Virus record (IMG/VR): IMGVR_UViG_3300015371_000014 | Coordinates: 1 to 64,000 of that record | Strand: one strand, 5' to 3' | Origin: a virus | Length of the DNA: 64,000 nucleotides | In this document: piece after piece, positions 1 through 64,000 of the stretch | Layout: every line of letters begins with the position of its first letter | Numbering within the stretch: position 1 is the stretch's first letter | Notes under the pieces: generated by a model | The model's input: the letters and a program-made list of their open reading frames with translations, nothing else | Databases searched by the model: none | What the model was told of the DNA's origin: nothing | Position numbers and translations under genes: made by a program

Positions 1-225
1 CGTATCGAACCGCTCACTCGCTGACCTTCTTGCGGAGGCAATCCGGCTGGATGAGGAGGTCGAGAAGCTCTGTGACCGAATCACCATATTAGAGGAAGAG
101 CGAAAACCCCTGGCCCTGAAATCAATCAAGGCGTTTCGAGCGGCCCAGAAGAAAAGTGGGATGGACAACAACCACTGGGTGCAGTACTTCGCCAAGGCGG
201 TGGAGCGGCATCGGAAGGAGAACGG

Positions 226-507
226 GTGAGTTTTGCGATCAAAGTCCTGGGGTATGCCGATGGGCGACCGTGTTCGTTTGAGGACTCGTACCTGCGTTGG
301 TACGACCCGAACGTCGCGATTGAAGAGGAGGGATTGTTGGTGCTAGGGGAGTTTACCTATGACATCGCGCTTGCCAAGACCTTCCCTGACCGGATCTCTG
401 CTCTGGAGGAGTGGAAGCGGGTGCGGGAGGTGGATCCGATCCGCCCAGATGGAAAGCCGAATCGGCCTCTCACGGTTTACACCGTCACGATTGAGCCAGT
501 GCCATGA
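226..507 (+). CDS. Hypothetical phage protein
   Basis: GTG start after AAGGAG; stop coupled to next ATG. Confidence 0.65.
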   Translation: MSFAIKVLGYADGRPCSFEDSYLRWYDPNVAIEEEGLLVLGEFTYDIALAKTFPDRISALEEWKRVREVDPIRPDGKPNRPLTVYTVTIEPVP

Positions 508-973
508 CCGGCGCGAAGACGTTTCTTTCCTGGCTGGCGAGAGAGCCAGAAGAGAAGATTCTGTACCTGAAGGATTTCATGGAGAAGCTTGCTGACGGTC
601 GGGTCGCCATCATTGTTTGCAAGGAGGGTGGGGAGCCAAAGTGTCTCACGACAAAGAACAAAGCCACGCTCTGTATCTGCCGCGAGAAATAGTGGAGCAT
701 TACGAGCTTGTAGACAAACTGTCTGGGATGCTCATGCAAGAGTACGACACAAAGGAGGAGGCCCTGGCCCACCTGCGGACGTTTCGGCTGGATCAGTTCG
801 AGGATCTTGTCTTGTTTCGGGTCACCCGCCGACTTGCGATGGTGGCAGAGGGCGACGACATCAGCGCGTTTGTGACTGGGAGAGAGGTGCATGGAGCCTA
901 GTGTGGTGGTGATGGTCGTTATCGGGATCGCCTGCGTGGTCTGCGGGGTGATCGGGAGAGGAGGAATCGATCT

Positions 974-1570
974 GTGGTAAGGAAGCTCGCGGTGATCGTG
1001 CTGGCGCTCTCGCTGTTGACAGTGTCAAATGCAGAGGCGAAAAAGCACCATCACAAACATCCACAACCCTTCCAGCGGGAGATCTGGTACATCATCAACC
1101 AGCTTCCCTCCCAGTGGACGCCCCAACTCCAGGAGACGGTAGCTGACTTCAACGCCAACATGCCTGAGAAGGGACCGCTACTGGTCGTGATCAAAGGGGA
1201 TCCCGTGATCTGTGACACTCAGATCAAGCGGACTATCACCGTCTGTGGGGGTGATGGCGAATACGCAGGCGGGGAGTACTGGGGGCTGGCCTGGGGCATC
1301 GGTCACTCCGAAATGTCGATCTGGATGGATGTCGAGGGAGAGTGGATCCCTGACAGCCCAGACGAAGTAGAAGCGACGCTGTGCCATGAGCTTATGCACG
1401 AAGTTGGCCTTATTGACGACAACTACAACGCCATGCCCGATACCAGTTGCGTCTGGGGCAACCTCACTGATCTGGGGCCGTGGGACATCGCTCGTCTGCA
1501 CGCGGTATGGGATGACGGCACCAACGACACCCCAGAAGACGAAATCCAACAAAGGAAACACCATGCATAG
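974..1570 (+). CDS. Secreted zincin (matrixin-like) metallopeptidase
   Basis: Signal peptide ending AEA; HExxHxxG motif HELMHEVG. Confidence 0.7.
   Translation: MVRKLAVIVLALSLLTVSNAEAKKHHHKHPQPFQREIWYIINQLPSQWTPQLQETVADFNANMPEKGPLLVVIKGDPVICDTQIKRTITVCGGDGEYAGGEYWGLAWGIGHSEMSIWMDVEGEWIPDSPDEVEATLCHELMHEVGLIDDNYNAMPDTSCVWGNLTDLGPWDIARLHAVWDDGTNDTPEDEIQQRKHHA
1016..1028. promoter_or_regulatory. Palindrome variant TTGACAGTGTCAA (1-nt spacer)
   Basis: Perfect half-sites with a shorter spacer; inside the peptidase CDS. Confidence 0.45.
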
Positions 1571-1964
1571 CTATATCAATTGGTACGACGGAGAACGCGA
1601 CGTGAACATGGTTGGTCGCCATGTTTCCGCGAAGGTTGTGCTGGACAGCTTCCGTAGCGTCATCTCACGCGATCCTGTTCCACCAGACCCCAAAAATATC
1701 GAGATTATTGTGGCGTGGTATGGGTACGGGGATTACCACGGATCTGCCATCGTGGTCTATCGCGACAAACGTGATGGGAAGCTCTATGAGGTCAATGGCT
1801 GGCACTGCTCCTGTTATCAACTGGAAGGGCAGTGGAAACCAGAGGAGGTCGTCGTGAAAGAGCTTCTGGCACGACCTGTGTACGCCGATCTCAATCAATC
1901 AAGGGCAGAAGATAAAAAGGACATTGAGGACATTCGCCGCGAACTCGTCGCGAGGTTAGGATGA
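1563..1964 (+). CDS. Conserved phage hypothetical protein (HCSCY motif)
   Basis: ATG 1563 after AAGGA; YGDYHGSA and GWHCSCY motifs. Confidence 0.65.
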   Translation: MHSYINWYDGERDVNMVGRHVSAKVVLDSFRSVISRDPVPPDPKNIEIIVAWYGYGDYHGSAIVVYRDKRDGKLYEVNGWHCSCYQLEGQWKPEEVVVKELLARPVYADLNQSRAEDKKDIEDIRRELVARLG

Positions 1965-2334
1965 GAGACGACACTGTACGAAAGGCGATAATCGCCTTAG
2001 ACCTTACAAACGGAACTTGGGAGAAAAAGAACGTCTGGGAGATGGCCCCCGATCAGCAGGAGATCCTGGTGGACGCCTACTGGGAGATCTACAACGCCAA
2101 CCCTGATTTAGGGGTGCGAAGGATTCGGGCCGTCTCCACCACCCTCCTGATGCCTTCGTTCTTGGCTTTCGTGGATGACGTCAAGGACGTGGCGAGGAAG
2201 GTCTGATGCCGAACTGCGGTGACTACTGGCCGTCGTTGGAGTATTGGTGGTGTGACTATTGCCGGGACTATCACCGCTGCGGCGACTTCCCCTGGCTAGA
2301 TCCTGCGTGTTGTTCCGAAGAGCCTGAGGAAGAT

Positions 2335-2348
2335 TTGACACCTGTCAA
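2335..2348. promoter_or_regulatory. Palindrome TTGACACCTGTCAA
   Basis: Exact copy just upstream of the GAGGAGG RBS of ORF 2361. Confidence 0.85.
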
Positions 2349-2360
2349 CGAGGAGGAAAC

Positions 2361-2579
2361 ATGAAACGCACAACCTTCACGACTGAACTCCGCACGATCC
2401 TGCACAGAGGACACACTCTCCTCGTTCCTGAAGCGGAGTGCGCTCTCTGCCAACTTGAGATGGATGAGATCCTGCCTCTCTTCCATCACTATGTGGCAGA
2501 TTGGCTGAAGAAGCACAAAGACGATCCAGACATCGAGACAAAATGGCGGCAGCAGATCGGAGGGAAACCACCAGGATGA
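2361..2579 (+). CDS. Hypothetical protein
   Basis: Strong RBS GAGGAGG; ATGA overlap with next gene. Confidence 0.65.
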   Translation: MKRTTFTTELRTILHRGHTLLVPEAECALCQLEMDEILPLFHHYVADWLKKHKDDPDIETKWRQQIGGKPPG

Positions 2580-2998
2580 GCAACGACTGGCGCGGCATAG
2601 ACCGGGATCAAGTCTCCGAAGCGTACGGCACAATCATCACTGAAGAAGACATGGCGCGGATCTGGCCCATGATCGAGCTTGCGGCCACCTTGCACAACAC
2701 CAAGCCACCCCAGATCCTGCACGCGATGAAGCTGCGGAGAGAACTCAAAGAACAAGAAGCGGAGTTCACCCCGCCAAAACTGACCGTGAACGAAAACCAT
2801 ACCTATCCCTGCTGGGCCTACGACGAACTCAGGCGTTTTCTGCATGATGCGCTCGTGCGAGAACTCATGGTCAATAAGGTCACCCTTCGCCAAACCATCT
2901 ATGACCAAAAGGGCCATTCCAAAATCGCCAACATCGAGTATCCCGTAGATGAGTTTGTCGGCAAGATCATGGAGATTCTTGATGAACAATGTCGGTAA
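2576..2998 (+). CDS. Hypothetical protein
   Basis: ATGA-coupled start at 2576. Confidence 0.6.
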   Translation: MSNDWRGIDRDQVSEAYGTIITEEDMARIWPMIELAATLHNTKPPQILHAMKLRRELKEQEAEFTPPKLTVNENHTYPCWAYDELRRFLHDALVRELMVNKVTLRQTIYDQKGHSKIANIEYPVDEFVGKIMEILDEQCR

Positions 2999-3205
2999 CC
3001 CCTTGATCCGTGGTACGCTTGTAGCTATCGGACTCGCACTAGGGGGTTTTGCGGGTCTGGTGACGATGATGATCATTGCGGTCGGGAAAGAGCTTCTGGA
3101 GAAGGAGCGACATGAGCCTACGGAAGACTGTCGCTGAGATTGTGATATTTCTCAGGACAGCAAAGACAGAAACGATCACCGACGATCTGGTGAGGGGAGA
3201 CTTCG

Positions 3206-3421
3206 ATGTTGCCAGACAAAAGTGTGAAGCTGGAAGACGCGCTCGAAGCCAGAGCCGTTCAGGTCGCCGTCAACCGGAGGATGCTGCAGGAGGAGCGCAA
3301 ATCCTTCCCGGTGATCGCGATGATCGACACCCTGATTGATGAGGGGTTTAGTCCGACACAGGCAGGCAAGATTCTCAACCGCTCTGTCTTTCTCGCCCAT
3401 GCACTACAGGAGAAAACGTGA
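3206..3421 (+). CDS. Hypothetical protein, possible C-terminal HTH
   Basis: GFSPTQAGKILNRS; coupled to next gene. Confidence 0.45.
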   Translation: MLPDKSVKLEDALEARAVQVAVNRRMLQEERKSFPVIAMIDTLIDEGFSPTQAGKILNRSVFLAHALQEKT

Positions 3422-3654
3422 GTACATCCGGACCAACAAAGAAGTCGCGGGTCTGGGAGGTGATGCGCTTCATCACGAAGTACATCGATAGCAATGGCTA
3501 TCCTCCCTCCCTCCGCATTATCTCGCGAGAGGCCAACGTCTACCCCTCCTCTGTTGTCCACTACGTGAATCAGCTAGAGGAGTGGGGCTACATCCAGCGG
3601 GGTGACGATCCTCGCCGCCTTATCACGGTGACAGAGAAGGGACGAGAGCTTTGA
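3418..3654 (+). CDS. LexA-type winged-helix DNA-binding protein (no peptidase domain)
   Basis: FITKYIDSNGYPPSLRII...SSVVHYVNQLEEWGYIQR matches the LexA N-terminal domain. Confidence 0.85.
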   Translation: MSTSGPTKKSRVWEVMRFITKYIDSNGYPPSLRIISREANVYPSSVVHYVNQLEEWGYIQRGDDPRRLITVTEKGREL

Positions 3655-4118
3655 GGAGCATCCGCCGAATCCTCCTGGTGACCGGATCTCGCAGGGCGAG
3701 CTTTCCCCATTACCAGCTTGTAGAAAAGCACCTGAGAGCGTGGGATCCCCAGTTGATCATCCACGGTGGATGTGTTGGCTTTGACATCCTCTGCGAGGAG
3801 TGGGCAGTGGCAAATGGAGTCCCCTTCTCGCGCTTCGATACGCCACAGCAGGACAAAGAACGCTATGGCGGCAGAGCCTTCACGATGCGGAACACCACCA
3901 TGGTGGAACACGTCATCGACACGTACTGCGAACAAACTGATGACGGACTCTGGATTGCCAGACATACCTTCGTGGTGGGCTGTATGGCCTTTCCGGGCGG
4001 TGGTGGCACAGACGACTGTGCGGGGAAGTGGTTAGAGTACGCCAATCGGACAGTGACGTTCGTTACCACCCGCAAATTGCAGTTTATCGATCTCAGAGGA
4101 GAACCGTTCAATGTATAG
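3651..4118 (+). CDS. SLOG-superfamily (YspA/DUF2493-like) protein
   Basis: LLVTGSR, IIHGGCVGFD, RNTTMV, AFPGGGGT motifs. Confidence 0.75.
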   Translation: MRSIRRILLVTGSRRASFPHYQLVEKHLRAWDPQLIIHGGCVGFDILCEEWAVANGVPFSRFDTPQQDKERYGGRAFTMRNTTMVEHVIDTYCEQTDDGLWIARHTFVVGCMAFPGGGGTDDCAGKWLEYANRTVTFVTTRKLQFIDLRGEPFNV

Positions 4119-4352
4119 CGGCGGTACGAAGATTCAAGGTGAACTTAACGACACAGAGAACGAACTCCTAGAAGAAGCGATCAAGAAGTTCCCGAAAGGG
4201 AGTAAGGCACGCTACCTTGCCACCAATGGCGCGGCTGGTACCGTGATCAAGGTTCTGTACGAGCATCGCCTCTTTGACATCATGATCGGGGTGGACTTCG
4301 GCCACGGCAAGCCTCTGTATATCCCGGCTGCCCTGATGCGCCCGGTGGAGGT

Positions 4353-4676
4353 GTGATGTCTGTCCTCTCGATCCAGGGTGAAGAGTTTCTCATTCATCCC
4401 GTAGATCTTGACACCATGGCATGTAGCCCCTTTGGCGCTCCGGTTGGGTTTATGTACGATCCAACGATGGATACCATCTATGGCCGGGTGGTGATCGAGG
4501 ATCAGGTCTTTGCCTATACCTACACCGGGGTCAGTGTCTATCGCGATCAGCAGCGAGCGGCGACGATAGAGTTTATGCCGAACATTGAAGAGCTTGTTGC
4601 TAGGAAGATTAATCAGGCGGTCACGCAGTGGGAATTCGATAGTCTGGCCCTGGCTGGTATGGAACTCGAAGAGTGA
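4353..4676 (+). CDS. Hypothetical protein
   Basis: GGAGG RBS; coupled to upstream ORF 4111-4356. Confidence 0.55.
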   Translation: MMSVLSIQGEEFLIHPVDLDTMACSPFGAPVGFMYDPTMDTIYGRVVIEDQVFAYTYTGVSVYRDQQRAATIEFMPNIEELVARKINQAVTQWEFDSLALAGMELEE

Positions 4677-4703
4677 TAGAATGCCTCTGAAAGGAGGCGT
4701 CTC

Positions 4704-4853
4704 ATGCTCTGGACGTTGATCGTTATTCTCGTTATCCTCTGGGCGATTGGGTTTTTCGCGATTCCCACCCTGGGCAGCATCGTCCATATCCTCCTCGTTA
4801 TTGCCCTCGTTGTGTTGATCTACCAGCTGATCACGGGCCACCGTCCACTCTGA
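4704..4853 (+). CDS. 49-aa lmo0937/DUF5670-family membrane protein (not in ORF track)
   Basis: RBS AAAGGAGG; MLWTLIVILVILWAIGFFAIPTLGSIVHILLVIALVVLIYQLITGHRPL. Confidence 0.8.
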   Translation: MLWTLIVILVILWAIGFFAIPTLGSIVHILLVIALVVLIYQLITGHRPL

Positions 4854-5070
4854 TGTCTACGTGGCAATTTCGTGGACTTGTTGCGCGAACCTGGACGGGA
4901 TACTGCCTGTTGGGAGGATGGGGTGAGTATCGCCGCCAGTGTAATCCGTCCCATGTCTTGAGATTGGGGTGGCTACATATCTTGCGCTGGGCAGATGGTG
5001 GCGGCAAGCCAATCGAAATATTTTGGATTCCGACGCGGCGACGACCGCGCTGTCAACGATTGCTTCCAGT

Positions 5071-5391
5071 ATGACTGTCTATCTAGGGGCAGGCTGGAAA
5101 CTCACCCATGTCACTGACCGGGTGATCGAGATCCAGAAGGATGACTGGGCCTACCGGCGTCTGACTGGTCGCGATGGATACGTACGAGTAAGGGCTGAGC
5201 CGGGAATGGACCGGCAAGCCCTTATCTCGCGTGCGGTAGACTGTGCTAAACGGCAGGACGAGATCCTGGGTACCCTGCTGGCGATGCGGCTTGCGCCACC
5301 CCGGCGTTCATACGAGATGCAACAGCGCAGACTGGCTCCCGCGTTCGCAACACCGGAAGAGCCTGAGATCATAGGGAGGAAACATGGATAA
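5071..5391 (+). CDS. Hypothetical protein
   Basis: ATG 5071 coupled to upstream stop. Confidence 0.5.
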   Translation: MTVYLGAGWKLTHVTDRVIEIQKDDWAYRRLTGRDGYVRVRAEPGMDRQALISRAVDCAKRQDEILGTLLAMRLAPPRRSYEMQQRRLAPAFATPEEPEIIGRKHG

Positions 5392-5776
5392 CGGATCTAC
5401 GCTAGTGGTACGCGATCTCGATGGTAAGCACATTTCAATTCCCGCCGATACGCCAGATGAAATGCTGAAAGAACGCAACTGGACGCCGGTTGGCTACCCC
5501 GACAAGTCCACCGAACAAGAGCGCAATAAGGCGTGGGCTAAGGACGCGATGGAGAACGGCCTCATTGCCGATCTTAAGCATCAAATCGGCCCCGCCGCGC
5601 ATGAGATCGCTGGCGCACTCCGCACACTCGATACTTCTCGCCCCTTTCCTTTCACAAAGGAAGAGATCAAGAACGCCAAGCGCATCCTGATGGAAGCGGG
5701 GTATGGCGCGACCGAACAAGAGGTCGAGGGGCGATTCTCCGTCCCCACGGCAGTCGTGAGCAAGACGCAGGAGTAA
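5384..5776 (+). CDS. Hypothetical protein
   Basis: GAGGA RBS; operon context. Confidence 0.6.
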   Translation: MDNGSTLVVRDLDGKHISIPADTPDEMLKERNWTPVGYPDKSTEQERNKAWAKDAMENGLIADLKHQIGPAAHEIAGALRTLDTSRPFPFTKEEIKNAKRILMEAGYGATEQEVEGRFSVPTAVVSKTQE

Positions 5777-5779
5777 GTT

Positions 5780-6229
5780 ATGGCTGTCACAAACGTCCTC
5801 TTTGCGAAGTTCCCTCAAAATGCGGCAGGAGGTGATGCGGCTGGCGATGGTCCGATGGATCTGCTGTCGGACACGATCAAGGGCACACTCCATACCTCGA
5901 CCTGGACCCCTTCGCAGACCACAAACGAAGTCAAGGCTGATGCCACCAACGAACTCGGCACAGGCGGCGGCTATACCGCGCTAGGGGTCACTCTGGGCAC
6001 CAAGACGTACGTGGCCTCCAGCTTGGTGACGACCTTCGATGCAGCAGACCTTGCGTGGCCTGCCTTCACGAATACCTTCCGCTATCTGGTTCTTTGGGAT
6101 GACACGCCTACCGTGCCAGCCGATCCACTGATTGCCCTGATTGATACCGGAGGCAACCAGACACTCTCAGGGACGGATCTGTCCTTCCCCTGGAATGCAT
6201 CGGGGATCTTTTCTTTCACGGTGGCGTAA
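5780..6229 (+). CDS. Putative virion fibre/appendage subunit
   Basis: Thr/Gly-rich beta protein with TNELGTGGGYTALG and TFDAAD, typical of phage fibre-associated structural proteins. Confidence 0.6.
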   Translation: MAVTNVLFAKFPQNAAGGDAAGDGPMDLLSDTIKGTLHTSTWTPSQTTNEVKADATNELGTGGGYTALGVTLGTKTYVASSLVTTFDAADLAWPAFTNTFRYLVLWDDTPTVPADPLIALIDTGGNQTLSGTDLSFPWNASGIFSFTVA

Positions 6230-6457
6230 ATGGCAAAGTTGATGTGCGTCCACTGTGGACGCTACATGACAATGCCGGTCAACATCGCGGTACGACTGGA
6301 GAAGTGTGTCTTCTGTGGTAAAGACTTCGCGGTCTGGGCCACGGAGATCGAAAAGCCGCGCACCCTTATCGAACCAGTGCGGAAGCGGGAGCCAGTCAAG
6401 AACTGGTCTGTTGCTGACGAGAATAAGTTCCGGAGGCTCGTAGAAGGGATTTTCTGA
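6230..6457 (+). CDS. Small Zn-ribbon protein
   Basis: CVHC...CVFC. Confidence 0.55.
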   Translation: MAKLMCVHCGRYMTMPVNIAVRLEKCVFCGKDFAVWATEIEKPRTLIEPVRKREPVKNWSVADENKFRRLVEGIF

Positions 6458-6660
6458 TGCCACCAACACGCGCCTGGGGTGTGACCCGGCAGAACCTCAC
6501 GACGCTCAATAACGCCCTGAACATCATTACGACCATTCGGAACGAGATGGCACAGGATATCGCTTATTCCGGCAACGTGCCGAATATCGATAATGCGCTC
6601 CAGATCCTGACCGACATTGCTCAAGTTGTAAGTGATCACCTGACCGCTGAGGGCAAGTAG
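6457..6660 (+). CDS. Hypothetical protein
   Basis: Stop/start overlaps on both sides. Confidence 0.6.
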   Translation: MPPTRAWGVTRQNLTTLNNALNIITTIRNEMAQDIAYSGNVPNIDNALQILTDIAQVVSDHLTAEGK

Positions 6661-7466
6661 TGACAATCACGACCCTTGACGGTCTGATTGCGGCCCTGGG
6701 CAACAATCAACAACGGGCGTCGTTTGCCAAGAATGCCGCAAACGGCGCGACGGGTACGCCGATAGGACTCTTTTGCGTCGCTGGCACTCCCGGTGCGGCG
6801 GCGAACCCGTCGTCTGGTGTTGCTGGCGACGTTCCAACAAAAGCCACGCCTGGGGCGTTTATCTTCACCAACCCAACCGCGCCAGCTAAAACCTACATAT
6901 CACGCATCGCGCTCATGATGGGAAACGTGTCGTGCGCTCTGCACTTCTATGACCGGCTGTGGCACAACAGCGGACTGTCCGCAACCTCGACCTCCGCGCA
7001 GACGGTCAACAGCGTGGCACTGACGCGTCCTGATGCGAACGGTGATGACGTTGAGGCATGGTGGCATGTCTATTCAGCGGCTGGGTCAGGAAATCCAACG
7101 TCCGTCACGATCTCCTACACAAATCAGGCTGGCACGAGCGGTAGGACTGGCACGCTAAGTAATTTTGTTGCCAGCGCCCCAACCCACCGTACCCTGCCGT
7201 TCACGCTGCAATCTGGCGACACAGGCGTGCGCTCAATCCAGAGCTATACCCAGAATGTTTCCCTTGGATCGGGGACGATTGGACTCGTGCTAAGGCGAAA
7301 GATCGTCACCCTCATTGCGCCAGTGAGTAACAATGTCGCGATGGCTGATGGGTTTGCTCTTGGCTTACCGCTGGTGAACGATGACGCGTGCATCGAGCTA
7401 ATCGCCCACATTGCCGCCAACTCGACACTCAATGGCGTTGGCAACTTCACCCTGATTCAAGGCTAA
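6660..7466 (+). CDS. Putative structural protein, paralog 1 of 3
   Basis: Shares YDRLWHNSG, RPDANG, EAWW and GDTGVRSIQ with the next two ORFs. Confidence 0.65.
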   Translation: MTITTLDGLIAALGNNQQRASFAKNAANGATGTPIGLFCVAGTPGAAANPSSGVAGDVPTKATPGAFIFTNPTAPAKTYISRIALMMGNVSCALHFYDRLWHNSGLSATSTSAQTVNSVALTRPDANGDDVEAWWHVYSAAGSGNPTSVTISYTNQAGTSGRTGTLSNFVASAPTHRTLPFTLQSGDTGVRSIQSYTQNVSLGSGTIGLVLRRKIVTLIAPVSNNVAMADGFALGLPLVNDDACIELIAHIAANSTLNGVGNFTLIQG

Positions 7467-7469
7467 GCG

Positions 7470-8273
7470 ATGACGATTGCGACACTCGATCAACTTGTCA
7501 CGGCGCTTGCGTCACCACAGCAACGCTTTGGTTTTTACAAGACGGTGACCCCACAAGCCGTGTCGGCATTTACCTCGCTGTGGGCGTGCCCAGGATTCCC
7601 AGGAGCGGGAGCAGATCCGTCGTCTGGCGTTGGTGGCAGCATTCCAACAGACGCGACCGCTGGCGCGATGCCTTTTACCAACCCTGCTGGTGCTGTTCAG
7701 ACCTATCTCTCGCGCTTTGCGGCATCCCTTGGCGCGACCGCTGGCATGCTTATCCTGTATGACCGGCTGTGGCACAACAGTGGACTTTCACCCACGTCGT
7801 TGACCGCACAGACGGTCAACTCAACAGCACTGACACGACCGGACGCAAACGGCGCGGATGTCGAGGCATGGTTCCATGTCTTGGGCACACTTGGCGCTGG
7901 CTCAACGGCCCCAACGATCAGCTATACCGATCAAGACGGGAACTCTGGTAACACGGGCACACTTATGAACTTTGTCACGACTGCCGCGACGCATCGTAAC
8001 TTCCAATTTCAACTGGCGTCGGGTGATAGTGGTGTGCGGAGCATCCAGAGCTACACCAACGCCGCAACGCTCACGTCGGGCACGTTTAGCCTTATCCTAC
8101 GGCGTCGGATCGCGGCTCTGGCGCTACCGAACTCTAATTACGGTGGGATGCTCGATCCGCTTTCGGGTGGACTCCCATCAATTCCAAACGATGCATGTTT
8201 AGAGCTTATGGTATTCAATGGTTCCGCTGTCGCGGCATTTGCGTACGGTGGTCTTTCGTTGATTCAGGGATAA
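7470..8273 (+). CDS. Putative structural protein, paralog 2 of 3
   Basis: Same motifs and similar length. Confidence 0.65.
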   Translation: MTIATLDQLVTALASPQQRFGFYKTVTPQAVSAFTSLWACPGFPGAGADPSSGVGGSIPTDATAGAMPFTNPAGAVQTYLSRFAASLGATAGMLILYDRLWHNSGLSPTSLTAQTVNSTALTRPDANGADVEAWFHVLGTLGAGSTAPTISYTDQDGNSGNTGTLMNFVTTAATHRNFQFQLASGDSGVRSIQSYTNAATLTSGTFSLILRRRIAALALPNSNYGGMLDPLSGGLPSIPNDACLELMVFNGSAVAAFAYGGLSLIQG

Positions 8274-8276
8274 GCG

Positions 8277-9074
8277 ATGGCGTTCACAACGATGGACCAA
8301 GTGCTGGCTGCTTTACCGGGGCAACCAGTCAAATTCAACAAGAACTTCCAGATGACTTCTGGCGCGTGGGCCTCGACATTCAATGGCGTTGGCTATCCCA
8401 CGGCGGGGGCAACACCAAGCTCCGGTCTGGCTGGCGACATTCCAACGGCTGCCACACTCGGCGCACTACCAATGGCGGCATCCGGTCCTGGCACGCTGTA
8501 CGCGGCACGAATGCAAGCCGGATTTTCTACGTCAGGACAAGCTGGTCTGGTCGTGCTTTATGATCGTGTCTGGCACAACTCAGGCATCAGCGCCACGGTG
8601 ACCACGGCGCAAACAATCAACTCTGTGGCGCTCAACCGCCCCGATGCGAATGGCAAAGAGGTTGAGGCGTGGTGGCAAGTCTATGCCGCGATGGGCGCTG
8701 GTACGCCGAATGTCACTCTGACCTACACCGATCAGGACGGCAACACTGCACAGAGCGGCTCGTCAGGCGTGCTAGCAACGACGATGGCGGTCAATCGCAC
8801 TGGTCCCTTCATCCTTGCTTCAGGCGATACGGGGGTGCGCTCGATCCAGACATGGCAAGCCGACGCCACCTTTACATCCGGTACGATTGGGCTGGTGCTA
8901 CGGCGACCTCTGCTGTATCTCGCTGTTCCGGTCTTCAATCAGGAGCAGATCGCAGACGTACTGGCCTCAAATCTGGTAGAGATACCGGACGCTGCTTGCC
9001 TGGAGATTGTCACGTTTGTTCAGACGACAACACTCACGAATTTCCAGGGCGAACTTCTGATCGTTGAGGGCTAA
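8277..9074 (+). CDS. Putative structural protein, paralog 3 of 3
   Basis: Same motifs and similar length. Confidence 0.65.
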   Translation: MAFTTMDQVLAALPGQPVKFNKNFQMTSGAWASTFNGVGYPTAGATPSSGLAGDIPTAATLGALPMAASGPGTLYAARMQAGFSTSGQAGLVVLYDRVWHNSGISATVTTAQTINSVALNRPDANGKEVEAWWQVYAAMGAGTPNVTLTYTDQDGNTAQSGSSGVLATTMAVNRTGPFILASGDTGVRSIQTWQADATFTSGTIGLVLRRPLLYLAVPVFNQEQIADVLASNLVEIPDAACLEIVTFVQTTTLTNFQGELLIVEG

Positions 9075-9077
9075 GTT

Positions 9078-10700
9078 ATGGCCGCGAATCTGATTTATCC
9101 CAATGGCGGAAGAATCACTTCGCGGCTCATCGTGCCGGATAGTGCCGATAAGACACGGGCGACCGTCGTTTCCGATGCGTTCTTTGGCCCAGCGTCTTCC
9201 GGCACAGCCTTTGCCGTTCCGAAAGCGACCGCAATTGGCGCAGGAATAGCCCCGCAGGTTTTGACATCTGTCAATCCGCCCCTCGCGACAGGAACCGGCG
9301 CGGGACTCGTTCCGACCCTTGCCCTTGTTGTGCCAAAAGCGGCCTCGACAGCGGCAGGAATAGTCCCACAGGTATCAAACACCTACTCTGCTCCTCTTGC
9401 CACCTCTACGGGCCTAGGAATCGTTCCTGGGGCATCTCTCGTTGCTGCTCCTCCCAAAGCAACCTCGACAGCAGCCGGAATCGCCCCACAGACCACGATC
9501 TCCTTTGCCGTTCCTGTGGCAACGGCCACGGGTGTGGCGTTTGCCCCAGATCTCGTCACAGGGGTGGTTTTCGCCCCTCCTGTTGCAACGGCCACCGGGA
9601 CAGGCATTGCTCCAGCGATGGGGGTTACCGCTGCGCCTCCCGTAGCAACATCTACGGTAGCGGGACTCGCGCCAACGCTCGCGATCTCTCCACCAAAAGC
9701 CACCGCGACCGGATCTGCTCTCGCACCTGTTCTGGCCCTCGCTCCACCGAAGGCATCTGCCACAGGTGCCGGAATCGCGCCTACCGATGTCACGACAGCT
9801 GCTCCCGCCAAGGCTACCGCCACCGGATCTGCCCTCGCGCCATCGTTGGCACTTGCACCACCAAAGGCATCCGCCACCGGGCAAGGATTAATCTTTACGC
9901 CCCAGACGGTGTATCCGGTCCCGGTCGCCACCGCAGCGGCAGTCGCGTATCCGCCAGATCTGCCGGGATTCCCCACCGTCTTTGCTCCTCCCAAGGCAAC
10001 TGCCACGGGGGCTGGTGTTGTTCCGTCCCTGGCAATTGCCCTCAACCCGCCAAAGGCGTCTGCCACAGGCCAGGGCATTGCACCTGCCATTGCAACCGCT
10101 TTTGCTGTTCCACGGGCCACTGCTACTGGGGCGGGAATCGTCCCTGCTGCTGTTGTTGCACCTGCGCCACCAAAAGCATCTGCGACCGGACAAGGCATTG
10201 TTCCCGCGCTCAAGGCGGCGATCTCCGTTCCGAAAGCGACGGCAACAGGGGCTGGTATTGCACCGTCTGTAGGGATCGCTGTTCCTCGCGCTACCGCTAT
10301 CGGGGCCGGAATCGTTCCCGCGCTCAAAGCGGCGATTGCTCTTCCCAGAGCCATCGCCACGGCTCAGGCGTATGCGCCAGAGGTTGTCTATCAGACCGGC
10401 GTCTTCGATGTCCCACGGGCGAACGCGACCGGGCAGGGCTTTGTTCTCACGCCCAGGGTGACGCTCTCTCTTCCCAAGGCTGCGGCGACGGTCGTTCCTT
10501 ACGCGCCGACGATGTTTACCTTCCGGCCTCAGCCGCAGTATTTCTTTGCGGAGATTGATCTGTCGTATCCTTTGCGAGCATCTCTGGAGCCAAGTCAGAA
10601 GCTCAGCGCAGAGATGACCTATGGCGTCACGATGAAGCAAAAATACGACCCTGATATCACGATTGTCCTGGGTGGTGTCCTTGATCTGGTGGAGGTGTAA
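9078..10700 (+). CDS. Ala/Pro/Thr-rich tandem-repeat protein (about 22 repeats of 18-23 aa)
   Basis: Repeat consensus P(K/V/R)ATATGxGxxP counted in the translation. Confidence 0.75.
   Translation: MAANLIYPNGGRITSRLIVPDSADKTRATVVSDAFFGPASSGTAFAVPKATAIGAGIAPQVLTSVNPPLATGTGAGLVPTLALVVPKAASTAAGIVPQVSNTYSAPLATSTGLGIVPGASLVAAPPKATSTAAGIAPQTTISFAVPVATATGVAFAPDLVTGVVFAPPVATATGTGIAPAMGVTAAPPVATSTVAGLAPTLAISPPKATATGSALAPVLALAPPKASATGAGIAPTDVTTAAPAKATATGSALAPSLALAPPKASATGQGLIFTPQTVYPVPVATAAAVAYPPDLPGFPTVFAPPKATATGAGVVPSLAIALNPPKASATGQGIAPAIATAFAVPRATATGAGIVPAAVVAPAPPKASATGQGIVPALKAAISVPKATATGAGIAPSVGIAVPRATAIGAGIVPALKAAIALPRAIATAQAYAPEVVYQTGVFDVPRANATGQGFVLTPRVTLSLPKAAATVVPYAPTMFTFRPQPQYFFAEIDLSYPLRASLEPSQKLSAEMTYGVTMKQKYDPDITIVLGGVLDLVEV
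9261..9274. promoter_or_regulatory. Palindrome TTGACATCTGTCAA
   Basis: Inside the repeat-protein CDS (LTSVN). Confidence 0.8.
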
Positions 10701-10702
10701 GA

Positions 10703-10990
10703 ATGAAGGTCTTTACCGTGAATGGAGGAGACACCATTCGCCTCACAGCCAAGGATGTCTCCCACGCTGATGTTGGCCCGATCACCACGGGCCTGACTGG
10801 TTCTGTCAGCATTGTGAGCATGTTGACGCAGCAGGTTGTGGGTGGTCCCGTTCCGATCACGTTACATAGTGGCGATGATTGGTACGTGGATCTCATCTCG
10901 CCTGCTACTGACGGTCAGTATCGGATTGACATGCTGATCAACTACCTCACGGCCAGTCGTACCCTGCAGCTGAAACTGATTGTGGTGTAG
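10703..10990 (+). CDS. Small beta-sandwich (Ig/BppU-like) protein
   Basis: GDTIRL and DGQYRID alternating beta pattern; GGAGG RBS. Confidence 0.5.
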   Translation: MKVFTVNGGDTIRLTAKDVSHADVGPITTGLTGSVSIVSMLTQQVVGGPVPITLHSGDDWYVDLISPATDGQYRIDMLINYLTASRTLQLKLIVV

Positions 10991-10992
10991 CC

Positions 10993-11676
10993 ATGACGAT
11001 CAACCGTGTCTCGCACATTGCCCCAGAAGAGATCTCGTTTCTGGAAAACAATCCCAACAAAGGCTCTGAACGAGGTCATCACCACATCCGGAAGTCGATA
11101 GAGAAGTTGAAGTTTGGTCGCCCGATGTTGATGGGGCGAGATGGCGGAATGATCGCCGGAAACCAGACGATGGAGATCGTGCAGGATCTGGGCCTGCCAA
11201 TCGAGGTGGTAGAGAGTTATGGGGACGTGGCGATTGTTCACAAGCGTTTGGATCTCAGTTCAGACGACCCGAAAGCGATGGAGCTTGCGATTGCTGACAA
11301 TCGTTCTTCAGAAGTGGGTCTTGCCTGGGATATGGATGTTCTCGACCATGCACGAAGCCAGGGCCTCACAGATGACTGGTGGTTCGAAGCAGAGCTTGAC
11401 GAACTCGACATAGAAACAGCCGGAAAAGGCCAAACTAAAGAGATGGAGCATGCGATTGAGGATCTCTCCCTCAATGATGAGCCGATTGACCTGGAAGACG
11501 ACGATTCCGTCAAACCCGGCCAAGCGTTTATCCTTGGACATCATCGCCTTGTGGTAGGCGTCGCTACCAGAGGTGGAGATGCCAACGTAATGATCGCGGC
11601 GTGGCAGAGGTTTACCGGCCACAAGGCCATCCGTGATGACGCCTTTGATGAGTTTATGGAACTGACCAATGACTAG
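10993..11676 (+). CDS. ParB/Srx-domain protein (MTase-fusion type lacking the MTase core)
   Basis: NPN...SIEKLKFGRP...IAGN...LAIADNR; typical position before terminase. Confidence 0.75.
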   Translation: MTINRVSHIAPEEISFLENNPNKGSERGHHHIRKSIEKLKFGRPMLMGRDGGMIAGNQTMEIVQDLGLPIEVVESYGDVAIVHKRLDLSSDDPKAMELAIADNRSSEVGLAWDMDVLDHARSQGLTDDWWFEAELDELDIETAGKGQTKEMEHAIEDLSLNDEPIDLEDDDSVKPGQAFILGHHRLVVGVATRGGDANVMIAAWQRFTGHKAIRDDAFDEFMELTND

Positions 11677-12442
11677 CCCCGGTATTCAAGCCATGCACGA
11701 TGCGCCCCGCTGCGGAGCTTTTACGGAGCGCGGCCCCTGCAAGCGACCAGCCAGTGCTAATGGGCGCTGCCATGTTCACGGAGGAAAGTCCGTGATTGGC
11801 CCATCTCATCCGCAATTCACAGGGCAACAGAGAACGACCTACACGGATCGGATGCAGGCCAATAAGAAGCTGATGGAAACCTACGTGGAGGTCATCAGCG
11901 ACCCAGAGCTTCTCAACCTCTCCAGTGAGATCGCGCTCATGAAGGCGCATATCGCGGAGCTTATCGAGACAGTCACCAAAAATGGCGAGACAGATGATCG
12001 CTGGGATCGAGCGCGAAGAGCCTGGAACCGCTTTGTCAAAGCTCGTCGCGCCAAGGTGGCCTCCCAGTATGCGGAGGCACTGCGCGAGCTTGAGGATGTG
12101 TTTACCGAACATGCCACAGACAAGATGTTGTGGGATGACATTCACGATAGTCTGGTGGTGCTTGATAAGTTGGTGGGGCGAGAGAATAAGCGACGAGCCA
12201 CGATGCAAGCCATGCTCTCGACTGAACAAGCGGTGGCCCTCCTGGCTCGTATGGTGGCAATCATTCAGGATAACGTGACCGATCAAGCTGCCCTGGGGGT
12301 GATTCACAAAGAAGTTCGTCGTTTGCTGATCGATAACCCTTCTCTGGCCGCTGGGGTTGGGCGCGTAGACTCTCGCAAGAAGGAAACGTTCTTTGAGCGA
12401 GGAGATCTCCCTGAATCGATTGAAGTAGCTCTCAATGGCTGA
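11669..12442 (+). CDS. terS: Terminase small subunit (HGGxS motif)
   Basis: RCGA...PC...GRCHVHGGKS; immediately upstream of TerL. Confidence 0.7.
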   Translation: MTSPGIQAMHDAPRCGAFTERGPCKRPASANGRCHVHGGKSVIGPSHPQFTGQQRTTYTDRMQANKKLMETYVEVISDPELLNLSSEIALMKAHIAELIETVTKNGETDDRWDRARRAWNRFVKARRAKVASQYAEALRELEDVFTEHATDKMLWDDIHDSLVVLDKLVGRENKRRATMQAMLSTEQAVALLARMVAIIQDNVTDQAALGVIHKEVRRLLIDNPSLAAGVGRVDSRKKETFFERGDLPESIEVALNG

Positions 12443-13988
12443 GATCACAGGACTGATTGATCCCTTTGCCCCGGTAGAGGGATATGATCCCCAGACAGAG
12501 CGCTTGCTCAACATCTGGGATACCGTCCTGGTTGATCGACCGACAAATGCGGAGTATCCCACCGACCCGATTGAGTTTATGCACGATTACCTGGGGATTC
12601 GCCCCTGGGCCAAGCAAGAGGAGATCGTCTATGCTGTCTGGGAGAACCGTTACACTTCTGTGGCATCCTGCCACGCTATCGGCAAAAGCTTCATCACTGC
12701 TGCCATCCTCATTACGTTCCTTCACACCCACGAGAACTCCATTGTCCTCTCCACCGCGCCAACCGGACGGCAAGTCGAGCATGTCCTCTGGCGTAACGTT
12801 CGTTCCCTCTGGAGACAAGCCAAAAGACCCCTCTTAGGGCGTCGGCCCCTCACGACCCGCTATGACATCGCGGATAACTGGTACGCGATGGGATTCAAGC
12901 CCAACGACCAGGAAACGGACCCTCTGCAAGGATTCCACGCCGAAAACTTACTCGCCATCATCGATGAAGCAGCGGGATCTCCTCCCTCGATCATTGACGG
13001 CATGATGGCGGCAATGACCTCTGGGGGATCGAAAATGATGATGATCGGTAACCCCACCTCCACGTCTGGTCCGTTTTTTGACTCCCATCACTCCAAAAAA
13101 GACCAATTCAAGACCTTTACCGTAGCGTGGCCCGATACCCCGAACTACACAGAGGGATACGACAAATTCGGCTATCTGATCACCCAGAAATGGGTTGATG
13201 ACGTGATTAGCCGGTATGGGGAAGAATCTCCCTACGTACAGTCCCGTGTCTATGCCCGATGGGTCAGTTCAGACGATGTGCTGATTTCTGGCTCTGATAT
13301 CGAGACGGCTCAGAACAGAGAGATCACCGAAGAGCAGTTTGCCATTCTGGAGCCGATTGAAGCTGGTCTAGACGTTGCTCGTGATGGTGGTGACCGCACC
13401 ATCCTCTGTATCCGGCGAGGAGCCTGGGTTGAGGGGATGTATCAGATCACCTCTGGCGACGGCATGGAAACAGCCGGAAAGGCGCTGCGGAAGATTCGAG
13501 ACATCGTTGGAGACGTGCCGGTTCACCTCAAGATCGATGAGATCGGTGTGGGCACCTCAGTCCTCGACTTCGCCAATCTTGCCACCAGGGACTTTTCGGA
13601 GTACCGCACCATTCGTGTTACTGGGGTGAACTTTTCCAAAAAGCCATGGGATATGGAGCAGTATTACAACCAGCGCTCTGAGGCGTACAATCTACTTGCT
13701 GGCCGATTCAAGTCTGGTCAGATCGGTGGAAATATTGCCAATGAGGCCGCGAGTGAGCTTTCGGACATTAAGACCAAATACAACGGGAAACACACCCAGC
13801 CAGTGGTGGAACCTAAGGATGAAATCAAGAAAAGACTGGGCCGCTCCCCGGACTACGCTGATGCGATTGTGTTAGCGTTCTACAACCCGCCACCCGATGA
13901 GATCAAACCGATAGGGGTGCTGGCATTCGGATACGCCAAGAACAACGTCCATACCTCTGGCGTGCCGCTGCAAATCAAGAAGAGGTGA
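12435..13988 (+). CDS. terL: Terminase large subunit
   Basis: Walker A CHAIGKS, Walker B IIDEAAG, GNPT, nuclease GLDVARDGGD and SPDYADA. Confidence 0.95.
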   Translation: MAEITGLIDPFAPVEGYDPQTERLLNIWDTVLVDRPTNAEYPTDPIEFMHDYLGIRPWAKQEEIVYAVWENRYTSVASCHAIGKSFITAAILITFLHTHENSIVLSTAPTGRQVEHVLWRNVRSLWRQAKRPLLGRRPLTTRYDIADNWYAMGFKPNDQETDPLQGFHAENLLAIIDEAAGSPPSIIDGMMAAMTSGGSKMMMIGNPTSTSGPFFDSHHSKKDQFKTFTVAWPDTPNYTEGYDKFGYLITQKWVDDVISRYGEESPYVQSRVYARWVSSDDVLISGSDIETAQNREITEEQFAILEPIEAGLDVARDGGDRTILCIRRGAWVEGMYQITSGDGMETAGKALRKIRDIVGDVPVHLKIDEIGVGTSVLDFANLATRDFSEYRTIRVTGVNFSKKPWDMEQYYNQRSEAYNLLAGRFKSGQIGGNIANEAASELSDIKTKYNGKHTQPVVEPKDEIKKRLGRSPDYADAIVLAFYNPPPDEIKPIGVLAFGYAKNNVHTSGVPLQIKKR

Positions 13989-13998
13989 CAGGTGTCAA
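13985..13998. promoter_or_regulatory. Palindrome GTGACAGGTGTCAA
   Basis: Contains the terL TGA stop and the portal GTG start. Confidence 0.85.
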
Positions 13999-15866
13999 AT
14001 TCGGTGGATGACAACAACGTCGAGAGGATGTCAGAGACTGAGCGGCAAGCCTTTTACACGGATCTGGAAAACCTGATCAGGGCTGGCGCGACCAACCGCG
14101 AGGTGGCTGAACACTTCTCATTCAACCCTGTCACCGCTCGTCGCCACATCAACTATGTCAAGGGATTACTAGAGGGCGAAAAACGCGCCAGATCCGCCCA
14201 GGGACAGGAGCGGACTCACCCTCCCCAAATGATTCGCGCCACCACGGTCATTACCGATCAGAGTGGCCTTGATGTCTTCAGTAAGCCCATTACCCTGCGT
14301 GGTGGTCGTAGCACAAGCATTGGTAACGCTCTACGGTTGGGGCAACTTGTCACACACCCTGAATCGGGAGAATTCCGCTTAGAGGATACCGACTCTGCCA
14401 CGCTGCGTGCGATGTCACCTGCGGATCTGATTCCGCTGGTGTTGCGCGTGTCGCCAGAGATGTCCCGCGCTCTGTACGACTTTCTGCGAATGGCGAACCC
14501 TGGCTGGACTCTACGGGCCTTTAATGTCGGAACGGATGAACCCAATGACCAGGGACAGCAGTTCCTCAACTTCGCCATCAAAACCCTCGACAACCGCCCC
14601 GGCAAAACCGCCAATACCACCTTTAACTCCATGCTTGCAGGTGAGTTTGTCAGAGGTGCCCTCTTCTGCGAAATGGTTCTTTCTCCGAAAGATGCGCGGA
14701 CTTTCGTGGACATTGTCACCCCAGATCCCTTCACCGTTGCCTTCCGCGTCATCAACGACCCAGACACCGGAGGACAGGGATTTGAGTTAGTCCAGGGTAA
14801 GGGCCGCGATGCCATCGTCCTAAAAGAGCCAACCATCAAATACATCTCTGTAGATCCTCTTCCTGGCACCCCCTACGGCACCTCTCCTCTGGCACCGGGC
14901 CTGTTCCCCTGTCTGTTTATTCTGACGATGTTTCAGGATGCCAGACGAGTGGTGGCGCAGCAGGGGTGGCCGCGCTTGAACATCGCCATCGATATTGCCG
15001 CCATGCTGGAAACAATGCCTGCTCAGGATCAGCAGGACACCGAAAAGGTCAGACTGTTCGTGCAGGAGGCCATCAATCAGGTGGCGGCGGCGTATACCGA
15101 CCTCCAGCCCGATCAAGCCTTCGTGCATACCTCTACGGTCAAATTTGAGCCTCCTATAGGCGCGATAGGCGACTTAGAAGGGGTAGCTCCCTTATTCGAT
15201 GTTTTGGAGCGTATGGCGGTCAGATCGCTGAAATCGATGCCCCTGCTGATGGGCATGCCGGAAGGTGTTTCAGAGGCAAACGCCAACCGGCAGTGGGAAG
15301 TGCATGTCGTCTCAATCAGGGCGATGCAGAACATCGCGGAATCCGCCCTGAGCAGCCTTTTCACACTGTATCTGGAAGCAAATGGGATCGCGGCGGAAGC
15401 ACGCTTCAAATTCGATGAAATGCGTGCTATCGAAGAGCTTCGCGAAGCTCAGACTCATTTCCAGAAGCTGGAGAACGCCCAAGCCTCAGAACTGGCCGGA
15501 TATCGCACCCACGATGAGGCATCGGTCTATGCGGTTGGCAAACCCGCCGCCAATACCGAAATTGGCGTGATTGGCGACAAAAACGTTGGTCAGGGCAAGG
15601 GCAAGACCTTTGCGGGAGATACGGGCGACGAGAAGCCGATCCAAGGAGATGATGGTGCAAAAAGAATGGAAACACTCATCCGAATGCTGGAAAACCCTGT
15701 TACCGCCCAGGGAGTCGCTTATGGGGTTGCGTTGGCCGGAAATATCCTTGGCGATGAGTCGTATCCTGCACTGGCCGATGGAATTCGCGTCCTTGCTAAC
15801 GGACACGAGGAAATGCAAGAATCTCTGTCGGATACTGACGACATACTCACTGTACAGGGTTTGTGA
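13992..15866 (+). CDS. Portal protein with N-terminal HTH-like extension
   Basis: Position after TerL; size; PYGTSPL motif. Confidence 0.8.
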   Translation: MSNSVDDNNVERMSETERQAFYTDLENLIRAGATNREVAEHFSFNPVTARRHINYVKGLLEGEKRARSAQGQERTHPPQMIRATTVITDQSGLDVFSKPITLRGGRSTSIGNALRLGQLVTHPESGEFRLEDTDSATLRAMSPADLIPLVLRVSPEMSRALYDFLRMANPGWTLRAFNVGTDEPNDQGQQFLNFAIKTLDNRPGKTANTTFNSMLAGEFVRGALFCEMVLSPKDARTFVDIVTPDPFTVAFRVINDPDTGGQGFELVQGKGRDAIVLKEPTIKYISVDPLPGTPYGTSPLAPGLFPCLFILTMFQDARRVVAQQGWPRLNIAIDIAAMLETMPAQDQQDTEKVRLFVQEAINQVAAAYTDLQPDQAFVHTSTVKFEPPIGAIGDLEGVAPLFDVLERMAVRSLKSMPLLMGMPEGVSEANANRQWEVHVVSIRAMQNIAESALSSLFTLYLEANGIAAEARFKFDEMRAIEELREAQTHFQKLENAQASELAGYRTHDEASVYAVGKPAANTEIGVIGDKNVGQGKGKTFAGDTGDEKPIQGDDGAKRMETLIRMLENPVTAQGVAYGVALAGNILGDESYPALADGIRVLANGHEEMQESLSDTDDILTVQGL

Positions 15867-15973
15867 GTGCGCCGCCTCACCAAGATCACGGCAGTCGCGT
15901 TTATTTGCTGCTGGGCGACAGCCTGCGCGTACGACCGGCTCCTCACGCGCATCCAAGCGGACTACCTAAATCC

Positions 15974-16002
15974 TTGACAAAGCAGCGATGTTGCAGTACT
16001 CT
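15974..16002 (+). promoter_or_regulatory. Sigma70-type promoter
   Basis: TTGACA-17-TACTCT. Confidence 0.65.
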
Positions 16003-16093
16003 CTAAATGCACCTCCTGCGGGTGCCACAATTAGCAAATGGACCGGAATGCCGCGAGTTGGTGCCCCCGGTCCATTTGCGTATAAGGAGGATT

Positions 16094-16516
16094 ATGGAAA
16101 GCGCACAGCGGGAACTTCTCCAGGTCATTGCCCAGAACACCCATATGATGACCATGGCGCTGATGGACATCGCTGGAGTAGGCAAGATCACCAACGACGG
16201 TCAGGGTCATCTCAGTCTTAACTTCTACACCAACGAACAGCGCGAAGCAGCACCACCCCCACGACAACGCATCACCCCCGGTGAAGTCTCCACCCGATGG
16301 GAATCGCAAGGAGTTGCGGCAGCATGGGTTTTCACCTCTCCTCCACCCTGCAAAGACGTAGAAATCGTCTGCTCCCCCGACAACACTGCCGATCTCGGGA
16401 TGCGCTGCTACGCCACACAGAAGTTGGTGGGCGGGGAGAGGAAGAGCTACTCGATAGTCTTTATGGATATCGATCAACTGGCGCAATACCGGGAGTACCT
16501 GGAGAGGGAGACATAG
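16094..16516 (+). CDS. Hypothetical protein
   Basis: RBS AAGGAGG before ATG 16094 (the ORF track starts at 16007). Confidence 0.55.
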   Translation: MESAQRELLQVIAQNTHMMTMALMDIAGVGKITNDGQGHLSLNFYTNEQREAAPPPRQRITPGEVSTRWESQGVAAAWVFTSPPPCKDVEIVCSPDNTADLGMRCYATQKLVGGERKSYSIVFMDIDQLAQYREYLERET

Positions 16517-16664
16517 TGACCCAGCACTGGCGTAAAGACAAAGAGGGGAACTATTGGGTGAAGACTATTGACGGCGAGCGACCAGCCACCCTGAACGAGA
16601 TCGAGCAGATCAAGGAACAGCTTCGTCGCCCTGCCAATGATCCCCGTCAGCAGAAAAAGATCTA

Positions 16665-16874
16665 GTGCTTGCTCAGCACAAAGTTCACAAGATCTCTCTG
16701 GAGGGATGGCAAATCACCAAAGAGGGCAAGATCCTGCTCGATATCCTTGTGGCTTACAAAGATGCTCAGGATACCGGGTGTGGGATAAAGAAGCTGTTCC
16801 TTGTTCTTCTCCCTGATAAGCCAGATTCCCAGGACTGGATTGCGTTTGGCCTGCCGGATCCCAACGAAAATTAG
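16665..16874 (+). CDS. Hypothetical protein
   Basis: Coupled to small ORF 16516-16665. Confidence 0.45.
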   Translation: MLAQHKVHKISLEGWQITKEGKILLDILVAYKDAQDTGCGIKKLFLVLLPDKPDSQDWIAFGLPDPNEN

Positions 16875-16877
16875 GGG

Positions 16878-16906
16878 TTGACAAACTCCTGATCCTTTGA
16901 TATAAA
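16878..16906 (+). promoter_or_regulatory. Sigma70-type promoter for the RNA island
   Basis: TTGACA-17-TATAAA with TG extension, 7 nt before the first tRNA-like element. Confidence 0.7.
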
Positions 16907-16913
16907 TGTGCTA

Positions 16914-17002
16914 GAGACGATAGCTCAACGGATGACTGTCAAAGACAGAGCGAGAGCGACCGGGAAACCGGGAAGTGTGTGGGTTCAACTCCCTCCGTCT
17001 CA
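16914..17002 (+). ncRNA. tRNA-like element 1 (no anticodon loop)
   Basis: GAGACG/CGTCTC acceptor; TAGCTC..GAGC D arm with inserted CTGTC-AAA-GACAG hairpin; CCGG-GAAA-CCGG in place of the anticodon arm; GGG-TTCAACT-CCC T arm. Confidence 0.65.
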
Positions 17003-17086
17003 CGGGACGTAGCTCACAGGTAAGAGCGCCCTGGATTGATGCTCCTTTTCAGGGAGGTATGTGGGTTCAATTCCCACCGTCCCACC
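17003..17086 (+). ncRNA. tRNA-like element 2 (enlarged anticodon loop)
   Basis: GGGACG/CGTCCC acceptor; GCTC/GAGC D stem; CCCTG/CAGGG stem around 16 nt; GTGGG-TTCAATT-CCCAC T arm. Confidence 0.7.
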
Positions 17087-17087
17087 G

Positions 17088-17368
17088 TTTACTGCGAACC
17101 CTGTCGTAAGTTTCGTGCTTGGGTGCGCGACAGGAGCAGTGAAAAGTGGGAGTCACTGGCCCCGCGAAACGAAAAGGGAGAGGGTTGGGCAACACGCCCT
17201 CTCCCCCAGTACCCCATCGATAGATACCTTCATCCCAATCTCCTAGCCTGACTGGTGAGTAGTTGAAAGACTGCTCATCAGTCGTTTATACTTCTTTTAG
17301 CTTCCCCTGCCGGGATAGCTTTAGAGGGGACGGGGAAGTGCTGGCGGGTAACTCACTCCGTCCCCTCC
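17088..17368 (+). ncRNA. Candidate structured ncRNA with pseudoknot
   Basis: Several long stems; loop GTTTCGTG is complementary to downstream CGCGAAAC. Confidence 0.5.
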
Positions 17369-17373
17369 ACTTC

Positions 17374-17402
17374 TTGACACCTGTCAATTTGGCACCTATG
17401 AT
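17374..17402 (+). promoter_or_regulatory. Capsid-operon promoter overlapped by palindrome TTGACACCTGTCAA (17374-17387)
   Basis: TTGACA-17-TATGAT; the -35 box is the left half-site. Confidence 0.85.
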
Positions 17403-17575
17403 GCAATCTAAGTAGGTTGATAGGTGTCGCTGTGGTGACTCTTCACCAGTAATCGCCACAACTCGCGACAGGTAAGCGGTCCCCCTCCGGATGCTGCCTT
17501 AGTCTCGAAACGATAGCCGCAACCATGATGCATACTGCATCGCGGAAGCATTGCTATAGAGAGACGAGGCAGAAC

Positions 17576-19003
17576 ATGACAGAACCCAACCAAAGGGAAG
17601 AAGGGGAATCTCACCCCTCTTTCCGTGTAGGGGTTCCGATGCAGGTGGCAAAGCTCAGTTCGGCTGAGCGAGCCAAGCTGGTTACGCTGGCCCACGAGCG
17701 TGCCCCTGATCCCACGGTGTTTGAGGATCAAGAGCCTTTTTTCTTCACGGCTCGTGCCTCAAACCAGACCGTGGACTCCTACTTCACCAGGATGAACGAA
17801 ACCTCTCTCAACAACTACGCGCAGGACGCGACCGATCCTGGCGTCCAGTTCATGGTCAGTCACGATGTGATGGAAGTCGGCTTTGGACGTTCCCTTGCTG
17901 GTCGGGTAACCGGACCCAAGGGCAATAAAGAATGCCTGATTGACTTCTATACGATCCCTGGCCTCCGCGCTGGGAACGTCTCCTCAGATGAATTCATCAA
18001 CGGCTCCAGGGCTGGCATCTATGCGGATGTCTCGATTGGGTTCAATCCCAAGGCGATGATCTGCAATATTTGCGGCAATGACTGGATGCGCCGTTGGATG
18101 GATATGTGGGACGACAGCGTTGACTCCTGCACTCACTGGCCGGGAATGGAATACGAAATTGAGAAGGGACGTAAGAACACAAAAGTGACCTGCGTCCTTG
18201 ACGTGCAAGACGCACGTCTCAATGAAGTGTCCCTGGTCTACGATGGCGCAACCCCTGGGGCTGGTATTGCCGCAGTGGACATGGCGCGAATGATGAGTGC
18301 TAGGGGACAATTGAATCCAGTGGAGCGCCAAGCTCTGGAAAACATCTATCGGGTCCGGATTGCCGCTCCTCCTGGTCTGTATGGGGGAGTCGAGCTAGGA
18401 GATGTGAGGTACAGCGTCGTGACGAAAACCACTAATAACACTGAGACTCAGCGCACCGTTGAGGCCGAAGAGAACGAGGTTGACCCACAGCCGGTTCCTG
18501 AGGCTCGCAAGGCGGTAGTCGAGTTTGTTGAGGATCGGGCAGAGGCTACGCCTGAGGAAAACGCTTCGCCACTGGAGATGGTGCGGCGGAAATTCGCAGA
18601 CCGTGGGCTGAACCTCGATGGAGAGCCTCACGAGATCATTGATGCCCTGGCGGAAAAGGCTCTGGCCCAACGTCAGCAAATCAAGGATCTGGAAAAGGAA
18701 GCTGGTTATGGGCGCGAAGCTCGTACCGCTCTCTTGACCGCCCTGGACGAAGAGGTGGTCCGCGCTTTTGGTGGCGCTAACGCCGAAGAGAGCCAGAAGC
18801 GATACCGCCGCATGGTTGCCGATCTCGACATGAGTGAGATTCAGGCAGTCATCGATGAACTAGGAGAGCGAGCCGTCGCCAGAATTGGCAAGGGCGGTCA
18901 GAAGGCTCTTCTTGATCTCAAAGCAAACGGGAAAGAGCAACCCGAAGTCCCGGCTGATCGCAAGCCCCGACCTCGCGGCGAAACTCCTTCGCACCTGATC
19001 TAA
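17576..19003 (+). CDS. Prohead protease with C-terminal scaffold
   Basis: FMVSHD, DVSIGF, CNICG...CTH, EVSLVYDGA; helical acidic C-terminus. Confidence 0.8.
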   Translation: MTEPNQREEGESHPSFRVGVPMQVAKLSSAERAKLVTLAHERAPDPTVFEDQEPFFFTARASNQTVDSYFTRMNETSLNNYAQDATDPGVQFMVSHDVMEVGFGRSLAGRVTGPKGNKECLIDFYTIPGLRAGNVSSDEFINGSRAGIYADVSIGFNPKAMICNICGNDWMRRWMDMWDDSVDSCTHWPGMEYEIEKGRKNTKVTCVLDVQDARLNEVSLVYDGATPGAGIAAVDMARMMSARGQLNPVERQALENIYRVRIAAPPGLYGGVELGDVRYSVVTKTTNNTETQRTVEAEENEVDPQPVPEARKAVVEFVEDRAEATPEENASPLEMVRRKFADRGLNLDGEPHEIIDALAEKALAQRQQIKDLEKEAGYGREARTALLTALDEEVVRAFGGANAEESQKRYRRMVADLDMSEIQAVIDELGERAVARIGKGGQKALLDLKANGKEQPEVPADRKPRPRGETPSHLI

Positions 19004-19015
19004 GGAGCTATTACT

Positions 19016-19456
19016 ATGGCGAACCCGCGTAAGGTAATCGTCCACGATGACATCGGTTTTCGTGGCCTCACCTTCCTCATCGATGGTTCCACCATCGTCT
19101 GGAGCGCTACCGCAAAAAATGGATCGGCTTCGGCTGGTCTGGCTGTGGCTCTGGTCGCTGGCACCACGATGACGGTGGAACTCGTGACCACGAACCAATC
19201 GGTTCTGGGCCGTCTCGACAATGTGGCGCAGGACGGTTCCTGCACCGTGCAGATTGAAGGCCAGTGCTACCTCCCACAGGCAACTGGTGGTGATGTGGTC
19301 CGTGGCGGCAAGTGTGTCGGCGGTCTGGGTCCATCTTCGGCGCGTGGATATATCAAGGAACCGGATACGACAAGCGCAGCCTCCGCGCTGCCTGCACGTC
19401 ACTTGGTTCTGGATGACACGACCGCTACGGCGATCAGCGTCTTCCTCAGCCCGTAA
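19016..19456 (+). CDS. Capsid decoration/cement protein
   Basis: Small beta-rich ORF between protease and capsid. Confidence 0.6.
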   Translation: MANPRKVIVHDDIGFRGLTFLIDGSTIVWSATAKNGSASAGLAVALVAGTTMTVELVTTNQSVLGRLDNVAQDGSCTVQIEGQCYLPQATGGDVVRGGKCVGGLGPSSARGYIKEPDTTSAASALPARHLVLDDTTATAISVFLSP

Positions 19457-19485
19457 GAGCCGCGTGGCAGCGGTGGAGGAATACT

Positions 19486-20718
19486 ATGGACAAGGTTAAG
19501 CAACCGGCTACTGAGACGATGCGGCTCCGTCCTGCGGAGTGTCTGGAGCGTCTGCCGGAACTGTATCGGGAGGCTGCGCGTGAGAACATTACGCTCAGTC
19601 ACTTCCTCGAAAACGAAGACCCCAGCCATGAGTGGGAGAACACTGAGGATCGCAAGATTCGCGCCTTTGGCCGTGTGCTGCGAGCGTCAGGGTTCCGCTT
19701 CAAGAGCGATCCCGCTGAAGGTATCTGGGCCGACTCCTTGGAGAAGGTCTACGAGGATCCTGTTGGACGAGCGCTACTCCCTGAGTGGGCGCGTTCCGTG
19801 TGGCGGCGAACCCTCAACAACGGCTATCAGCCTCAGGTGCGGTCCATCTTCGGTTCCGGCGATGACCTCGTCGGTGGGTTGATGCGGCCCTACACCGATA
19901 AGCCAGGGATTGCTGAGCAACTCCTCACCCCGGCTGTGCGCCTCTCCGATCTGGTGGCGATGACGACTCCGGTCGATTCGGATACCTATCGCAGCGCCTA
20001 CCTGGATGAGCCATCGGCACCCAACGTGCGCCTCAGCAGGGTGCAGGAAAAGTCGGACATCCCTCGCTCCTCGATCACCGTGTCTGAACACGTCATCCGA
20101 CTGTTCAAGTACGGGCGCGGAATCGAGATCAGCTATGAGGCTGGTCGGCGGATCCGGATTGACAAGATTGCGTTCTGGCTCGCTCGTGCAGCCCTCCAGG
20201 TGGAAGCTGACCGGGTGGCACAGGCGATTGACGTGGCAATCAACGGTGACGGCAATGCCAGCACCGCAGCCACCAACTACAACCAGTCCGCGCTTGACAC
20301 GGGTGCCGTCCTGACGGTGAAGGGCTACTTGGCATTCAAGTCCAAGTGGAAGCAGCCGTATCGCATGACGCACATCTTCGCTCGCGAGACAGAACTGACG
20401 AACCTGCAGTTGCTGCAATTCCCGAACAACAACCCGTTTATGTTCCAGGGCGATACCCTGGCCGGGTTCGGTGGCATCACCCCGATGCAGGATCTCCTGT
20501 CGGGGAACGTCATCTTCGGACAGACCGATCAGGTTCCCGCTGGTGTGTATCTGGGTATTGACGCTCGCGTCGGCCTGGAGCGCATTACGGAGATCGGTTC
20601 GGACATTCAGGAAACCACGCGGTTCATCGAGCGCCAGACGGAAGCTCTCTTCTTCACGGAGAACGATGGCTTCGGCGTCCTCGACAACCTCGCGGCCAAG
20701 ACCCTGACGATGGCCTAA
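19486..20718 (+). CDS. Major capsid protein (HK97 fold)
   Basis: 410 aa; RVQEKSDIP and KYGRGIEISYE; strong RBS; downstream hairpin. Confidence 0.88.
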   Translation: MDKVKQPATETMRLRPAECLERLPELYREAARENITLSHFLENEDPSHEWENTEDRKIRAFGRVLRASGFRFKSDPAEGIWADSLEKVYEDPVGRALLPEWARSVWRRTLNNGYQPQVRSIFGSGDDLVGGLMRPYTDKPGIAEQLLTPAVRLSDLVAMTTPVDSDTYRSAYLDEPSAPNVRLSRVQEKSDIPRSSITVSEHVIRLFKYGRGIEISYEAGRRIRIDKIAFWLARAALQVEADRVAQAIDVAINGDGNASTAATNYNQSALDTGAVLTVKGYLAFKSKWKQPYRMTHIFARETELTNLQLLQFPNNNPFMFQGDTLAGFGGITPMQDLLSGNVIFGQTDQVPAGVYLGIDARVGLERITEIGSDIQETTRFIERQTEALFFTENDGFGVLDNLAAKTLTMA

Positions 20719-20742
20719 GAGAGGGGGCTTCGGCTCCTTTTC
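20719..20742 (+). terminator. UUCG hairpin/terminator after capsid gene
   Basis: GAGAGGGGGC-TTCG-GCTCCTTTTC. Confidence 0.6.
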
Positions 20743-21014
20743 CGCGAGCGCAAAACATAGGAGCGCATCATGGCTAGGGAAATGACGATTGTCTGTTTGG
20801 AAAAGGGCGAATGGGAACCGGGTCTTACTGCCGATCAACATGGGTGTGATCGGGCGATGCATGCGGTTGGTGGTCTTGATCTGAATCGAGAGTCACCACT
20901 GACCTACGTCGATATCGAGCTTGGACCCGGTTCTAGTGGACCTGTCTTGACAAGAACCGAATCCCTAGCCATGAAGCTCCTAACAGGATTCTGTAAGATC
21001 AAGGAGACAGAGTA

Positions 21015-21530
21015 ATGCCACAAGCAGATTACATCTACGTCCGCTCTGGACGTAGCGACAACCGGGTAGCCCTGTCGGAAGTTGATGAGGCTCACCCTGG
21101 CGGGACGGCGTTTGTTGCCCAGGGGATGACGCGTAAGGTTGGCTACACCCCGTTCGTGGCTGATCAGATCCGCCAGGGATTCCTGGTCGAGGTCAACGAC
21201 GCCGCTGGCAAGAAGCAGGCCGACGAATTCGCCAAGACTGTCATGTCGGGCGAAGAGAGAGAAGCCATGGGCGAACCCCAAGCAGACACCTTTGATCCCC
21301 TGGTTGGCAAGTCCGATTCTGAGCTTGCCCAGATGGCGAAAGACCGCAACATCAAGATCGAGCAGGGCATGCGGAAGTCTGATCTCGTGTCAGCTATCGC
21401 GGCTCACGACAACGCCGAAGCGGCCAAGAACGAATCCCTGCGGAATCAACGGGACGAGATCGCTGCTGAGCAAGAAGAGAAGCAGGACACGAAGACCACC
21501 AAGGTCACCGCTCCTGGCAAGGATCGATAA
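21015..21530 (+). CDS. Virion-associated protein with Rho-N/HeH-like domain
   Basis: ELAQMAKDRNI...MRKSDLVSAI. Confidence 0.6.
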   Translation: MPQADYIYVRSGRSDNRVALSEVDEAHPGGTAFVAQGMTRKVGYTPFVADQIRQGFLVEVNDAAGKKQADEFAKTVMSGEEREAMGEPQADTFDPLVGKSDSELAQMAKDRNIKIEQGMRKSDLVSAIAAHDNAEAAKNESLRNQRDEIAAEQEEKQDTKTTKVTAPGKDR

Positions 21531-21952
21531 TGCCGCTTCTCCCCTCCGACCGCTATGAGGATATTCGCCTCAAGCTCGATCCTACCCTGGATGGAGAAGA
21601 GGCAATTCCCAATGAAGTCCTGACATCAGACATGGTGTTAGGAGAAGCAGAGCGCTGGATTCTTAAAGTGGACCCAACGGCTGCTTCGCGAGTCGGAGGG
21701 GAGTTGCAGGCTGTCTATCGAGCCATCATTTGCTACGCCGCAGCTGTCTTGTCCCCTTCTGTTCCGCAAGCAAAGCAGGTCAATATGGCGGGGCACAGCG
21801 TCACCACTGACTATGCTGAAACCCCGTCAGAGCGTACGGCTCGTCTCTATGCAGAGGCCACGGCGGCAGTCGCCTATTACCTGCCAGCTATCCTCCAGAC
21901 CACCGTTACTACCATGACGTACTTCACCACGGTGAGTGGTAGACGTGCCTAG
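21530..21952 (+). CDS. Head-tail adaptor
   Basis: Position, size and helical pattern. Confidence 0.6.
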   Translation: MPLLPSDRYEDIRLKLDPTLDGEEAIPNEVLTSDMVLGEAERWILKVDPTAASRVGGELQAVYRAIICYAAAVLSPSVPQAKQVNMAGHSVTTDYAETPSERTARLYAEATAAVAYYLPAILQTTVTTMTYFTTVSGRRA

Positions 21953-22586
21953 TATTTCCTTCTATCCGCGTCGCTATATGCGGGGATTGGCCTCTGGCGA
22001 TCTCCGCGAAGATGGCGCGATCTGGCGTGATGACGGATATGGGTTCACGCTCTTAACTGTCACCAAAGCGTCAGTACGCCATCGCCTCAACCAACCCGCA
22101 CCGGATGATCCCCAGGAAGCGACCGCAGCTAATGCAGAGTTTGTCGAGGTTCACTTTCCCTGGGACTCTCCGGTACGGATTGGGGATAAATACGTGCAGG
22201 ACGGTCGGTCCTGGGTGATCGGACTCACCAACATTACGGATTCCTACAGCACCTTTGCGCGGTGTTACGCGGCCCGTCCTATTGCCGCCACGCCGCGCCA
22301 GTGGGTGTCCTTCCGTCGCTACCTTCAGCCTGAGCAACAGTGGATCATTCTCGCGCCCCAACTGGTGCAGCTTGCCTGGAGTAAGAACCAACCAGACCGA
22401 CTGGGTGGCGTAGCGATTCGCCAGTACGGATACATCTTTGCCCCAGAGGATATGCCACCCCTTGATGTGCAACAGGGAGACACGTTCTACCTTGATGGAA
22501 TGAGCGCCGTGGTGACCTGGGCCGCTCCCTCGACTGGCTCTCGCCGCGAAGCGCTGTTTGCCATCAACGTTGGGGAGGGTGTCTGA
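21936..22586 (+). CDS. Head closure/stopper-like protein, apparently with a duplicated domain
   Basis: Two similar motifs, VRIGD and VQQGD. Confidence 0.5.
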   Translation: MVDVPSISFYPRRYMRGLASGDLREDGAIWRDDGYGFTLLTVTKASVRHRLNQPAPDDPQEATAANAEFVEVHFPWDSPVRIGDKYVQDGRSWVIGLTNITDSYSTFARCYAARPIAATPRQWVSFRRYLQPEQQWIILAPQLVQLAWSKNQPDRLGGVAIRQYGYIFAPEDMPPLDVQQGDTFYLDGMSAVVTWAAPSTGSRREALFAINVGEGV

Positions 22587-22972
22587 TGCCCTGGCCGCTA
22601 CGCGAGGTTCCGAATCCTTTCTATGGCCCTGACGCACGTCCCTGGAATGATCTTTCCCCAGGATCCTACTGGACGATCCCAGCCGACAAAGAAGGCTATT
22701 TTGTTCGGCCCCTCTCACCAGAGTTTCATGCTTCGGGTCGAGACTTCGCGATCTTCATTACCTTGCCAGGGGGAGCGGAGTGGTGTCCAGACATGATCTC
22801 TTCTGAGAGTGGTCATGGTTGGACGGTTACAGGAGAACTCCCAAAGATCACTGCTCATCCAAGCGTGCATCAGATCGGTCGTTATCACGGATTCGTTACA
22901 GATGGCGTGCTAACCGACGATCTGGAAGGGCGCACCTACGATGACAGGAGTTTGACAGATGTCAATCTTTGA
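22586..22972 (+). CDS. DUF6527-like protein
   Basis: WTVTG..P.ITAHPSV....YHGFVTDG. Confidence 0.55.
   Translation: MPWPLREVPNPFYGPDARPWNDLSPGSYWTIPADKEGYFVRPLSPEFHASGRDFAIFITLPGGAEWCPDMISSESGHGWTVTGELPKITAHPSVHQIGRYHGFVTDGVLTDDLEGRTYDDRSLTDVNL
22952..22965. promoter_or_regulatory. Palindrome TTGACAGATGTCAA
   Basis: Contains ATG 22959. Confidence 0.85.
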
Positions 22973-23717
22973 AGCTGGTGGACTAGGGCGACTCCCTCCC
23001 ACGGATGACAAGCACCTCCGGATGTTCAGTCTAACCCCTGAGACGATGCCCTCTGAACCAACGCCCGTCGTGATCGGTATCAACTGGTACGAGCGGTTCG
23101 ATAACTACTTTCAAGACGACAAGGGCCACTACTGGATCTCTCGCTCAGGGATGGATCTGGGGCGTATTCGTGGCGGTCACTGTATCTGCGTGGCTTCGCC
23201 CCACATCATAGACCGCTGGTGGCCTTTCTATGACCAGGGTTCTGAGGGAGCCTGCGTTGGCTTTGGTTGGTCGCGCTACGCCTCACTAATGAACAGGGTG
23301 CGCTATGACGGCTTCAAGCTCTACCACGAAGCACAAAAGATCGATGAGTGGGCTGGCGAAAACTATAGCGGAACCTCTGTTCGCGCTGGTGGTGATGTCC
23401 TGCGTACTCTGGGCGCTTGGAAAGTGCTGCGAGGAAAGACGCAAGACTACCCCGACGCTGAAGCTGGCATCGTTCAGTACCGCTGGGCCACCACCATCGA
23501 GCAAGTTGCACAATGCCTCTCACCGCACGACGACGGTCACAGGATTCTGAGTGACGGGTTTCTCGTTCTGCTCAACTCCTGGGGACCACGCTATCCTGCC
23601 AAGGTGAGGATGGATCTTGACACTGCATATCGCGTTCTCTTCAAAGAAGAGGGTGATGTGAGCATGGCGACTGATCGCCCTGCTTTGCCAAATACCGCGA
23701 GAGGATTTCTTGTATGA
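22959..23717 (+). CDS. Papain-like (C1) cysteine peptidase with rearranged segments
   Basis: DQGSEGACVGF, GGH, LLNSWG. Confidence 0.8.
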   Translation: MSIFEAGGLGRLPPTDDKHLRMFSLTPETMPSEPTPVVIGINWYERFDNYFQDDKGHYWISRSGMDLGRIRGGHCICVASPHIIDRWWPFYDQGSEGACVGFGWSRYASLMNRVRYDGFKLYHEAQKIDEWAGENYSGTSVRAGGDVLRTLGAWKVLRGKTQDYPDAEAGIVQYRWATTIEQVAQCLSPHDDGHRILSDGFLVLLNSWGPRYPAKVRMDLDTAYRVLFKEEGDVSMATDRPALPNTARGFLV

Positions 23718-24127
23718 ATCGTCGTGCCGTTCTTGCTGCCTCATTGGTAGCGCTGACAGAGATGGGATTCCTGAAGAAGGTTGCTGCCAGCCAAACCTGT
23801 ACCACCGGCAACTGCTCTGGCAATCAGACCTGTTGCGATGGTTGGACGTGCCAGCCTACTGGCAATGGGAACTCCCACGTCTGCGTCTCTGAGGATATCA
23901 GCAACATTCCTTGTGAGGAACATGATCAGTGTCCCGATGATGGGGTCTGTCATGAAGGGCAGTGCTGCATTGCCTACAACCAGTACATCGTGGTGGACGG
24001 TGCGCCGGAAATTACCATCATCTATGTGCCGATCACAATCACGGTACCAATCACGACTCCCGCACCAGCACCAGCCCCGGTTCCCCATCACAAGCGGAAG
24101 CGCCGACACCGACGCAATAGGCACTAG
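23714..24127 (+). CDS. Tat-type signal, Cys-rich protein with basic tail
   Basis: MNRRAVLA; many Cys; HHKRKRRHRRNRH. Confidence 0.65.
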   Translation: MNRRAVLAASLVALTEMGFLKKVAASQTCTTGNCSGNQTCCDGWTCQPTGNGNSHVCVSEDISNIPCEEHDQCPDDGVCHEGQCCIAYNQYIVVDGAPEITIIYVPITITVPITTPAPAPAPVPHHKRKRRHRRNRH

Positions 24128-24144
24128 AACGCAAATACAGCCCC
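24124..24144 (+). repeat. Dispersed element copy A
   Basis: CTAGAACGCAAATACAGCCCC; 18/21 identical to the reverse complement of 49632-49652. Confidence 0.55.
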
Positions 24145-24186
24145 GTAGAGGCGCGTTCTGGCTGAAAAGGTAGAAGGGACAAGGGT

Positions 24187-24576
24187 ATGGCTGGGAAAGC
24201 CAGTTTTGGCAACGTACGGTTCACCTGGATCCGACCTCCCTCCGGAATGGGGGATGAGTGTCGGAGACGAGCCGATGCGCTCCAGCCTGCCCTTGCCGCA
24301 CGCATGACCGCCATGGCGGCAGATCTCGTCAGTTATATGCAGGCGAACGCTCCCTGGAATGATCGTACTGGGGATGCACGAGCGGGACTGAGTTCCAATG
24401 TTCGCCAGTCTGGGAAGGGAGGTGTGACGGTTTCGGCCTTTCACACTGTTCCTTATGGTGGCTTTCTGGAAACAGGAACTTCCAAGATGTCTGCCTATCC
24501 GATCATCGGTCCTGCCCTGGAAGCCCACTATGCGGAAGCACGCAAGCTGATGGCTGATATTGCTGGGAGTGGGTAG
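24187..24576 (+). CDS. HK97 gp10-like tail completion protein
   Basis: APWNDRTG, YGGFLETGTSKM. Confidence 0.8.
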   Translation: MAGKASFGNVRFTWIRPPSGMGDECRRRADALQPALAARMTAMAADLVSYMQANAPWNDRTGDARAGLSSNVRQSGKGGVTVSAFHTVPYGGFLETGTSKMSAYPIIGPALEAHYAEARKLMADIAGSG

Positions 24577-25082
24577 TGGCCTATCTAGAAACTCCCTTAC
24601 AACGCAAGATCATTGAACTCCTCAACACTGACGCATTACTGACCTCTGCGTTCTTCGGTGGGATTTATCCCAGACTTCCCCGTGCAGGCAAAGGGGCCAC
24701 CGCAACGCCTAATGCGTTCTATACCGATGCAGAAAACCCACTTCAATCTGGTAAACTGAAGCCAACCATCGCTGTGTTAGACGGCGATGACGTACCGGCT
24801 CCCGCTGGGGAAGTGCTGGGTGGGTACCAGTCATTCCCCTGGGTATACGCATACGTCATCCCAGATGTAACGGGCGAAACGGCACTCGGGCACTTAGAAC
24901 GTGTCCTGCGTACCAAGTTTCGGCGGGATCTCTCCTATCCCGTCTATGACGTAACTGGGACGCAGATCATTGTTCTGAATCGCTCAGGGCTATTGGATGG
25001 CGAAGACGTTGGCTATCCGGATCGTCTCTGGACGAGATGGAGACTGCAAGCCTTAAGTATTCGCGTCCTCTCGCAGTTATAG
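24576..25082 (+). CDS. Tail terminator-like protein
   Basis: Position and size. Confidence 0.55.
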   Translation: MAYLETPLQRKIIELLNTDALLTSAFFGGIYPRLPRAGKGATATPNAFYTDAENPLQSGKLKPTIAVLDGDDVPAPAGEVLGGYQSFPWVYAYVIPDVTGETALGHLERVLRTKFRRDLSYPVYDVTGTQIIVLNRSGLLDGEDVGYPDRLWTRWRLQALSIRVLSQL

Positions 25083-25093
25083 GAGCTAACACG

Positions 25094-25450
25094 ATGCCCA
25101 ATACCAAAAAGGCGGATGCCTACTCCGCAGCGGAGATGAAGGAACACCGCCGCCGCCTAACCGCCAATGAGCGGCTAGAGGCTGGGGTCTGCTACGACCC
25201 GGCTCGCTGGCCGAACGAGTTCTTCCGGTGCAGTGAAACCGAACAGGCGTCAGCCCGTGGTGAGGTTTCGGTGTCCTGGGACGGCACGGTCGTGCAGGAT
25301 CTCGCTTCCGGCAAGATCGAACTTCAGGACAGCACAGTTACCATTCGCCCTGACACCACCGTCGTTCCGGTGACGCACGTTGCTGGTACCTCTGGCGCAG
25401 TCGCGCCGGTTGGGAACGTCAACGTGACGACCGAAGGGGCGCACCCGTAA
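25094..25450 (+). CDS. Hypothetical protein
   Basis: AGGAG RBS. Confidence 0.55.
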   Translation: MPNTKKADAYSAAEMKEHRRRLTANERLEAGVCYDPARWPNEFFRCSETEQASARGEVSVSWDGTVVQDLASGKIELQDSTVTIRPDTTVVPVTHVAGTSGAVAPVGNVNVTTEGAHP

Positions 25451-25857
25451 TGACCGCGATCCACATTGACGACACGGTGGATATCGAGTACGTGGGCGAC
25501 CCTCCCGTCATCGATGAAATCATGCGGTATCGGATGGCGGTAGGGGAACTTCCCCTGGACGCTGCGGCAGTACTGCGCGGGGCTGAAATGGATCGCTGCA
25601 CCGCATTTCCAGAAGTGGACGTGCGGGTGATTGATCCAGAGTATTTCGGGACCAGTCGTCAGTACACCTTTGGACCGCACACCTTCGTCACTGCTGTCGA
25701 GCGGCAGGATGTGGACAAGATCCTGGGAAGTTCCTCTGGTCATCAGTTCCGTATCGTTGGTGATCCAATGAACGATGTCGTTCTTCCTCGCCAGCCATTC
25801 CGGTTCGTGAATGATCTGGAAGTCAACCCAGCGCAGCTTCGGGCTGCGATCAGGTAA
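25450..25857 (+). CDS. Hypothetical protein
   Basis: TAATG coupling. Confidence 0.55.
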   Translation: MTAIHIDDTVDIEYVGDPPVIDEIMRYRMAVGELPLDAAAVLRGAEMDRCTAFPEVDVRVIDPEYFGTSRQYTFGPHTFVTAVERQDVDKILGSSSGHQFRIVGDPMNDVVLPRQPFRFVNDLEVNPAQLRAAIR

Positions 25858-26078
25858 TGACTGGTCGTGGCTGGAAGAGGTGTCGTACCTCTGACAAGCC
25901 GAACGCTCTGAGGTTCGATATTCTGGAGGGTCGTTTTATCAGGTTGCGTGATCGCAGCGCAGACTGTCCGGTGCGGGGCAGGGCGTACGTGGTCATCGAC
26001 ATTCTGACTGGCAGGACGGTTCCAGAGCAGACGGATTACCGGGCGAAGGAATCGAACGGCCAAACCTAGGAGAGAACG

Positions 26079-26612
26079 ATGCCGAACTATGGTGAAATTC
26101 CACGAGGTCTAGATGACCTCAAGGTCTACGTTCTGACCGCTGACACACCGGGTAGCTCCGTGGATGTCCCTGGCGCACAGGCGCTGGAATGGTCAGTTGA
26201 ATCGGACTCCGACGAGCTACGCGGTGACAACTCCGCTATCGCCCTTGTCCGTAACCCGAAGACGGTTTCTGGCACCATCCGCATCGCCAAGATCAACCTT
26301 GCCGCCATCGCGGCCATGGTCGGTGGTACGGTCGCGACCTCTGGCACGACCCCCAACGAGATCAAGGCGTTGGATGAGACTTCCGCCGCCCCGGCCCGGT
26401 ACTTCCAGGTCGTTGGTCAGGCGGGTTCTCAGGATGCCAACGGCTCAGCCTACCGGGTCACCATCTACAAATGCTTGGTGACAGGAGGTCCAAACGAGAC
26501 GCTGACCATCGATGAGTGGTCTACGCCGGAATTCGAATTCGAAGCGATTGCCAACCTCTCCGGTAACCTGCTGAAGAGACAGAACTACGAGACTGGCGTC
26601 GCCGTCACATAA
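26079..26612 (+). CDS. Major tail tube protein
   Basis: GLDDLKVY, ELRGDN, RVTIYKC; precedes chaperone and tape measure. Confidence 0.85.
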   Translation: MPNYGEIPRGLDDLKVYVLTADTPGSSVDVPGAQALEWSVESDSDELRGDNSAIALVRNPKTVSGTIRIAKINLAAIAAMVGGTVATSGTTPNEIKALDETSAAPARYFQVVGQAGSQDANGSAYRVTIYKCLVTGGPNETLTIDEWSTPEFEFEAIANLSGNLLKRQNYETGVAVT

Positions 26613-26684
26613 CCCTGGCTCTGATCGGCGGGGTGGTCCCGTCGCGAGCGCATATCGCGGGAAACCGCAAGGAGCGCATCTCTC

Positions 26685-27284
26685 ATGTCCGACGTTATTC
26701 AGATCAACCCGTCTCTGGGTGCCAACGGCGCACAGCCTGAGGCCCCAGAGAAGGCCCCCTACATCGATGTCGTGGTGGAAACGGTGAATTCTGCCGATGA
26801 CATCAGCTACCTGACGATGGGACCAAAGAAACTTTCGGGTTCCATCTTCGCGGGGAGAACGGCGGAAGAAGCCTATCCGGTTATCCCCTTCAAGCTCGTG
26901 CAAACCTCAATCCGCGAACAGCAGCAGTTGATGGCGGATGTCCGCATCATCAACCTGACTGACCGCACCATCCTCGACATGCAGCCCCACAAGGTGCGCG
27001 AGCTTATCGACCGGCTCTTCTTCAACACCAACACCTCTCCGGTCAAAGTCACCGGCAAACAGCGCACCAACCAGAACCTCGATAGGCTGAAGGAGATCTG
27101 CTACGCCTATGGCTGCGCCGGTTTCGTCAGTCCGAAGCTGGTCTTGAGCCAGACCGAAGAGGATCTGGAGAACGACATTCTCTGGGTAGGCCGTATTGCG
27201 CTCGCAGACCTGCACGAGTTCTGGCGCATTTGTGAAGGAGCAGACGACCTCGCAGCGCGACGGTTGGAAGGGTTTTCTGAGTAA
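26685..27284 (+). CDS. Tail assembly chaperone (G-like)
   Basis: Position; AAGGAG RBS; GGGTTTT near the stop. Confidence 0.7.
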   Translation: MSDVIQINPSLGANGAQPEAPEKAPYIDVVVETVNSADDISYLTMGPKKLSGSIFAGRTAEEAYPVIPFKLVQTSIREQQQLMADVRIINLTDRTILDMQPHKVRELIDRLFFNTNTSPVKVTGKQRTNQNLDRLKEICYAYGCAGFVSPKLVLSQTEEDLENDILWVGRIALADLHEFWRICEGADDLAARRLEGFSE

Positions 27285-27669
27285 TCGCTACGAGCTATTC
27301 CTGCTCTGCGAACGCTGCAAGATCTTTTCCAATATGTCGCCATCCACGGCTGCGGGACTGTATCTCCAGTTCCCGCCCTGGATATGCCTGGAGATCGACA
27401 AGGGACTCGCTCAATACGTGCGCTGGTATGAAGGGCGCATGGAGGCCACAGAGAAGTCTGGCAAGTACAAGACCAGACCGAAATTCAAGACCCTGGCTGA
27501 TGTCCTGGGGATTAACGAGCAGAAGGCTCGCGGTGGAATGAGTGGAGCCGATCTGAAAGACGTTTCCGGCGATTACAAACAAGCCGTGATCGCCGCCGCG
27601 AGACAGGGTCTTCCGGCACCGGATATCAACGAATTCTTAGCAAAGCGCAATCAACCGCTAGAGAGTTGA
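27271..27669 (+). CDS. Chaperone extension (T-like), +1 frame
   Basis: Overlapping open frame with no good RBS; ends just before the tape measure. Confidence 0.55.
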   Translation, partial: GFLSNRYELFLLCERCKIFSNMSPSTAAGLYLQFPPWICLEIDKGLAQYVRWYEGRMEATEKSGKYKTRPKFKTLADVLGINEQKARGGMSGADLKDVSGDYKQAVIAAARQGLPAPDINEFLAKRNQPLES

Positions 27670-27679
27670 CAGGTGTCAA
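27666..27679. promoter_or_regulatory. Palindrome TTGACAGGTGTCAA
   Basis: Contains the TGA stop and abuts the tape-measure ATG. Confidence 0.85.
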
Positions 27680-30600
27680 ATGTGGCTCGACGGAGGCGGG
27701 GCTAGTCTAGGAACAGCCGAAGGCCGTATCACCATTGATGTGTCTCAGGCGCAGTCTGCCCTGGGATCTCTGGGGAGCGACCTGAGCGCGTTCGATTCGA
27801 AAGCCGCCTCTGTCGGGTCCACCACCAATCAATTCACCCAGTCCACCGTTGGCCTAGCCCAGGGCATGCAGAATGTCGGGCGTGCTACCGCTGCCCTGGG
27901 TGCTGGTATCTCTGCTCCCTTCATTCTGGCAACCAATTCCGCAATGGACATGGAACAGCAGATGGCGAACGTCAATGCTGTGATGGACATCAATGCGGAG
28001 CAATACCAACAACTCTCCGATCTGGCCCAACAACTTGGTAAAGACACGGCATTTACCGGCACGCAGGCTGCTCAAGGCATTGAGGAGCTAGGTAAGGCCG
28101 GTATCGACTTTGAAGACATCATGGCCGGGGCGGCAGCTGCCGCTGTGGACCTTGCTGCCGCTGGTGGGGTCGATGTGCCAAAAGCTGCCGATACGATGGC
28201 AGCGGCCATGCAAGCCTTTGATGTTTCGGGGTCGGATGCAGCACGCGTGGCTGACGTGCTGGCCGGTGCTGCCAACGCTTCCCTCTCTGATGTCAACCAG
28301 TTAGGAATCGGCCTGGGTCAGGTCGGTGGTGTGGCCGATGCGGCAGGAATGTCGCTGGAAGAAACTGCCACCTTCATGGCCGTAATGGCGAACAACGGTA
28401 TCCGTGGTTCTGACGCTGCCACCTCGATGAAGAACGCCATCCTGTCAATGTTGGCCCCCACCGACAAAGCTCAGGAAATCATGGACAACATGGGCGTTTC
28501 GGTTCTGGATGCTTCTCATAACTTCAAGGGTCTGGAGGGTGTCTCGCGAGACTTCTTTGAGGTCTGGAAAGACTCCGGTCAGACCATGGAGCAGTTCCTC
28601 GATCCCCTCACCAAGGTGCTAGGCCGGGATGCCGTCCGCTCCATTCTGTTCGGTATGAAGGCGATTCAGGACGAGCAAGATGGACTTGATTCTGGTTGGA
28701 GTCAGATGGAGGATCAGGTCACCAAGGTTGGCTCAGCGCATGAGATTGCTGCTGAGCGGATGGACTCCACCGCTGGCTCAATCGAGAAACTCAAAGGCTC
28801 CCTGGACGTGCTTGGCGCGGCCATGGGTCAGATGAACCTGGATATCATCCGTGGTCCCATTGACGCCCTGACAGAATTCGTCAACAAAGTGGCAGAGCTT
28901 CCCCCGCCCCTGCTGGGGCTGGTTGGCACCATTGGCACCATTACCGGAGCGGTCGTCACCCTGGGTGGCGCATTCCTGGTCGTTGGCGGCTACGTCTTGG
29001 AGGCTGTGGCTCGCTTCGGAGCCATGGGGATCTCGCTCGGAGAGATTGCTGGCATCGTCGCCAGGATCGTGGTTGGTCTTGGCCTGTTCGGTGTGGCTGT
29101 CGCTGCCGTGGCTCTGGCAATCAATACGAACTTCCTGGGTGCCCGTGATGCTATCGAGGCAGTCGGCAACGCCATCCAAGACCTGATCGATAAATTCAAC
29201 CTCTTCTTCAACATCGGCAAGGCAGAGGCAGGGGACCAAGGTCCACAAGGGAAGGGGTTCTTCTCCGAACTCGCCAAGAACATCTCTGCGGTTGGTCGAG
29301 CTATCGATGCTACCACTGGACTCGATGTCTCTGGCTTCTTCGATCAAATCGCTGAAGGCGCGGATGTGCTTGATCGGTGGCGGGTGGGTCTGTCTCACGC
29401 TGCCGACATGATGAAGATCTACACCGATGACTCCAAGCGCATGACGGGAGCCGGGAAGACCATCGAGGCTCTGGGAAAGACCATCGATAAGATCTTCGGC
29501 ACGGATGTCTCTGGTGCATTCCGCACTGCTGCTATTGGCGCGGATGCCTTTGGTCAGGCAATGCAGATCTTTGCTGCTGATGGTACCCTGGAGGGACTCC
29601 CCCGCCTCCTAGAATCCGTCTCTATCGCCCTTGAAGCGATGTTTGGCGACAATGCGTTCTCTGATGCTCTGAGCGAGATGTCTGCCAATGTCAAGAGCGT
29701 CCAAGACGCGTACCAGAGCGCTTTGAGTAACGGACTGAATCCGTTTGAAGCCGCTATGCGAGGCTTGGGGGTTGCGGCCCAGATCGCGGGGTTTAATGGT
29801 CTTGCTGATGCTATCGATCATGGCACGAACACCCTGATCGATTTCGGTAATGCCTTTCAGACTGCCCAGCAAGCGATTGCTCAAAAGGGAATCACTGGTC
29901 TGCCGAATGCCATCCTGGCGCTCAATGACGCCATGGAGCAGACCATTGGAATTGGCCTACCTGACTTCCTAATCACTGCTGCTGATGCTATGGCGGCATT
30001 CCAGACCGCGATGAGTAATGGTCTGGAGCAGGGACTCAATCCGTTCCAAGCCGCGCTCAAGGGTGTGGGCGCGGCAATTGGTTCTGTCTTCGGTCCTGAA
30101 GCTCGCGCCAACTTCTTCGCCTTTGTGGACGTGATGGGCCAGCTTGGTGACGCTGTTCAAGGGCTTGTCTCACAGGGCGTGGATCGCGTTGGACAGATGT
30201 TCTCTGAGATCGGTACTGCGCTCTCTCAGGGAGATCTGTCAGGTGCGCTTGATGCAGTCAAGAGTCTTCTCGCTGATATCGGCACAGAACTCCAGAAGGC
30301 TGGTCAAGCGGCCCTGGAATGGGCAATCAATATCGGCGTCCCTGAACTGACTGGATGGGCGAAAGATCAAGCTGGCAGGGTCGGGGAGTGGATCAAAGAG
30401 AAGTTAGGACTGGCGGCTGGATTTGCCGGTCAAGTTCTGGGTCAAGTTCAGGGTTGGATTATCGAGGTTGGTCTGCCGCAACTCGATGGTGCTGTACGAG
30501 ATCTTGTTGGCACGATCAGACAAGAGCTTGATAAGTTCATCCCTAAGGCTGGCGAGGTTCTTGGGAACGTCGCTGGCTGGGTGATCGAAGTTGGTATTCC

Positions 30601-33600
30601 TGCAATCAAGGCCGCAGCTGGGGAAGCGGGATCGATTAAGGATCAGGTGATTGCCTGGGTCGGTGAGCAGATCGTCTTCCCTGATATCTCTGAACTTCCC
30701 GATATCCACACCAAGGTAGAAGCATTCGCCAACGATCTGGGTCAGAACCTTGCTCAGCTTCTCGCTGACGCCATGGCAACGATTCGAGCCGCACTCTTTG
30801 GGGGTGGCGCTGCCGGTGGCGGTACGGGTGGTGGACTGACGAATATTGCCAAGGGAGAAAACGCGGGACTCTTCAATGGGGTTGAGGCTGATGCTAGGCA
30901 ACTCGCTGGCACCATTATCGATGGCTTCCTCCGTGGCTTGGCAGCTGGGTTTGCTGAAGGCGTTGGACAGGATAATGTTGCCACCTTTATTTCTTCCGGC
31001 GATTTCGAACCCCTGAAGGCACAGATCCTGAAGGCGCTGGGAGACTTCGCCAGGACTATCCCTGGCGATCTCGAAGAACTCGTAAACAACACCAAGACAG
31101 AGCTTGGCAACATCGTGGCCGGGTTGCTGGATATCGGTTCCTGGTTGGCTGAGTCAGATGCCCATGGTCCCGTGGGTCTTGGTGGCGCTCCCGGCCAGGG
31201 CCTTTCTCGGGGTGCGGTCGATATCCAGCAACCCTTAGAGGAAATGTTCGCAGGCATCGTGGACGCGGTGAAGACCGCCGCTGCTGGTCTGGGGGATAAG
31301 ATCCTGGCGGTCTTGCCGGATCCCTTCGCCGGAATTGGCTCATTCCTACAAGAGAAGGCTGATGGCGCAGCAATCCTTATTCAGGGTGCTTCAGACACTG
31401 TCACCAAGGCCCTGAATGATCTCTTGTTGGGTATTCAGGAAGTCTTTGGAACAGCGAGTGGTGGTGGTGGTGGTGGGGCTGCTCCGAATGCTGTCCCCAT
31501 TGGGAAGGGTGTCACTGAAAATGTTATGGGCCAGTATGCCGATGGGGCCGTCCAGGGTGTGGACGAAGGCGCAACCACCCTCCAAGACCGGGTCGGAGCG
31601 GCAGCAGCGGCAGCAATTGACCTTACTGGAAACTTCCTCCCGATTGGCCCACTCCTAGAGAGCGCTCTTCAATCCACTGGTGCGGAAGCGGCTCCAGCCG
31701 TTGAAGATGGGTTCTCGCCATTTATCGATGGGGCGACGGCTGCAACGGCCACCCAGATCGAAACAGCAGGATCTCAGATCACGCAGGCAGCGGCTGATGC
31801 CGCACCCGGTTCTGTGGAGGGCATTGGCGCAACGCTTGACTCTGCTCTGGCGACGGCAGTTGATGGCATCACCCTTCAGGCCCTCGCAGAGGCGATTGGA
31901 GCCAAGATCGGTGATGCGGTAGTGGCTGGTCTAGCTTCTGCCTCTGGGGGAGAGGCACAGGCTGGTCTTTCTGCTGGGGCAGGAGCTTCCGCTAACATCG
32001 GTACTCAGATCGCCAGCGCCCTTGTTTCCTCGATTCAGGGAGCCGACTTCTCTGCGGTCGGCACCGCGATCTCTGGCAAGATCTCCGAAGCACTCTCCGC
32101 TGGATTTAGTCAGGCCGAAGCAACTGGCCCCTCCACGGCTGGTATCGATATCGGCTCTCAGATCGCCCTTGCTCTGGCCGGGGCAATCACGAACTCTGAC
32201 TTCACGGTTGTCTCTCAGGCGATTCAACAGAAGATCGGCCAGAGCCTCTCTGGTGGCACGGGAGGTACTCAACAGACCACCGATACCTCTGCTGCCGCAG
32301 GAGAGGGTGCAACGATTGGAGCTTCGATTGCCGCCACGCTGGCGAACTCCATCCTGGGATCTGACTTCTCCGTGGTGGGACAGGCGATCAACCAGAAGAT
32401 CTCCGAAGCGGTTACCGCCGCCACAACTGGAGGAGCGACCGCTGGTCTTGGTGGCGCTCCTGGTCAGGGTGGTGGTGGCGGGGGTGACGTTGCTGCTGGG
32501 ATCGTTGCCAACATCATCAGTCAATTCCAATCCGCGAACTACACCCCCATCGGCGTGGCACTGGCAAACGGTATCAGTGCTGCGGTCCAGGGCACCCTAG
32601 GGAACGTCCAGGGATCTATCGGTACGGCCATTGGTCAGGTGATCGAGTCAGCCTCTGCTGCTGCCGAATCCGCCAACAGCGTTGGGGTGATCTTCGATGA
32701 GGCCCTGGCAGGAGGCATTACCTCAAGCTCTGGCGTGATCGACATGGCCGGAACTGCCGCAATGACTACTGCGGTGACTTCCGCCACAGCCATTGCCTCT
32801 GCTTCTCAAACAGTCGGTACGGCATTCACGACGGCTGTAGGAGCCGGGATTGGTGCTGGGACTGGCACGCTGACCAGCGCGGCCAGTGCGGCCATGACTT
32901 CCACCACATCCGCCGCCACCGGCATCGCCAGTGCGGCGGGGACAGTCGGTGAGGCATTCGATACCGCTGTTGGAGCAGGGATCGGTGGTGGTGCTGGAAC
33001 GGTGATTGCGGCTGCTGAAGCGGTGATCAATTCTGCTGTGGCGGCAGCAAGTGCCATCGCGACCTCCGCTGGGGGATCGATTGGTGCGGCCCTCGATCAA
33101 GGTATCGCTTCTGGTATCGGTCAGAACGCTGGTGTCGTTACCGCCGCAGCGGAAGCGGTTGTGAACGCAGCGGTGGCCGCAGCGGCTGGAGCCGCAGAAA
33201 CCGGATCCCCATCGAAGGTGATGATTCGCGAGATCGGCATCCCGATGGGTGAAGGTATCGCGGTTGGTCTTAATAAGGCTGGACCCAAAGTCGAGAGTTC
33301 GATGAAAAAGCTCGTCAGGAGGGTCGTTGATAGCATTAAGGACATATCACCCGTTATCGACGAAATCAACGCGCTAGGGGCGCGTTTTGAGCCTCTGGCG
33401 GGCCTCTCCAGTATTGGTAGTGACCTGACAGGTATTGCCTCCTCGATCCAGGGCAAGATCGACTCCGTGAAAGACTCGATGAAGTCGATCATGGATGCGG
33501 CCAAGGATTCCCTGCGGGAGGGCAAGAAGAAGATCAAGGATGACTCCACGGCGTTTGGGGACTCCGCGACCTCTGGCTTCTCTGATGTCCTCAAAGCCAA

Positions 33601-35428
33601 GAAAGACATGCTCAAGGCGGCGAAGAAAGACACCCTGTCCGGTGTTCTCGATCTCCAGAGCATCTCTGAGGATATTGGTGGCTTGCGGGATGCCGCGAAT
33701 CAGATTGGGACGTTCGGAGGGATCAACGATTTCGAAGAGCAGATCACCGGCATGGCGGATACGCTGGAGACGGAGCAACAGAACGCCATCCAAGATGCCC
33801 TCCATCTCTTTGACAGCCTGGATCAGCAACTCGAGAAATCCAAGAAGCGACATCGGAGCAAGGGTCGCGAATCCGGTAAGGAGATCGGGGATGGCCTTTC
33901 AGAAGGCATGGCTGACTCAACTTCTTCTATCGAGAGCGCCACTCAGGCCCTGGGAGACACAGCGGTTACCAGCCTGAATGCCAACCTCTCCCGCCTCCCA
34001 GAGATGGCGCAGGCTATTGGAGAAGCGACCGGACAAGGGTTGTCTACTGGGATGGAAAGCGCCATGCCAGCTGTTGGCAACACGGCGCAGGATCTGGGTG
34101 ATTCTGTTTCGAGCGGTATGGACGCCGCCTCCCCTGGGATGACAACCTCCGCGAGTGACGCCACTCAGCAATTCATCGATGCGGTGAACAAGAACCTCTC
34201 CAGTGCCGTGCCGGGAGCGGAGAAGATCGGCAGCGACCTGGGCACTGCAGTTTCGGATGGCACCACCAAAGAGATTGCCACGAGCGATATCTCTAGCTCG
34301 ATCAATACGTTCGTGAATTCCCTGATCCAGTCAGCCCAGTCTCGCGTTGGTCAGGTGACGAACACCGGAACGCAAGTCGGGAATGCGTTTGCGGATGGCG
34401 TGTCAGCCGCTGACCCAACCAGCGAAGGCAAGAGCCTGATCGATGAGGCCACCCGTGGCATTACCAGTGGTATTCCGAATGCCACCAGTACGGCTGAGAA
34501 CGCAGGCCAGGATATCGGTGGGGCAGTTACCAACGGGGTTGAGGATGCCTGTAAGCCCACCAATACCGCTGCGGCTGATCTCACTAACTCCTGTATCCCC
34601 CAGGGTATTGATAGCGGCGTTGGTACGGCTACCCAGTCTGCGAAGAAAGCTGGCGACTCGATTACGGATTCCCTGAAGCAAGGTCTTGATGGCAAGAAGG
34701 GTCAGGTCCAGAACGCCTTTGACTCTGCCGGTAAAGACTTCGGGGCCAAGCTGGCATCCTCGATCACCAGCAAGACAACAGAGAATAAGAATGCGGTGAC
34801 TGGCCTCACTGGAGCGATTGGTGGGATCAACGCCAGTGGCGAAGGAAACAAGGTTGGTTCCAGCTTCGGTCAGGGTCTGGCGGATGGCATTCGGAGCAAG
34901 AAGGCCGACATCGAGAGCGCAGCCAGGGAAGTGGTGAAGAATGCTGAGGATGCTGCCAATGATGAATCGAAATCCAAATCCCCCTCGCTGGTCTGGATGG
35001 AGCTTGGCCTCAATCTGATGGCGGGTCTGGAGAATGGTATCAACGATGGAGCCAGGGGTGTTGAGGCAGCGATTGTTTCCTCGACGCGAAGCTTCGCTGA
35101 TGCCATGAACAGCACCAGCCTGAACGCTGCCACAAACAACTTCAATAACCGCATGGACGATGTGGTTCTCACGACCAAGAAGGCCCTGAAAGACATCGAG
35201 GCATCGACAGAGAACTCAAGCCTGCGAGACTTCTTCGATGCTGAATCGCGTAAGAAGCAAGCGTTGAGCAGTCCTGCGGCTCCTGTTGCTGCACCCAGCA
35301 AGAGCGAGAAGCCAAGTGTGGCAATTGGCACGATCTCGATTGATGCCAGCAGCCCGGTGGGACAAGCTATCCTGAATGCGACAGATCTCCTGCAGGCCAC
35401 GACGGGCCAGTACACAAGGAAGTTCTAG
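27680..35428 (+). CDS. Tape measure protein (TP901-type N-terminal core), 2582 aa
   Basis: AQQLGKDTAF...ELGKAG, GIRGSDAATS, two SPS motifs, Ala/Gly-rich repeats. Confidence 0.95.
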   Translation: MWLDGGGASLGTAEGRITIDVSQAQSALGSLGSDLSAFDSKAASVGSTTNQFTQSTVGLAQGMQNVGRATAALGAGISAPFILATNSAMDMEQQMANVNAVMDINAEQYQQLSDLAQQLGKDTAFTGTQAAQGIEELGKAGIDFEDIMAGAAAAAVDLAAAGGVDVPKAADTMAAAMQAFDVSGSDAARVADVLAGAANASLSDVNQLGIGLGQVGGVADAAGMSLEETATFMAVMANNGIRGSDAATSMKNAILSMLAPTDKAQEIMDNMGVSVLDASHNFKGLEGVSRDFFEVWKDSGQTMEQFLDPLTKVLGRDAVRSILFGMKAIQDEQDGLDSGWSQMEDQVTKVGSAHEIAAERMDSTAGSIEKLKGSLDVLGAAMGQMNLDIIRGPIDALTEFVNKVAELPPPLLGLVGTIGTITGAVVTLGGAFLVVGGYVLEAVARFGAMGISLGEIAGIVARIVVGLGLFGVAVAAVALAINTNFLGARDAIEAVGNAIQDLIDKFNLFFNIGKAEAGDQGPQGKGFFSELAKNISAVGRAIDATTGLDVSGFFDQIAEGADVLDRWRVGLSHAADMMKIYTDDSKRMTGAGKTIEALGKTIDKIFGTDVSGAFRTAAIGADAFGQAMQIFAADGTLEGLPRLLESVSIALEAMFGDNAFSDALSEMSANVKSVQDAYQSALSNGLNPFEAAMRGLGVAAQIAGFNGLADAIDHGTNTLIDFGNAFQTAQQAIAQKGITGLPNAILALNDAMEQTIGIGLPDFLITAADAMAAFQTAMSNGLEQGLNPFQAALKGVGAAIGSVFGPEARANFFAFVDVMGQLGDAVQGLVSQGVDRVGQMFSEIGTALSQGDLSGALDAVKSLLADIGTELQKAGQAALEWAINIGVPELTGWAKDQAGRVGEWIKEKLGLAAGFAGQVLGQVQGWIIEVGLPQLDGAVRDLVGTIRQELDKFIPKAGEVLGNVAGWVIEVGIPAIKAAAGEAGSIKDQVIAWVGEQIVFPDISELPDIHTKVEAFANDLGQNLAQLLADAMATIRAALFGGGAAGGGTGGGLTNIAKGENAGLFNGVEADARQLAGTIIDGFLRGLAAGFAEGVGQDNVATFISSGDFEPLKAQILKALGDFARTIPGDLEELVNNTKTELGNIVAGLLDIGSWLAESDAHGPVGLGGAPGQGLSRGAVDIQQPLEEMFAGIVDAVKTAAAGLGDKILAVLPDPFAGIGSFLQEKADGAAILIQGASDTVTKALNDLLLGIQEVFGTASGGGGGGAAPNAVPIGKGVTENVMGQYADGAVQGVDEGATTLQDRVGAAAAAAIDLTGNFLPIGPLLESALQSTGAEAAPAVEDGFSPFIDGATAATATQIETAGSQITQAAADAAPGSVEGIGATLDSALATAVDGITLQALAEAIGAKIGDAVVAGLASASGGEAQAGLSAGAGASANIGTQIASALVSSIQGADFSAVGTAISGKISEALSAGFSQAEATGPSTAGIDIGSQIALALAGAITNSDFTVVSQAIQQKIGQSLSGGTGGTQQTTDTSAAAGEGATIGASIAATLANSILGSDFSVVGQAINQKISEAVTAATTGGATAGLGGAPGQGGGGGGDVAAGIVANIISQFQSANYTPIGVALANGISAAVQGTLGNVQGSIGTAIGQVIESASAAAESANSVGVIFDEALAGGITSSSGVIDMAGTAAMTTAVTSATAIASASQTVGTAFTTAVGAGIGAGTGTLTSAASAAMTSTTSAATGIASAAGTVGEAFDTAVGAGIGGGAGTVIAAAEAVINSAVAAASAIATSAGGSIGAALDQGIASGIGQNAGVVTAAAEAVVNAAVAAAAGAAETGSPSKVMIREIGIPMGEGIAVGLNKAGPKVESSMKKLVRRVVDSIKDISPVIDEINALGARFEPLAGLSSIGSDLTGIASSIQGKIDSVKDSMKSIMDAAKDSLREGKKKIKDDSTAFGDSATSGFSDVLKAKKDMLKAAKKDTLSGVLDLQSISEDIGGLRDAANQIGTFGGINDFEEQITGMADTLETEQQNAIQDALHLFDSLDQQLEKSKKRHRSKGRESGKEIGDGLSEGMADSTSSIESATQALGDTAVTSLNANLSRLPEMAQAIGEATGQGLSTGMESAMPAVGNTAQDLGDSVSSGMDAASPGMTTSASDATQQFIDAVNKNLSSAVPGAEKIGSDLGTAVSDGTTKEIATSDISSSINTFVNSLIQSAQSRVGQVTNTGTQVGNAFADGVSAADPTSEGKSLIDEATRGITSGIPNATSTAENAGQDIGGAVTNGVEDACKPTNTAAADLTNSCIPQGIDSGVGTATQSAKKAGDSITDSLKQGLDGKKGQVQNAFDSAGKDFGAKLASSITSKTTENKNAVTGLTGAIGGINASGEGNKVGSSFGQGLADGIRSKKADIESAAREVVKNAEDAANDESKSKSPSLVWMELGLNLMAGLENGINDGARGVEAAIVSSTRSFADAMNSTSLNAATNNFNNRMDDVVLTTKKALKDIEASTENSSLRDFFDAESRKKQALSSPAAPVAAPSKSEKPSVAIGTISIDASSPVGQAILNATDLLQATTGQYTRKF

Positions 35429-38400
35429 TGGCGCGGTACATCGTCGGCAAAAAGATCAACGACTTCTCTGGGGCCAGTGATGGTGCGTATGGGACGAATG
35501 CGTTCCATGCCCAGTATGCCGGGAAGGTTCGCACTCCTGGTCGTGTCGTTGGTGCGGGAGGATGGCTGGGTGGAGACGGCGTTGCCGTTAACCGGGCCAA
35601 GCTTGCTGTGTATTCGGGAGAGATGGCCTGGGATCCGCAGAATTCTTTGACCCCTCTGGCATGGTTCAAAGCTGATGCAATCACTGGGTTAGTGGATAAC
35701 GATCCCGTGGCATCCTGGGCAAACCTTGGCTCATCGGGAGCCGCCGCCACGAATGGAACCGGCGCACAGCGCCCTCTCTATAAAACCAACATCCTCGATG
35801 GGAAGCCGGTTGTCCGCTTTGATGGTTCGAATGACATCCTGACCGCGACCGGCGTCAACATCCCCGCCATCGCTTCGATCTTTGCGGTGTTCAAGACGCC
35901 CTCTAGTGGGGCGTCAGAGAAGGTTGTTTACGCAAGCACCGGAAACAATCACTCCCTCAGCCTCTTCCAGGTGAGTGCTTCTGACGCCACGATGGTTCAG
36001 CTTCCTTTTGCTCCTCAGTACTCCACTATCGAAGCACTCAGTACCTGGGAGATTCATTCCAATATCTACAACACCACCGTCTCACGGGGCGCTCGTAATA
36101 CTGTCAACTCTGCCAACTTTAGTTTGGGTACCTCTGGGGTTACAGCGGCGAACCTGAGCATTGGCGCGGCGATTGGTGGTTCTCTTCCTGCCGGGATCGA
36201 TCTGGCGGAACTGATCATCTTTAACACCGCTGTCGATCTCCCTACTCAGTACTCTATTGAAGGGTACCTTGCCTGGAAATGGGGCCTAGAGGGATTACTC
36301 CGCGCCGATCATTATTATAAAATCCTTCCGCCTATCACAGGTCAGGACGATCCTGTCAACGAGGATCCCTACAAACTCCTCCTAGAAACCAGCGAGTTCT
36401 CCATCCAGAACATCTGGAATGGCGAGCTTACGGGTGGAAAGAACTACGAAGCAGAAAGCAATCTTCCCTGGACCCCTGCAGAGATCTCCGCCACCCGTAT
36501 GAAGTACTGGTTTGCGGCAGACAAATTGACAGGTGTCAGCAGCGGAGCGGGGATTCCTCAACTCACAGACTTCTCAGGCAATGGAAACCACGCCACGCAG
36601 GCCACAGGAGCCAATCAGGCGACCTACCTCTCGAATGCTATCAACGGCCTCCCAGGGGCCAATTTTGATGGTGTGAATGACTATTACAACCTCCTTGGTC
36701 CGTCCTCGATCTCGATGAGTCAATCGATCTTCGTGGTCATCAAGGCTTCGGATCAACCAATCGATCAAGCACTGATGACCTTTGCCGATAACAATGGTGG
36801 CCTTGGTTTTTATATCAATAGCACTGGGTTCCCTGCCCTCTACAAACAGGGAACTGGGAATATCCTGGTGAGTGGGAACGCCGCTCCCGATAACGTGTTT
36901 TGTATTCTTGCCGCTAACTTTGTCCAAGGTGCTGCTGCAATCTATGTCAATGGTAACGGTTGGGGCGGAACGCACTCGATCACTCTTAGCGCTCCTGCGA
37001 ATGGGTATCTGATTGGATGGTCTGACAACAACTCTCCTACAGGGCCGATTGCCGAAATCATCATTTTGCAAGAACCCTATCTCAAAGACACCGCTGAGCA
37101 TTACCGGATTGAGGGCTATCTCTCTGCCAAGTACGGCATTGCCCTTCGTACTAATCATCCCTATTACAACAACCCTCCCAAGCTGCGTGGTCCGGTGGTG
37201 CTTGAGGGGCAAGATCTCTTCGTCTCTGTCGCGGCAGCGGATGGTTTCTTTCGCGCTCCTGCCCGGTATGAAGCTGGCCGGAAGATGTGGATCCAGCCCA
37301 CGTCGGATATCGATGCTCCTGATCCATGGGATTCTCCCTTTGAACACACCACTGAGAGTCTGTATGAAGTAGAGAACTTCATGTATGCCGTGGTGGAAGA
37401 GAATCGCCCTCCCGTTGTGACTTCAATGTCTCCTGGTAATGGGTCAGTGGTCAACACGAACAAGCCAACGTTTTCTTTCTCGACCACTGACCCTGATCGC
37501 ACTGATGGGTTTTTGGATTACATCAAGCGCAGCGTGATTCGTGTCTTTGAGAAGTTCAAAGACGGACTCAGTTATGCGGGTCAGATCTCCTATACCCCAT
37601 CAATCATTCCTTCTGCTGGGTATACGCCAGAAGCGACGAGTTCAACTACATGGCCCATGTTCGTGCCATCGCGAGATCTCGCTAACCGGATGACCTCGCA
37701 ACTTCAGAGCCTCTCGATCAATCAAGCCGATCTGACGGCGGTTGCTCTCTGGGGAGATCAGTCAGGGAATGGGAATACCGCGATCCAGAATACCGCTGGC
37801 AACAAGCCCACGTATCGCACAGGTCAGATCGCTGGCTTAGGAGCAGTTGACTTCGATCACCTCACCGCTGATTACATGAACATGGCGACGGTATCTGCCT
37901 CTTCAAGAGATGAGGCAATCTTCGCTGTGGTGAGAGTAGATAGTCTTAGCGGTACGCTCTTCCGCATCATTCTTGGCCCCAGTGCAGTTGGTGGTCGTTT
38001 TCTGGGTATTGACACCACCGGGCATTTGCAGTGGGGGAAGTGGGGGACAACCGGGGTTATCTCAACCCCAACAATCACGACGGGTCAATGGGTCATTGTT
38101 CATGCGGTTGTCACACCTAACACGATCAGGTTAGGTATCAATGGGACAGTTGATAACTTTATCGAATCCACCGCACTCACATCCTCACTAACGACAATTC
38201 TTGGGGCAGGAGTCATCGGCAGCGGGGTTGAGCAGTATTTCGATGGCATGATGGCTGACGTGATCCGCATGCCAGCCTCTGATCTTCGCCCTGGTGACGA
38301 GGAGAGAATCGTTGCCTACCTTGCTCATGGGTACGGACTGACCGCAAACCTTCCTGCTGCCCATCCTTACAAAACGATCTCTCCCGGCCTCCGCATGACC

Positions 38401-41400
38401 TTCATGCCCCCTGTTGCTGGAGCCAATACCACGCGCTATGAAGAGTGGAGAACGAGTGAAGGATCTCCTGTAAACGGCGCGGTGGGAACCTGGACGGACA
38501 AAGGTACTCCTGCGGTTAACGCCTCTCAATCTACGACGGCAAACAAGCCTACCCTTGGCTCGAACAAGGTCAATGGGTATACCTCTGTTTCTTTTGATGG
38601 CGTCAATGACTATATGACCTCCGCGCTCTCCTCCTCTGTGCTTGACAGGGCGGTCTTTGCGGTGGTCAGGATGAAGGATCTTAGCTCCGTTCCCGCGCTT
38701 ATGGGTACGAGTGGTGCTGGTGGATTGATTTATTACCTGGGAACCACTGGCACGGTGAGGATCAACAAAAACACTGTTGGCGATATCGGAGCAGGATCGG
38801 TCAACCTTGTTCCTCTCTCAGAGTGGACGATTGTCCATTGGATCGTGAGAGCGACCTCATGGGAAGTAGGAGTCAATGGGCGCAGGGAATTTGGCACCCA
38901 TGCCCAAACACTTACCGCAGGACTCACTTCAACCATTGGTTCTGGCACCACGGGTGCTGGCAACTTCTTCAATGGCGACATTGCCACCATTATCTCCCTG
39001 CCTGCGTCTGACCTGGGAGTGAATGGCGTAGATCGAATGAATGGCTTCCTGGCCCATAAGTACGGGCTTGAAGCGAAACTGCCAGATGATCACCCATTCC
39101 GTTACGACGCCCCTGGGGATCCCGTAGAGCATCACTGGACCGTTGAAGTGATGGATGAGGTTGGGGGAGCTACGGGCACAGGGTATGGCGCTCGTACTGC
39201 TGATAGTGACCTTCCTGATGGTACGACAGAGTTCTATCCCTATCTTGGCCCGTGGGGACAAACGTCATTTCCGGTGCAGGACTCAAAGCTCTATTTACGG
39301 ACACCCTATAACTTCAACATGACGATGCGGAATGATCTTGGCTCTGGCGCGGCGAATGCCCTGAGGGATCTTCGTATCCGCACCCTGAAAAAGAACACTT
39401 CCGGAGAGTACGAGGTCGAGCAGGATCCAGGGTGGTTCGATTACGAATTCTGGTCTGGTAGCACCGTCTCTCCTGGGGGCGCGGTCAACTTCTATTGGTG
39501 GATGGCGAATCTTCAACCTCTAGCAATGGGGGCTGATTACCGGGTGGAATTTATGCTACGAGACAAATCCCTCAGGGAAAGTCCGTGGCAGAGTGCGATT
39601 AACTTCCACACGAACTACATCCCTGACCAGGGAACGATCTCTTCGCCGGTTTCACCCACAGCGGTCACCGGATTCCCTCTTGTCCTGGGAACAGTGGATG
39701 ATGCCGACGATACGGCAATTGCATGGTTTAGCGAGCTTTCCAGTCAACTTCTTGTCTACTCAACTGTGGGCAGCCTTGGCTCTGGGAACGGTCAATTCAA
39801 TGCCCCGATGCAGATTGCCAGCGACGGCTCAGGAAATATCTATGTGGCTGATAGCGCGAATGGTCGCTATCAGAAGGTGGATTACGTCTCAGGGTATATC
39901 AGCCAGAACACCCTCCCTCTTGTTGGGGTTTCGGGTATTGATATTGACACAGCAACAGGGGATGTCTTTATCGCCCAGCCTAACGGGACCGTGAGCGAGA
40001 TCATTCGCTACAACTCAGCCGGAACTCAACTCGCTGTTCACGGCAATATCGCCTACAGACCGTTGATGATTGAAATTGGCTCGATTTCTGGCAGTGGGAA
40101 CAAGGGTTTGTTCTACGCCAAGGATCGGCAAAGAACGTTGTGGGTCAGTGACATCAATACCGCAGGAACTGTGGGCGGGGGAACGACGATCACCTCTGGG
40201 ATCGGTGACTCCATGCTTACAAGTGGATGGGGTGTCTATGCTGGGGCCTGGGTCTGGGTGGCGGATAATGCCCAAGCCTCCCTGAAGGGGTTCTGGAACT
40301 ACGGTACGTTGGCCTATGAGATTTCGGACTACCTTCGTATTCTGTCGCCCATTGGTATTGCGGAGGAGCCGTTGACACGCAATGTCTGGGTTACTGACAA
40401 CCTCTCTCATACCATCATGGAGTACTCAAAAGAGGGAGAGTTCCTGCGCCAGTGGGGAGGGTATGGCAGCGCTTCAGGCAAGCTCAATGATCCCATGAGC
40501 TTGGACTGGCTTCTGTACAACTACGGCATGGTTATCGTGTCTGATTCAAGCAATAACCGGGTTCAGACGCTTTCTATTCTGGGCGGGAGCTTCGATGCTG
40601 TGTCCAAGGGGTACTGTGCAGAGGTTGCTATCCAGGGGCCAATGACGGTCACAAACCAAGATTTCAACACCAGTGCCAGTGGGTGGGTAAATGAGGTTTC
40701 AGGCACTATTACTGCCTCTTCTCCAGCTATCAACACCCTTTCCCCTTACGATGGGACTGGTCACCTGAGATCCACGATCACCGCTGCTACCGTGACTGCT
40801 GTGGATAAGAGCGTTTATGCCGCTGTCAGGATGAACTCTGGTATTGGCTTCCCGGTGGTGCCAGGAAATGTCTATGGTGTCAAGGCGAAATTCCGCCGCA
40901 GCAACACGTCCTGGTACGGCAGATTGGCGATTCGCTGGATACGCGCAGATGGCACGTACGAACAGCAGAGCTTCGGAGAGATCGTTCGTCCTACAGCGAA
41001 TGTGTGGACTGAGGCATCCGTTTCTGATGTCTGCCCTCTGAATGCCACGGTCGGAGTCATTGTCCTGCTTGGCGCTCCTGACAAGGTAAGTCCTACAGTA
41101 CCAGTAGATCTCGACTGGGATATGGTGAAGATCGATGACGGGGTGCGCTTCCTTCGCCCCATGACCTATATCGCTGGCGACAGCTTTAGTTACCAAATGG
41201 TCAGTGGAGATATGACTGCTAAAGGCGCATACACCCTCCAGATGCGTGGCAGGGATAACAATAGTGCCGGTCCCTGGTCTGATCCGATTTCAATCAATTA
41301 CGTTGACGGTCCTGCGGCAACGCTTTTGACACCTGTCAGCGGTCAGGTCTTCAACACAGCCACTCCGTACTTCAACTGGATCCTCACCGCAGGAGAGCAG

Positions 41401-41577
41401 TGGGAGTTCAGAGTCGAGGTTTTGGATGCGGTGACCGGGGCTACGGTCTATGACTCTGGCTGGATCCAAAGTGTCTCTGCGAGAACCTTCCAGGTACCAG
41501 TGGGGTATTTAGTTGATGGTGGGTCATACTTCGGTCGGTTGTCGATAGGCAACGGCCAGATTCAGGTTCTGGTGTAG
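35428..41577 (+). CDS. Large multidomain tail adhesin (4 LamG/ConA-like, Ig-like, NHL, CBM-like)
   Basis: Four modules ending YLxxKyGl..HpY; FDGVNDY motifs; NHL repeats GNGQFNAPMQIA..IYVADS. Confidence 0.8.
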   Translation: MARYIVGKKINDFSGASDGAYGTNAFHAQYAGKVRTPGRVVGAGGWLGGDGVAVNRAKLAVYSGEMAWDPQNSLTPLAWFKADAITGLVDNDPVASWANLGSSGAAATNGTGAQRPLYKTNILDGKPVVRFDGSNDILTATGVNIPAIASIFAVFKTPSSGASEKVVYASTGNNHSLSLFQVSASDATMVQLPFAPQYSTIEALSTWEIHSNIYNTTVSRGARNTVNSANFSLGTSGVTAANLSIGAAIGGSLPAGIDLAELIIFNTAVDLPTQYSIEGYLAWKWGLEGLLRADHYYKILPPITGQDDPVNEDPYKLLLETSEFSIQNIWNGELTGGKNYEAESNLPWTPAEISATRMKYWFAADKLTGVSSGAGIPQLTDFSGNGNHATQATGANQATYLSNAINGLPGANFDGVNDYYNLLGPSSISMSQSIFVVIKASDQPIDQALMTFADNNGGLGFYINSTGFPALYKQGTGNILVSGNAAPDNVFCILAANFVQGAAAIYVNGNGWGGTHSITLSAPANGYLIGWSDNNSPTGPIAEIIILQEPYLKDTAEHYRIEGYLSAKYGIALRTNHPYYNNPPKLRGPVVLEGQDLFVSVAAADGFFRAPARYEAGRKMWIQPTSDIDAPDPWDSPFEHTTESLYEVENFMYAVVEENRPPVVTSMSPGNGSVVNTNKPTFSFSTTDPDRTDGFLDYIKRSVIRVFEKFKDGLSYAGQISYTPSIIPSAGYTPEATSSTTWPMFVPSRDLANRMTSQLQSLSINQADLTAVALWGDQSGNGNTAIQNTAGNKPTYRTGQIAGLGAVDFDHLTADYMNMATVSASSRDEAIFAVVRVDSLSGTLFRIILGPSAVGGRFLGIDTTGHLQWGKWGTTGVISTPTITTGQWVIVHAVVTPNTIRLGINGTVDNFIESTALTSSLTTILGAGVIGSGVEQYFDGMMADVIRMPASDLRPGDEERIVAYLAHGYGLTANLPAAHPYKTISPGLRMTFMPPVAGANTTRYEEWRTSEGSPVNGAVGTWTDKGTPAVNASQSTTANKPTLGSNKVNGYTSVSFDGVNDYMTSALSSSVLDRAVFAVVRMKDLSSVPALMGTSGAGGLIYYLGTTGTVRINKNTVGDIGAGSVNLVPLSEWTIVHWIVRATSWEVGVNGRREFGTHAQTLTAGLTSTIGSGTTGAGNFFNGDIATIISLPASDLGVNGVDRMNGFLAHKYGLEAKLPDDHPFRYDAPGDPVEHHWTVEVMDEVGGATGTGYGARTADSDLPDGTTEFYPYLGPWGQTSFPVQDSKLYLRTPYNFNMTMRNDLGSGAANALRDLRIRTLKKNTSGEYEVEQDPGWFDYEFWSGSTVSPGGAVNFYWWMANLQPLAMGADYRVEFMLRDKSLRESPWQSAINFHTNYIPDQGTISSPVSPTAVTGFPLVLGTVDDADDTAIAWFSELSSQLLVYSTVGSLGSGNGQFNAPMQIASDGSGNIYVADSANGRYQKVDYVSGYISQNTLPLVGVSGIDIDTATGDVFIAQPNGTVSEIIRYNSAGTQLAVHGNIAYRPLMIEIGSISGSGNKGLFYAKDRQRTLWVSDINTAGTVGGGTTITSGIGDSMLTSGWGVYAGAWVWVADNAQASLKGFWNYGTLAYEISDYLRILSPIGIAEEPLTRNVWVTDNLSHTIMEYSKEGEFLRQWGGYGSASGKLNDPMSLDWLLYNYGMVIVSDSSNNRVQTLSILGGSFDAVSKGYCAEVAIQGPMTVTNQDFNTSASGWVNEVSGTITASSPAINTLSPYDGTGHLRSTITAATVTAVDKSVYAAVRMNSGIGFPVVPGNVYGVKAKFRRSNTSWYGRLAIRWIRADGTYEQQSFGEIVRPTANVWTEASVSDVCPLNATVGVIVLLGAPDKVSPTVPVDLDWDMVKIDDGVRFLRPMTYIAGDSFSYQMVSGDMTAKGAYTLQMRGRDNNSAGPWSDPISINYVDGPAATLLTPVSGQVFNTATPYFNWILTAGEQWEFRVEVLDAVTGATVYDSGWIQSVSARTFQVPVGYLVDGGSYFGRLSIGNGQIQVLV
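36526..36539. promoter_or_regulatory. Palindrome TTGACAGGTGTCAG
   Basis: Inside CDS (LTGVS). Confidence 0.8.
41326..41339. promoter_or_regulatory. Palindrome TTGACACCTGTCAG
   Basis: Inside CDS (LTPVS). Confidence 0.8.
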
Positions 41578-41586
41578 GAGACAGGC

Positions 41587-42348
41587 ATGGCAACAGTTCC
41601 CTTTACGGTTGACTTCACTGCCCCAGGTGCTTTGTCGTCCTTGACAGCCACCAATACCTCGCTGGCGTTTGATCCCCCAGGAACAGGATCAACGCATAGC
41701 CTGATCTGGACTCCAGTCACAACTGCGCCAGAGAACCTGATCCGGATCGAAGTCTGGAGTGAAGATGCGTTTGAGGCCAGGAAGGTCGCGCAGTTTACCG
41801 ATCCTGCTGTTACGTCGCTCCTGTATTACTTTCCACGGGTTGGTATCCCGATTACCTATAAAGTATTCCAGATCATTCGGTCGGGAGCCGCTACCTTAAT
41901 TGGCCTCTCTGCTCAGGCCACGATTACCGCGACCAGTAAGTGCCTCAGCCTTGTTTCTGTGGTCAACCCTGTAGCCCACCGGATTGCCCTGCAAGCCTGG
42001 AGTGATTTCGGAGAGACACTGCAACAAAACCAGGAATGGGGAATCCCAGCTGGAGGTCAGGACTACTTTGAGGTTGGAGGATCGCTGCGAGGTACGGACA
42101 TCAACATCGCAGCAGAACTCTTCAATCGTACGGATGGGTCAGGGATCACTGCCCTGGATGAGAAGCTGGCCCTAGAGGCACTCTTCAAGGCTATTCCGCC
42201 AGAGACGGTCTGCTTACGTCATCCCCGTGGCGGGAAGTGGTTTGGCCGGTTCAACGGCAGCTGGAGCTTCCCGTATATCTATGGCGGGGAGCGATATCGC
42301 GCCAGTGGTGGGTTCAGGAAAACCTCCTTTGTGGAGGGGAATCTATGA
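41587..42348 (+). CDS. Minor tail (distal tail-like) protein
   Basis: Position; LRHPRGGKWFG. Confidence 0.6.
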   Translation: MATVPFTVDFTAPGALSSLTATNTSLAFDPPGTGSTHSLIWTPVTTAPENLIRIEVWSEDAFEARKVAQFTDPAVTSLLYYFPRVGIPITYKVFQIIRSGAATLIGLSAQATITATSKCLSLVSVVNPVAHRIALQAWSDFGETLQQNQEWGIPAGGQDYFEVGGSLRGTDINIAAELFNRTDGSGITALDEKLALEALFKAIPPETVCLRHPRGGKWFGRFNGSWSFPYIYGGERYRASGGFRKTSFVEGNL

Positions 42349-44309
42349 CCCTCATCCCGTCCGCGACAAACCTCGTTCACAACCCTCGCCCCACGTCTGC
42401 CACCTATATTTCGGTGACTGGCGGATCGGTTCCGTTTGTCACTGATCGCTCGTATTCAGGCACTGGATCAATCTTTGCCACCATCAACAATGGCGCAACA
42501 CTCCAGTGGCAAATCGCTACTGCTGGTGACTCCGATATCACATCACTCCCAAGTGGCGGGACGTATTACGGAGCTTTCCATGTTTCTGGCCCCTTCTCAG
42601 GAGCGAACATCCTCGCCTGGATTCGGCTGACCTACACGGATGCCACCACGACTGACGGCGCAACCGTTGCGGTGACGAGTACCTCGACGCGGTTTGAACG
42701 CGTGACCTTACCATCCGTTGCCGCCACTCCTGGCAAGACCGTCAATTTCATCGAGATTCGCGTCTTCAATAACAGTGGCGCATCCTTCTCGGGATATATT
42801 GGTGGGGCGGATGTTCGTAGAAATCAGGCTATCGATGGGTTTGTCCATGGTAGTGGTGGGGCAAATTACTCCTGGGTAGGGACCGTAAACAACTCTCCCT
42901 CCCTGCGTGCTGCGTTCAACACGACGCCGATCATCGGCTCTGGGGGATCGATCTACCCTAGTATCAAAATCTATGTGGTAGATCGTCAGAATAACATCAT
43001 CAGGGATATCACCTCTCATTATGTGGATGGTGATATCGGGTATGACATGGATGCAGAAACCTGGAAAGGGACGTGCCGCATCATTCTGGATGACCCCAGC
43101 CTGATCACTCCTCTGGGGGTGGAGTTCCTGCGTGTGGTGATGAGGCTTGACTATCCTGATGGAACCTCTCAAGAGGGATCGTTAGGGCAGTTTATGGTGG
43201 ATCTTCCCTCAGAGCGGTGGAGTTCAGGACGCGATCAGTGGACCTATCAAGGGAAGGATCTCCTGGCCTTCCTGGCGCAGCACCAGGGGGCAATCTCTAC
43301 CTCTGGGGGTGGCCTTACCGCACGCGGTGGCATGGCCTTTGCGGCTGGGGTTTCATACCAAGCGGCCCTGGATTATATCTTCTTCACCGTGGTGGGTTTG
43401 GCACGATGGCAAGTATCGCTTCCCGCTATTCCGCAGACGTTTCCCTCTGATTTTGCCTGGGAACGCGGCACCTCGATGCTGAGGATTGTGACGGATATTC
43501 TCCTGGCGGTAGGGATGCAAGCCCCATGGGTTAATCCTCTAGGGGTGATCACCTCTGCCCCAGCCGGAACAAATCCCGCCATCATCGCCCCGTCGATCAC
43601 GCTGGCAACCGGACCAAACTCTCCGATTCGCTGGCCGTTCCAGGTGGACCCTGATGTCGGTGGTATTGCCAACCGGGTCCAGGTCATCTCTTCGATACAC
43701 GTTATCAATCACACCTGGGTGCCGGGATATATCGTTGGTGTTCCTGATGGCACGCTTCCAATGGCGGGGAGTGTGTTCGGGACGGCCTACGAAGAGTCGG
43801 TGATTGAGGCAGAGAAGAGAAAGAAAAAGAAGCACGGCAAAGGAAGGAAGCCACCCCCGCCACCCCCTGGGGTACCAGAGGAGTCGCCAACAGATTCCGG
43901 TCCAGACATCCCTGGGTACTGGCTAGAGGGTGATGATCCGGTCTTCGGTATCGCGGTGAATAACGACCCATCCCACCCAATCTCCACCGTACGCCTGGGG
44001 AGGGTGATTGACCTTCCGGATATCAACGTGCCTCAGGTGGCAAGTCAGGCAGAGGCTGATGCTCTCGCGAATCAAGCGCTGATCAAGGCATCGTCTCTCC
44101 CAATGCGAGCCAGGGTTACCACAATCCCGATGCTGCGGGGCCTGAATGAAGTGTATGAACTCGACATGACCGATGCGGATGGCACGCCGATTGACTCTGG
44201 GCAGGGAAGATATTTCTGCCGGGGCTGGACGATCCAGTTAGGTCTACCATGGGATATGGTTCACACCCTCTCCAGAGTGATTGACTTCGCCAGTACCCCG
44301 TACTTCTAG
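42345..44309 (+). CDS. Tail tip/hub protein with N-terminal CBM-like domain
   Basis: ATG 42345 after GGAGG; SLGQFMV, IANRVQV, STVRLGRVI. Confidence 0.7.
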   Translation: MTLIPSATNLVHNPRPTSATYISVTGGSVPFVTDRSYSGTGSIFATINNGATLQWQIATAGDSDITSLPSGGTYYGAFHVSGPFSGANILAWIRLTYTDATTTDGATVAVTSTSTRFERVTLPSVAATPGKTVNFIEIRVFNNSGASFSGYIGGADVRRNQAIDGFVHGSGGANYSWVGTVNNSPSLRAAFNTTPIIGSGGSIYPSIKIYVVDRQNNIIRDITSHYVDGDIGYDMDAETWKGTCRIILDDPSLITPLGVEFLRVVMRLDYPDGTSQEGSLGQFMVDLPSERWSSGRDQWTYQGKDLLAFLAQHQGAISTSGGGLTARGGMAFAAGVSYQAALDYIFFTVVGLARWQVSLPAIPQTFPSDFAWERGTSMLRIVTDILLAVGMQAPWVNPLGVITSAPAGTNPAIIAPSITLATGPNSPIRWPFQVDPDVGGIANRVQVISSIHVINHTWVPGYIVGVPDGTLPMAGSVFGTAYEESVIEAEKRKKKKHGKGRKPPPPPPGVPEESPTDSGPDIPGYWLEGDDPVFGIAVNNDPSHPISTVRLGRVIDLPDINVPQVASQAEADALANQALIKASSLPMRARVTTIPMLRGLNEVYELDMTDADGTPIDSGQGRYFCRGWTIQLGLPWDMVHTLSRVIDFASTPYF

Positions 44310-44319
44310 GGAGTTATCA

Positions 44320-45324
44320 GTGGTTGCAAGGGACATCAAATCCGGTCACCCTCGTACCTTGAATACGCATCAGGAGATGCAGTCCAGGGATGTGCAGAGG
44401 GCGCAAGCAAATCAGGTTCCTCCAGTCGAGAGATCTGGATTGCATCTGGATACCGTGGTTGGGGTCAACGCTGATGGCGATGTGATGCTGGATCGCTTCA
44501 CGAACGATCAGGGCGTAGGTCAGTTCTTTTCCTGCCTCAATCATACCGCCCCGATCATTGGCGACAACGTCATCTATGGCTATGTGGATGATGCGCCCTT
44601 TGTCCTGGGGAAGATGCCCGATTTCAACCAGCACTGGAGAGTACCGGCGCGAGGGCTGAGAGACACCTTCGATTACGACGATTTCGAGGGATACATTATC
44701 AGCGGAGCAAGTCTCTTTTCGAAGTTCTACTGGGTACTCTCCTCGACCGCAAACTCTGTCTTCGTGACCCCTACCGCAGCGTTTCCAGAACACCCCGGCG
44801 AGATCGATATGAACATCAACACAGCCGGGGTGGTGGGGAACTATTCTGTGATGTACGCCGGAGCCTTGACGTGGGCCATGGCGAACTATCATCAGTTTGA
44901 GTGGATGGTATGGGCGAGTAACGTAACGAATGGTGTCTGTCAGTGCCTTGCCGGTTTGACTGACCATTCAGTGAACTTTACCAACTGCTTTCTCTTCACG
45001 AATCAATACAACGCCACTACGGGAGCGAATAGATGGGTTGCCCTGTGCAACATTGGTGGCGTTGGTCAGTACACCCTTGACCTTGGCATTGACTTCATCA
45101 GTACCCACTATTACATCTTGAACGTTCGAAACCTGGATGGAGTTCGCTGGGTGGCGACGATTGTAAACACGACGAATGGAGATATGTCCGTTCAACCAAT
45201 CAAGTTTGTCCCAACCGTCTACATGGTTCCTGTTATGAGGAACTACCAGCTTGCTGCCAGTGCGCTCACCAAAGACTACATCGTTGACTACTTCGCGTGG
45301 TCAAAGAGGGATCTTGCTCGATGA
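44320..45324 (+). CDS. Minor tail/receptor-binding protein
   Basis: OB-like PIIGD..V.G N-terminus followed by a lectin-like beta region. Confidence 0.6.
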   Translation: MVARDIKSGHPRTLNTHQEMQSRDVQRAQANQVPPVERSGLHLDTVVGVNADGDVMLDRFTNDQGVGQFFSCLNHTAPIIGDNVIYGYVDDAPFVLGKMPDFNQHWRVPARGLRDTFDYDDFEGYIISGASLFSKFYWVLSSTANSVFVTPTAAFPEHPGEIDMNINTAGVVGNYSVMYAGALTWAMANYHQFEWMVWASNVTNGVCQCLAGLTDHSVNFTNCFLFTNQYNATTGANRWVALCNIGGVGQYTLDLGIDFISTHYYILNVRNLDGVRWVATIVNTTNGDMSVQPIKFVPTVYMVPVMRNYQLAASALTKDYIVDYFAWSKRDLAR

Positions 45325-45692
45325 TCTACACAATGCCTAAGAACACCTCGATTCAGGATCTCTTTGCTCGTGACAGCAGTAACGCCGAAACGATTCTCAC
45401 GCGTCTGGCAGAAGGACTGACGAGTCGAGGGTATGTCCTGGGTAGTCTGGGGGTGTACCTCTGTGGCATCGGAGATATCTGTGTCGATGCTGATCGAGAT
45501 CCCAGCCAGGATTGGATAACGTACGTCCCTCCAGCGCAATCAAGTAAGGAAATCACTGAATCCACCAAGGTTTCGCGAGCCTTAGCAGGGCTAGAACGAG
45601 CAAGGGCAGGTACTCTTACCCCGGCAGGGATGCAGGAAGCGGTCGCCTTCTTGCTAGAAGCAGAACTCAGACGCAGGGGAATTGCGACATGA
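45321..45692 (+). CDS. Hypothetical (tail-associated) protein
   Basis: ATGA coupling. Confidence 0.5.
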   Translation: MIYTMPKNTSIQDLFARDSSNAETILTRLAEGLTSRGYVLGSLGVYLCGIGDICVDADRDPSQDWITYVPPAQSSKEITESTKVSRALAGLERARAGTLTPAGMQEAVAFLLEAELRRRGIAT

Positions 45693-45716
45693 GACAAGAC
45701 TGCCAGAGAGGGAGCC

Positions 45717-46199
45717 ATGTACGTACTCAATCCCCTGCTGCTCAAAACAGTGGCAGCGGTGATCATTACGATGACAGCCCTGCAAGACGTAGGAATTACG
45801 TCTGGCCCATCCGACAATATCTGGTATCTCATCTTTGTTACACTTGCCGGGGCGGCGACAGGCTTAAGCAGTGTGACCTACCGGGAGATGCGCCACGGTC
45901 GGGATCGATCAGAGAAGCAAGTTGACGAACTCTCGCCAGCACTCAACAAAGCGACGGGGTCACTGAATGAACTCACAGCTGGTACCCGTGAATACCGAAC
46001 GCTTTTGGCGGATATTGTCAGCGGTCTACAACGTCTCGATAACTCCGTTCGAGAGATCGCGGCAGCGCTTCGCACAAATCGTGAGCTTGTGGAGGATGCC
46101 CGACGAGACATTGAGACACTCTCCCGCCGCATGGACGACATTATCCGCCTTCAAGGAGGAAATCCCGACGAGCGACCCTCCCCCCGAAGACGCCCATGA
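45717..46199 (+). CDS. Membrane protein with coiled coil (lysis module)
   Basis: Two hydrophobic segments then heptad repeats. Confidence 0.6.
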   Translation: MYVLNPLLLKTVAAVIITMTALQDVGITSGPSDNIWYLIFVTLAGAATGLSSVTYREMRHGRDRSEKQVDELSPALNKATGSLNELTAGTREYRTLLADIVSGLQRLDNSVREIAAALRTNRELVEDARRDIETLSRRMDDIIRLQGGNPDERPSPRRRP

Positions 46200-46387
46200 G
46201 ATCGAGAGCGCCATCGTGTCTCTAGAGGAGAGGGCGAAGAAAATCGCAGAGGCGATTCACGACGCAAACGAGGCAGAGAAGAAAGCTCACGAGGAGTTAG
46301 ACAAGCTCCCCACAGATCTGGCACGGTTACGGGAAAAGCTTCGCAGTGTGGGATCTTTCCCTATCGCAGACCAGCTGGAGAGGTAAC

Positions 46388-46870
46388 GTGTTTCTCTTTC
46401 CCTCTCTAAGCGAACCCGACTGGGTTGCCAGTCTTACCAATTACCTCGCTTCCCTGGCAGGATGGGGAGTCGTGGTGATCTGTGCGATGACCCTGATCGT
46501 GATGCTCAGTCGCCCTTTCGTCTTAGGTCAGCCTATGACACGGGTGCAGAGGGTGACTATCGAACTCTTTATTGCCTTCAACATGCTGATCTGGAGAACG
46601 ATCATCCTTGCCAGGGTGTTGCATCGTACGGATATGCCCCAGCCCTGGAGGTTGATCTTCTGGACTATCGTGCTGCTCTTCTGTTGGAAATTCTTCTTCT
46701 TCGCCCTCTGGCGTACCTGGATCGAACCAGCCAGTAGGGGTATGTGGGTGATCTTCGTGGCGAATGATCGCACGGGAAGAGCGCGTTCGATCCTTGCTGT
46801 CTCCGCGATCATGTTCGTGGCGGTTTTCTGTATCTCCCTGATCCTTCGTATCATAGGAGTGTGGCGATGA
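46388..46870 (+). CDS. Multi-pass membrane protein
   Basis: Four hydrophobic segments. Confidence 0.6.
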   Translation: MFLFPSLSEPDWVASLTNYLASLAGWGVVVICAMTLIVMLSRPFVLGQPMTRVQRVTIELFIAFNMLIWRTIILARVLHRTDMPQPWRLIFWTIVLLFCWKFFFFALWRTWIEPASRGMWVIFVANDRTGRARSILAVSAIMFVAVFCISLILRIIGVWR

Positions 46871-47202
46871 GAATTGTCGGTATCCTGATCGGTCTGTGTC
46901 TCTTGATGGCTGTCCCGGTCATGGCGCAAGAGCAACCAGGATCCAGCGGAAATCCCATCGTGACCTATGATGGGCATCAGATCGAGATTGAGCCAGAGAA
47001 GGGTCCGGTGCAGACCTGTGTAGTGGAAGTCACCACGGTGGAGAATCTGGATACCAAGAATATCCTCACCAAGATCCTGGTGATTGGTCACACCGATAAC
47101 GGCTGGGAGGTGATGGGACTCGCCACAGACAATGTCACTGGCAAGACGCAAGGCACAGACATCAACGATTGCGGCCACAATGTGTGGGATGAGGATCAGT
47201 AA
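46867..47202 (+). CDS. Secreted protein
   Basis: Signal peptide ending VMA. Confidence 0.55.
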   Translation: MRIVGILIGLCLLMAVPVMAQEQPGSSGNPIVTYDGHQIEIEPEKGPVQTCVVEVTTVENLDTKNILTKILVIGHTDNGWEVMGLATDNVTGKTQGTDINDCGHNVWDEDQ

Positions 47203-49223
47203 TGGCAAAGATTCTTCCCAAGGATCCGTTGACACCTGTCAATCCGGTTATCCAGCCAGACCCTCCCCCTCCCTCTGATACCACCTTCCCCAAGGGCAAT
47301 ATCACCACCAAGAACCCTATCAACAACACCGCGTACGGGATTCCCTGGACTCAGGTATCGCGCTGGTTCGAGTTCTTTAAATCCGCAGCGGCAGAGTTTG
47401 GCATCTCCCCACTTGATCTTGCGGCTATGTCTGTGATTGAGAGTAACTCCCAGCACTACACCACTGGCAAGACCACTGGCACCAAGGCCCAAGTCTTGAT
47501 CAGGGGTAATGATGGCTCTGGGGTACCCTCTGTTGGAATGATGCAAGTCAAGCCTCTGTACCATCAGAGTCGTGTCCCCGATGCGGACGCCTATACCCCG
47601 CAGGGAAACCTCCGTATGGCGGCAGCGATTCTGGGTCAGGAAGCGCAGCGGCTGGGGTCGGTGGATCAGGCCATCCTGAAAGCGTATTTCCCAAAGGATG
47701 ATCCCAATGGCACCACGCAAGCTGAATACCTTGAGACGAAAAGGAACCTTGTCAAAGAAATACAGGCTGCTAGCACTCCGACGCCTCCTCCACAACCGCA
47801 GCCTACAGACCCTTACCGGGTTCTGTTCGGCGGCGACTACCCGAAGGTTACATATGGGTTCCTCAGTGACGAGGGATACCCCTACTACGAGTTTGGAGTA
47901 GGCCATGGAACTACGAAGGCAACGCAACATACGGGTGACGATGTCCCCGTCCCGTTTGGAACAACGCTCTACGCCCCAGCAAGCGGTGTTGTCGAGTGTG
48001 TCGGAGAGCGCGGAACTCCCCATTGGGGCCAAGCTTGCGGAGCCTACACAGACACCGGAGATGCCGGTCCCGATGGCAAGATCATCGGCGTCGGGAATAT
48101 CACCATTTATCTTGACTCCGGACATAAACTCACTCTTGGACATTGCCGAACCTGTGACTGGAGCGTGGGTAGCCGGATCGAGAAAGGAGCCAAAATTGGC
48201 TCGTCTGGTGGTCAGAACGGCGCTCACACGCACGTTGAAATATCGGTCGAGCGAGATGGAACGTACTGGCTCATAGATCCTTTCAAGGGTCTGCAAGCCG
48301 CCATGAGCGGCGGGGTGATCGACACCCGGCCCATGGTCTTGTTCGCTGGCGCAACCCGCTCCGTGCCTCTCAGCGTGCCGTACCGGCAGGTACTCCTCCC
48401 ACCCTCCCAGAAGAACCAGCGCCCTGGCATCAGGATGACGCCGAAGAAGTTCATCCAGCACGAGACAGACAACACCAATCCTGGTATGGGCGCTGCCGCT
48501 CATCTGCGCTTTCTCCAGAATGGCGCTCGTGACGATAACGGAAACCCGCAGCAGCTTGGGTTCCACTTTGCCGTGGATGATGTCGAGGTCATCCAGATGA
48601 TCCCTCTCAATGAGGCCACATGGCATGGGGGAGATGGGGGCCAGGGACTTTGTAATCTGCAGACCGTGGCCTGTGAGCTTTGCGTAGAAGACAACAACGT
48701 CAATAAAGTTCAGGCACGCAAGAATGCCGAAGAAGTCGCCGCTGCGGTGATGACGGCGATGGGGATACATGAGATCGAGCAGCACTCCTGGTGCTGTGCG
48801 AACGCGGGATTAGGAGCCGGAAGTGGGTGCCACACCAATTGCCCCAGATTTATCAGAGCCGATAACTACTGGCCGACCTTCCTCGTCAATACCCAGAAGT
48901 GGCTTAACTCAGGCGGAACAGGAACTACTCCAACCTACGCTAACCCTGCTCTTCCTCCTGAATTTACAGGCGATGATGTCACCGTCAACAATGTCCGCTT
49001 CCTCGCCCTGCAGCGAAACTTCGTCGCCAAACAAGATGGCGTCCCGGCTCTCCAGTACGCTGATCTAAAATCCAATCCTGTTCGCGCTCCTCTGATGAAG
49101 GGCGAGAAGTTCACCGCACTGTATCTGATCGTGGTCAACAAAGAGCAGTGGCTGGTGAGTCAGTTTGGTTCGCGCATCCCTGCTAACCTATGCGAGCCTG
49201 CCGTGACGGTCGTAGGGAGCTAA
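47202..49223 (+). CDS. Endolysin: SLT/lysozyme + M23 peptidase + amidase_2 + C-terminal domain
   Basis: IES..GMMQV; HTGDD..HTH; QHET, FHFAVDD, TWHGG, ELC, CP. Confidence 0.9.
   Translation: MAKILPKDPLTPVNPVIQPDPPPPSDTTFPKGNITTKNPINNTAYGIPWTQVSRWFEFFKSAAAEFGISPLDLAAMSVIESNSQHYTTGKTTGTKAQVLIRGNDGSGVPSVGMMQVKPLYHQSRVPDADAYTPQGNLRMAAAILGQEAQRLGSVDQAILKAYFPKDDPNGTTQAEYLETKRNLVKEIQAASTPTPPPQPQPTDPYRVLFGGDYPKVTYGFLSDEGYPYYEFGVGHGTTKATQHTGDDVPVPFGTTLYAPASGVVECVGERGTPHWGQACGAYTDTGDAGPDGKIIGVGNITIYLDSGHKLTLGHCRTCDWSVGSRIEKGAKIGSSGGQNGAHTHVEISVERDGTYWLIDPFKGLQAAMSGGVIDTRPMVLFAGATRSVPLSVPYRQVLLPPSQKNQRPGIRMTPKKFIQHETDNTNPGMGAAAHLRFLQNGARDDNGNPQQLGFHFAVDDVEVIQMIPLNEATWHGGDGGQGLCNLQTVACELCVEDNNVNKVQARKNAEEVAAAVMTAMGIHEIEQHSWCCANAGLGAGSGCHTNCPRFIRADNYWPTFLVNTQKWLNSGGTGTTPTYANPALPPEFTGDDVTVNNVRFLALQRNFVAKQDGVPALQYADLKSNPVRAPLMKGEKFTALYLIVVNKEQWLVSQFGSRIPANLCEPAVTVVGS
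47229..47242. promoter_or_regulatory. Palindrome TTGACACCTGTCAA
   Basis: In the 5' end of the endolysin CDS (LTPVN). Confidence 0.85.
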
Positions 49224-49233
49224 GGAGGTTACG

Positions 49234-49566
49234 ATGGATTCGATTCTTAACCCAGGGTCCACGCCGATTCAGGCGGGATTCCTGCGTGGCATCTTCGCCG
49301 GTCTGTTGCTGGGAGCCGCTGAAGGACTCCGCGAGTACGTCTTCGAGGGATTCACGGTCGATCAGTCAGTAGCAAGGGGCGTCATGGTGGCAATCCCGGT
49401 CTGGCTTGGCCTGCTGGGATATGGCGCGAGTGACCAAGCTCGTGCGAATTCTGGGAAGTCTGCCCCTGCGGACGTGCCGGTCCAGATCGTGTCGCAAGAG
49501 AAGAACATCACCCCAGCGGTGGTGGCACAGGGTCTTTCTACGCCGAATGCCACGACGCAAATCTAG
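49234..49566 (+). CDS. Putative holin
   Basis: Two TM segments after the endolysin; TAAGGAGG RBS. Confidence 0.65.
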   Translation: MDSILNPGSTPIQAGFLRGIFAGLLLGAAEGLREYVFEGFTVDQSVARGVMVAIPVWLGLLGYGASDQARANSGKSAPADVPVQIVSQEKNITPAVVAQGLSTPNATTQI

Positions 49567-49573
49567 GCACGCA

Positions 49574-49612
49574 GAGAGGGGCCGGATGCCGATATGGACC
49601 TAGCCCCTCTTT
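49574..49612 (+). terminator. Hairpin/terminator ending the late operon
   Basis: AGAGGGGC...GCCCCTCT followed by TTT. Confidence 0.45.
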
Positions 49613-49631
49613 TGCCCTCTCGCCCCAGGAA

Positions 49632-49652
49632 GGGGCTGTATTTCGCTTCTAG
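49632..49652 (-). repeat. Dispersed element copy B
   Basis: Reverse complement CTAGAAGCGAAATACAGCCCC. Confidence 0.55.
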
Positions 49653-50310
49653 GGGTATGTATGAGTTACCCGGTGAGTTACCAGACTGAGCTTACGCGTC
49701 CGTATATCGAGATTGCCACCGGGAAGCTGGTGTATCTGGCAGAGGGAGACGCTAGCGCGGGGATTCTGTCGGGCCGGGTTCGTCAGCTTGAGCCGGGAGA
49801 ATCCCCTCCTGCATGGCAAGCTTCTGATCTATCTGGCGAAGATGCCCCGTCCGTTCCTGAAGGCCCCGTAGTTTGAGGAGATAGGCCGTGCCGAACTTCT
49901 GGTCATCGCCATTATCTTCTCTGATGTAACAACGGCCTAGATCTTCCTTGACCTCAACGAATTTCTCTATGCTGCCCAGGGTGATGCCCTGGTTGAGGAG
50001 CGTAGTAAAGAAGTCAAGCTCCATCATCGTGGCCCACTGCAAGATGCGGTGCCATGCGTAGATCGTGCGCTCCTCATCCCCCTGATCCCGCTCTCCAACA
50101 TTCTTGATCGCGGTCAGGATCTCGTTGATCTTTTCGGAGATCTCTAGCGAGAGCGCGGTGATGTCTTGGAGAGTGATGATCTTCTCTGGCTCCACGAGTC
50201 TCTCTCTTTCACAATGGCGCGGGACAACGCCTGACGATCTCCCCCTGCCAGCGCTACGGCTTCCTCGCGGTCGATGATGCCACAGAGAAAGAAGTCTGCC
50301 GCGATCTCGA

Positions 50311-50715
50311 CTACTCCTGCGCTTCTGACAACTGACGGAAATAGCTCCGCAAGTCGCCGGGTACGAGATCGGGGAAGTTCAGGCTCTTCTCTGGGTGTTC
50401 GTGCCACCGTTCTCCCCGTAGTCTGACCTGATCTTGCCATAGCTTCAGCTTGTAGATCTCCATGATCGCGTAGTTGATGTCGTCCTCAACCTCCTCGATC
50501 CGCTGGGCGATCATCTCAGGGAGAGAGAAGACTTCAAAACGCTGTGTCTGCGGCCCCTCAGTGTACTGCTGTGCGCCGACACCCAGGATACGGGAGCGGC
50601 ATTCGTGAACGACCTGTTCGAGCGTTTCTTTGAACTGGAGTTCTGGGAGGGATCCGGTATAGGAGCTTTCCCGCAGGGTTATCTCAACTAAGTTTGCCAG
50701 TCGCTGTGAGTTCAA
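50311..50715 (-). CDS. All-alpha NTP pyrophosphohydrolase-like protein
   Basis: GAQQY..QRFE..EEVEDDINY acidic motif. Confidence 0.45.
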   Translation of the reverse strand: MNSQRLANLVEITLRESSYTGSLPELQFKETLEQVVHECRSRILGVGAQQYTEGPQTQRFEVFSLPEMIAQRIEEVEDDINYAIMEIYKLKLWQDQVRLRGERWHEHPEKSLNFPDLVPGDLRSYFRQLSEAQE

Positions 50716-50717
50716 GG

Positions 50718-50849
50718 TTACTCCTCGTCGTCTTTCTTAGGTTTCTCAAACAGCCCCGCGATCAGCACAATGATGCATACCAGGAACACCATGGCGAGGG
50801 CATCTTGCTGCGAGAATGGCTGATCGAGGAAGATAAACAGTTCGGTCAT
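50718..50849 (-). CDS. 43-aa membrane peptide (not in ORF track)
   Basis: MTELFIFLDQPFSQQDALAMVFLVCIIVLIAGLFEKPKKDDEE; ATGA coupling. Confidence 0.5.
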   Translation of the reverse strand: MTELFIFLDQPFSQQDALAMVFLVCIIVLIAGLFEKPKKDDEE

Positions 50850-51184
50850 CGCTCATGGAGGACGCCCTGAATGACATCCATCATTTTCTCTGGCACTGCC
50901 CAGACATCGAGGTCGAGGTAGTTGTGATCGAAGTACCAGCGAGCGCGATGCTTACAGACCGGATCTTCATGCTCTGCCGCTGGGCAGTCGCAGGTAATGA
51001 CGGGTTTCGATCTCCTGCTAGGGTACACCTCCAGATGATAGAACCGACCGATCAAGGAACCCGATGTCGCTACCCACTCTCCGGTGTAGGGAGATTGATA
51101 GACCCTTACTCCATCGTACAGGGCGCGAGTGAGCGCTTCCTGCCATCTCTCCGGAGTGTCTGGCTTGGTCGGCTTCTCGGTCAT
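50846..51184 (-). CDS. SWIM zinc-finger protein
   Basis: CDC...CKH. Confidence 0.75.
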   Translation of the reverse strand: MTEKPTKPDTPERWQEALTRALYDGVRVYQSPYTGEWVATSGSLIGRFYHLEVYPSRRSKPVITCDCPAAEHEDPVCKHRARWYFDHNYLDLDVWAVPEKMMDVIQGVLHER

Positions 51185-51660
51185 TCTTGACCCCATGCCA
51201 TCACGGCACCACGGAACGGATAGTTGTCGGAAAAGTCTTGCAGTCTAGATTCGTCCCCATCCCACAGGTTGACCCTGCCAGTGACGACATCGATATAGCC
51301 AACGTACCAGGAGTTCCCGTGATCGTAACCGTCCACCCACTTCTCTTGATAGATGCAGATGCCAAGGTTGCCAAGCATGTTCGGCCAGATCCACCATTCG
51401 GGATTGAGCCGGGGATCGTAGAGAGCTTGGCGCATCCAGCCGATGGTTGGTGTAACCCATTCATCTTGATCGCGACGGTAGATCAGGGTGGGCGGGAAAG
51501 TCTCATCCTTCGCTGTCCAACGATGACCCTGATCGAACTCCATATTGGGATCGTACGTCGGGGCTGGGAGTTCGGCCATCTGGCCTGTGTTCTCGATCTC
51601 TTCGTCGGCCAGTTGAAATGCTTGCTTGGCAGCTTCGGGACGAACGATGTGTCGTGTCAT
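51181..51660 (-). CDS. Hypothetical protein
   Basis: Coupled on both sides. Confidence 0.6.
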   Translation of the reverse strand: MTRHIVRPEAAKQAFQLADEEIENTGQMAELPAPTYDPNMEFDQGHRWTAKDETFPPTLIYRRDQDEWVTPTIGWMRQALYDPRLNPEWWIWPNMLGNLGICIYQEKWVDGYDHGNSWYVGYIDVVTGRVNLWDGDESRLQDFSDNYPFRGAVMAWGQE

Positions 51661-52367
51661 GGTGATCCCCTGCCGTTCTTGACGAATGCCTCTGCTACGA
51701 GGGGCCAGTGCCGAAAGAAAGCATCTTCCATCTGTAGGGCGAGTTCCTCGATTTCTGCCATAGGATAGGTAGCGAAGGTGTTCCTGGTGTCATTGACTCG
51801 CAAGGAGAGGAAGTGCATCAGAGAGCGAGGATTGAAGGTGACGTGCATCCTGGTATAGATAGCCACCGGCAGGACGGTACGTGCAACCTCGTTGGCAATT
51901 CCCTCGCCAATCATGGTCTTGTAGCTGTCCCACGCATGGCGATAGGAAACACCCTGGCACACGCCCACGAGATGGTGGTGATACTCAGGCGTTTCTCCCT
52001 GCTCCATTGCGGGACGGGCGGATGTGCCGGTGTTGACGAGTCCTCGTTCAGGACGTGGCACCCAGAAGATTGGTTCGAGTTCGGTGTAGCGGCCAGACAT
52101 CTCATTGATGCTAACGCCGATGCGGTGCCGCACAAGCTCCCGTGCCACGAATATGGGGATGTGTAACCGAAACTGAAGCCAGCCCTGCTCAAAGGGAGAG
52201 CCGTGGCGATGCTTCATTAGGTAGTTGAGGAGTCCAGCTACCCGATTCTCGTCTCGCTGCTCGACATTACCCAATGACACCCATGCTGCTTGAGCAATCG
52301 TTAGGTCACTCCCAGCATGATTGAGCAGGGTAGCGGTGATGTCGGAGGTCAGAATGACACCTGTCAA
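51657..52367 (-). CDS. thyX: FAD-dependent thymidylate synthase
   Basis: HGSPFE, RHRIGVSINEMSGRY, EVARTVLP, NPRSLMHFLSLR; start probably the TTG inside the palindrome. Confidence 0.95.
   Translation of the reverse strand: MTGVILTSDITATLLNHAGSDLTIAQAAWVSLGNVEQRDENRVAGLLNYLMKHRHGSPFEQGWLQFRLHIPIFVARELVRHRIGVSINEMSGRYTELEPIFWVPRPERGLVNTGTSARPAMEQGETPEYHHHLVGVCQGVSYRHAWDSYKTMIGEGIANEVARTVLPVAIYTRMHVTFNPRSLMHFLSLRVNDTRNTFATYPMAEIEELALQMEDAFFRHWPLVAEAFVKNGRGSP
52354..52367. promoter_or_regulatory. Palindrome ATGACACCTGTCAA
   Basis: Contains the TTGA start/stop overlap of thyX and the upstream nuclease. Confidence 0.85.
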
Positions 52368-52771
52368 CGCGTTATCCCCCTCAGAAGCGCAGCCTTGACT
52401 TGTGGATTCGCAGCCTTGAGATCGATCATCTCTCCACCGGCTGGGACTAACCACACGTCACCGACGTAGCGGGTGAAACTCGTATCTTCTTCCACCTTGG
52501 TTTTGAGTTGGCGGGTAATAACACGGAGGTTCCACTCTGACTGGGGTGGTGGAAGGAAATTCTGGAGTGCGAGCATCAACGCGTTAGCCCTGGCCTTTCC
52601 ATCCTCTGTCCAGATTTCTGGCTCCCACAGATCTGCGATGCGGATGTTCGTCTTGTGCCGACCATCCATACCGTTGTCGGTTAGCACCACAATCGTGTCA
52701 GCGTCGTGGACACGAATCAGACTGGCGCGAAAATGCCACAGATACTCGCGGTCCCACTCTTTCGCATTCAC
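52364..52771 (-). CDS. Thermonuclease (SNase)-like protein
   Basis: RVHDADTI, IRIADLWEPE, FTRYVGDV. Confidence 0.75.
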   Translation of the reverse strand: MNAKEWDREYLWHFRASLIRVHDADTIVVLTDNGMDGRHKTNIRIADLWEPEIWTEDGKARANALMLALQNFLPPPQSEWNLRVITRQLKTKVEEDTSFTRYVGDVWLVPAGGEMIDLKAANPQVKAALLRGITR

Positions 52772-53133
52772 GTCACTTCCTCCACATGCTTGTTGTAGCC
52801 AAGACCAGAGTCAGCCCACTTTCGTTGCAGGTTGATCTGGTGCTTGTCATACAGGCATTGCGCTACGTCAATCCCTGTAGCATCAGCGATGGCGTAGAGG
52901 AGCATCAGGTTATCCGCGATCTCCATGGCGAGCTTCGTTGTATGGACATCGCTTTCCCAGGGAATACGGTTCCAGGCTGCAAAGGCTTGGTCGAGTTCCT
53001 GGCGTTCCTCTTGCATATGGTTGATGATGCGCTGTGGTTCAGCCATCTGTTGTGGGAATGTTTCCCGGCACCATGCCTGAATCTCTTGGATCAGAGCTTT
53101 GTTGAACCAGTCTATTTTTATCAGGTCATTCAT
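52768..53133 (-). CDS. MazG-like nucleotide pyrophosphohydrolase
   Basis: EERQEL...EIAD...K..IN..RKW. Confidence 0.8.
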   Translation of the reverse strand: MNDLIKIDWFNKALIQEIQAWCRETFPQQMAEPQRIINHMQEERQELDQAFAAWNRIPWESDVHTTKLAMEIADNLMLLYAIADATGIDVAQCLYDKHQINLQRKWADSGLGYNKHVEEVT

Positions 53134-53821
53134 CGTCCCACTCCATACCCTCAACGACGTGCCAGACATCTCCCTCCGAAACAGAGTATCCGTGGATCAC
53201 GCAGTCGTTAATCTGATTGCAAAGAAAGGCTTCGATAGTACCCCTTGCCTCTCCCCTCATCAGGCCGTGCAAGACATCCATCTCATCAGTCTCATCGGTG
53301 ACCTTGACCTTGATCATAAGGACGTGTTCCCTGGACATCACCCTTCCCCTCTCCATATGCGCTCATACACCTCAATGGTGATCGGAAGAAGATTGGTGAC
53401 AGAGAGGAACTCATTCACCATAGTGATAAAGTCGTCCCGGCTTTCGTAGTCCTGAACAGACACTCCCTTCCCACCTGGGCATATCGCAATCCACTTTGGG
53501 GATGGACACATCTTGATAGCATCGGGGAGCTTCTCTGGTGGAGTCATAATCCCTTTCAACGCTACCCCTCTCCGATCTGTTCGAGGAATCTCTGCACCGC
53601 TTTGAAGCGTGTCTCAGCCTTACCCTCCACGGTAGGATCTTTAGGGTTGTAGGCTCGCCAGCGCTTATCGGCTTGACATTCCGCCGCGCAGAGGATGTTG
53701 GTCTTGGAGCGTGCTTTGTCTTCTTTGCTACGGTAGACCAGATAGGTGTTGGTGACGTACGCCGCTGGAACGTAATAGAAGTTGTCCTCGACCTTTCTCC
53801 CGCGCAGACCAACGTTCGCCA

Positions 53822-54130
53822 TTAAAACCTCCTCCCTCTCTTTCGTCCTGGCCGGTTGTGCTTCTTTCCGCTTTTTTTCCTGGCAACACTACGCAAGGCA
53901 TACATGGTTCGCTGATCGACAAAGACGGAGGTGATCTCGCGTGGGGATCGATGCTTGCGCTTGATGTCCAGGTAGTCGGCAATGGAGATTGGCGCGTTGT
54001 TCTCGATACCCTCTGCGATGCCGCGACCGAACGCCTCTCCTGCCGGGACATGCTCAGAGTTGGATGATTGTTCTCCTCGCGCTAAAACGCGCTTCTTCGC
54101 TTTCTCCATCAGTTCATCGAGTTCTGACAC
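53822..54130 (-). CDS. Hypothetical protein with basic C-terminus
   Basis: GTG start within the palindrome. Confidence 0.55.
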   Translation of the reverse strand: MSELDELMEKAKKRVLARGEQSSNSEHVPAGEAFGRGIAEGIENNAPISIADYLDIKRKHRSPREITSVFVDQRTMYALRSVARKKSGKKHNRPGRKRGRRF

Positions 54131-54137
54131 CTGTCAA
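54124..54137. promoter_or_regulatory. Palindrome CTGACACCTGTCAA
   Basis: Contains the minus-strand GTG start at 54130. Confidence 0.85.
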
Positions 54138-54152
54138 TTCCTTCCGTGCCTC

Positions 54153-54578
54153 CTAGGGGCCTTTTTGCGCGTTTGGGGGGCATATGGCGGCAACGTAGTG
54201 TTGCGCTCCTGCCATCGTGACTTCCTTGGATATTCCCTCAGGGCCAGGAAGGGCTGGCTTGTACACCCCACAGGTCGAGAGATACCCATACACATAGCCA
54301 GTGACGTAGTACGGTTTGGTTGGCTCTGGGATCGGTTCAAAGCTGAGTGGGGTAGGGGTGACCAGGAACTCTATCGATACCGGCGTGGCGTGAGTCCGTA
54401 TCGGAATCGGCACCACCGGCTCTGCGGTGACACGAAAGATCATGATCGCCCCTACCGCTAGCATTACCGCGATCATCAGGAACGCCAGAATGATCAGCAG
54501 TCTGTCTTGTATCTCAGAACGGGGGGTAGGGGAGAAACTCTTCGGGTTCGTTCTGTTTTTGGGTGTCTCCAGTGACAT
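54153..54578 (-). CDS. Single-pass membrane protein
   Basis: Hydrophobic LLIILAFLMIAVMLAVGAIMIF. Confidence 0.55.
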   Translation of the reverse strand: MSLETPKNRTNPKSFSPTPRSEIQDRLLIILAFLMIAVMLAVGAIMIFRVTAEPVVPIPIRTHATPVSIEFLVTPTPLSFEPIPEPTKPYYVTGYVYGYLSTCGVYKPALPGPEGISKEVTMAGAQHYVAAICPPNAQKGP

Positions 54579-54990
54579 CGTACTCCCCTAGCTGCAAGGC
54601 GAGATAACGGAAGTTGGCTGGCGAGAACCCCGTTGAGCTAGGGGTGATGAACATCACCAGGGCCAGGGCGCCGATAGGACAGTGATCGTATCCCAGGATG
54701 GTGCCAACGTCTCCAGCGGTGATCCCGAACCGGCTAACGTGTGAAACAACCTGAGTGCCTACCGGCAGATCCTTCAGGCATCCCTTGCCCTGCGTCTCGT
54801 CATAGGACATGTCAAAGACGATGACGGCACGATTCCCCATGTCGGGATTGAAGTGGAACTGCACCTCCGCGTTGTCAAGCGTGGAGAGTGCCTCGTTGAC
54901 TGCCAGGAAGAACTTATCTTCGCTGTCTACCGCATTCTCTGGGTAGTTGTAGCTCTGCCGCACGACCATGGTTTGCTTGACGGTTTTCAC
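54514..54990 (-). CDS. Hypothetical protein
   Basis: AAGGAGG RBS downstream of the promoter at 55029-55057. Confidence 0.65.
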   Translation of the reverse strand: MKTVKQTMVVRQSYNYPENAVDSEDKFFLAVNEALSTLDNAEVQFHFNPDMGNRAVIVFDMSYDETQGKGCLKDLPVGTQVVSHVSRFGITAGDVGTILGYDHCPIGALALVMFITPSSTGFSPANFRYLALQLGEYDVTGDTQKQNEPEEFLPYPPF

Positions 54991-55028
54991 TGATTCCTCC
55001 TTGAGACTCCCTCGCTGCTAATGGAACA

Positions 55029-55057
55029 ACCTTACCACAACGTCTACTCTTTGTCAA
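55029..55057 (-). promoter_or_regulatory. Sigma70-type promoter
   Basis: TTGACA-17-TAAGGT with TG extension. Confidence 0.7.
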
Positions 55058-55282
55058 GCACCTCCTCGTCATCCTGTAACCAGACCAGGAACTCCCATTC
55101 TTCCTGCTTGATCTTGCCTTGCTCGATCCAGTCGGCCAGATAACCGATGGCTGGTCCCGCATTCACGATACTGAGTCTGGCGATGCTGGGCATCTTGGGG
55201 GAGTGTTTATCCATCAGTCGCTGCATCTGCCTGACACAGGACGCGGCCAGCTTGCGGCGTACCTCCTGCCGTTCGGCCCGAC

Positions 55283-55717
55283 TCAGTACACCTTCCCCAG
55301 CGCCTCCTGTTTCAGGCTCTCCTGGGGCCGCACGGTCTTGACGATCTTGATCCACTCCGGACTTCCCTTGTGAACGAGCCATGTCTTTCGATGCTCCACC
55401 TTCTGCAAGTCAACCGCGATGGCGTACTGCTCCTTGGTAATCTTCGCGGTCATGCGTGTGCTGAGGTTTGCCCCGAAATCCAGTGCGGCAGAACCAAATC
55501 CTCGCCCTGGCATGACCTTGACCGTAACGGCGATATCAGGGAACCGGCGTTGCAGGCGCTGTCGCCATATATCCGCAAACTTGATCGCACTGACCAGGGG
55601 GTCACACCCCTCAGGACATGGTTCCATATCCCACAGAAGTTCCTGGGGCAGGGTGATCGTGGCCGTTCGCTGTTCCAGTGGCTTGAGATGCTCTGAGAGA
55701 TCGATGACCTTTCCCAC
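55283..55717 (-). CDS. Hypothetical protein
   Basis: GTG 55717 after AAGGAG. Confidence 0.55.
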   Translation of the reverse strand: MGKVIDLSEHLKPLEQRTATITLPQELLWDMEPCPEGCDPLVSAIKFADIWRQRLQRRFPDIAVTVKVMPGRGFGSAALDFGANLSTRMTAKITKEQYAIAVDLQKVEHRKTWLVHKGSPEWIKIVKTVRPQESLKQEALGKVY

Positions 55718-55986
55718 GTTTTCGCTCCTTCTTGCTTCCACGCTGCTTGTACGGTGGGTCGCAGAGTTCGTCCAGGGTGAAGTGGGCGACGAAAGTCTTG
55801 TTCTCCTTCGTTGGCTTCCACGCCTCAACGTCATAGTAGAGGGCGACCGAATTACCAATATGAACACTGTAACCAATCACCCTGAGATTGATTTCTTCTG
55901 CCCAGGCGAAGATTCCTTCTCCCCTCCTCCGTGTTGTACGAACCTTATCGCCAATGATGTAGTGAAACTCCAGGGTGAGCGTTTCC

Positions 55987-56334
55987 TTAGGTGCTGTTAA
56001 TTCTTTCCTCTGGGCGGCTAACAATGAGCTTTCCTTCCGCAATATGGTCAATCAGCTGACCAACTGATCCCTGACCCGCTGTGTCTCCTGACTTCAGGAA
56101 GAGCTTATGAGCGGCAGCGATCTCCATCGCTTTTTCCCAGAGTCCTGGGGTGACGTAGATCACTCGCTGTTCCTTGTTGCCGACTGACTTCGGTACGTAG
56201 CCGATGATCTGCGAGACACGCTGCCGACTCACTCCGTACTTACGGGCAATGGCGGAACGAGTCCACCCCTGATCAATCAGCCCTAGCCATGTCCGTTCAA
56301 CGTTAGGATCCTCGATCTTTCTCTCGATTGGCAT
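55987..56334 (-). CDS. HTH DNA-binding protein
   Basis: GWTRSAIARKYGVSRQRVSQII. Confidence 0.8.
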   Translation of the reverse strand: MPIERKIEDPNVERTWLGLIDQGWTRSAIARKYGVSRQRVSQIIGYVPKSVGNKEQRVIYVTPGLWEKAMEIAAAHKLFLKSGDTAGQGSVGQLIDHIAEGKLIVSRPEERINST

Positions 56335-56343
56335 AGTCCCTCC

Positions 56344-56673
56344 TCATGCCAGTAGTTCCAACATTCTGGCCCAGTCATCAGGGTTGGGACGCAAGACGTA
56401 GACGAAAACGCCGAACCAGTGTGCGTTCTGGTGCCACCTCAATTGGGCGGCACTAAGCTCAGATCCCTTCTTCATGGTCTTGAGTTCGATCAGGCGATAC
56501 TGATCACCACGGAACATCAGTAGATCGGGGATGCCCTTCTTGTTGCCGATCATGTTCCGGATATGCTCCACCATCCATCCGTAGTGACCAGCCGACTGAA
56601 TCACGGCTTGTTGCCACTGTCCCTCTGTGTACTTCTCCAGGTTGACGGGGCACTCTAGGGTGACTGGTGGCAT
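56344..56673 (-). CDS. VRR-NUC domain nuclease
   Basis: GIPDL...IELK...LSAAQLRW. Confidence 0.85.
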   Translation of the reverse strand: MPPVTLECPVNLEKYTEGQWQQAVIQSAGHYGWMVEHIRNMIGNKKGIPDLLMFRGDQYRLIELKTMKKGSELSAAQLRWHQNAHWFGVFVYVLRPNPDDWARMLELLA

Positions 56674-57192
56674 GGTTCCCTCAGAAGACTTTCTTGCCGC
56701 CAGAGATCGTGTCTGGAATAGGAGATCTTATTTGGGGGAGGGCACCCCTGGCGAGGAGGGAACTTGACCACGACGATCATGTACTGCCCTTCTCCACGCA
56801 CCTCAACCACCGTGCCGATATGGCCGCGCCGGTATTCAGGGTAGGTATGGTCAAGGGGAGCGACTTCATCCCCGACGCTATACGTCTTCTCCACGAGCCA
56901 TCTTCTCCCGCTTCTCTTTGATCTTCTCTCCGATCTCCCTCACACTGACCTCGACCGCATTGAGTTGCTTCTTGATTTTGACGGCCCGTTTGTGCTTGTT
57001 CGGGGTGAGATCGTAATGCTCAGTCGCTTTGCCCAGATCCTGCACCCATTCGGGTTTGAGGGCGAGGTACCAGCGAGCATTCCAAAGCTCGTCATGCGTG
57101 TCGCACATCAGGTACGACGACTGATCGTACGGCCACTCCTTCGTGTGTTCGCATGCCGTCAAGTTCGAGATATAACAGGGCATTGTTTCTCC

Positions 57193-57444
57193 TTAGCGCG
57201 GATCGAGGTTGAGTGCGGCCATGATTGCCGCATCGATCACCGTAGCCAGGAAGTCAGCTTCGCGAAGCCTCTTCCTGGCTTGCTCCGCATTCGTTTCATT
57301 TCGGACTGCTACCCAGCGCAGGACGTTGGCAGCAGCGGTGTCTGCTTCGTCTCGTGCCTGCCGGTAATCTTGCTGGAGTCGATAGACCACATCCTCCACG
57401 ATCAGGTGCTTTCTCTCTACGTCCAGGGTGTTGACAGTATCCAT
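57193..57444 (-). CDS. Hypothetical protein
   Basis: GGGAG RBS. Confidence 0.55.
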   Translation of the reverse strand: MDTVNTLDVERKHLIVEDVVYRLQQDYRQARDEADTAAANVLRWVAVRNETNAEQARKRLREADFLATVIDAAIMAALNLDPR

Positions 57445-57457
57445 GAGACTCCCTTTC

Positions 57458-57715
57458 TTAGGCCCTTATGCCAAGAGCGGTAGCTTGCTCTGTGGTGAGT
57501 TCAATCTCGTCCATGACGGCGATTGACCACCCTTCAATCACTTTCTTGATTGACAAGGCTCCATACGCTCGTCTGATGTAGATCGCTGTCCTGCCGGTTT
57601 TTGTCCTTTCCTTACTCCAGACGCATTCATACCCGTTATCGATCAGGGATCTAACCATTGCCTCATAGGATGCAATCGCCTCCCTGGAACGAGTTTCTCT
57701 ACTTGCTGCCAACAC
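57458..57715 (-). CDS. Hypothetical protein
   Basis: GTG 57715 downstream of the promoter at 57759-57787. Confidence 0.5.
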   Translation of the reverse strand: MLAASRETRSREAIASYEAMVRSLIDNGYECVWSKERTKTGRTAIYIRRAYGALSIKKVIEGWSIAVMDEIELTTEQATALGIRA

Positions 57716-57758
57716 GACTCCCTCTACGACATGGGATTCCGACTTCCCATCTGGTCGT

Positions 57759-57787
57759 ACCTTACCACAACTATGGTGCTTTGTCAA
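57759..57787 (-). promoter_or_regulatory. Sigma70-type promoter
   Basis: TTGACA-17-TAAGGT; near twin of 55029-55057. Confidence 0.7.
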
Positions 57788-58035
57788 GAGTATCTGTTGC
57801 GTCTCTGGAGGAATTGTCGCTTCTCCTCCAGAGAGGAAAACACCCTGTTTCCGGCTCGCTGGTTGCAGTGGAAGCAAGACGCGACGAGATTGCTGCGAGC
57901 ATTGCCGCCACCACGAGAGCCAGGGATAACGTGGTCTACCGTGGTGGCGAATCTCCCGCAATAGATACAGGTGTAATTGTGTTCCTTGAGGACGGATCGA
58001 TGAACGGTCTTACCAGGACGGATCCTCCGACCCAC
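57784..58035 (-). CDS. HNH endonuclease
   Basis: CIYCG..TVDHVIP.SRGG...NLVASCFHCN. Confidence 0.85.
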   Translation of the reverse strand: MGRRIRPGKTVHRSVLKEHNYTCIYCGRFATTVDHVIPGSRGGGNARSNLVASCFHCNQRAGNRVFSSLEEKRQFLQRRNRYS

Positions 58036-59986
58036 TGTCGTTCTCCTCATCAAAGAGCGTCCCAGCCGGAACCATCGTTCGGGGTGTGATGAGGAGGTGT
58101 TCTGGCAAGGGGATATACGGGTCAGAACCGATAGGTGATGACTCACGGTGACCGGCATAGCGGAAGCGGCCAGTAGCTCGATCAAAGAGGAACTCACAGA
58201 TCCCGACTTCGCCTGTGATGCCCTCTTTGCGGTGCTTGGCGATTTCCACCAGGGTCTTCCCCTTGTCTTCACCGAACATGACGCGGTTGATGGTAACAAA
58301 GACATCCGCCTTGTTGTACCAGTGCATCGCGCCAGCTGCCTCCATCGGAGAGGGGTTGCGATCCATGGTTTTGGCGGTGTCTGGCTTACGGGGGTGGATC
58401 ACGATGATGGCGGAACAGTTCCGTCGCTTGCACCACTGGCGAATCGTGGAGAGGGACTGAGAGATATATTCCTCCACCGTCGCCCCTTTATTACGGGCAG
58501 ACTCGCACTCATTCCAGGGATCGATGACCAGCACATTCATGCCTGACTTGATCACCGCTGGCTCTGCCTGCGCGAGGATCTTCGGTATCGTCAGCGCGGC
58601 GAATCCCTGCGCGTTGTTCTCCTCCGCGTAGATCTCGAAGAACTTATCCCCAACCCAGTCGGCTGCGATCTCCACCGCTTCCCAGGAGGGACGCTTCTCT
58701 GCGCTGGGGAGGAAGGGCGCATCGAGAATGATCTGCACGAACTTGCCCAGCATCTCCCCTTCCTCGCCCATCTCTGGTGAGTACAACCCGACCCGCCAGT
58801 CGTTGATGCGAGCGAGGTTAGTGAGGAAATGGTTCAACCAGGAGGTCTTACCTCTGCCAGGGTATCCAGAGACGATGTAGAGCTTGCCAAGCTCAGGCCG
58901 GAAATAGTGATCAAATTCCTCCCAGCCAGAGCTAACCCCAGGAGCATATCCGTGGTCGTAGATCCGTCGTAGAGCTTCCTTCTGTTCACTGAGGGGCCTG
59001 AGGCCAGGGGTTGGGGCCGGGATGGCGTGACTGAGGATGTGATCGAGCTTCTTCGCTCCGTCTCGTACCAGTACCTCATTCGCATCCTTCGCACCCCATT
59101 TGTTCCAGTGGACTTGCCAACACTTCATTGGTCCTAGCGTTTCGATCAGATAGCTAGCGAGCGCCTTACCCTCGATGTCAGCGTCTGTGGCAATGATGAC
59201 TCGATCAGCATCTTCGAAGAGCTTCCTGGCCTCAGGGGTTTCGAACGCCGCACCCTTCTTGCCGATCTCTGCCACCTTGCCGGTAGCTTTCTTGCCCTCA
59301 TAGATCTGACCCGGTGCGCCATCAGGAGAAGAGACGGCTTTCCAGCCTGCGATGTGACAGGCGATGACATCGAACTCCCCCTCCGTGATCACGATCACCT
59401 TACTGCCTTGACACCTGTCAATATTGAACAGGGTGCGGGCAGCGCCCCTGGTCTGGCGGAACTCCTTCGGCAAAGTACGGGACTTGACATTGACCAGCTT
59501 GCCATCGAGGTAGTACGGGATGTGAACCGTCCTGGCAATCTCTCCGTTCTCCATCTTCTTGGCAGTGGAAGTAATCCCGAACTCAACCGCGACCTTAGTC
59601 GGGATTGCTCGCTCCTCCTCCAGCCACGTTTCGGCCCAATCCTCTAACGTGTTCGAAGGGAGGACTGCGGCGGGATAGGCTTGTGGCGCAAATTCAGCCC
59701 CTCTGGCGCGTGTTTGCACGCGAATAGGGTTAGGATCCATCTTGGCCTCCCGGCCTAGCTTGTGAGCCTCAGATTTAAGGGAACCGGAATAGCCGCAGCG
59801 ATGGCAGTTCCAGACGCCATCCTCGATGTTGACGCTCAGATCCCGGTGATTCCGATTGCTCCAGCTGTGGCTCTCAGAACACTCCGGACAACGCGTCTTG
59901 ATATCCCTTCCGGAATAGGAAGAGGCGGGGAACTCAATCCCCACCTCCGCGAACGTGACACCAATCTCCGCTTCGATTGATGACAT
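58010..59986 (-). CDS. Primase-helicase (Zn finger + TOPRIM + SF4; T7 gp4/Twinkle-like)
   Basis: CPEC..CHRC, ITEGEFD, ATDAD, KDANE, GYPGRGKT, LVIDPW. Confidence 0.93.
   Translation of the reverse strand: MSSIEAEIGVTFAEVGIEFPASSYSGRDIKTRCPECSESHSWSNRNHRDLSVNIEDGVWNCHRCGYSGSLKSEAHKLGREAKMDPNPIRVQTRARGAEFAPQAYPAAVLPSNTLEDWAETWLEEERAIPTKVAVEFGITSTAKKMENGEIARTVHIPYYLDGKLVNVKSRTLPKEFRQTRGAARTLFNIDRCQGSKVIVITEGEFDVIACHIAGWKAVSSPDGAPGQIYEGKKATGKVAEIGKKGAAFETPEARKLFEDADRVIIATDADIEGKALASYLIETLGPMKCWQVHWNKWGAKDANEVLVRDGAKKLDHILSHAIPAPTPGLRPLSEQKEALRRIYDHGYAPGVSSGWEEFDHYFRPELGKLYIVSGYPGRGKTSWLNHFLTNLARINDWRVGLYSPEMGEEGEMLGKFVQIILDAPFLPSAEKRPSWEAVEIAADWVGDKFFEIYAEENNAQGFAALTIPKILAQAEPAVIKSGMNVLVIDPWNECESARNKGATVEEYISQSLSTIRQWCKRRNCSAIIVIHPRKPDTAKTMDRNPSPMEAAGAMHWYNKADVFVTINRVMFGEDKGKTLVEIAKHRKEGITGEVGICEFLFDRATGRFRYAGHRESSPIGSDPYIPLPEHLLITPRTMVPAGTLFDEENDSGSEDPSW
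59408..59421. promoter_or_regulatory. Palindrome TTGACACCTGTCAA
   Basis: Inside the primase-helicase CDS (IDRCQ). Confidence 0.85.
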
Positions 59987-59997
59987 CGTATTCCTCT

Positions 59998-60843
59998 CTA
60001 GTTTCCGTTGACCTTCGGGTGCGCCCAGCGCTCTTTCTTGATCCAGCTAGACAACTGGGGGATGAACTTATCTTCTGTTCTCTCCTCCAACCACACCTCC
60101 AACCAGCGTTGATGACCCTGCCAGATCGCGTGCTGCTCCTGTTGAGTCAGTTCGGGTCCGTTACTAAAGAGTTCCTCCCACGCTTCCATCGCCCACTGGC
60201 GAGCTTGTGGCGTCTGGCCTCGATCCTTGGGGTGGTTCTTGATCAGGGCATCGAGGAACTTCAGGTGGTCTTGATGGTCTTTCCACCAGGGGGAGAGATA
60301 GGGCGTGCTGGGGAGGAGATCGCCGTTACCGCGCCGTGTCGGTTCGGGCTGGGGCTGTGGTGTCTCCCAAGGGTCGGGGACGGGTTCCGCATCGAAGATC
60401 TGCTGTGCGGCTCTGTAGACGTTTTCATCCCGTTGGCTCTGGATGATCGGCACGTCTGGCCGGGGCTTCTCGACAGGCTTCTCTGGTGCTTCCGGCAGGA
60501 ACGGCATGATGTAGTACTCATCAGGCTTCCCGGCACGCGGCACCACTTTGAGAAAGCCAAGCTCGCGCAGCTTCTGGATGGCTGCGACACAGGCGTCTTC
60601 TTTGAAGTTGAACTCCTCTCCTCCAGCCGCCCGATGAGCGACTGTTGCTACAAGGTTCTTGGTGACCTTCCCGCCATTGCCCAGAGAGCAGAGGGCGAGG
60701 TAGGTGCGGAGAACGGTGCTTGGTTGTTTGAGGAGAAGATCGAGAACGGGGTGATAGAGAACAGTAAAGCCAACTGAGGGGGGATTCTTGACGACCGCGT
60801 CGTCTGTGGGTTGATTTTTAGGGGTGGATGTGTTAGGGTCCAC
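59998..60843 (-). CDS. Replication initiator-like protein
   Basis: N-terminal winged helix, Pro-rich linker, C-terminal FIPQLSSWIKKERW; adjacent to the helicase. Confidence 0.7.
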   Translation of the reverse strand: MDPNTSTPKNQPTDDAVVKNPPSVGFTVLYHPVLDLLLKQPSTVLRTYLALCSLGNGGKVTKNLVATVAHRAAGGEEFNFKEDACVAAIQKLRELGFLKVVPRAGKPDEYYIMPFLPEAPEKPVEKPRPDVPIIQSQRDENVYRAAQQIFDAEPVPDPWETPQPQPEPTRRGNGDLLPSTPYLSPWWKDHQDHLKFLDALIKNHPKDRGQTPQARQWAMEAWEELFSNGPELTQQEQHAIWQGHQRWLEVWLEERTEDKFIPQLSSWIKKERWAHPKVNGN

Positions 60844-60886
60844 TTGCGTATGCCTCCTCACAGGCTATCGCGTCTGCGGACGGAAG

Positions 60887-60919
60887 GGGAGCGGGATAGG
60901 CACCGCTCCCTATTCTTTT
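60887..60919. terminator. GC hairpin between the parB-like and rep genes
   Basis: GGGAGCGG-8-CCGCTCCC then TATTCTTTT on +. Confidence 0.5.
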
Positions 60920-60955
60920 GCCCGTCCTGCAAGTATATCCTATCGTGTCAATGCT

Positions 60956-62254
60956 TTAGAACGGTGCTTCCTCCTCGTCTTCATTGGCGAAGAAGGTTTC
61001 GGTCAGGGAATCCGTTGCGCCCTCGACGTATGCCTTGACATCGTCTGGCATCTCGTCGTCTTCCTCTTCCTCCTCGACCACGGTGAAATCCTTGAAGGAC
61101 ACATCGGCGGCATCATGAACCGTTGTCTCATCGGGCATGCCAGCCTCTTCCCATTCCTCTGTTGCGGCGTCGTAGGCAGCGATCTCTTCCACGACCGGGC
61201 TGGTGCCCAACAGATCGAGGATGTACTTCAGGGTGTCCTTGGCTTCCTTCTGGTCGTCGGTCAGCTTCTTGACGTGGCTGAACTCAACGCTTGCCATGGT
61301 GAGCAGCTGAACGATGTTGTTGAGCCGGTCTTCCTTGGTGACCTTGCTCTGGCGCGTTTTCTTCTCAGGCGTGGCAAGCTCGCGTGGCTCATCTCCACCC
61401 GTAAGTTCGAATCCCTGCTCCTCATTGATCAGGTCCGCGCTGCTCTCAAGCTCCGCATCATCGTAAGGAAGCTCGCCCTTGTCATCGAAGAGGGATGAGG
61501 GAAGGTCGTTTTCCAGGGACTGCACAACGTTGAACTTGCGAGCCTCGATAACCTCGTCGGAGGTAATGCGGCCATTCTGATCGAGGATTGCCAGCAGGCG
61601 AGCCGTCCCAGCAGGCCCAAGACGAGAGGCATGCTTGGCGCTCCATGGCTTCATCTTGTCCTGCTCAACCGCCTTGAACAGGCGCGGGTGCAGCTTCTGG
61701 CCGATGTCGCGCAGCGCACGCACTGTCTCCAGAGGGGTACCGGAAGCCGCCGCAATGGTCTGCTCCGTGTAACCCTGCTCCATTAGATCCTTGACCGTCC
61801 GCGCATCACCCGTGACGTTCTCACCGCGCTTGTAGTTCATGCTCAGAGAGCGGAGCTTCAGGTCGCGCTGGGTCTTGCGAGGGTTGATCACTGCCGGGAT
61901 AGAGGAGAACCCATTCGCTCCCTCTGCGTGCAGCATATTGAAGGTCTTGAGCCGTCGTCGCCCCTCGACCACCACGTAGCGATCTCCGACCGCCTCAACC
62001 ACGATGGGAACTTCTAGTCCGTTGGCGCGAACGTCATCCACGAAGCTCTCCGTGGGGTAGTCGCCAATATCCTCCCAGCCATCGATGTCACCCAGAGCGA
62101 TCAGGCGGGACTGGAATGCCTTTGGGGTAACCTGTGCGGTGGTCAGAACCGGAAACGATGGCCCATCGGCCTCGCCGCCATTCCCATTCGCCGCGACCTT
62201 TGGCTGCGCGACTTCCGCCTCTGCCTCTACCGTTTGCTTCTTCACTCGTGGCAC
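60956..62254 (-). CDS. ParB/RepB/Spo0J-family protein with HTH and long acidic tail
   Basis: GLEVPIVV..YVVVEGRRRL, SMNYKR, HTH YTEQTIAAASGTPLETV. Confidence 0.88.
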   Translation of the reverse strand: MPRVKKQTVEAEAEVAQPKVAANGNGGEADGPSFPVLTTAQVTPKAFQSRLIALGDIDGWEDIGDYPTESFVDDVRANGLEVPIVVEAVGDRYVVVEGRRRLKTFNMLHAEGANGFSSIPAVINPRKTQRDLKLRSLSMNYKRGENVTGDARTVKDLMEQGYTEQTIAAASGTPLETVRALRDIGQKLHPRLFKAVEQDKMKPWSAKHASRLGPAGTARLLAILDQNGRITSDEVIEARKFNVVQSLENDLPSSLFDDKGELPYDDAELESSADLINEEQGFELTGGDEPRELATPEKKTRQSKVTKEDRLNNIVQLLTMASVEFSHVKKLTDDQKEAKDTLKYILDLLGTSPVVEEIAAYDAATEEWEEAGMPDETTVHDAADVSFKDFTVVEEEEEDDEMPDDVKAYVEGATDSLTETFFANEDEEEAPF

Positions 62255-62304
62255 TGGATCCTCCTGGTTTCTCTCTGCCGGGGAACTCCCCCGACCACAC
62301 TTAC

Positions 62305-62333
62305 AAGATAGCAGACCTTACACCCTCTGTCAA
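62305..62333 (-). promoter_or_regulatory. Promoter of the parB-like gene
   Basis: TTGACA-17-TATCTT with TG extension. Confidence 0.7.
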
Positions 62334-62352
62334 GGGTTTTTCTGTACCAATT

Positions 62353-62366
62353 TTGACAGGTGTCAA
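62353..62366. promoter_or_regulatory. Palindrome TTGACAGGTGTCAA
   Basis: Intergenic, 19 bp upstream of the parB-like -35 box. Confidence 0.85.
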
Positions 62367-62370
62367 CTCC

Positions 62371-62712
62371 CTATCCTCCGCACGCCCACCACACGCTGCC
62401 AAGGTGAGCGGCGGTCCAATAGATCTGGGTCACGCCATCGGCATACGCCACGCTGCCCCATGTTGCATCGTTGATTTGTAGTAATCCCACATCGGTCCCG
62501 CCATACGGATTCGGGTGAACAGCTGTCGGATCTCCTCTACTCTCACAGAAGATCAACCACATGATGGTGTCCACACACCCCTGGTCACCACAGGCGTCTT
62601 CTACGTAAGGTCGCCACTGTTCCACGGCGGATGAGTACTGTGCGTTTGCTGCCGCCCCACTGAGTGTCAAGCCCATCAGGGCGATGCTTGCTGCGAGTAC
62701 AAACCGCTTCAT
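62371..62712 (-). CDS. Secreted SLT/lysozyme-like protein
   Basis: Signal peptide; CESRGDP, GLLQIN, WWAC. Confidence 0.8.
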   Translation of the reverse strand: MKRFVLAASIALMGLTLSGAAANAQYSSAVEQWRPYVEDACGDQGCVDTIMWLIFCESRGDPTAVHPNPYGGTDVGLLQINDATWGSVAYADGVTQIYWTAAHLGSVWWACGG

Positions 62713-63052
62713 ACCACGTCCCTTCTCTCTTGTTACGGTCTTCGTCCTGGCCTATCTGTGTTGGTGATCTTCTCTACCTCATAGAAGTGGAGCTTTCCAT
62801 CCATCGTTTCTTCACAGATAGCACTCGCCACTACGCCCAAATAGACGTTGGTGTCTTCGTCGTTGTAGGTGGCGATCTCCCGCAGTAGGTCTTGTCGATC
62901 CTCACGGGAGAGACGAAAAAACAGTCCCACGATGACATCCCGAATTTCGTGGTTCACAAGGTTCTGGATCTTGACCCGAATGAGGTTCCCCTGTCGGGCG
63001 TAGCGAAGCTCAGCGTTATCCTTGTAGCCGATAACCGCCATGGGATTGGTCA

Positions 63053-63658
63053 TCAGTAGCTCTCCAGCATCCTCTCCACGACCTCTGGGGCTAGCAACGT
63101 GGCCCACTTCCCATGCGCGATCATCATGACAGGATTGGCCGCGTTCAGGTTCACGATCCAAGTCTTCTTGTTGGTCTTGTCGTAGACAATCTCCCTGGCA
63201 AGCCCGTGGTCAACTCGCCACAGGAATCGCTCGTAGCTGATCACGAAGACCGCATCGGTAAAGACCTGGGCGATCAGGATCGGGAGTCCATTCTCCCTGC
63301 GCCACAAATGGAGTGGTCCTAACTCCTCGTCTTTGAGAATCACCCCCATCCTGGGAGTCTTCGCTGACTGGTTGGAAAACTTCACTTCAACCACAAACAC
63401 CGGCACATGGAGGTAGGCATCGATCACCAGGATATCGGGACACTTCCCCTCGCCCTCTCGCTCTCGATGCGCCTGAAAGTGACTGGCGAACTCTTCTCCT
63501 TCCTCGTACGCCGTGCCATCTGAGGTACCCAGAGGTTCAGCCCTGTGCGTGCCGGTTGAGGACACCCACCAGGACACGAGTTGCTCTGCCTGTGACCCCA
63601 TCCCGTGCCGGTAGGTGAAGTCCTGCCCACGGGGAGCGGGGATTCTAGAACGGCTCAT
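63053..63658 (-). CDS. AccI-family-like PD-(D/E)XK endonuclease
   Basis: G.QAEQLV, GKCPDILV, VEVK, ILKDEELGPL..W, QVF.D. Confidence 0.65.
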   Translation of the reverse strand: MSRSRIPAPRGQDFTYRHGMGSQAEQLVSWWVSSTGTHRAEPLGTSDGTAYEEGEEFASHFQAHREREGEGKCPDILVIDAYLHVPVFVVEVKFSNQSAKTPRMGVILKDEELGPLHLWRRENGLPILIAQVFTDAVFVISYERFLWRVDHGLAREIVYDKTNKKTWIVNLNAANPVMMIAHGKWATLLAPEVVERMLESY

Positions 63659-63995
63659 CGTACGTGCCAACCGCATATTCGGTGACTACAGCACCAGAGC
63701 CGGGAGGGCCGAAGTCAGGAACGTACGGTTCACAATCATCATCCCTGTTGTCGTAATCAAACATCGCCCTGGAGAGAGCTTTGGTGTATGCCAGTAAGCG
63801 ATCAAGTGTCTGACTCATCTCCTCTCGATCATCGGTATTCAGTTCTTGGATGGCCTTCCCATCCACCATCAACACCAGACAGTCAGCCTCTTCCACAAGC
63901 TCTAGAGGTATCCCGGCCTCTACCTCCAAGAGTTGAACCTTCTTGTCCAGGGCGACAAGCCAATCGGGAGTCTGATCCGTGTCGAGATTATTCAA
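63645..63995 (-). CDS. Acidic hypothetical protein (may extend past the window)
   Basis: Ends YDEPF. Confidence 0.5.
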   Translation of the reverse strand: MNNLDTDQTPDWLVALDKKVQLLEVEAGIPLELVEEADCLVLMVDGKAIQELNTDDREEMSQTLDRLLAYTKALSRAMFDYDNRDDDCEPYVPDFGPPGSGAVVTEYAVGTYDEPF

Positions 63996-64000
63996 GTCCG

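Follow-up and report, generated by a model that had tools for sequence, protein, structure and literature searches.

Cluster A mycobacteriophages (e.g., L5) carry stoperators, dozens of repressor sites of 13–14 bp in both genome arms; they frequently fall in short gaps between genes or on start or stop codons, and an early promoter carries one copy. These sites are asymmetric and oriented with transcription. Plasmid RK2 brings together a ParB-fold protein (KorB) and a small HTH protein (KorA) and disperses a short palindrome over a replicon of 60–80 kb, where some copies precede a promoter by a few bp and others are remote from any; its two operator types have TTTAG arms in common, at different spacings (PMC11790492). 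Operators of the KorA family are inverted repeats with spacers of 0–6 bp (PMC9723621). ArdK of R388, in turn, reads TTGACA arms through R45 and Q46, as shown by crystal structures (7BBQ, 7BCA, 7BCB), and favours direct repeats, which it binds at five promoters; the arms have the sequence of the −35 box, the −35 of the promoter itself is part of one operator, and inverted repeats need spacers of 3–4 bp, those with spacers of 0–2 bp not being repressed (PMC9723621). The chromosomal ParB–parS and Noc–NBS systems use sites of 16 bp which, in the case of Noc, are also dispersed over the genome. Phages commonly encode orphan ParB-fold proteins, mostly without a known role (PMC12704722).

The DNA analyzed here is a window of 64,000 nucleotides from an uncultured soil phage whose full genome comprises 80,353 bp and has a 123-bp terminal repeat at its ends; the sequencing runs that contain its sequence are rhizosphere metagenomes, with no RNA run listed. 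The palindrome dispersed over this genome is tentatively regarded as an operator at which the phage's own proteins form a global DNA-binding network in the style of plasmids, as KorA/KorB do (probability roughly 0.42). The KorA/ArdK-like protein g77 would be more likely than the ParB-like protein g86 to read the arms, with g86 as a putative partner or alternative reader. RK2 KorB, the analogy offered in the earlier note, is still the best available one. The phage system differs from RK2 in that the replicon is a tailed phage without ParA (IncC) and with only one enriched palindrome type, the spacing is significantly even, many sites are intragenic or on stop or start codons, g86 bears an SSB-like acidic tail and the binder is a candidate. 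Literature searches turned up no account of phage arrays spaced in this even manner. If the preferred reading is true, tailed phages would share the long-range control logic of KorA/KorB known from resistance plasmids; the proposed system is compact, with two small proteins and a single site of 14 bp.

The Palindrome Array

The motif TGACA-NN-TGTCA occurs 13 times in the window against 0.07 copies expected from dinucleotide-preserving shuffles, any single one of which holds at most one copy, in agreement with the rarity claimed earlier (about 0.06 per 64 kb). All 13 sites listed in the earlier note were found again, its coordinates being those of the 14-mer starts, with the 12-mer cores one base later, and a recount of the centres returned the same figures (CC/GG in 11, TC/GA in two). 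The full genome contains 17 palindromes, a whole-genome search having placed four further copies outside the window (66091, 69661, 71183, and 71259). All of them are zero or one mismatch from TTGACACCTGTCAA, variants with two or three mismatches are nearly absent from the genome, and no orientation or strand bias is seen. The 1-nt-spacer variant reported within g4 (TTGACAGTGTCAA, 1016–1028) is indeed present, as a single copy, but is not significant when taken alone, at least one such variant occurring in 12 of 100 shuffles. A search for a second enriched palindrome type, as a site for another protein, found only the one type, and ArdK-style direct repeats of TTGACA were sought without any being found.

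Inside coding sequences there are eight sites as opposed to 0.12 in codon-preserving shuffles, which bears out the earlier proposal that selection acts on the DNA level; the array is real, non-random and selected as DNA. The spacing of the palindromes is more even than random both in the window (CV 0.35, P = 1e-4) and in the whole genome (CV 0.55 against 0.92 for random placement, P = 0.006). An assignment to stoperators was rejected on the grounds that the sites are pseudo-palindromic and their CC/GG orientations are mixed within co-directional operons.

Placement Relative to Genes and Promoters

Contact with non-coding DNA or with a gene boundary is seen for 12 of the 17 palindromes, where the expected share is 13% (P ~ 1e-7), and several embed the TGA stop of the upstream gene and/or the GTG or ATG start of the next. 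The site at 2335–2348, TTGACACCTGTCAA, is intergenic, 12 nt 5′ of the g7 start. Those at 13985–13998, 22952–22965 (centre GA) and 27666–27679 occupy, respectively, the terminase/portal junction (including the g28 TGA stop and the g29 GTG start), the g40/g41 junction (including the g41 ATG) and the junction 5′ of the tape-measure gene (including the g50 TGA stop). Among genes on the minus strand, 52354–52367 spans the junction of g68 and g67 (ThyX), including the stop of the former and the start of the latter, and 54124–54137 lies at the g73 start, where an intergenic gap of 383 nt ends. Where palindromes overlap start codons and follow purine-rich ribosome-binding sites, as several do, an RNA hairpin (UUGAC-ACCU-GUCAA) controlling translation or mRNA stability at gene starts might be considered; this is very improbable, however, given that the stem is just 5 bp, that some palindromes are in the middle of genes or in promoter DNA that is not transcribed, and that the loop would vary between sites because of the mixed CC/GG orientations.

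The five sites described earlier as well inside genes were confirmed as such: 9261–9274 (centre TC) within g24 (L-T-S-V-N), 36526–36539 (L-T-G-V-S) and 41326–41339 (close to the 3′ end) within the 2049-aa gene g52, 47229–47242, 27 nt into g60, and 59408–59421 within the primase-helicase gene g84 (I-D-R-C-Q, aa 189–193). As had been claimed, they are read in two frames; the third frame would give a TGA stop. Palindromes also flank the variable middle of g52.

The phage has 12 sigma70-type promoters, all with a −35 consensus equal to the palindrome arms, and four of them are adjoined by palindromes. The left arm of 17374–17387 doubles as the −35 box in the promoter of the capsid operon (TTGACA-N17-TATGAT, 17374–17402), in the manner of the ArdK operator that uses the promoter's own −35. 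At the g95 and ParB-like operons the palindrome is just upstream of the −35, by 20 nt in the case of 62353–62366 and the promoter of the ParB-like/replication operon (TTGACA-N17-TATCTT, 62305–62333, minus strand), and the g104 promoter has palindromes on both sides. The idea that the palindromes constitute a promoter set was rejected, a −10 being found 16–18 bp downstream of TTGACA at 17374 only (1 of 17); at the other 16, −10 scores are like those of random DNA in both directions. Most palindromes are far from promoters, at positions that a simple repressor would not need, and this counts against the operator reading.

Conservation in Related Phages

Sites were compared across two full genomes and one fragment (this phage and its relatives G001 and L204). 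G001 (79 kb) is syntenic with this phage, has proteins ~35–60% identical and carries the core ACACCTGT 17 times against ~2.4 expected, again evenly spaced. Five of six mappable sites are <200 bp from the equivalent position in G001 (P = 1.5e-4). Position is conserved for 13985, 17374, and 27666 (G001 counterparts at 23042, 18253, and 9526, respectively), the G001 site for 36526 is 42 bp off the mapped position and that for 41326 is ~35 codons off, in different codons. The g60 homolog has its palindrome 153 nt in rather than 27, and the primase-helicase homolog at aa 232–236 rather than 189–193. The suggested conservation of intragenic sites therefore holds for presence in the region and fails for the codons used; since these differ between the two phages, what is kept is a site in the region and not a particular sequence.

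The third relative, L204, was the one near relative obtained from metagenome and genome scans and has a perfect palindrome, TTGACACGTGTCAA, located ~420 nt upstream of the parB-like gene start, so that one motif is common to all three. Megablast and tblastn revealed no near relatives among cultured phages. IMG/VR scans with g86 alone, terminase, or a primase profile gave only distant phages without the motif, a capsid-profile scan recovered G001 again, and the exact 14-mer had only single chance matches in IMG/VR among the matches listed.

The identity of the arms with the −35 consensus of all 12 promoters would suit a host factor as reader, either sigma-A region 4/RNA polymerase holoenzyme on paired −35 hexamers or a nucleoid protein. 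Such a reader has only a small chance of being the right one, as a properly spaced −10 exists at a single site, G001 sites do not conserve the outer TT while its 26 promoters all keep a perfect TTGACA, and the two phages differ in GC (56% vs. 62%) and in avoided restriction sites, yet share the motif and two DNA-binding proteins. A DNA-level signal without a dedicated regulator (recombination linkers at gene or module boundaries, programmed nicks, or replication/packaging signals) is likewise improbable. It would account for the sites where modules meet (between terminase and portal, and on the upstream side of the tape-measure gene and of the capsid operon) and those around the middle of g52, and the rep-like gene of G001 contains three TGACA-N4-TGTCA iterons; however, a stretch of 14 bp offers little length for homologous exchange, neither the regular intervals nor the sites inside the primase-helicase gene suit module borders, and orientation or strand bias is missing.

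The ParB/KorB-Fold Protein g86

g86 (60956–62245, minus strand) is an orphan protein of the ParB/Noc/KorB fold; it contains a GxRR box and an HTH domain, followed by an SSB-like acidic tail that ends in EEEAPF. Its ParB-like identity, proposed earlier, is corroborated by phmmer (Thermus Spo0J 1vz0, E = 4e-7, with EGRRRLK aligned with AGERRYR and the two HTHs aligned), by Foldseek (probability 1.0 to Noc, ParB, and KorB, over ~200 aligned columns that correspond to the N-terminal and DNA-binding domains) and by Pfam matches of its homologs (ParB_N in 23 of 32, HTH_ParB in 7 of 32), g86 itself having no Pfam match. At the position of the GERR glutamate, g86 has R and KorB has A. The co-occurrence of the motif with a parB-like gene thus stands, the gene being a genuine ParB/KorB-fold one with a site upstream of its promoter.

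The centromere/segregation half of the earlier proposal found no support. A ParA-type Walker ATPase (KGGxGK[ST] box) is absent from this phage and G001, and the ParA-binding motif [LFI]G[KR]G[LFI], as defined in PMC12704722, is absent from g86 and its G001 homolog, which leaves a partition centromere unsupported; no integrase or immunity repressor was found in the phage. A role for g86 as an activator of thymine dioxygenase was also rejected, as the ParBs that activate this enzyme are devoid of a DNA-binding domain (PMC13229309), which g86 has; no thymine dioxygenase occurs among the phage proteins scanned.

It is possible, if somewhat doubtful, that the palindrome is a parS/OB-like loading site read by g86 on its own, which would close as a CTP-dependent sliding clamp and coat, organise or silence the genome, with g77 doing something else, e.g., binding promoter −35 boxes. 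The ParB N-domain with its GxRR box, the aligned HTH and the palindrome upstream of the g86 promoter are consistent with this, as is the location of the L204 palindrome, whose T-rich end, CACGTG core and central CG resemble type I parS (PMC5450999). CACGTG is absent from G000 (zero against 11.5 expected); on this view the CC centre would be a way of avoiding restriction. A clamp with limited sliding range would go well with the conservation of the centre, the regular intervals and the turnover of sites within a region, and KorB operators themselves lie from 4–10 bp to >1 kb from promoters. On the other hand, the recognition helix of g86 (TPLETVRA) is without the residues known to read TGxCA, which g77 has, and the parB-like gene of G001 has no palindrome directly before it. 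The sites also differ from those of ParB and Noc in their length of 14 bp, their other outer bases, the lack of ParA and the lack of origin clustering.

The KorA/ArdK-Like Protein g77

g77 (55987–56334, minus strand) is an HTH protein, conserved in G001, whose recognition helix (VSRQRVSQI) makes it a candidate reader of the TGACA arms. A word-based homolog search returned only g77 itself. It matches ArdK of R388 (7bca/7bbq; phmmer) at E ~ 5e-3 over 58 residues that run from the HTH through the linker into the first part of the dimerisation element, in what would be the same HTH-linker-beta/alpha layout, and the base-contacting helix SRQRVS is identical in both proteins. SRQRV is common to g77, its G001 homolog and ArdK; R-Q-R is invariant between the two phages, and the position after the helix core changes from Q in g77 to A in G001, whose sites are without the conserved outer TT. 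On account of this helix match the ParB-like protein, put forward earlier as the factor that loads on the sites, keeps its place as a candidate but is not the only one, and perhaps not the best.

Several observations weigh against g77. Its overall sequence similarity to ArdK is weak, the score against Pfam KORA (16.6 bits, E = 0.009) is below the cut-off of 26.7 and the G001 homolog has no KORA match in Pfam, so that membership of the KorA family is weak and suggested by sequence comparison. The AF2 model (pLDDT 57) is too poor to bear out a layout of N-terminal HTH, linker and beta-strand/helix dimerisation element within about 100 aa. Unlike the operators of ArdK, the phage sites are 17 inverted repeats with a 2-bp spacer, mostly not at promoters; the g77 promoter is without a palindrome in this phage and in G001, and reading of the arms only leaves the strongly conserved CC centre unexplained. 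The LexA-like protein, another binder suggested earlier, corresponds to g11 (3418–3654, plus strand), a stand-alone LexA_DNA_bind winged helix of 78 aa; it is an unlikely reader as G001 keeps the motif and has no g11 homolog.

Proposed Mode of Action

According to the preferred, KorA/KorB-like reading, a g77 dimer would read both TGACA arms and the bound palindrome would modulate transcription at four promoters, those of the capsid operon, g95, the ParB-like operon and g104. The other 13 copies, which occur at junctions between genes and within long genes at intervals of about 5 kb, would ensure that no part of the genome is out of the system's reach, with the co-conserved g86 as a probable participant. 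In an elaborate and unlikely form of this arrangement, a two-protein "clamp and lock" grid, KorA-like dimers would sit on the ~5-kb palindromes, ParB-fold clamps would be loaded or stalled there, and the EEEAPF tails would recruit replication/repair enzymes genome-wide, with selection on site position rather than on sequence context. The evolutionary signature of the array is unusual, as sites shift within genes while the region and the even spacing are kept, and this combination suggests a function set by distance along the DNA, such as the reach of a sliding clamp.

Distribution of the palindrome

The phage genome under study (G000; 80,353 bp with a 123-bp terminal repeat, the window being its first 64 kb) contains the palindrome TGACANNTGTCA 13 times within the window, against 0.07 copies expected from dinucleotide-preserving shuffles, and 17 times in all, the four sites beyond the window starting at 66091, 69661, 71183 and 71259. 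The excess claimed in the earlier note persists under codon-preserving shuffles (eight sites observed within coding sequence, 0.12 expected). All 17 sites have at most one mismatch to TTGACACCTGTCAA, variants with two or three mismatches are nearly missing, and the centre is CC/GG at 15 sites and TC/GA at two. A search for a second enriched palindrome family found none, and the variant with a 1-nt spacer at 1016, previously listed as an added site, is a single copy for which chance suffices.

The 17 sites are more evenly spaced than random positions (CV 0.55 vs. 0.92, P = 0.006), as are those within the window (P = 1e-4). Based on 121 genes called with a self-trained codon model, 12 of the 17 touch a gene boundary or non-coding DNA (13% expected; P about 1e-7), and at several junctions the TGA of the motif is the stop codon of the upstream gene and the central GTG or ATG the start of the next one. 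Five sites are truly intragenic and occupy the two frames that avoid TGA, in agreement with the previous statement that intragenic sites lie in more than one frame. The CC and GG orientations are intermixed inside co-directional operons, which argues for a two-fold symmetric reader acting at the DNA level; the share of probability left over by the two phage proteins considered below is spread over host factors, further DNA-level signals and RNA. A palindrome-free region of 11 kb comprises 71.3–80.3 kb plus 0–2.3 kb; at its border three repeats CCACGGTTTT-N6-7-CGTTCGAA (genome 71270–71400; L005:9270–9400) directly adjoin paired palindromes, and a non-coding stretch of 1.4 kb runs to 72680.

Conservation in related phages

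No near relative was found among cultured-phage databases, and the comparison covers two full genomes and one fragment. The second genome (G001), an IMG/VR record of 79,344 bp and 62% GC found with a ParB-family profile, is syntenic with G000, with identities of 58% for the terminase, 54% for the portal, 62% for the capsid, 36% for the ParB-like protein and 49% for the homolog of g77, a KorA/ArdK-like helix-turn-helix (HTH) protein. The core ACACCTGT/ACAGGTGT occurs 17 times in this relative (about 2.4 expected), looser matches number about 20–26 against four in a reversed-sequence control and are evenly spaced too (P = 0.015), and the CC centre is specifically conserved in both genomes. Homologous genes allow six G000 sites to be mapped, and five of these have a G001 site within 200 bp (P = 1.5e-4), with exact position matches between the terminase and portal genes and at the junction preceding the tape measure gene. 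Conservation of the intragenic sites, put forward as a check in the earlier note, holds for the region and fails for the codons: the primase-helicase gene has its site at aa 189 in G000 and at aa 232 in G001, and the sites of g52, a gene of 2049 aa, are about 35 codons apart. What is maintained is a site within a region, not a given codon string.

In the fragment (L204), a soil contig of 6.3 kb whose primase shows 52% identity, the motif occurs once, as the perfect palindrome TTGACACGTGTCAA. It precedes the start of the parB-like gene by about 420 nt, and a short predicted ORF and a promoter lie in the interval. The G000 sequence is itself present in rhizosphere metagenomes. In G001, three 22-nt iterons ACCCCTGACACCCRTGTCAC (TGACA-N4-TGTCA; G001 42695–42772, L426:2695–2772), with arms resembling the dispersed motif, lie within a rep-like gene that directly follows the parB-like gene and likely represent an origin; the rep-like gene of G000 has no such iterons.

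Candidate readers of the palindrome

Protein g77 (55987–56334, minus strand, 115 aa) matches the Pfam families HTH_23, Sigma70_r4 and, weakly, KORA. Among PDB sequences it matches ArdK from plasmid R388 (E about 5e-3), in an alignment that covers the HTH and linker, reaches the beginning of the dimerisation element and shows an identical recognition helix, SRQRVS. ArdK, whose HTH resembles sigma70 region 4.2, binds TTGACA arms, where R45 and Q46 read the G of TGxCA and the G paired to its C, and inverted repeats with 0–6 bp spacers are among the operators of the KorA family (PMC9723621). Because of the palindrome arms, g77 is the preferred candidate to bind these sites, with a probability of about 0.42. 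The residues R-Q-R are unchanged in the G001 homolog of g77. Two residues further on the homolog has A for Q, and the outer TT is not conserved at G001 sites, which, with two genomes compared, gives a hint of covariation. A stand-alone LexA_DNA_bind winged helix of 78 aa, g11 (3418–3654), lacks a peptidase domain and has no homolog in G001.

The ParB-like protein g86 (60956–62245, minus strand), proposed in the earlier note as one factor that may load on the sites, has no Pfam match of its own, matches PHROG ParB-like families and Thermus Spo0J (GxRR box and HTH included), and has 572 homologs, many of which match ParB_N and HTH_ParB; the predicted structure of g86 (pLDDT 78) matches those of Noc, ParB and KorB at probability 1.0. 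A ParA-type Walker box is missing from both phages, as is a ParA-binding motif, which makes g86 an orphan ParB; such proteins are frequent in phages, and their roles are largely unknown (PMC12704722). The proteins scanned included no apparent integrase. Direct reading of the palindrome by g86 is somewhat less probable than reading by g77: a ParB-type sliding clamp would fit the conserved centre, a CACGTG core resembling parS, and the even spacing and regional turnover of sites, but the aligned recognition helix, TPLETVRA, is devoid of the residues that read TGxCA in ArdK (R45/Q46 equivalents). CACGTG is absent from G000 (11.5 expected), as are CGATCG, TGGCCA and ACCGGT (45, 31 and 28 expected) among many avoided 6-bp palindromes, and G001 shows like avoidance (CCGCGG 0/55, GCCGGC 0/32 observed/expected), so the CC centre may be a restriction-avoiding version of that core. 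GATC is over-represented about 2–3 times (689 copies in G000, 915 in G001).

The nearest known system is KorA/KorB of plasmid RK2, in which the operators of both proteins have common TTTAG arms at different spacings and the KorB clamp is locked by KorA (PMC11790492). By analogy with these shared arms and this locking, g77, the favored reader, and g86 may both act on one network; the one complex prediction run for the pair gave no verdict. Unlike RK2, the replicon is a phage without ParA, its sites are evenly spaced and also intragenic and at junctions, and g86 has an SSB-like tail. A literature search found no description of such a system in phages.

Promoters

The sigma70-type pattern TTGACA-N17-TAnnnT occurs 12 times in G000 (two expected), always in intergenic DNA: at 15974–16002 and 17374–17402 (plus strand) and 55029–55057, 57759–57787 and 62305–62333 (minus) in the window, and at 66057, 67771, 67988, 68185 and 71212 (minus) and 72134 and 79663 (plus) beyond it. 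Many have a TRTG-like −16 element (TGTGGTAAGGT). The palindromes themselves were rejected as promoters because only the site at 17374 uses an arm as −35. Four promoters have adjoining palindromes: the site at 17374 overlaps the capsid-operon −35, those at 66091 and 62353 lie upstream of the −35 of the g95 operon (by 5 nt) and of the ParB-like operon (by 20 nt), respectively, and 71259 and 71183 flank the g104 promoter on both sides; the remaining palindromes are within long operons, distant from any promoter. At 67988–68016 (L005:5988–6016, minus strand) the −35 is the left arm of an inverted repeat with a 5-bp spacer, TTGACA-CAGCC-TGTCAC, a single copy that could reflect chance or a second operator spacing. 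G001 has 26 promoters of the form TTGACA-N12-TATGGTAnnAT, many as divergent pairs. The promoter style and strong AGGAGG ribosome sites suggest a Gram-positive-like host.

Other features of the genome

Further genes encode ThyX (51657–52367), a MazG-like pyrophosphatase (52768–53133), a VRR-NUC nuclease (56344–56673) and a GP88-family protein (L005:13599–14390); the proteins scanned included no recognisable DNA polymerase. Four replication-region proteins, g86 (60956–62245), the primase-helicase g84 (58010–59986), g74 (54514–54990) and g90 (63645–63995), end in acidic tails whose last residue is aromatic (EEEAPF, SEDPSW, PYPPF and YDEPF, respectively). These resemble the SSB tip and the tails of T7 gp4 and gp2.5, and both the ParB-like family (...EEEPPF) and the primase-helicase family retain the tail.
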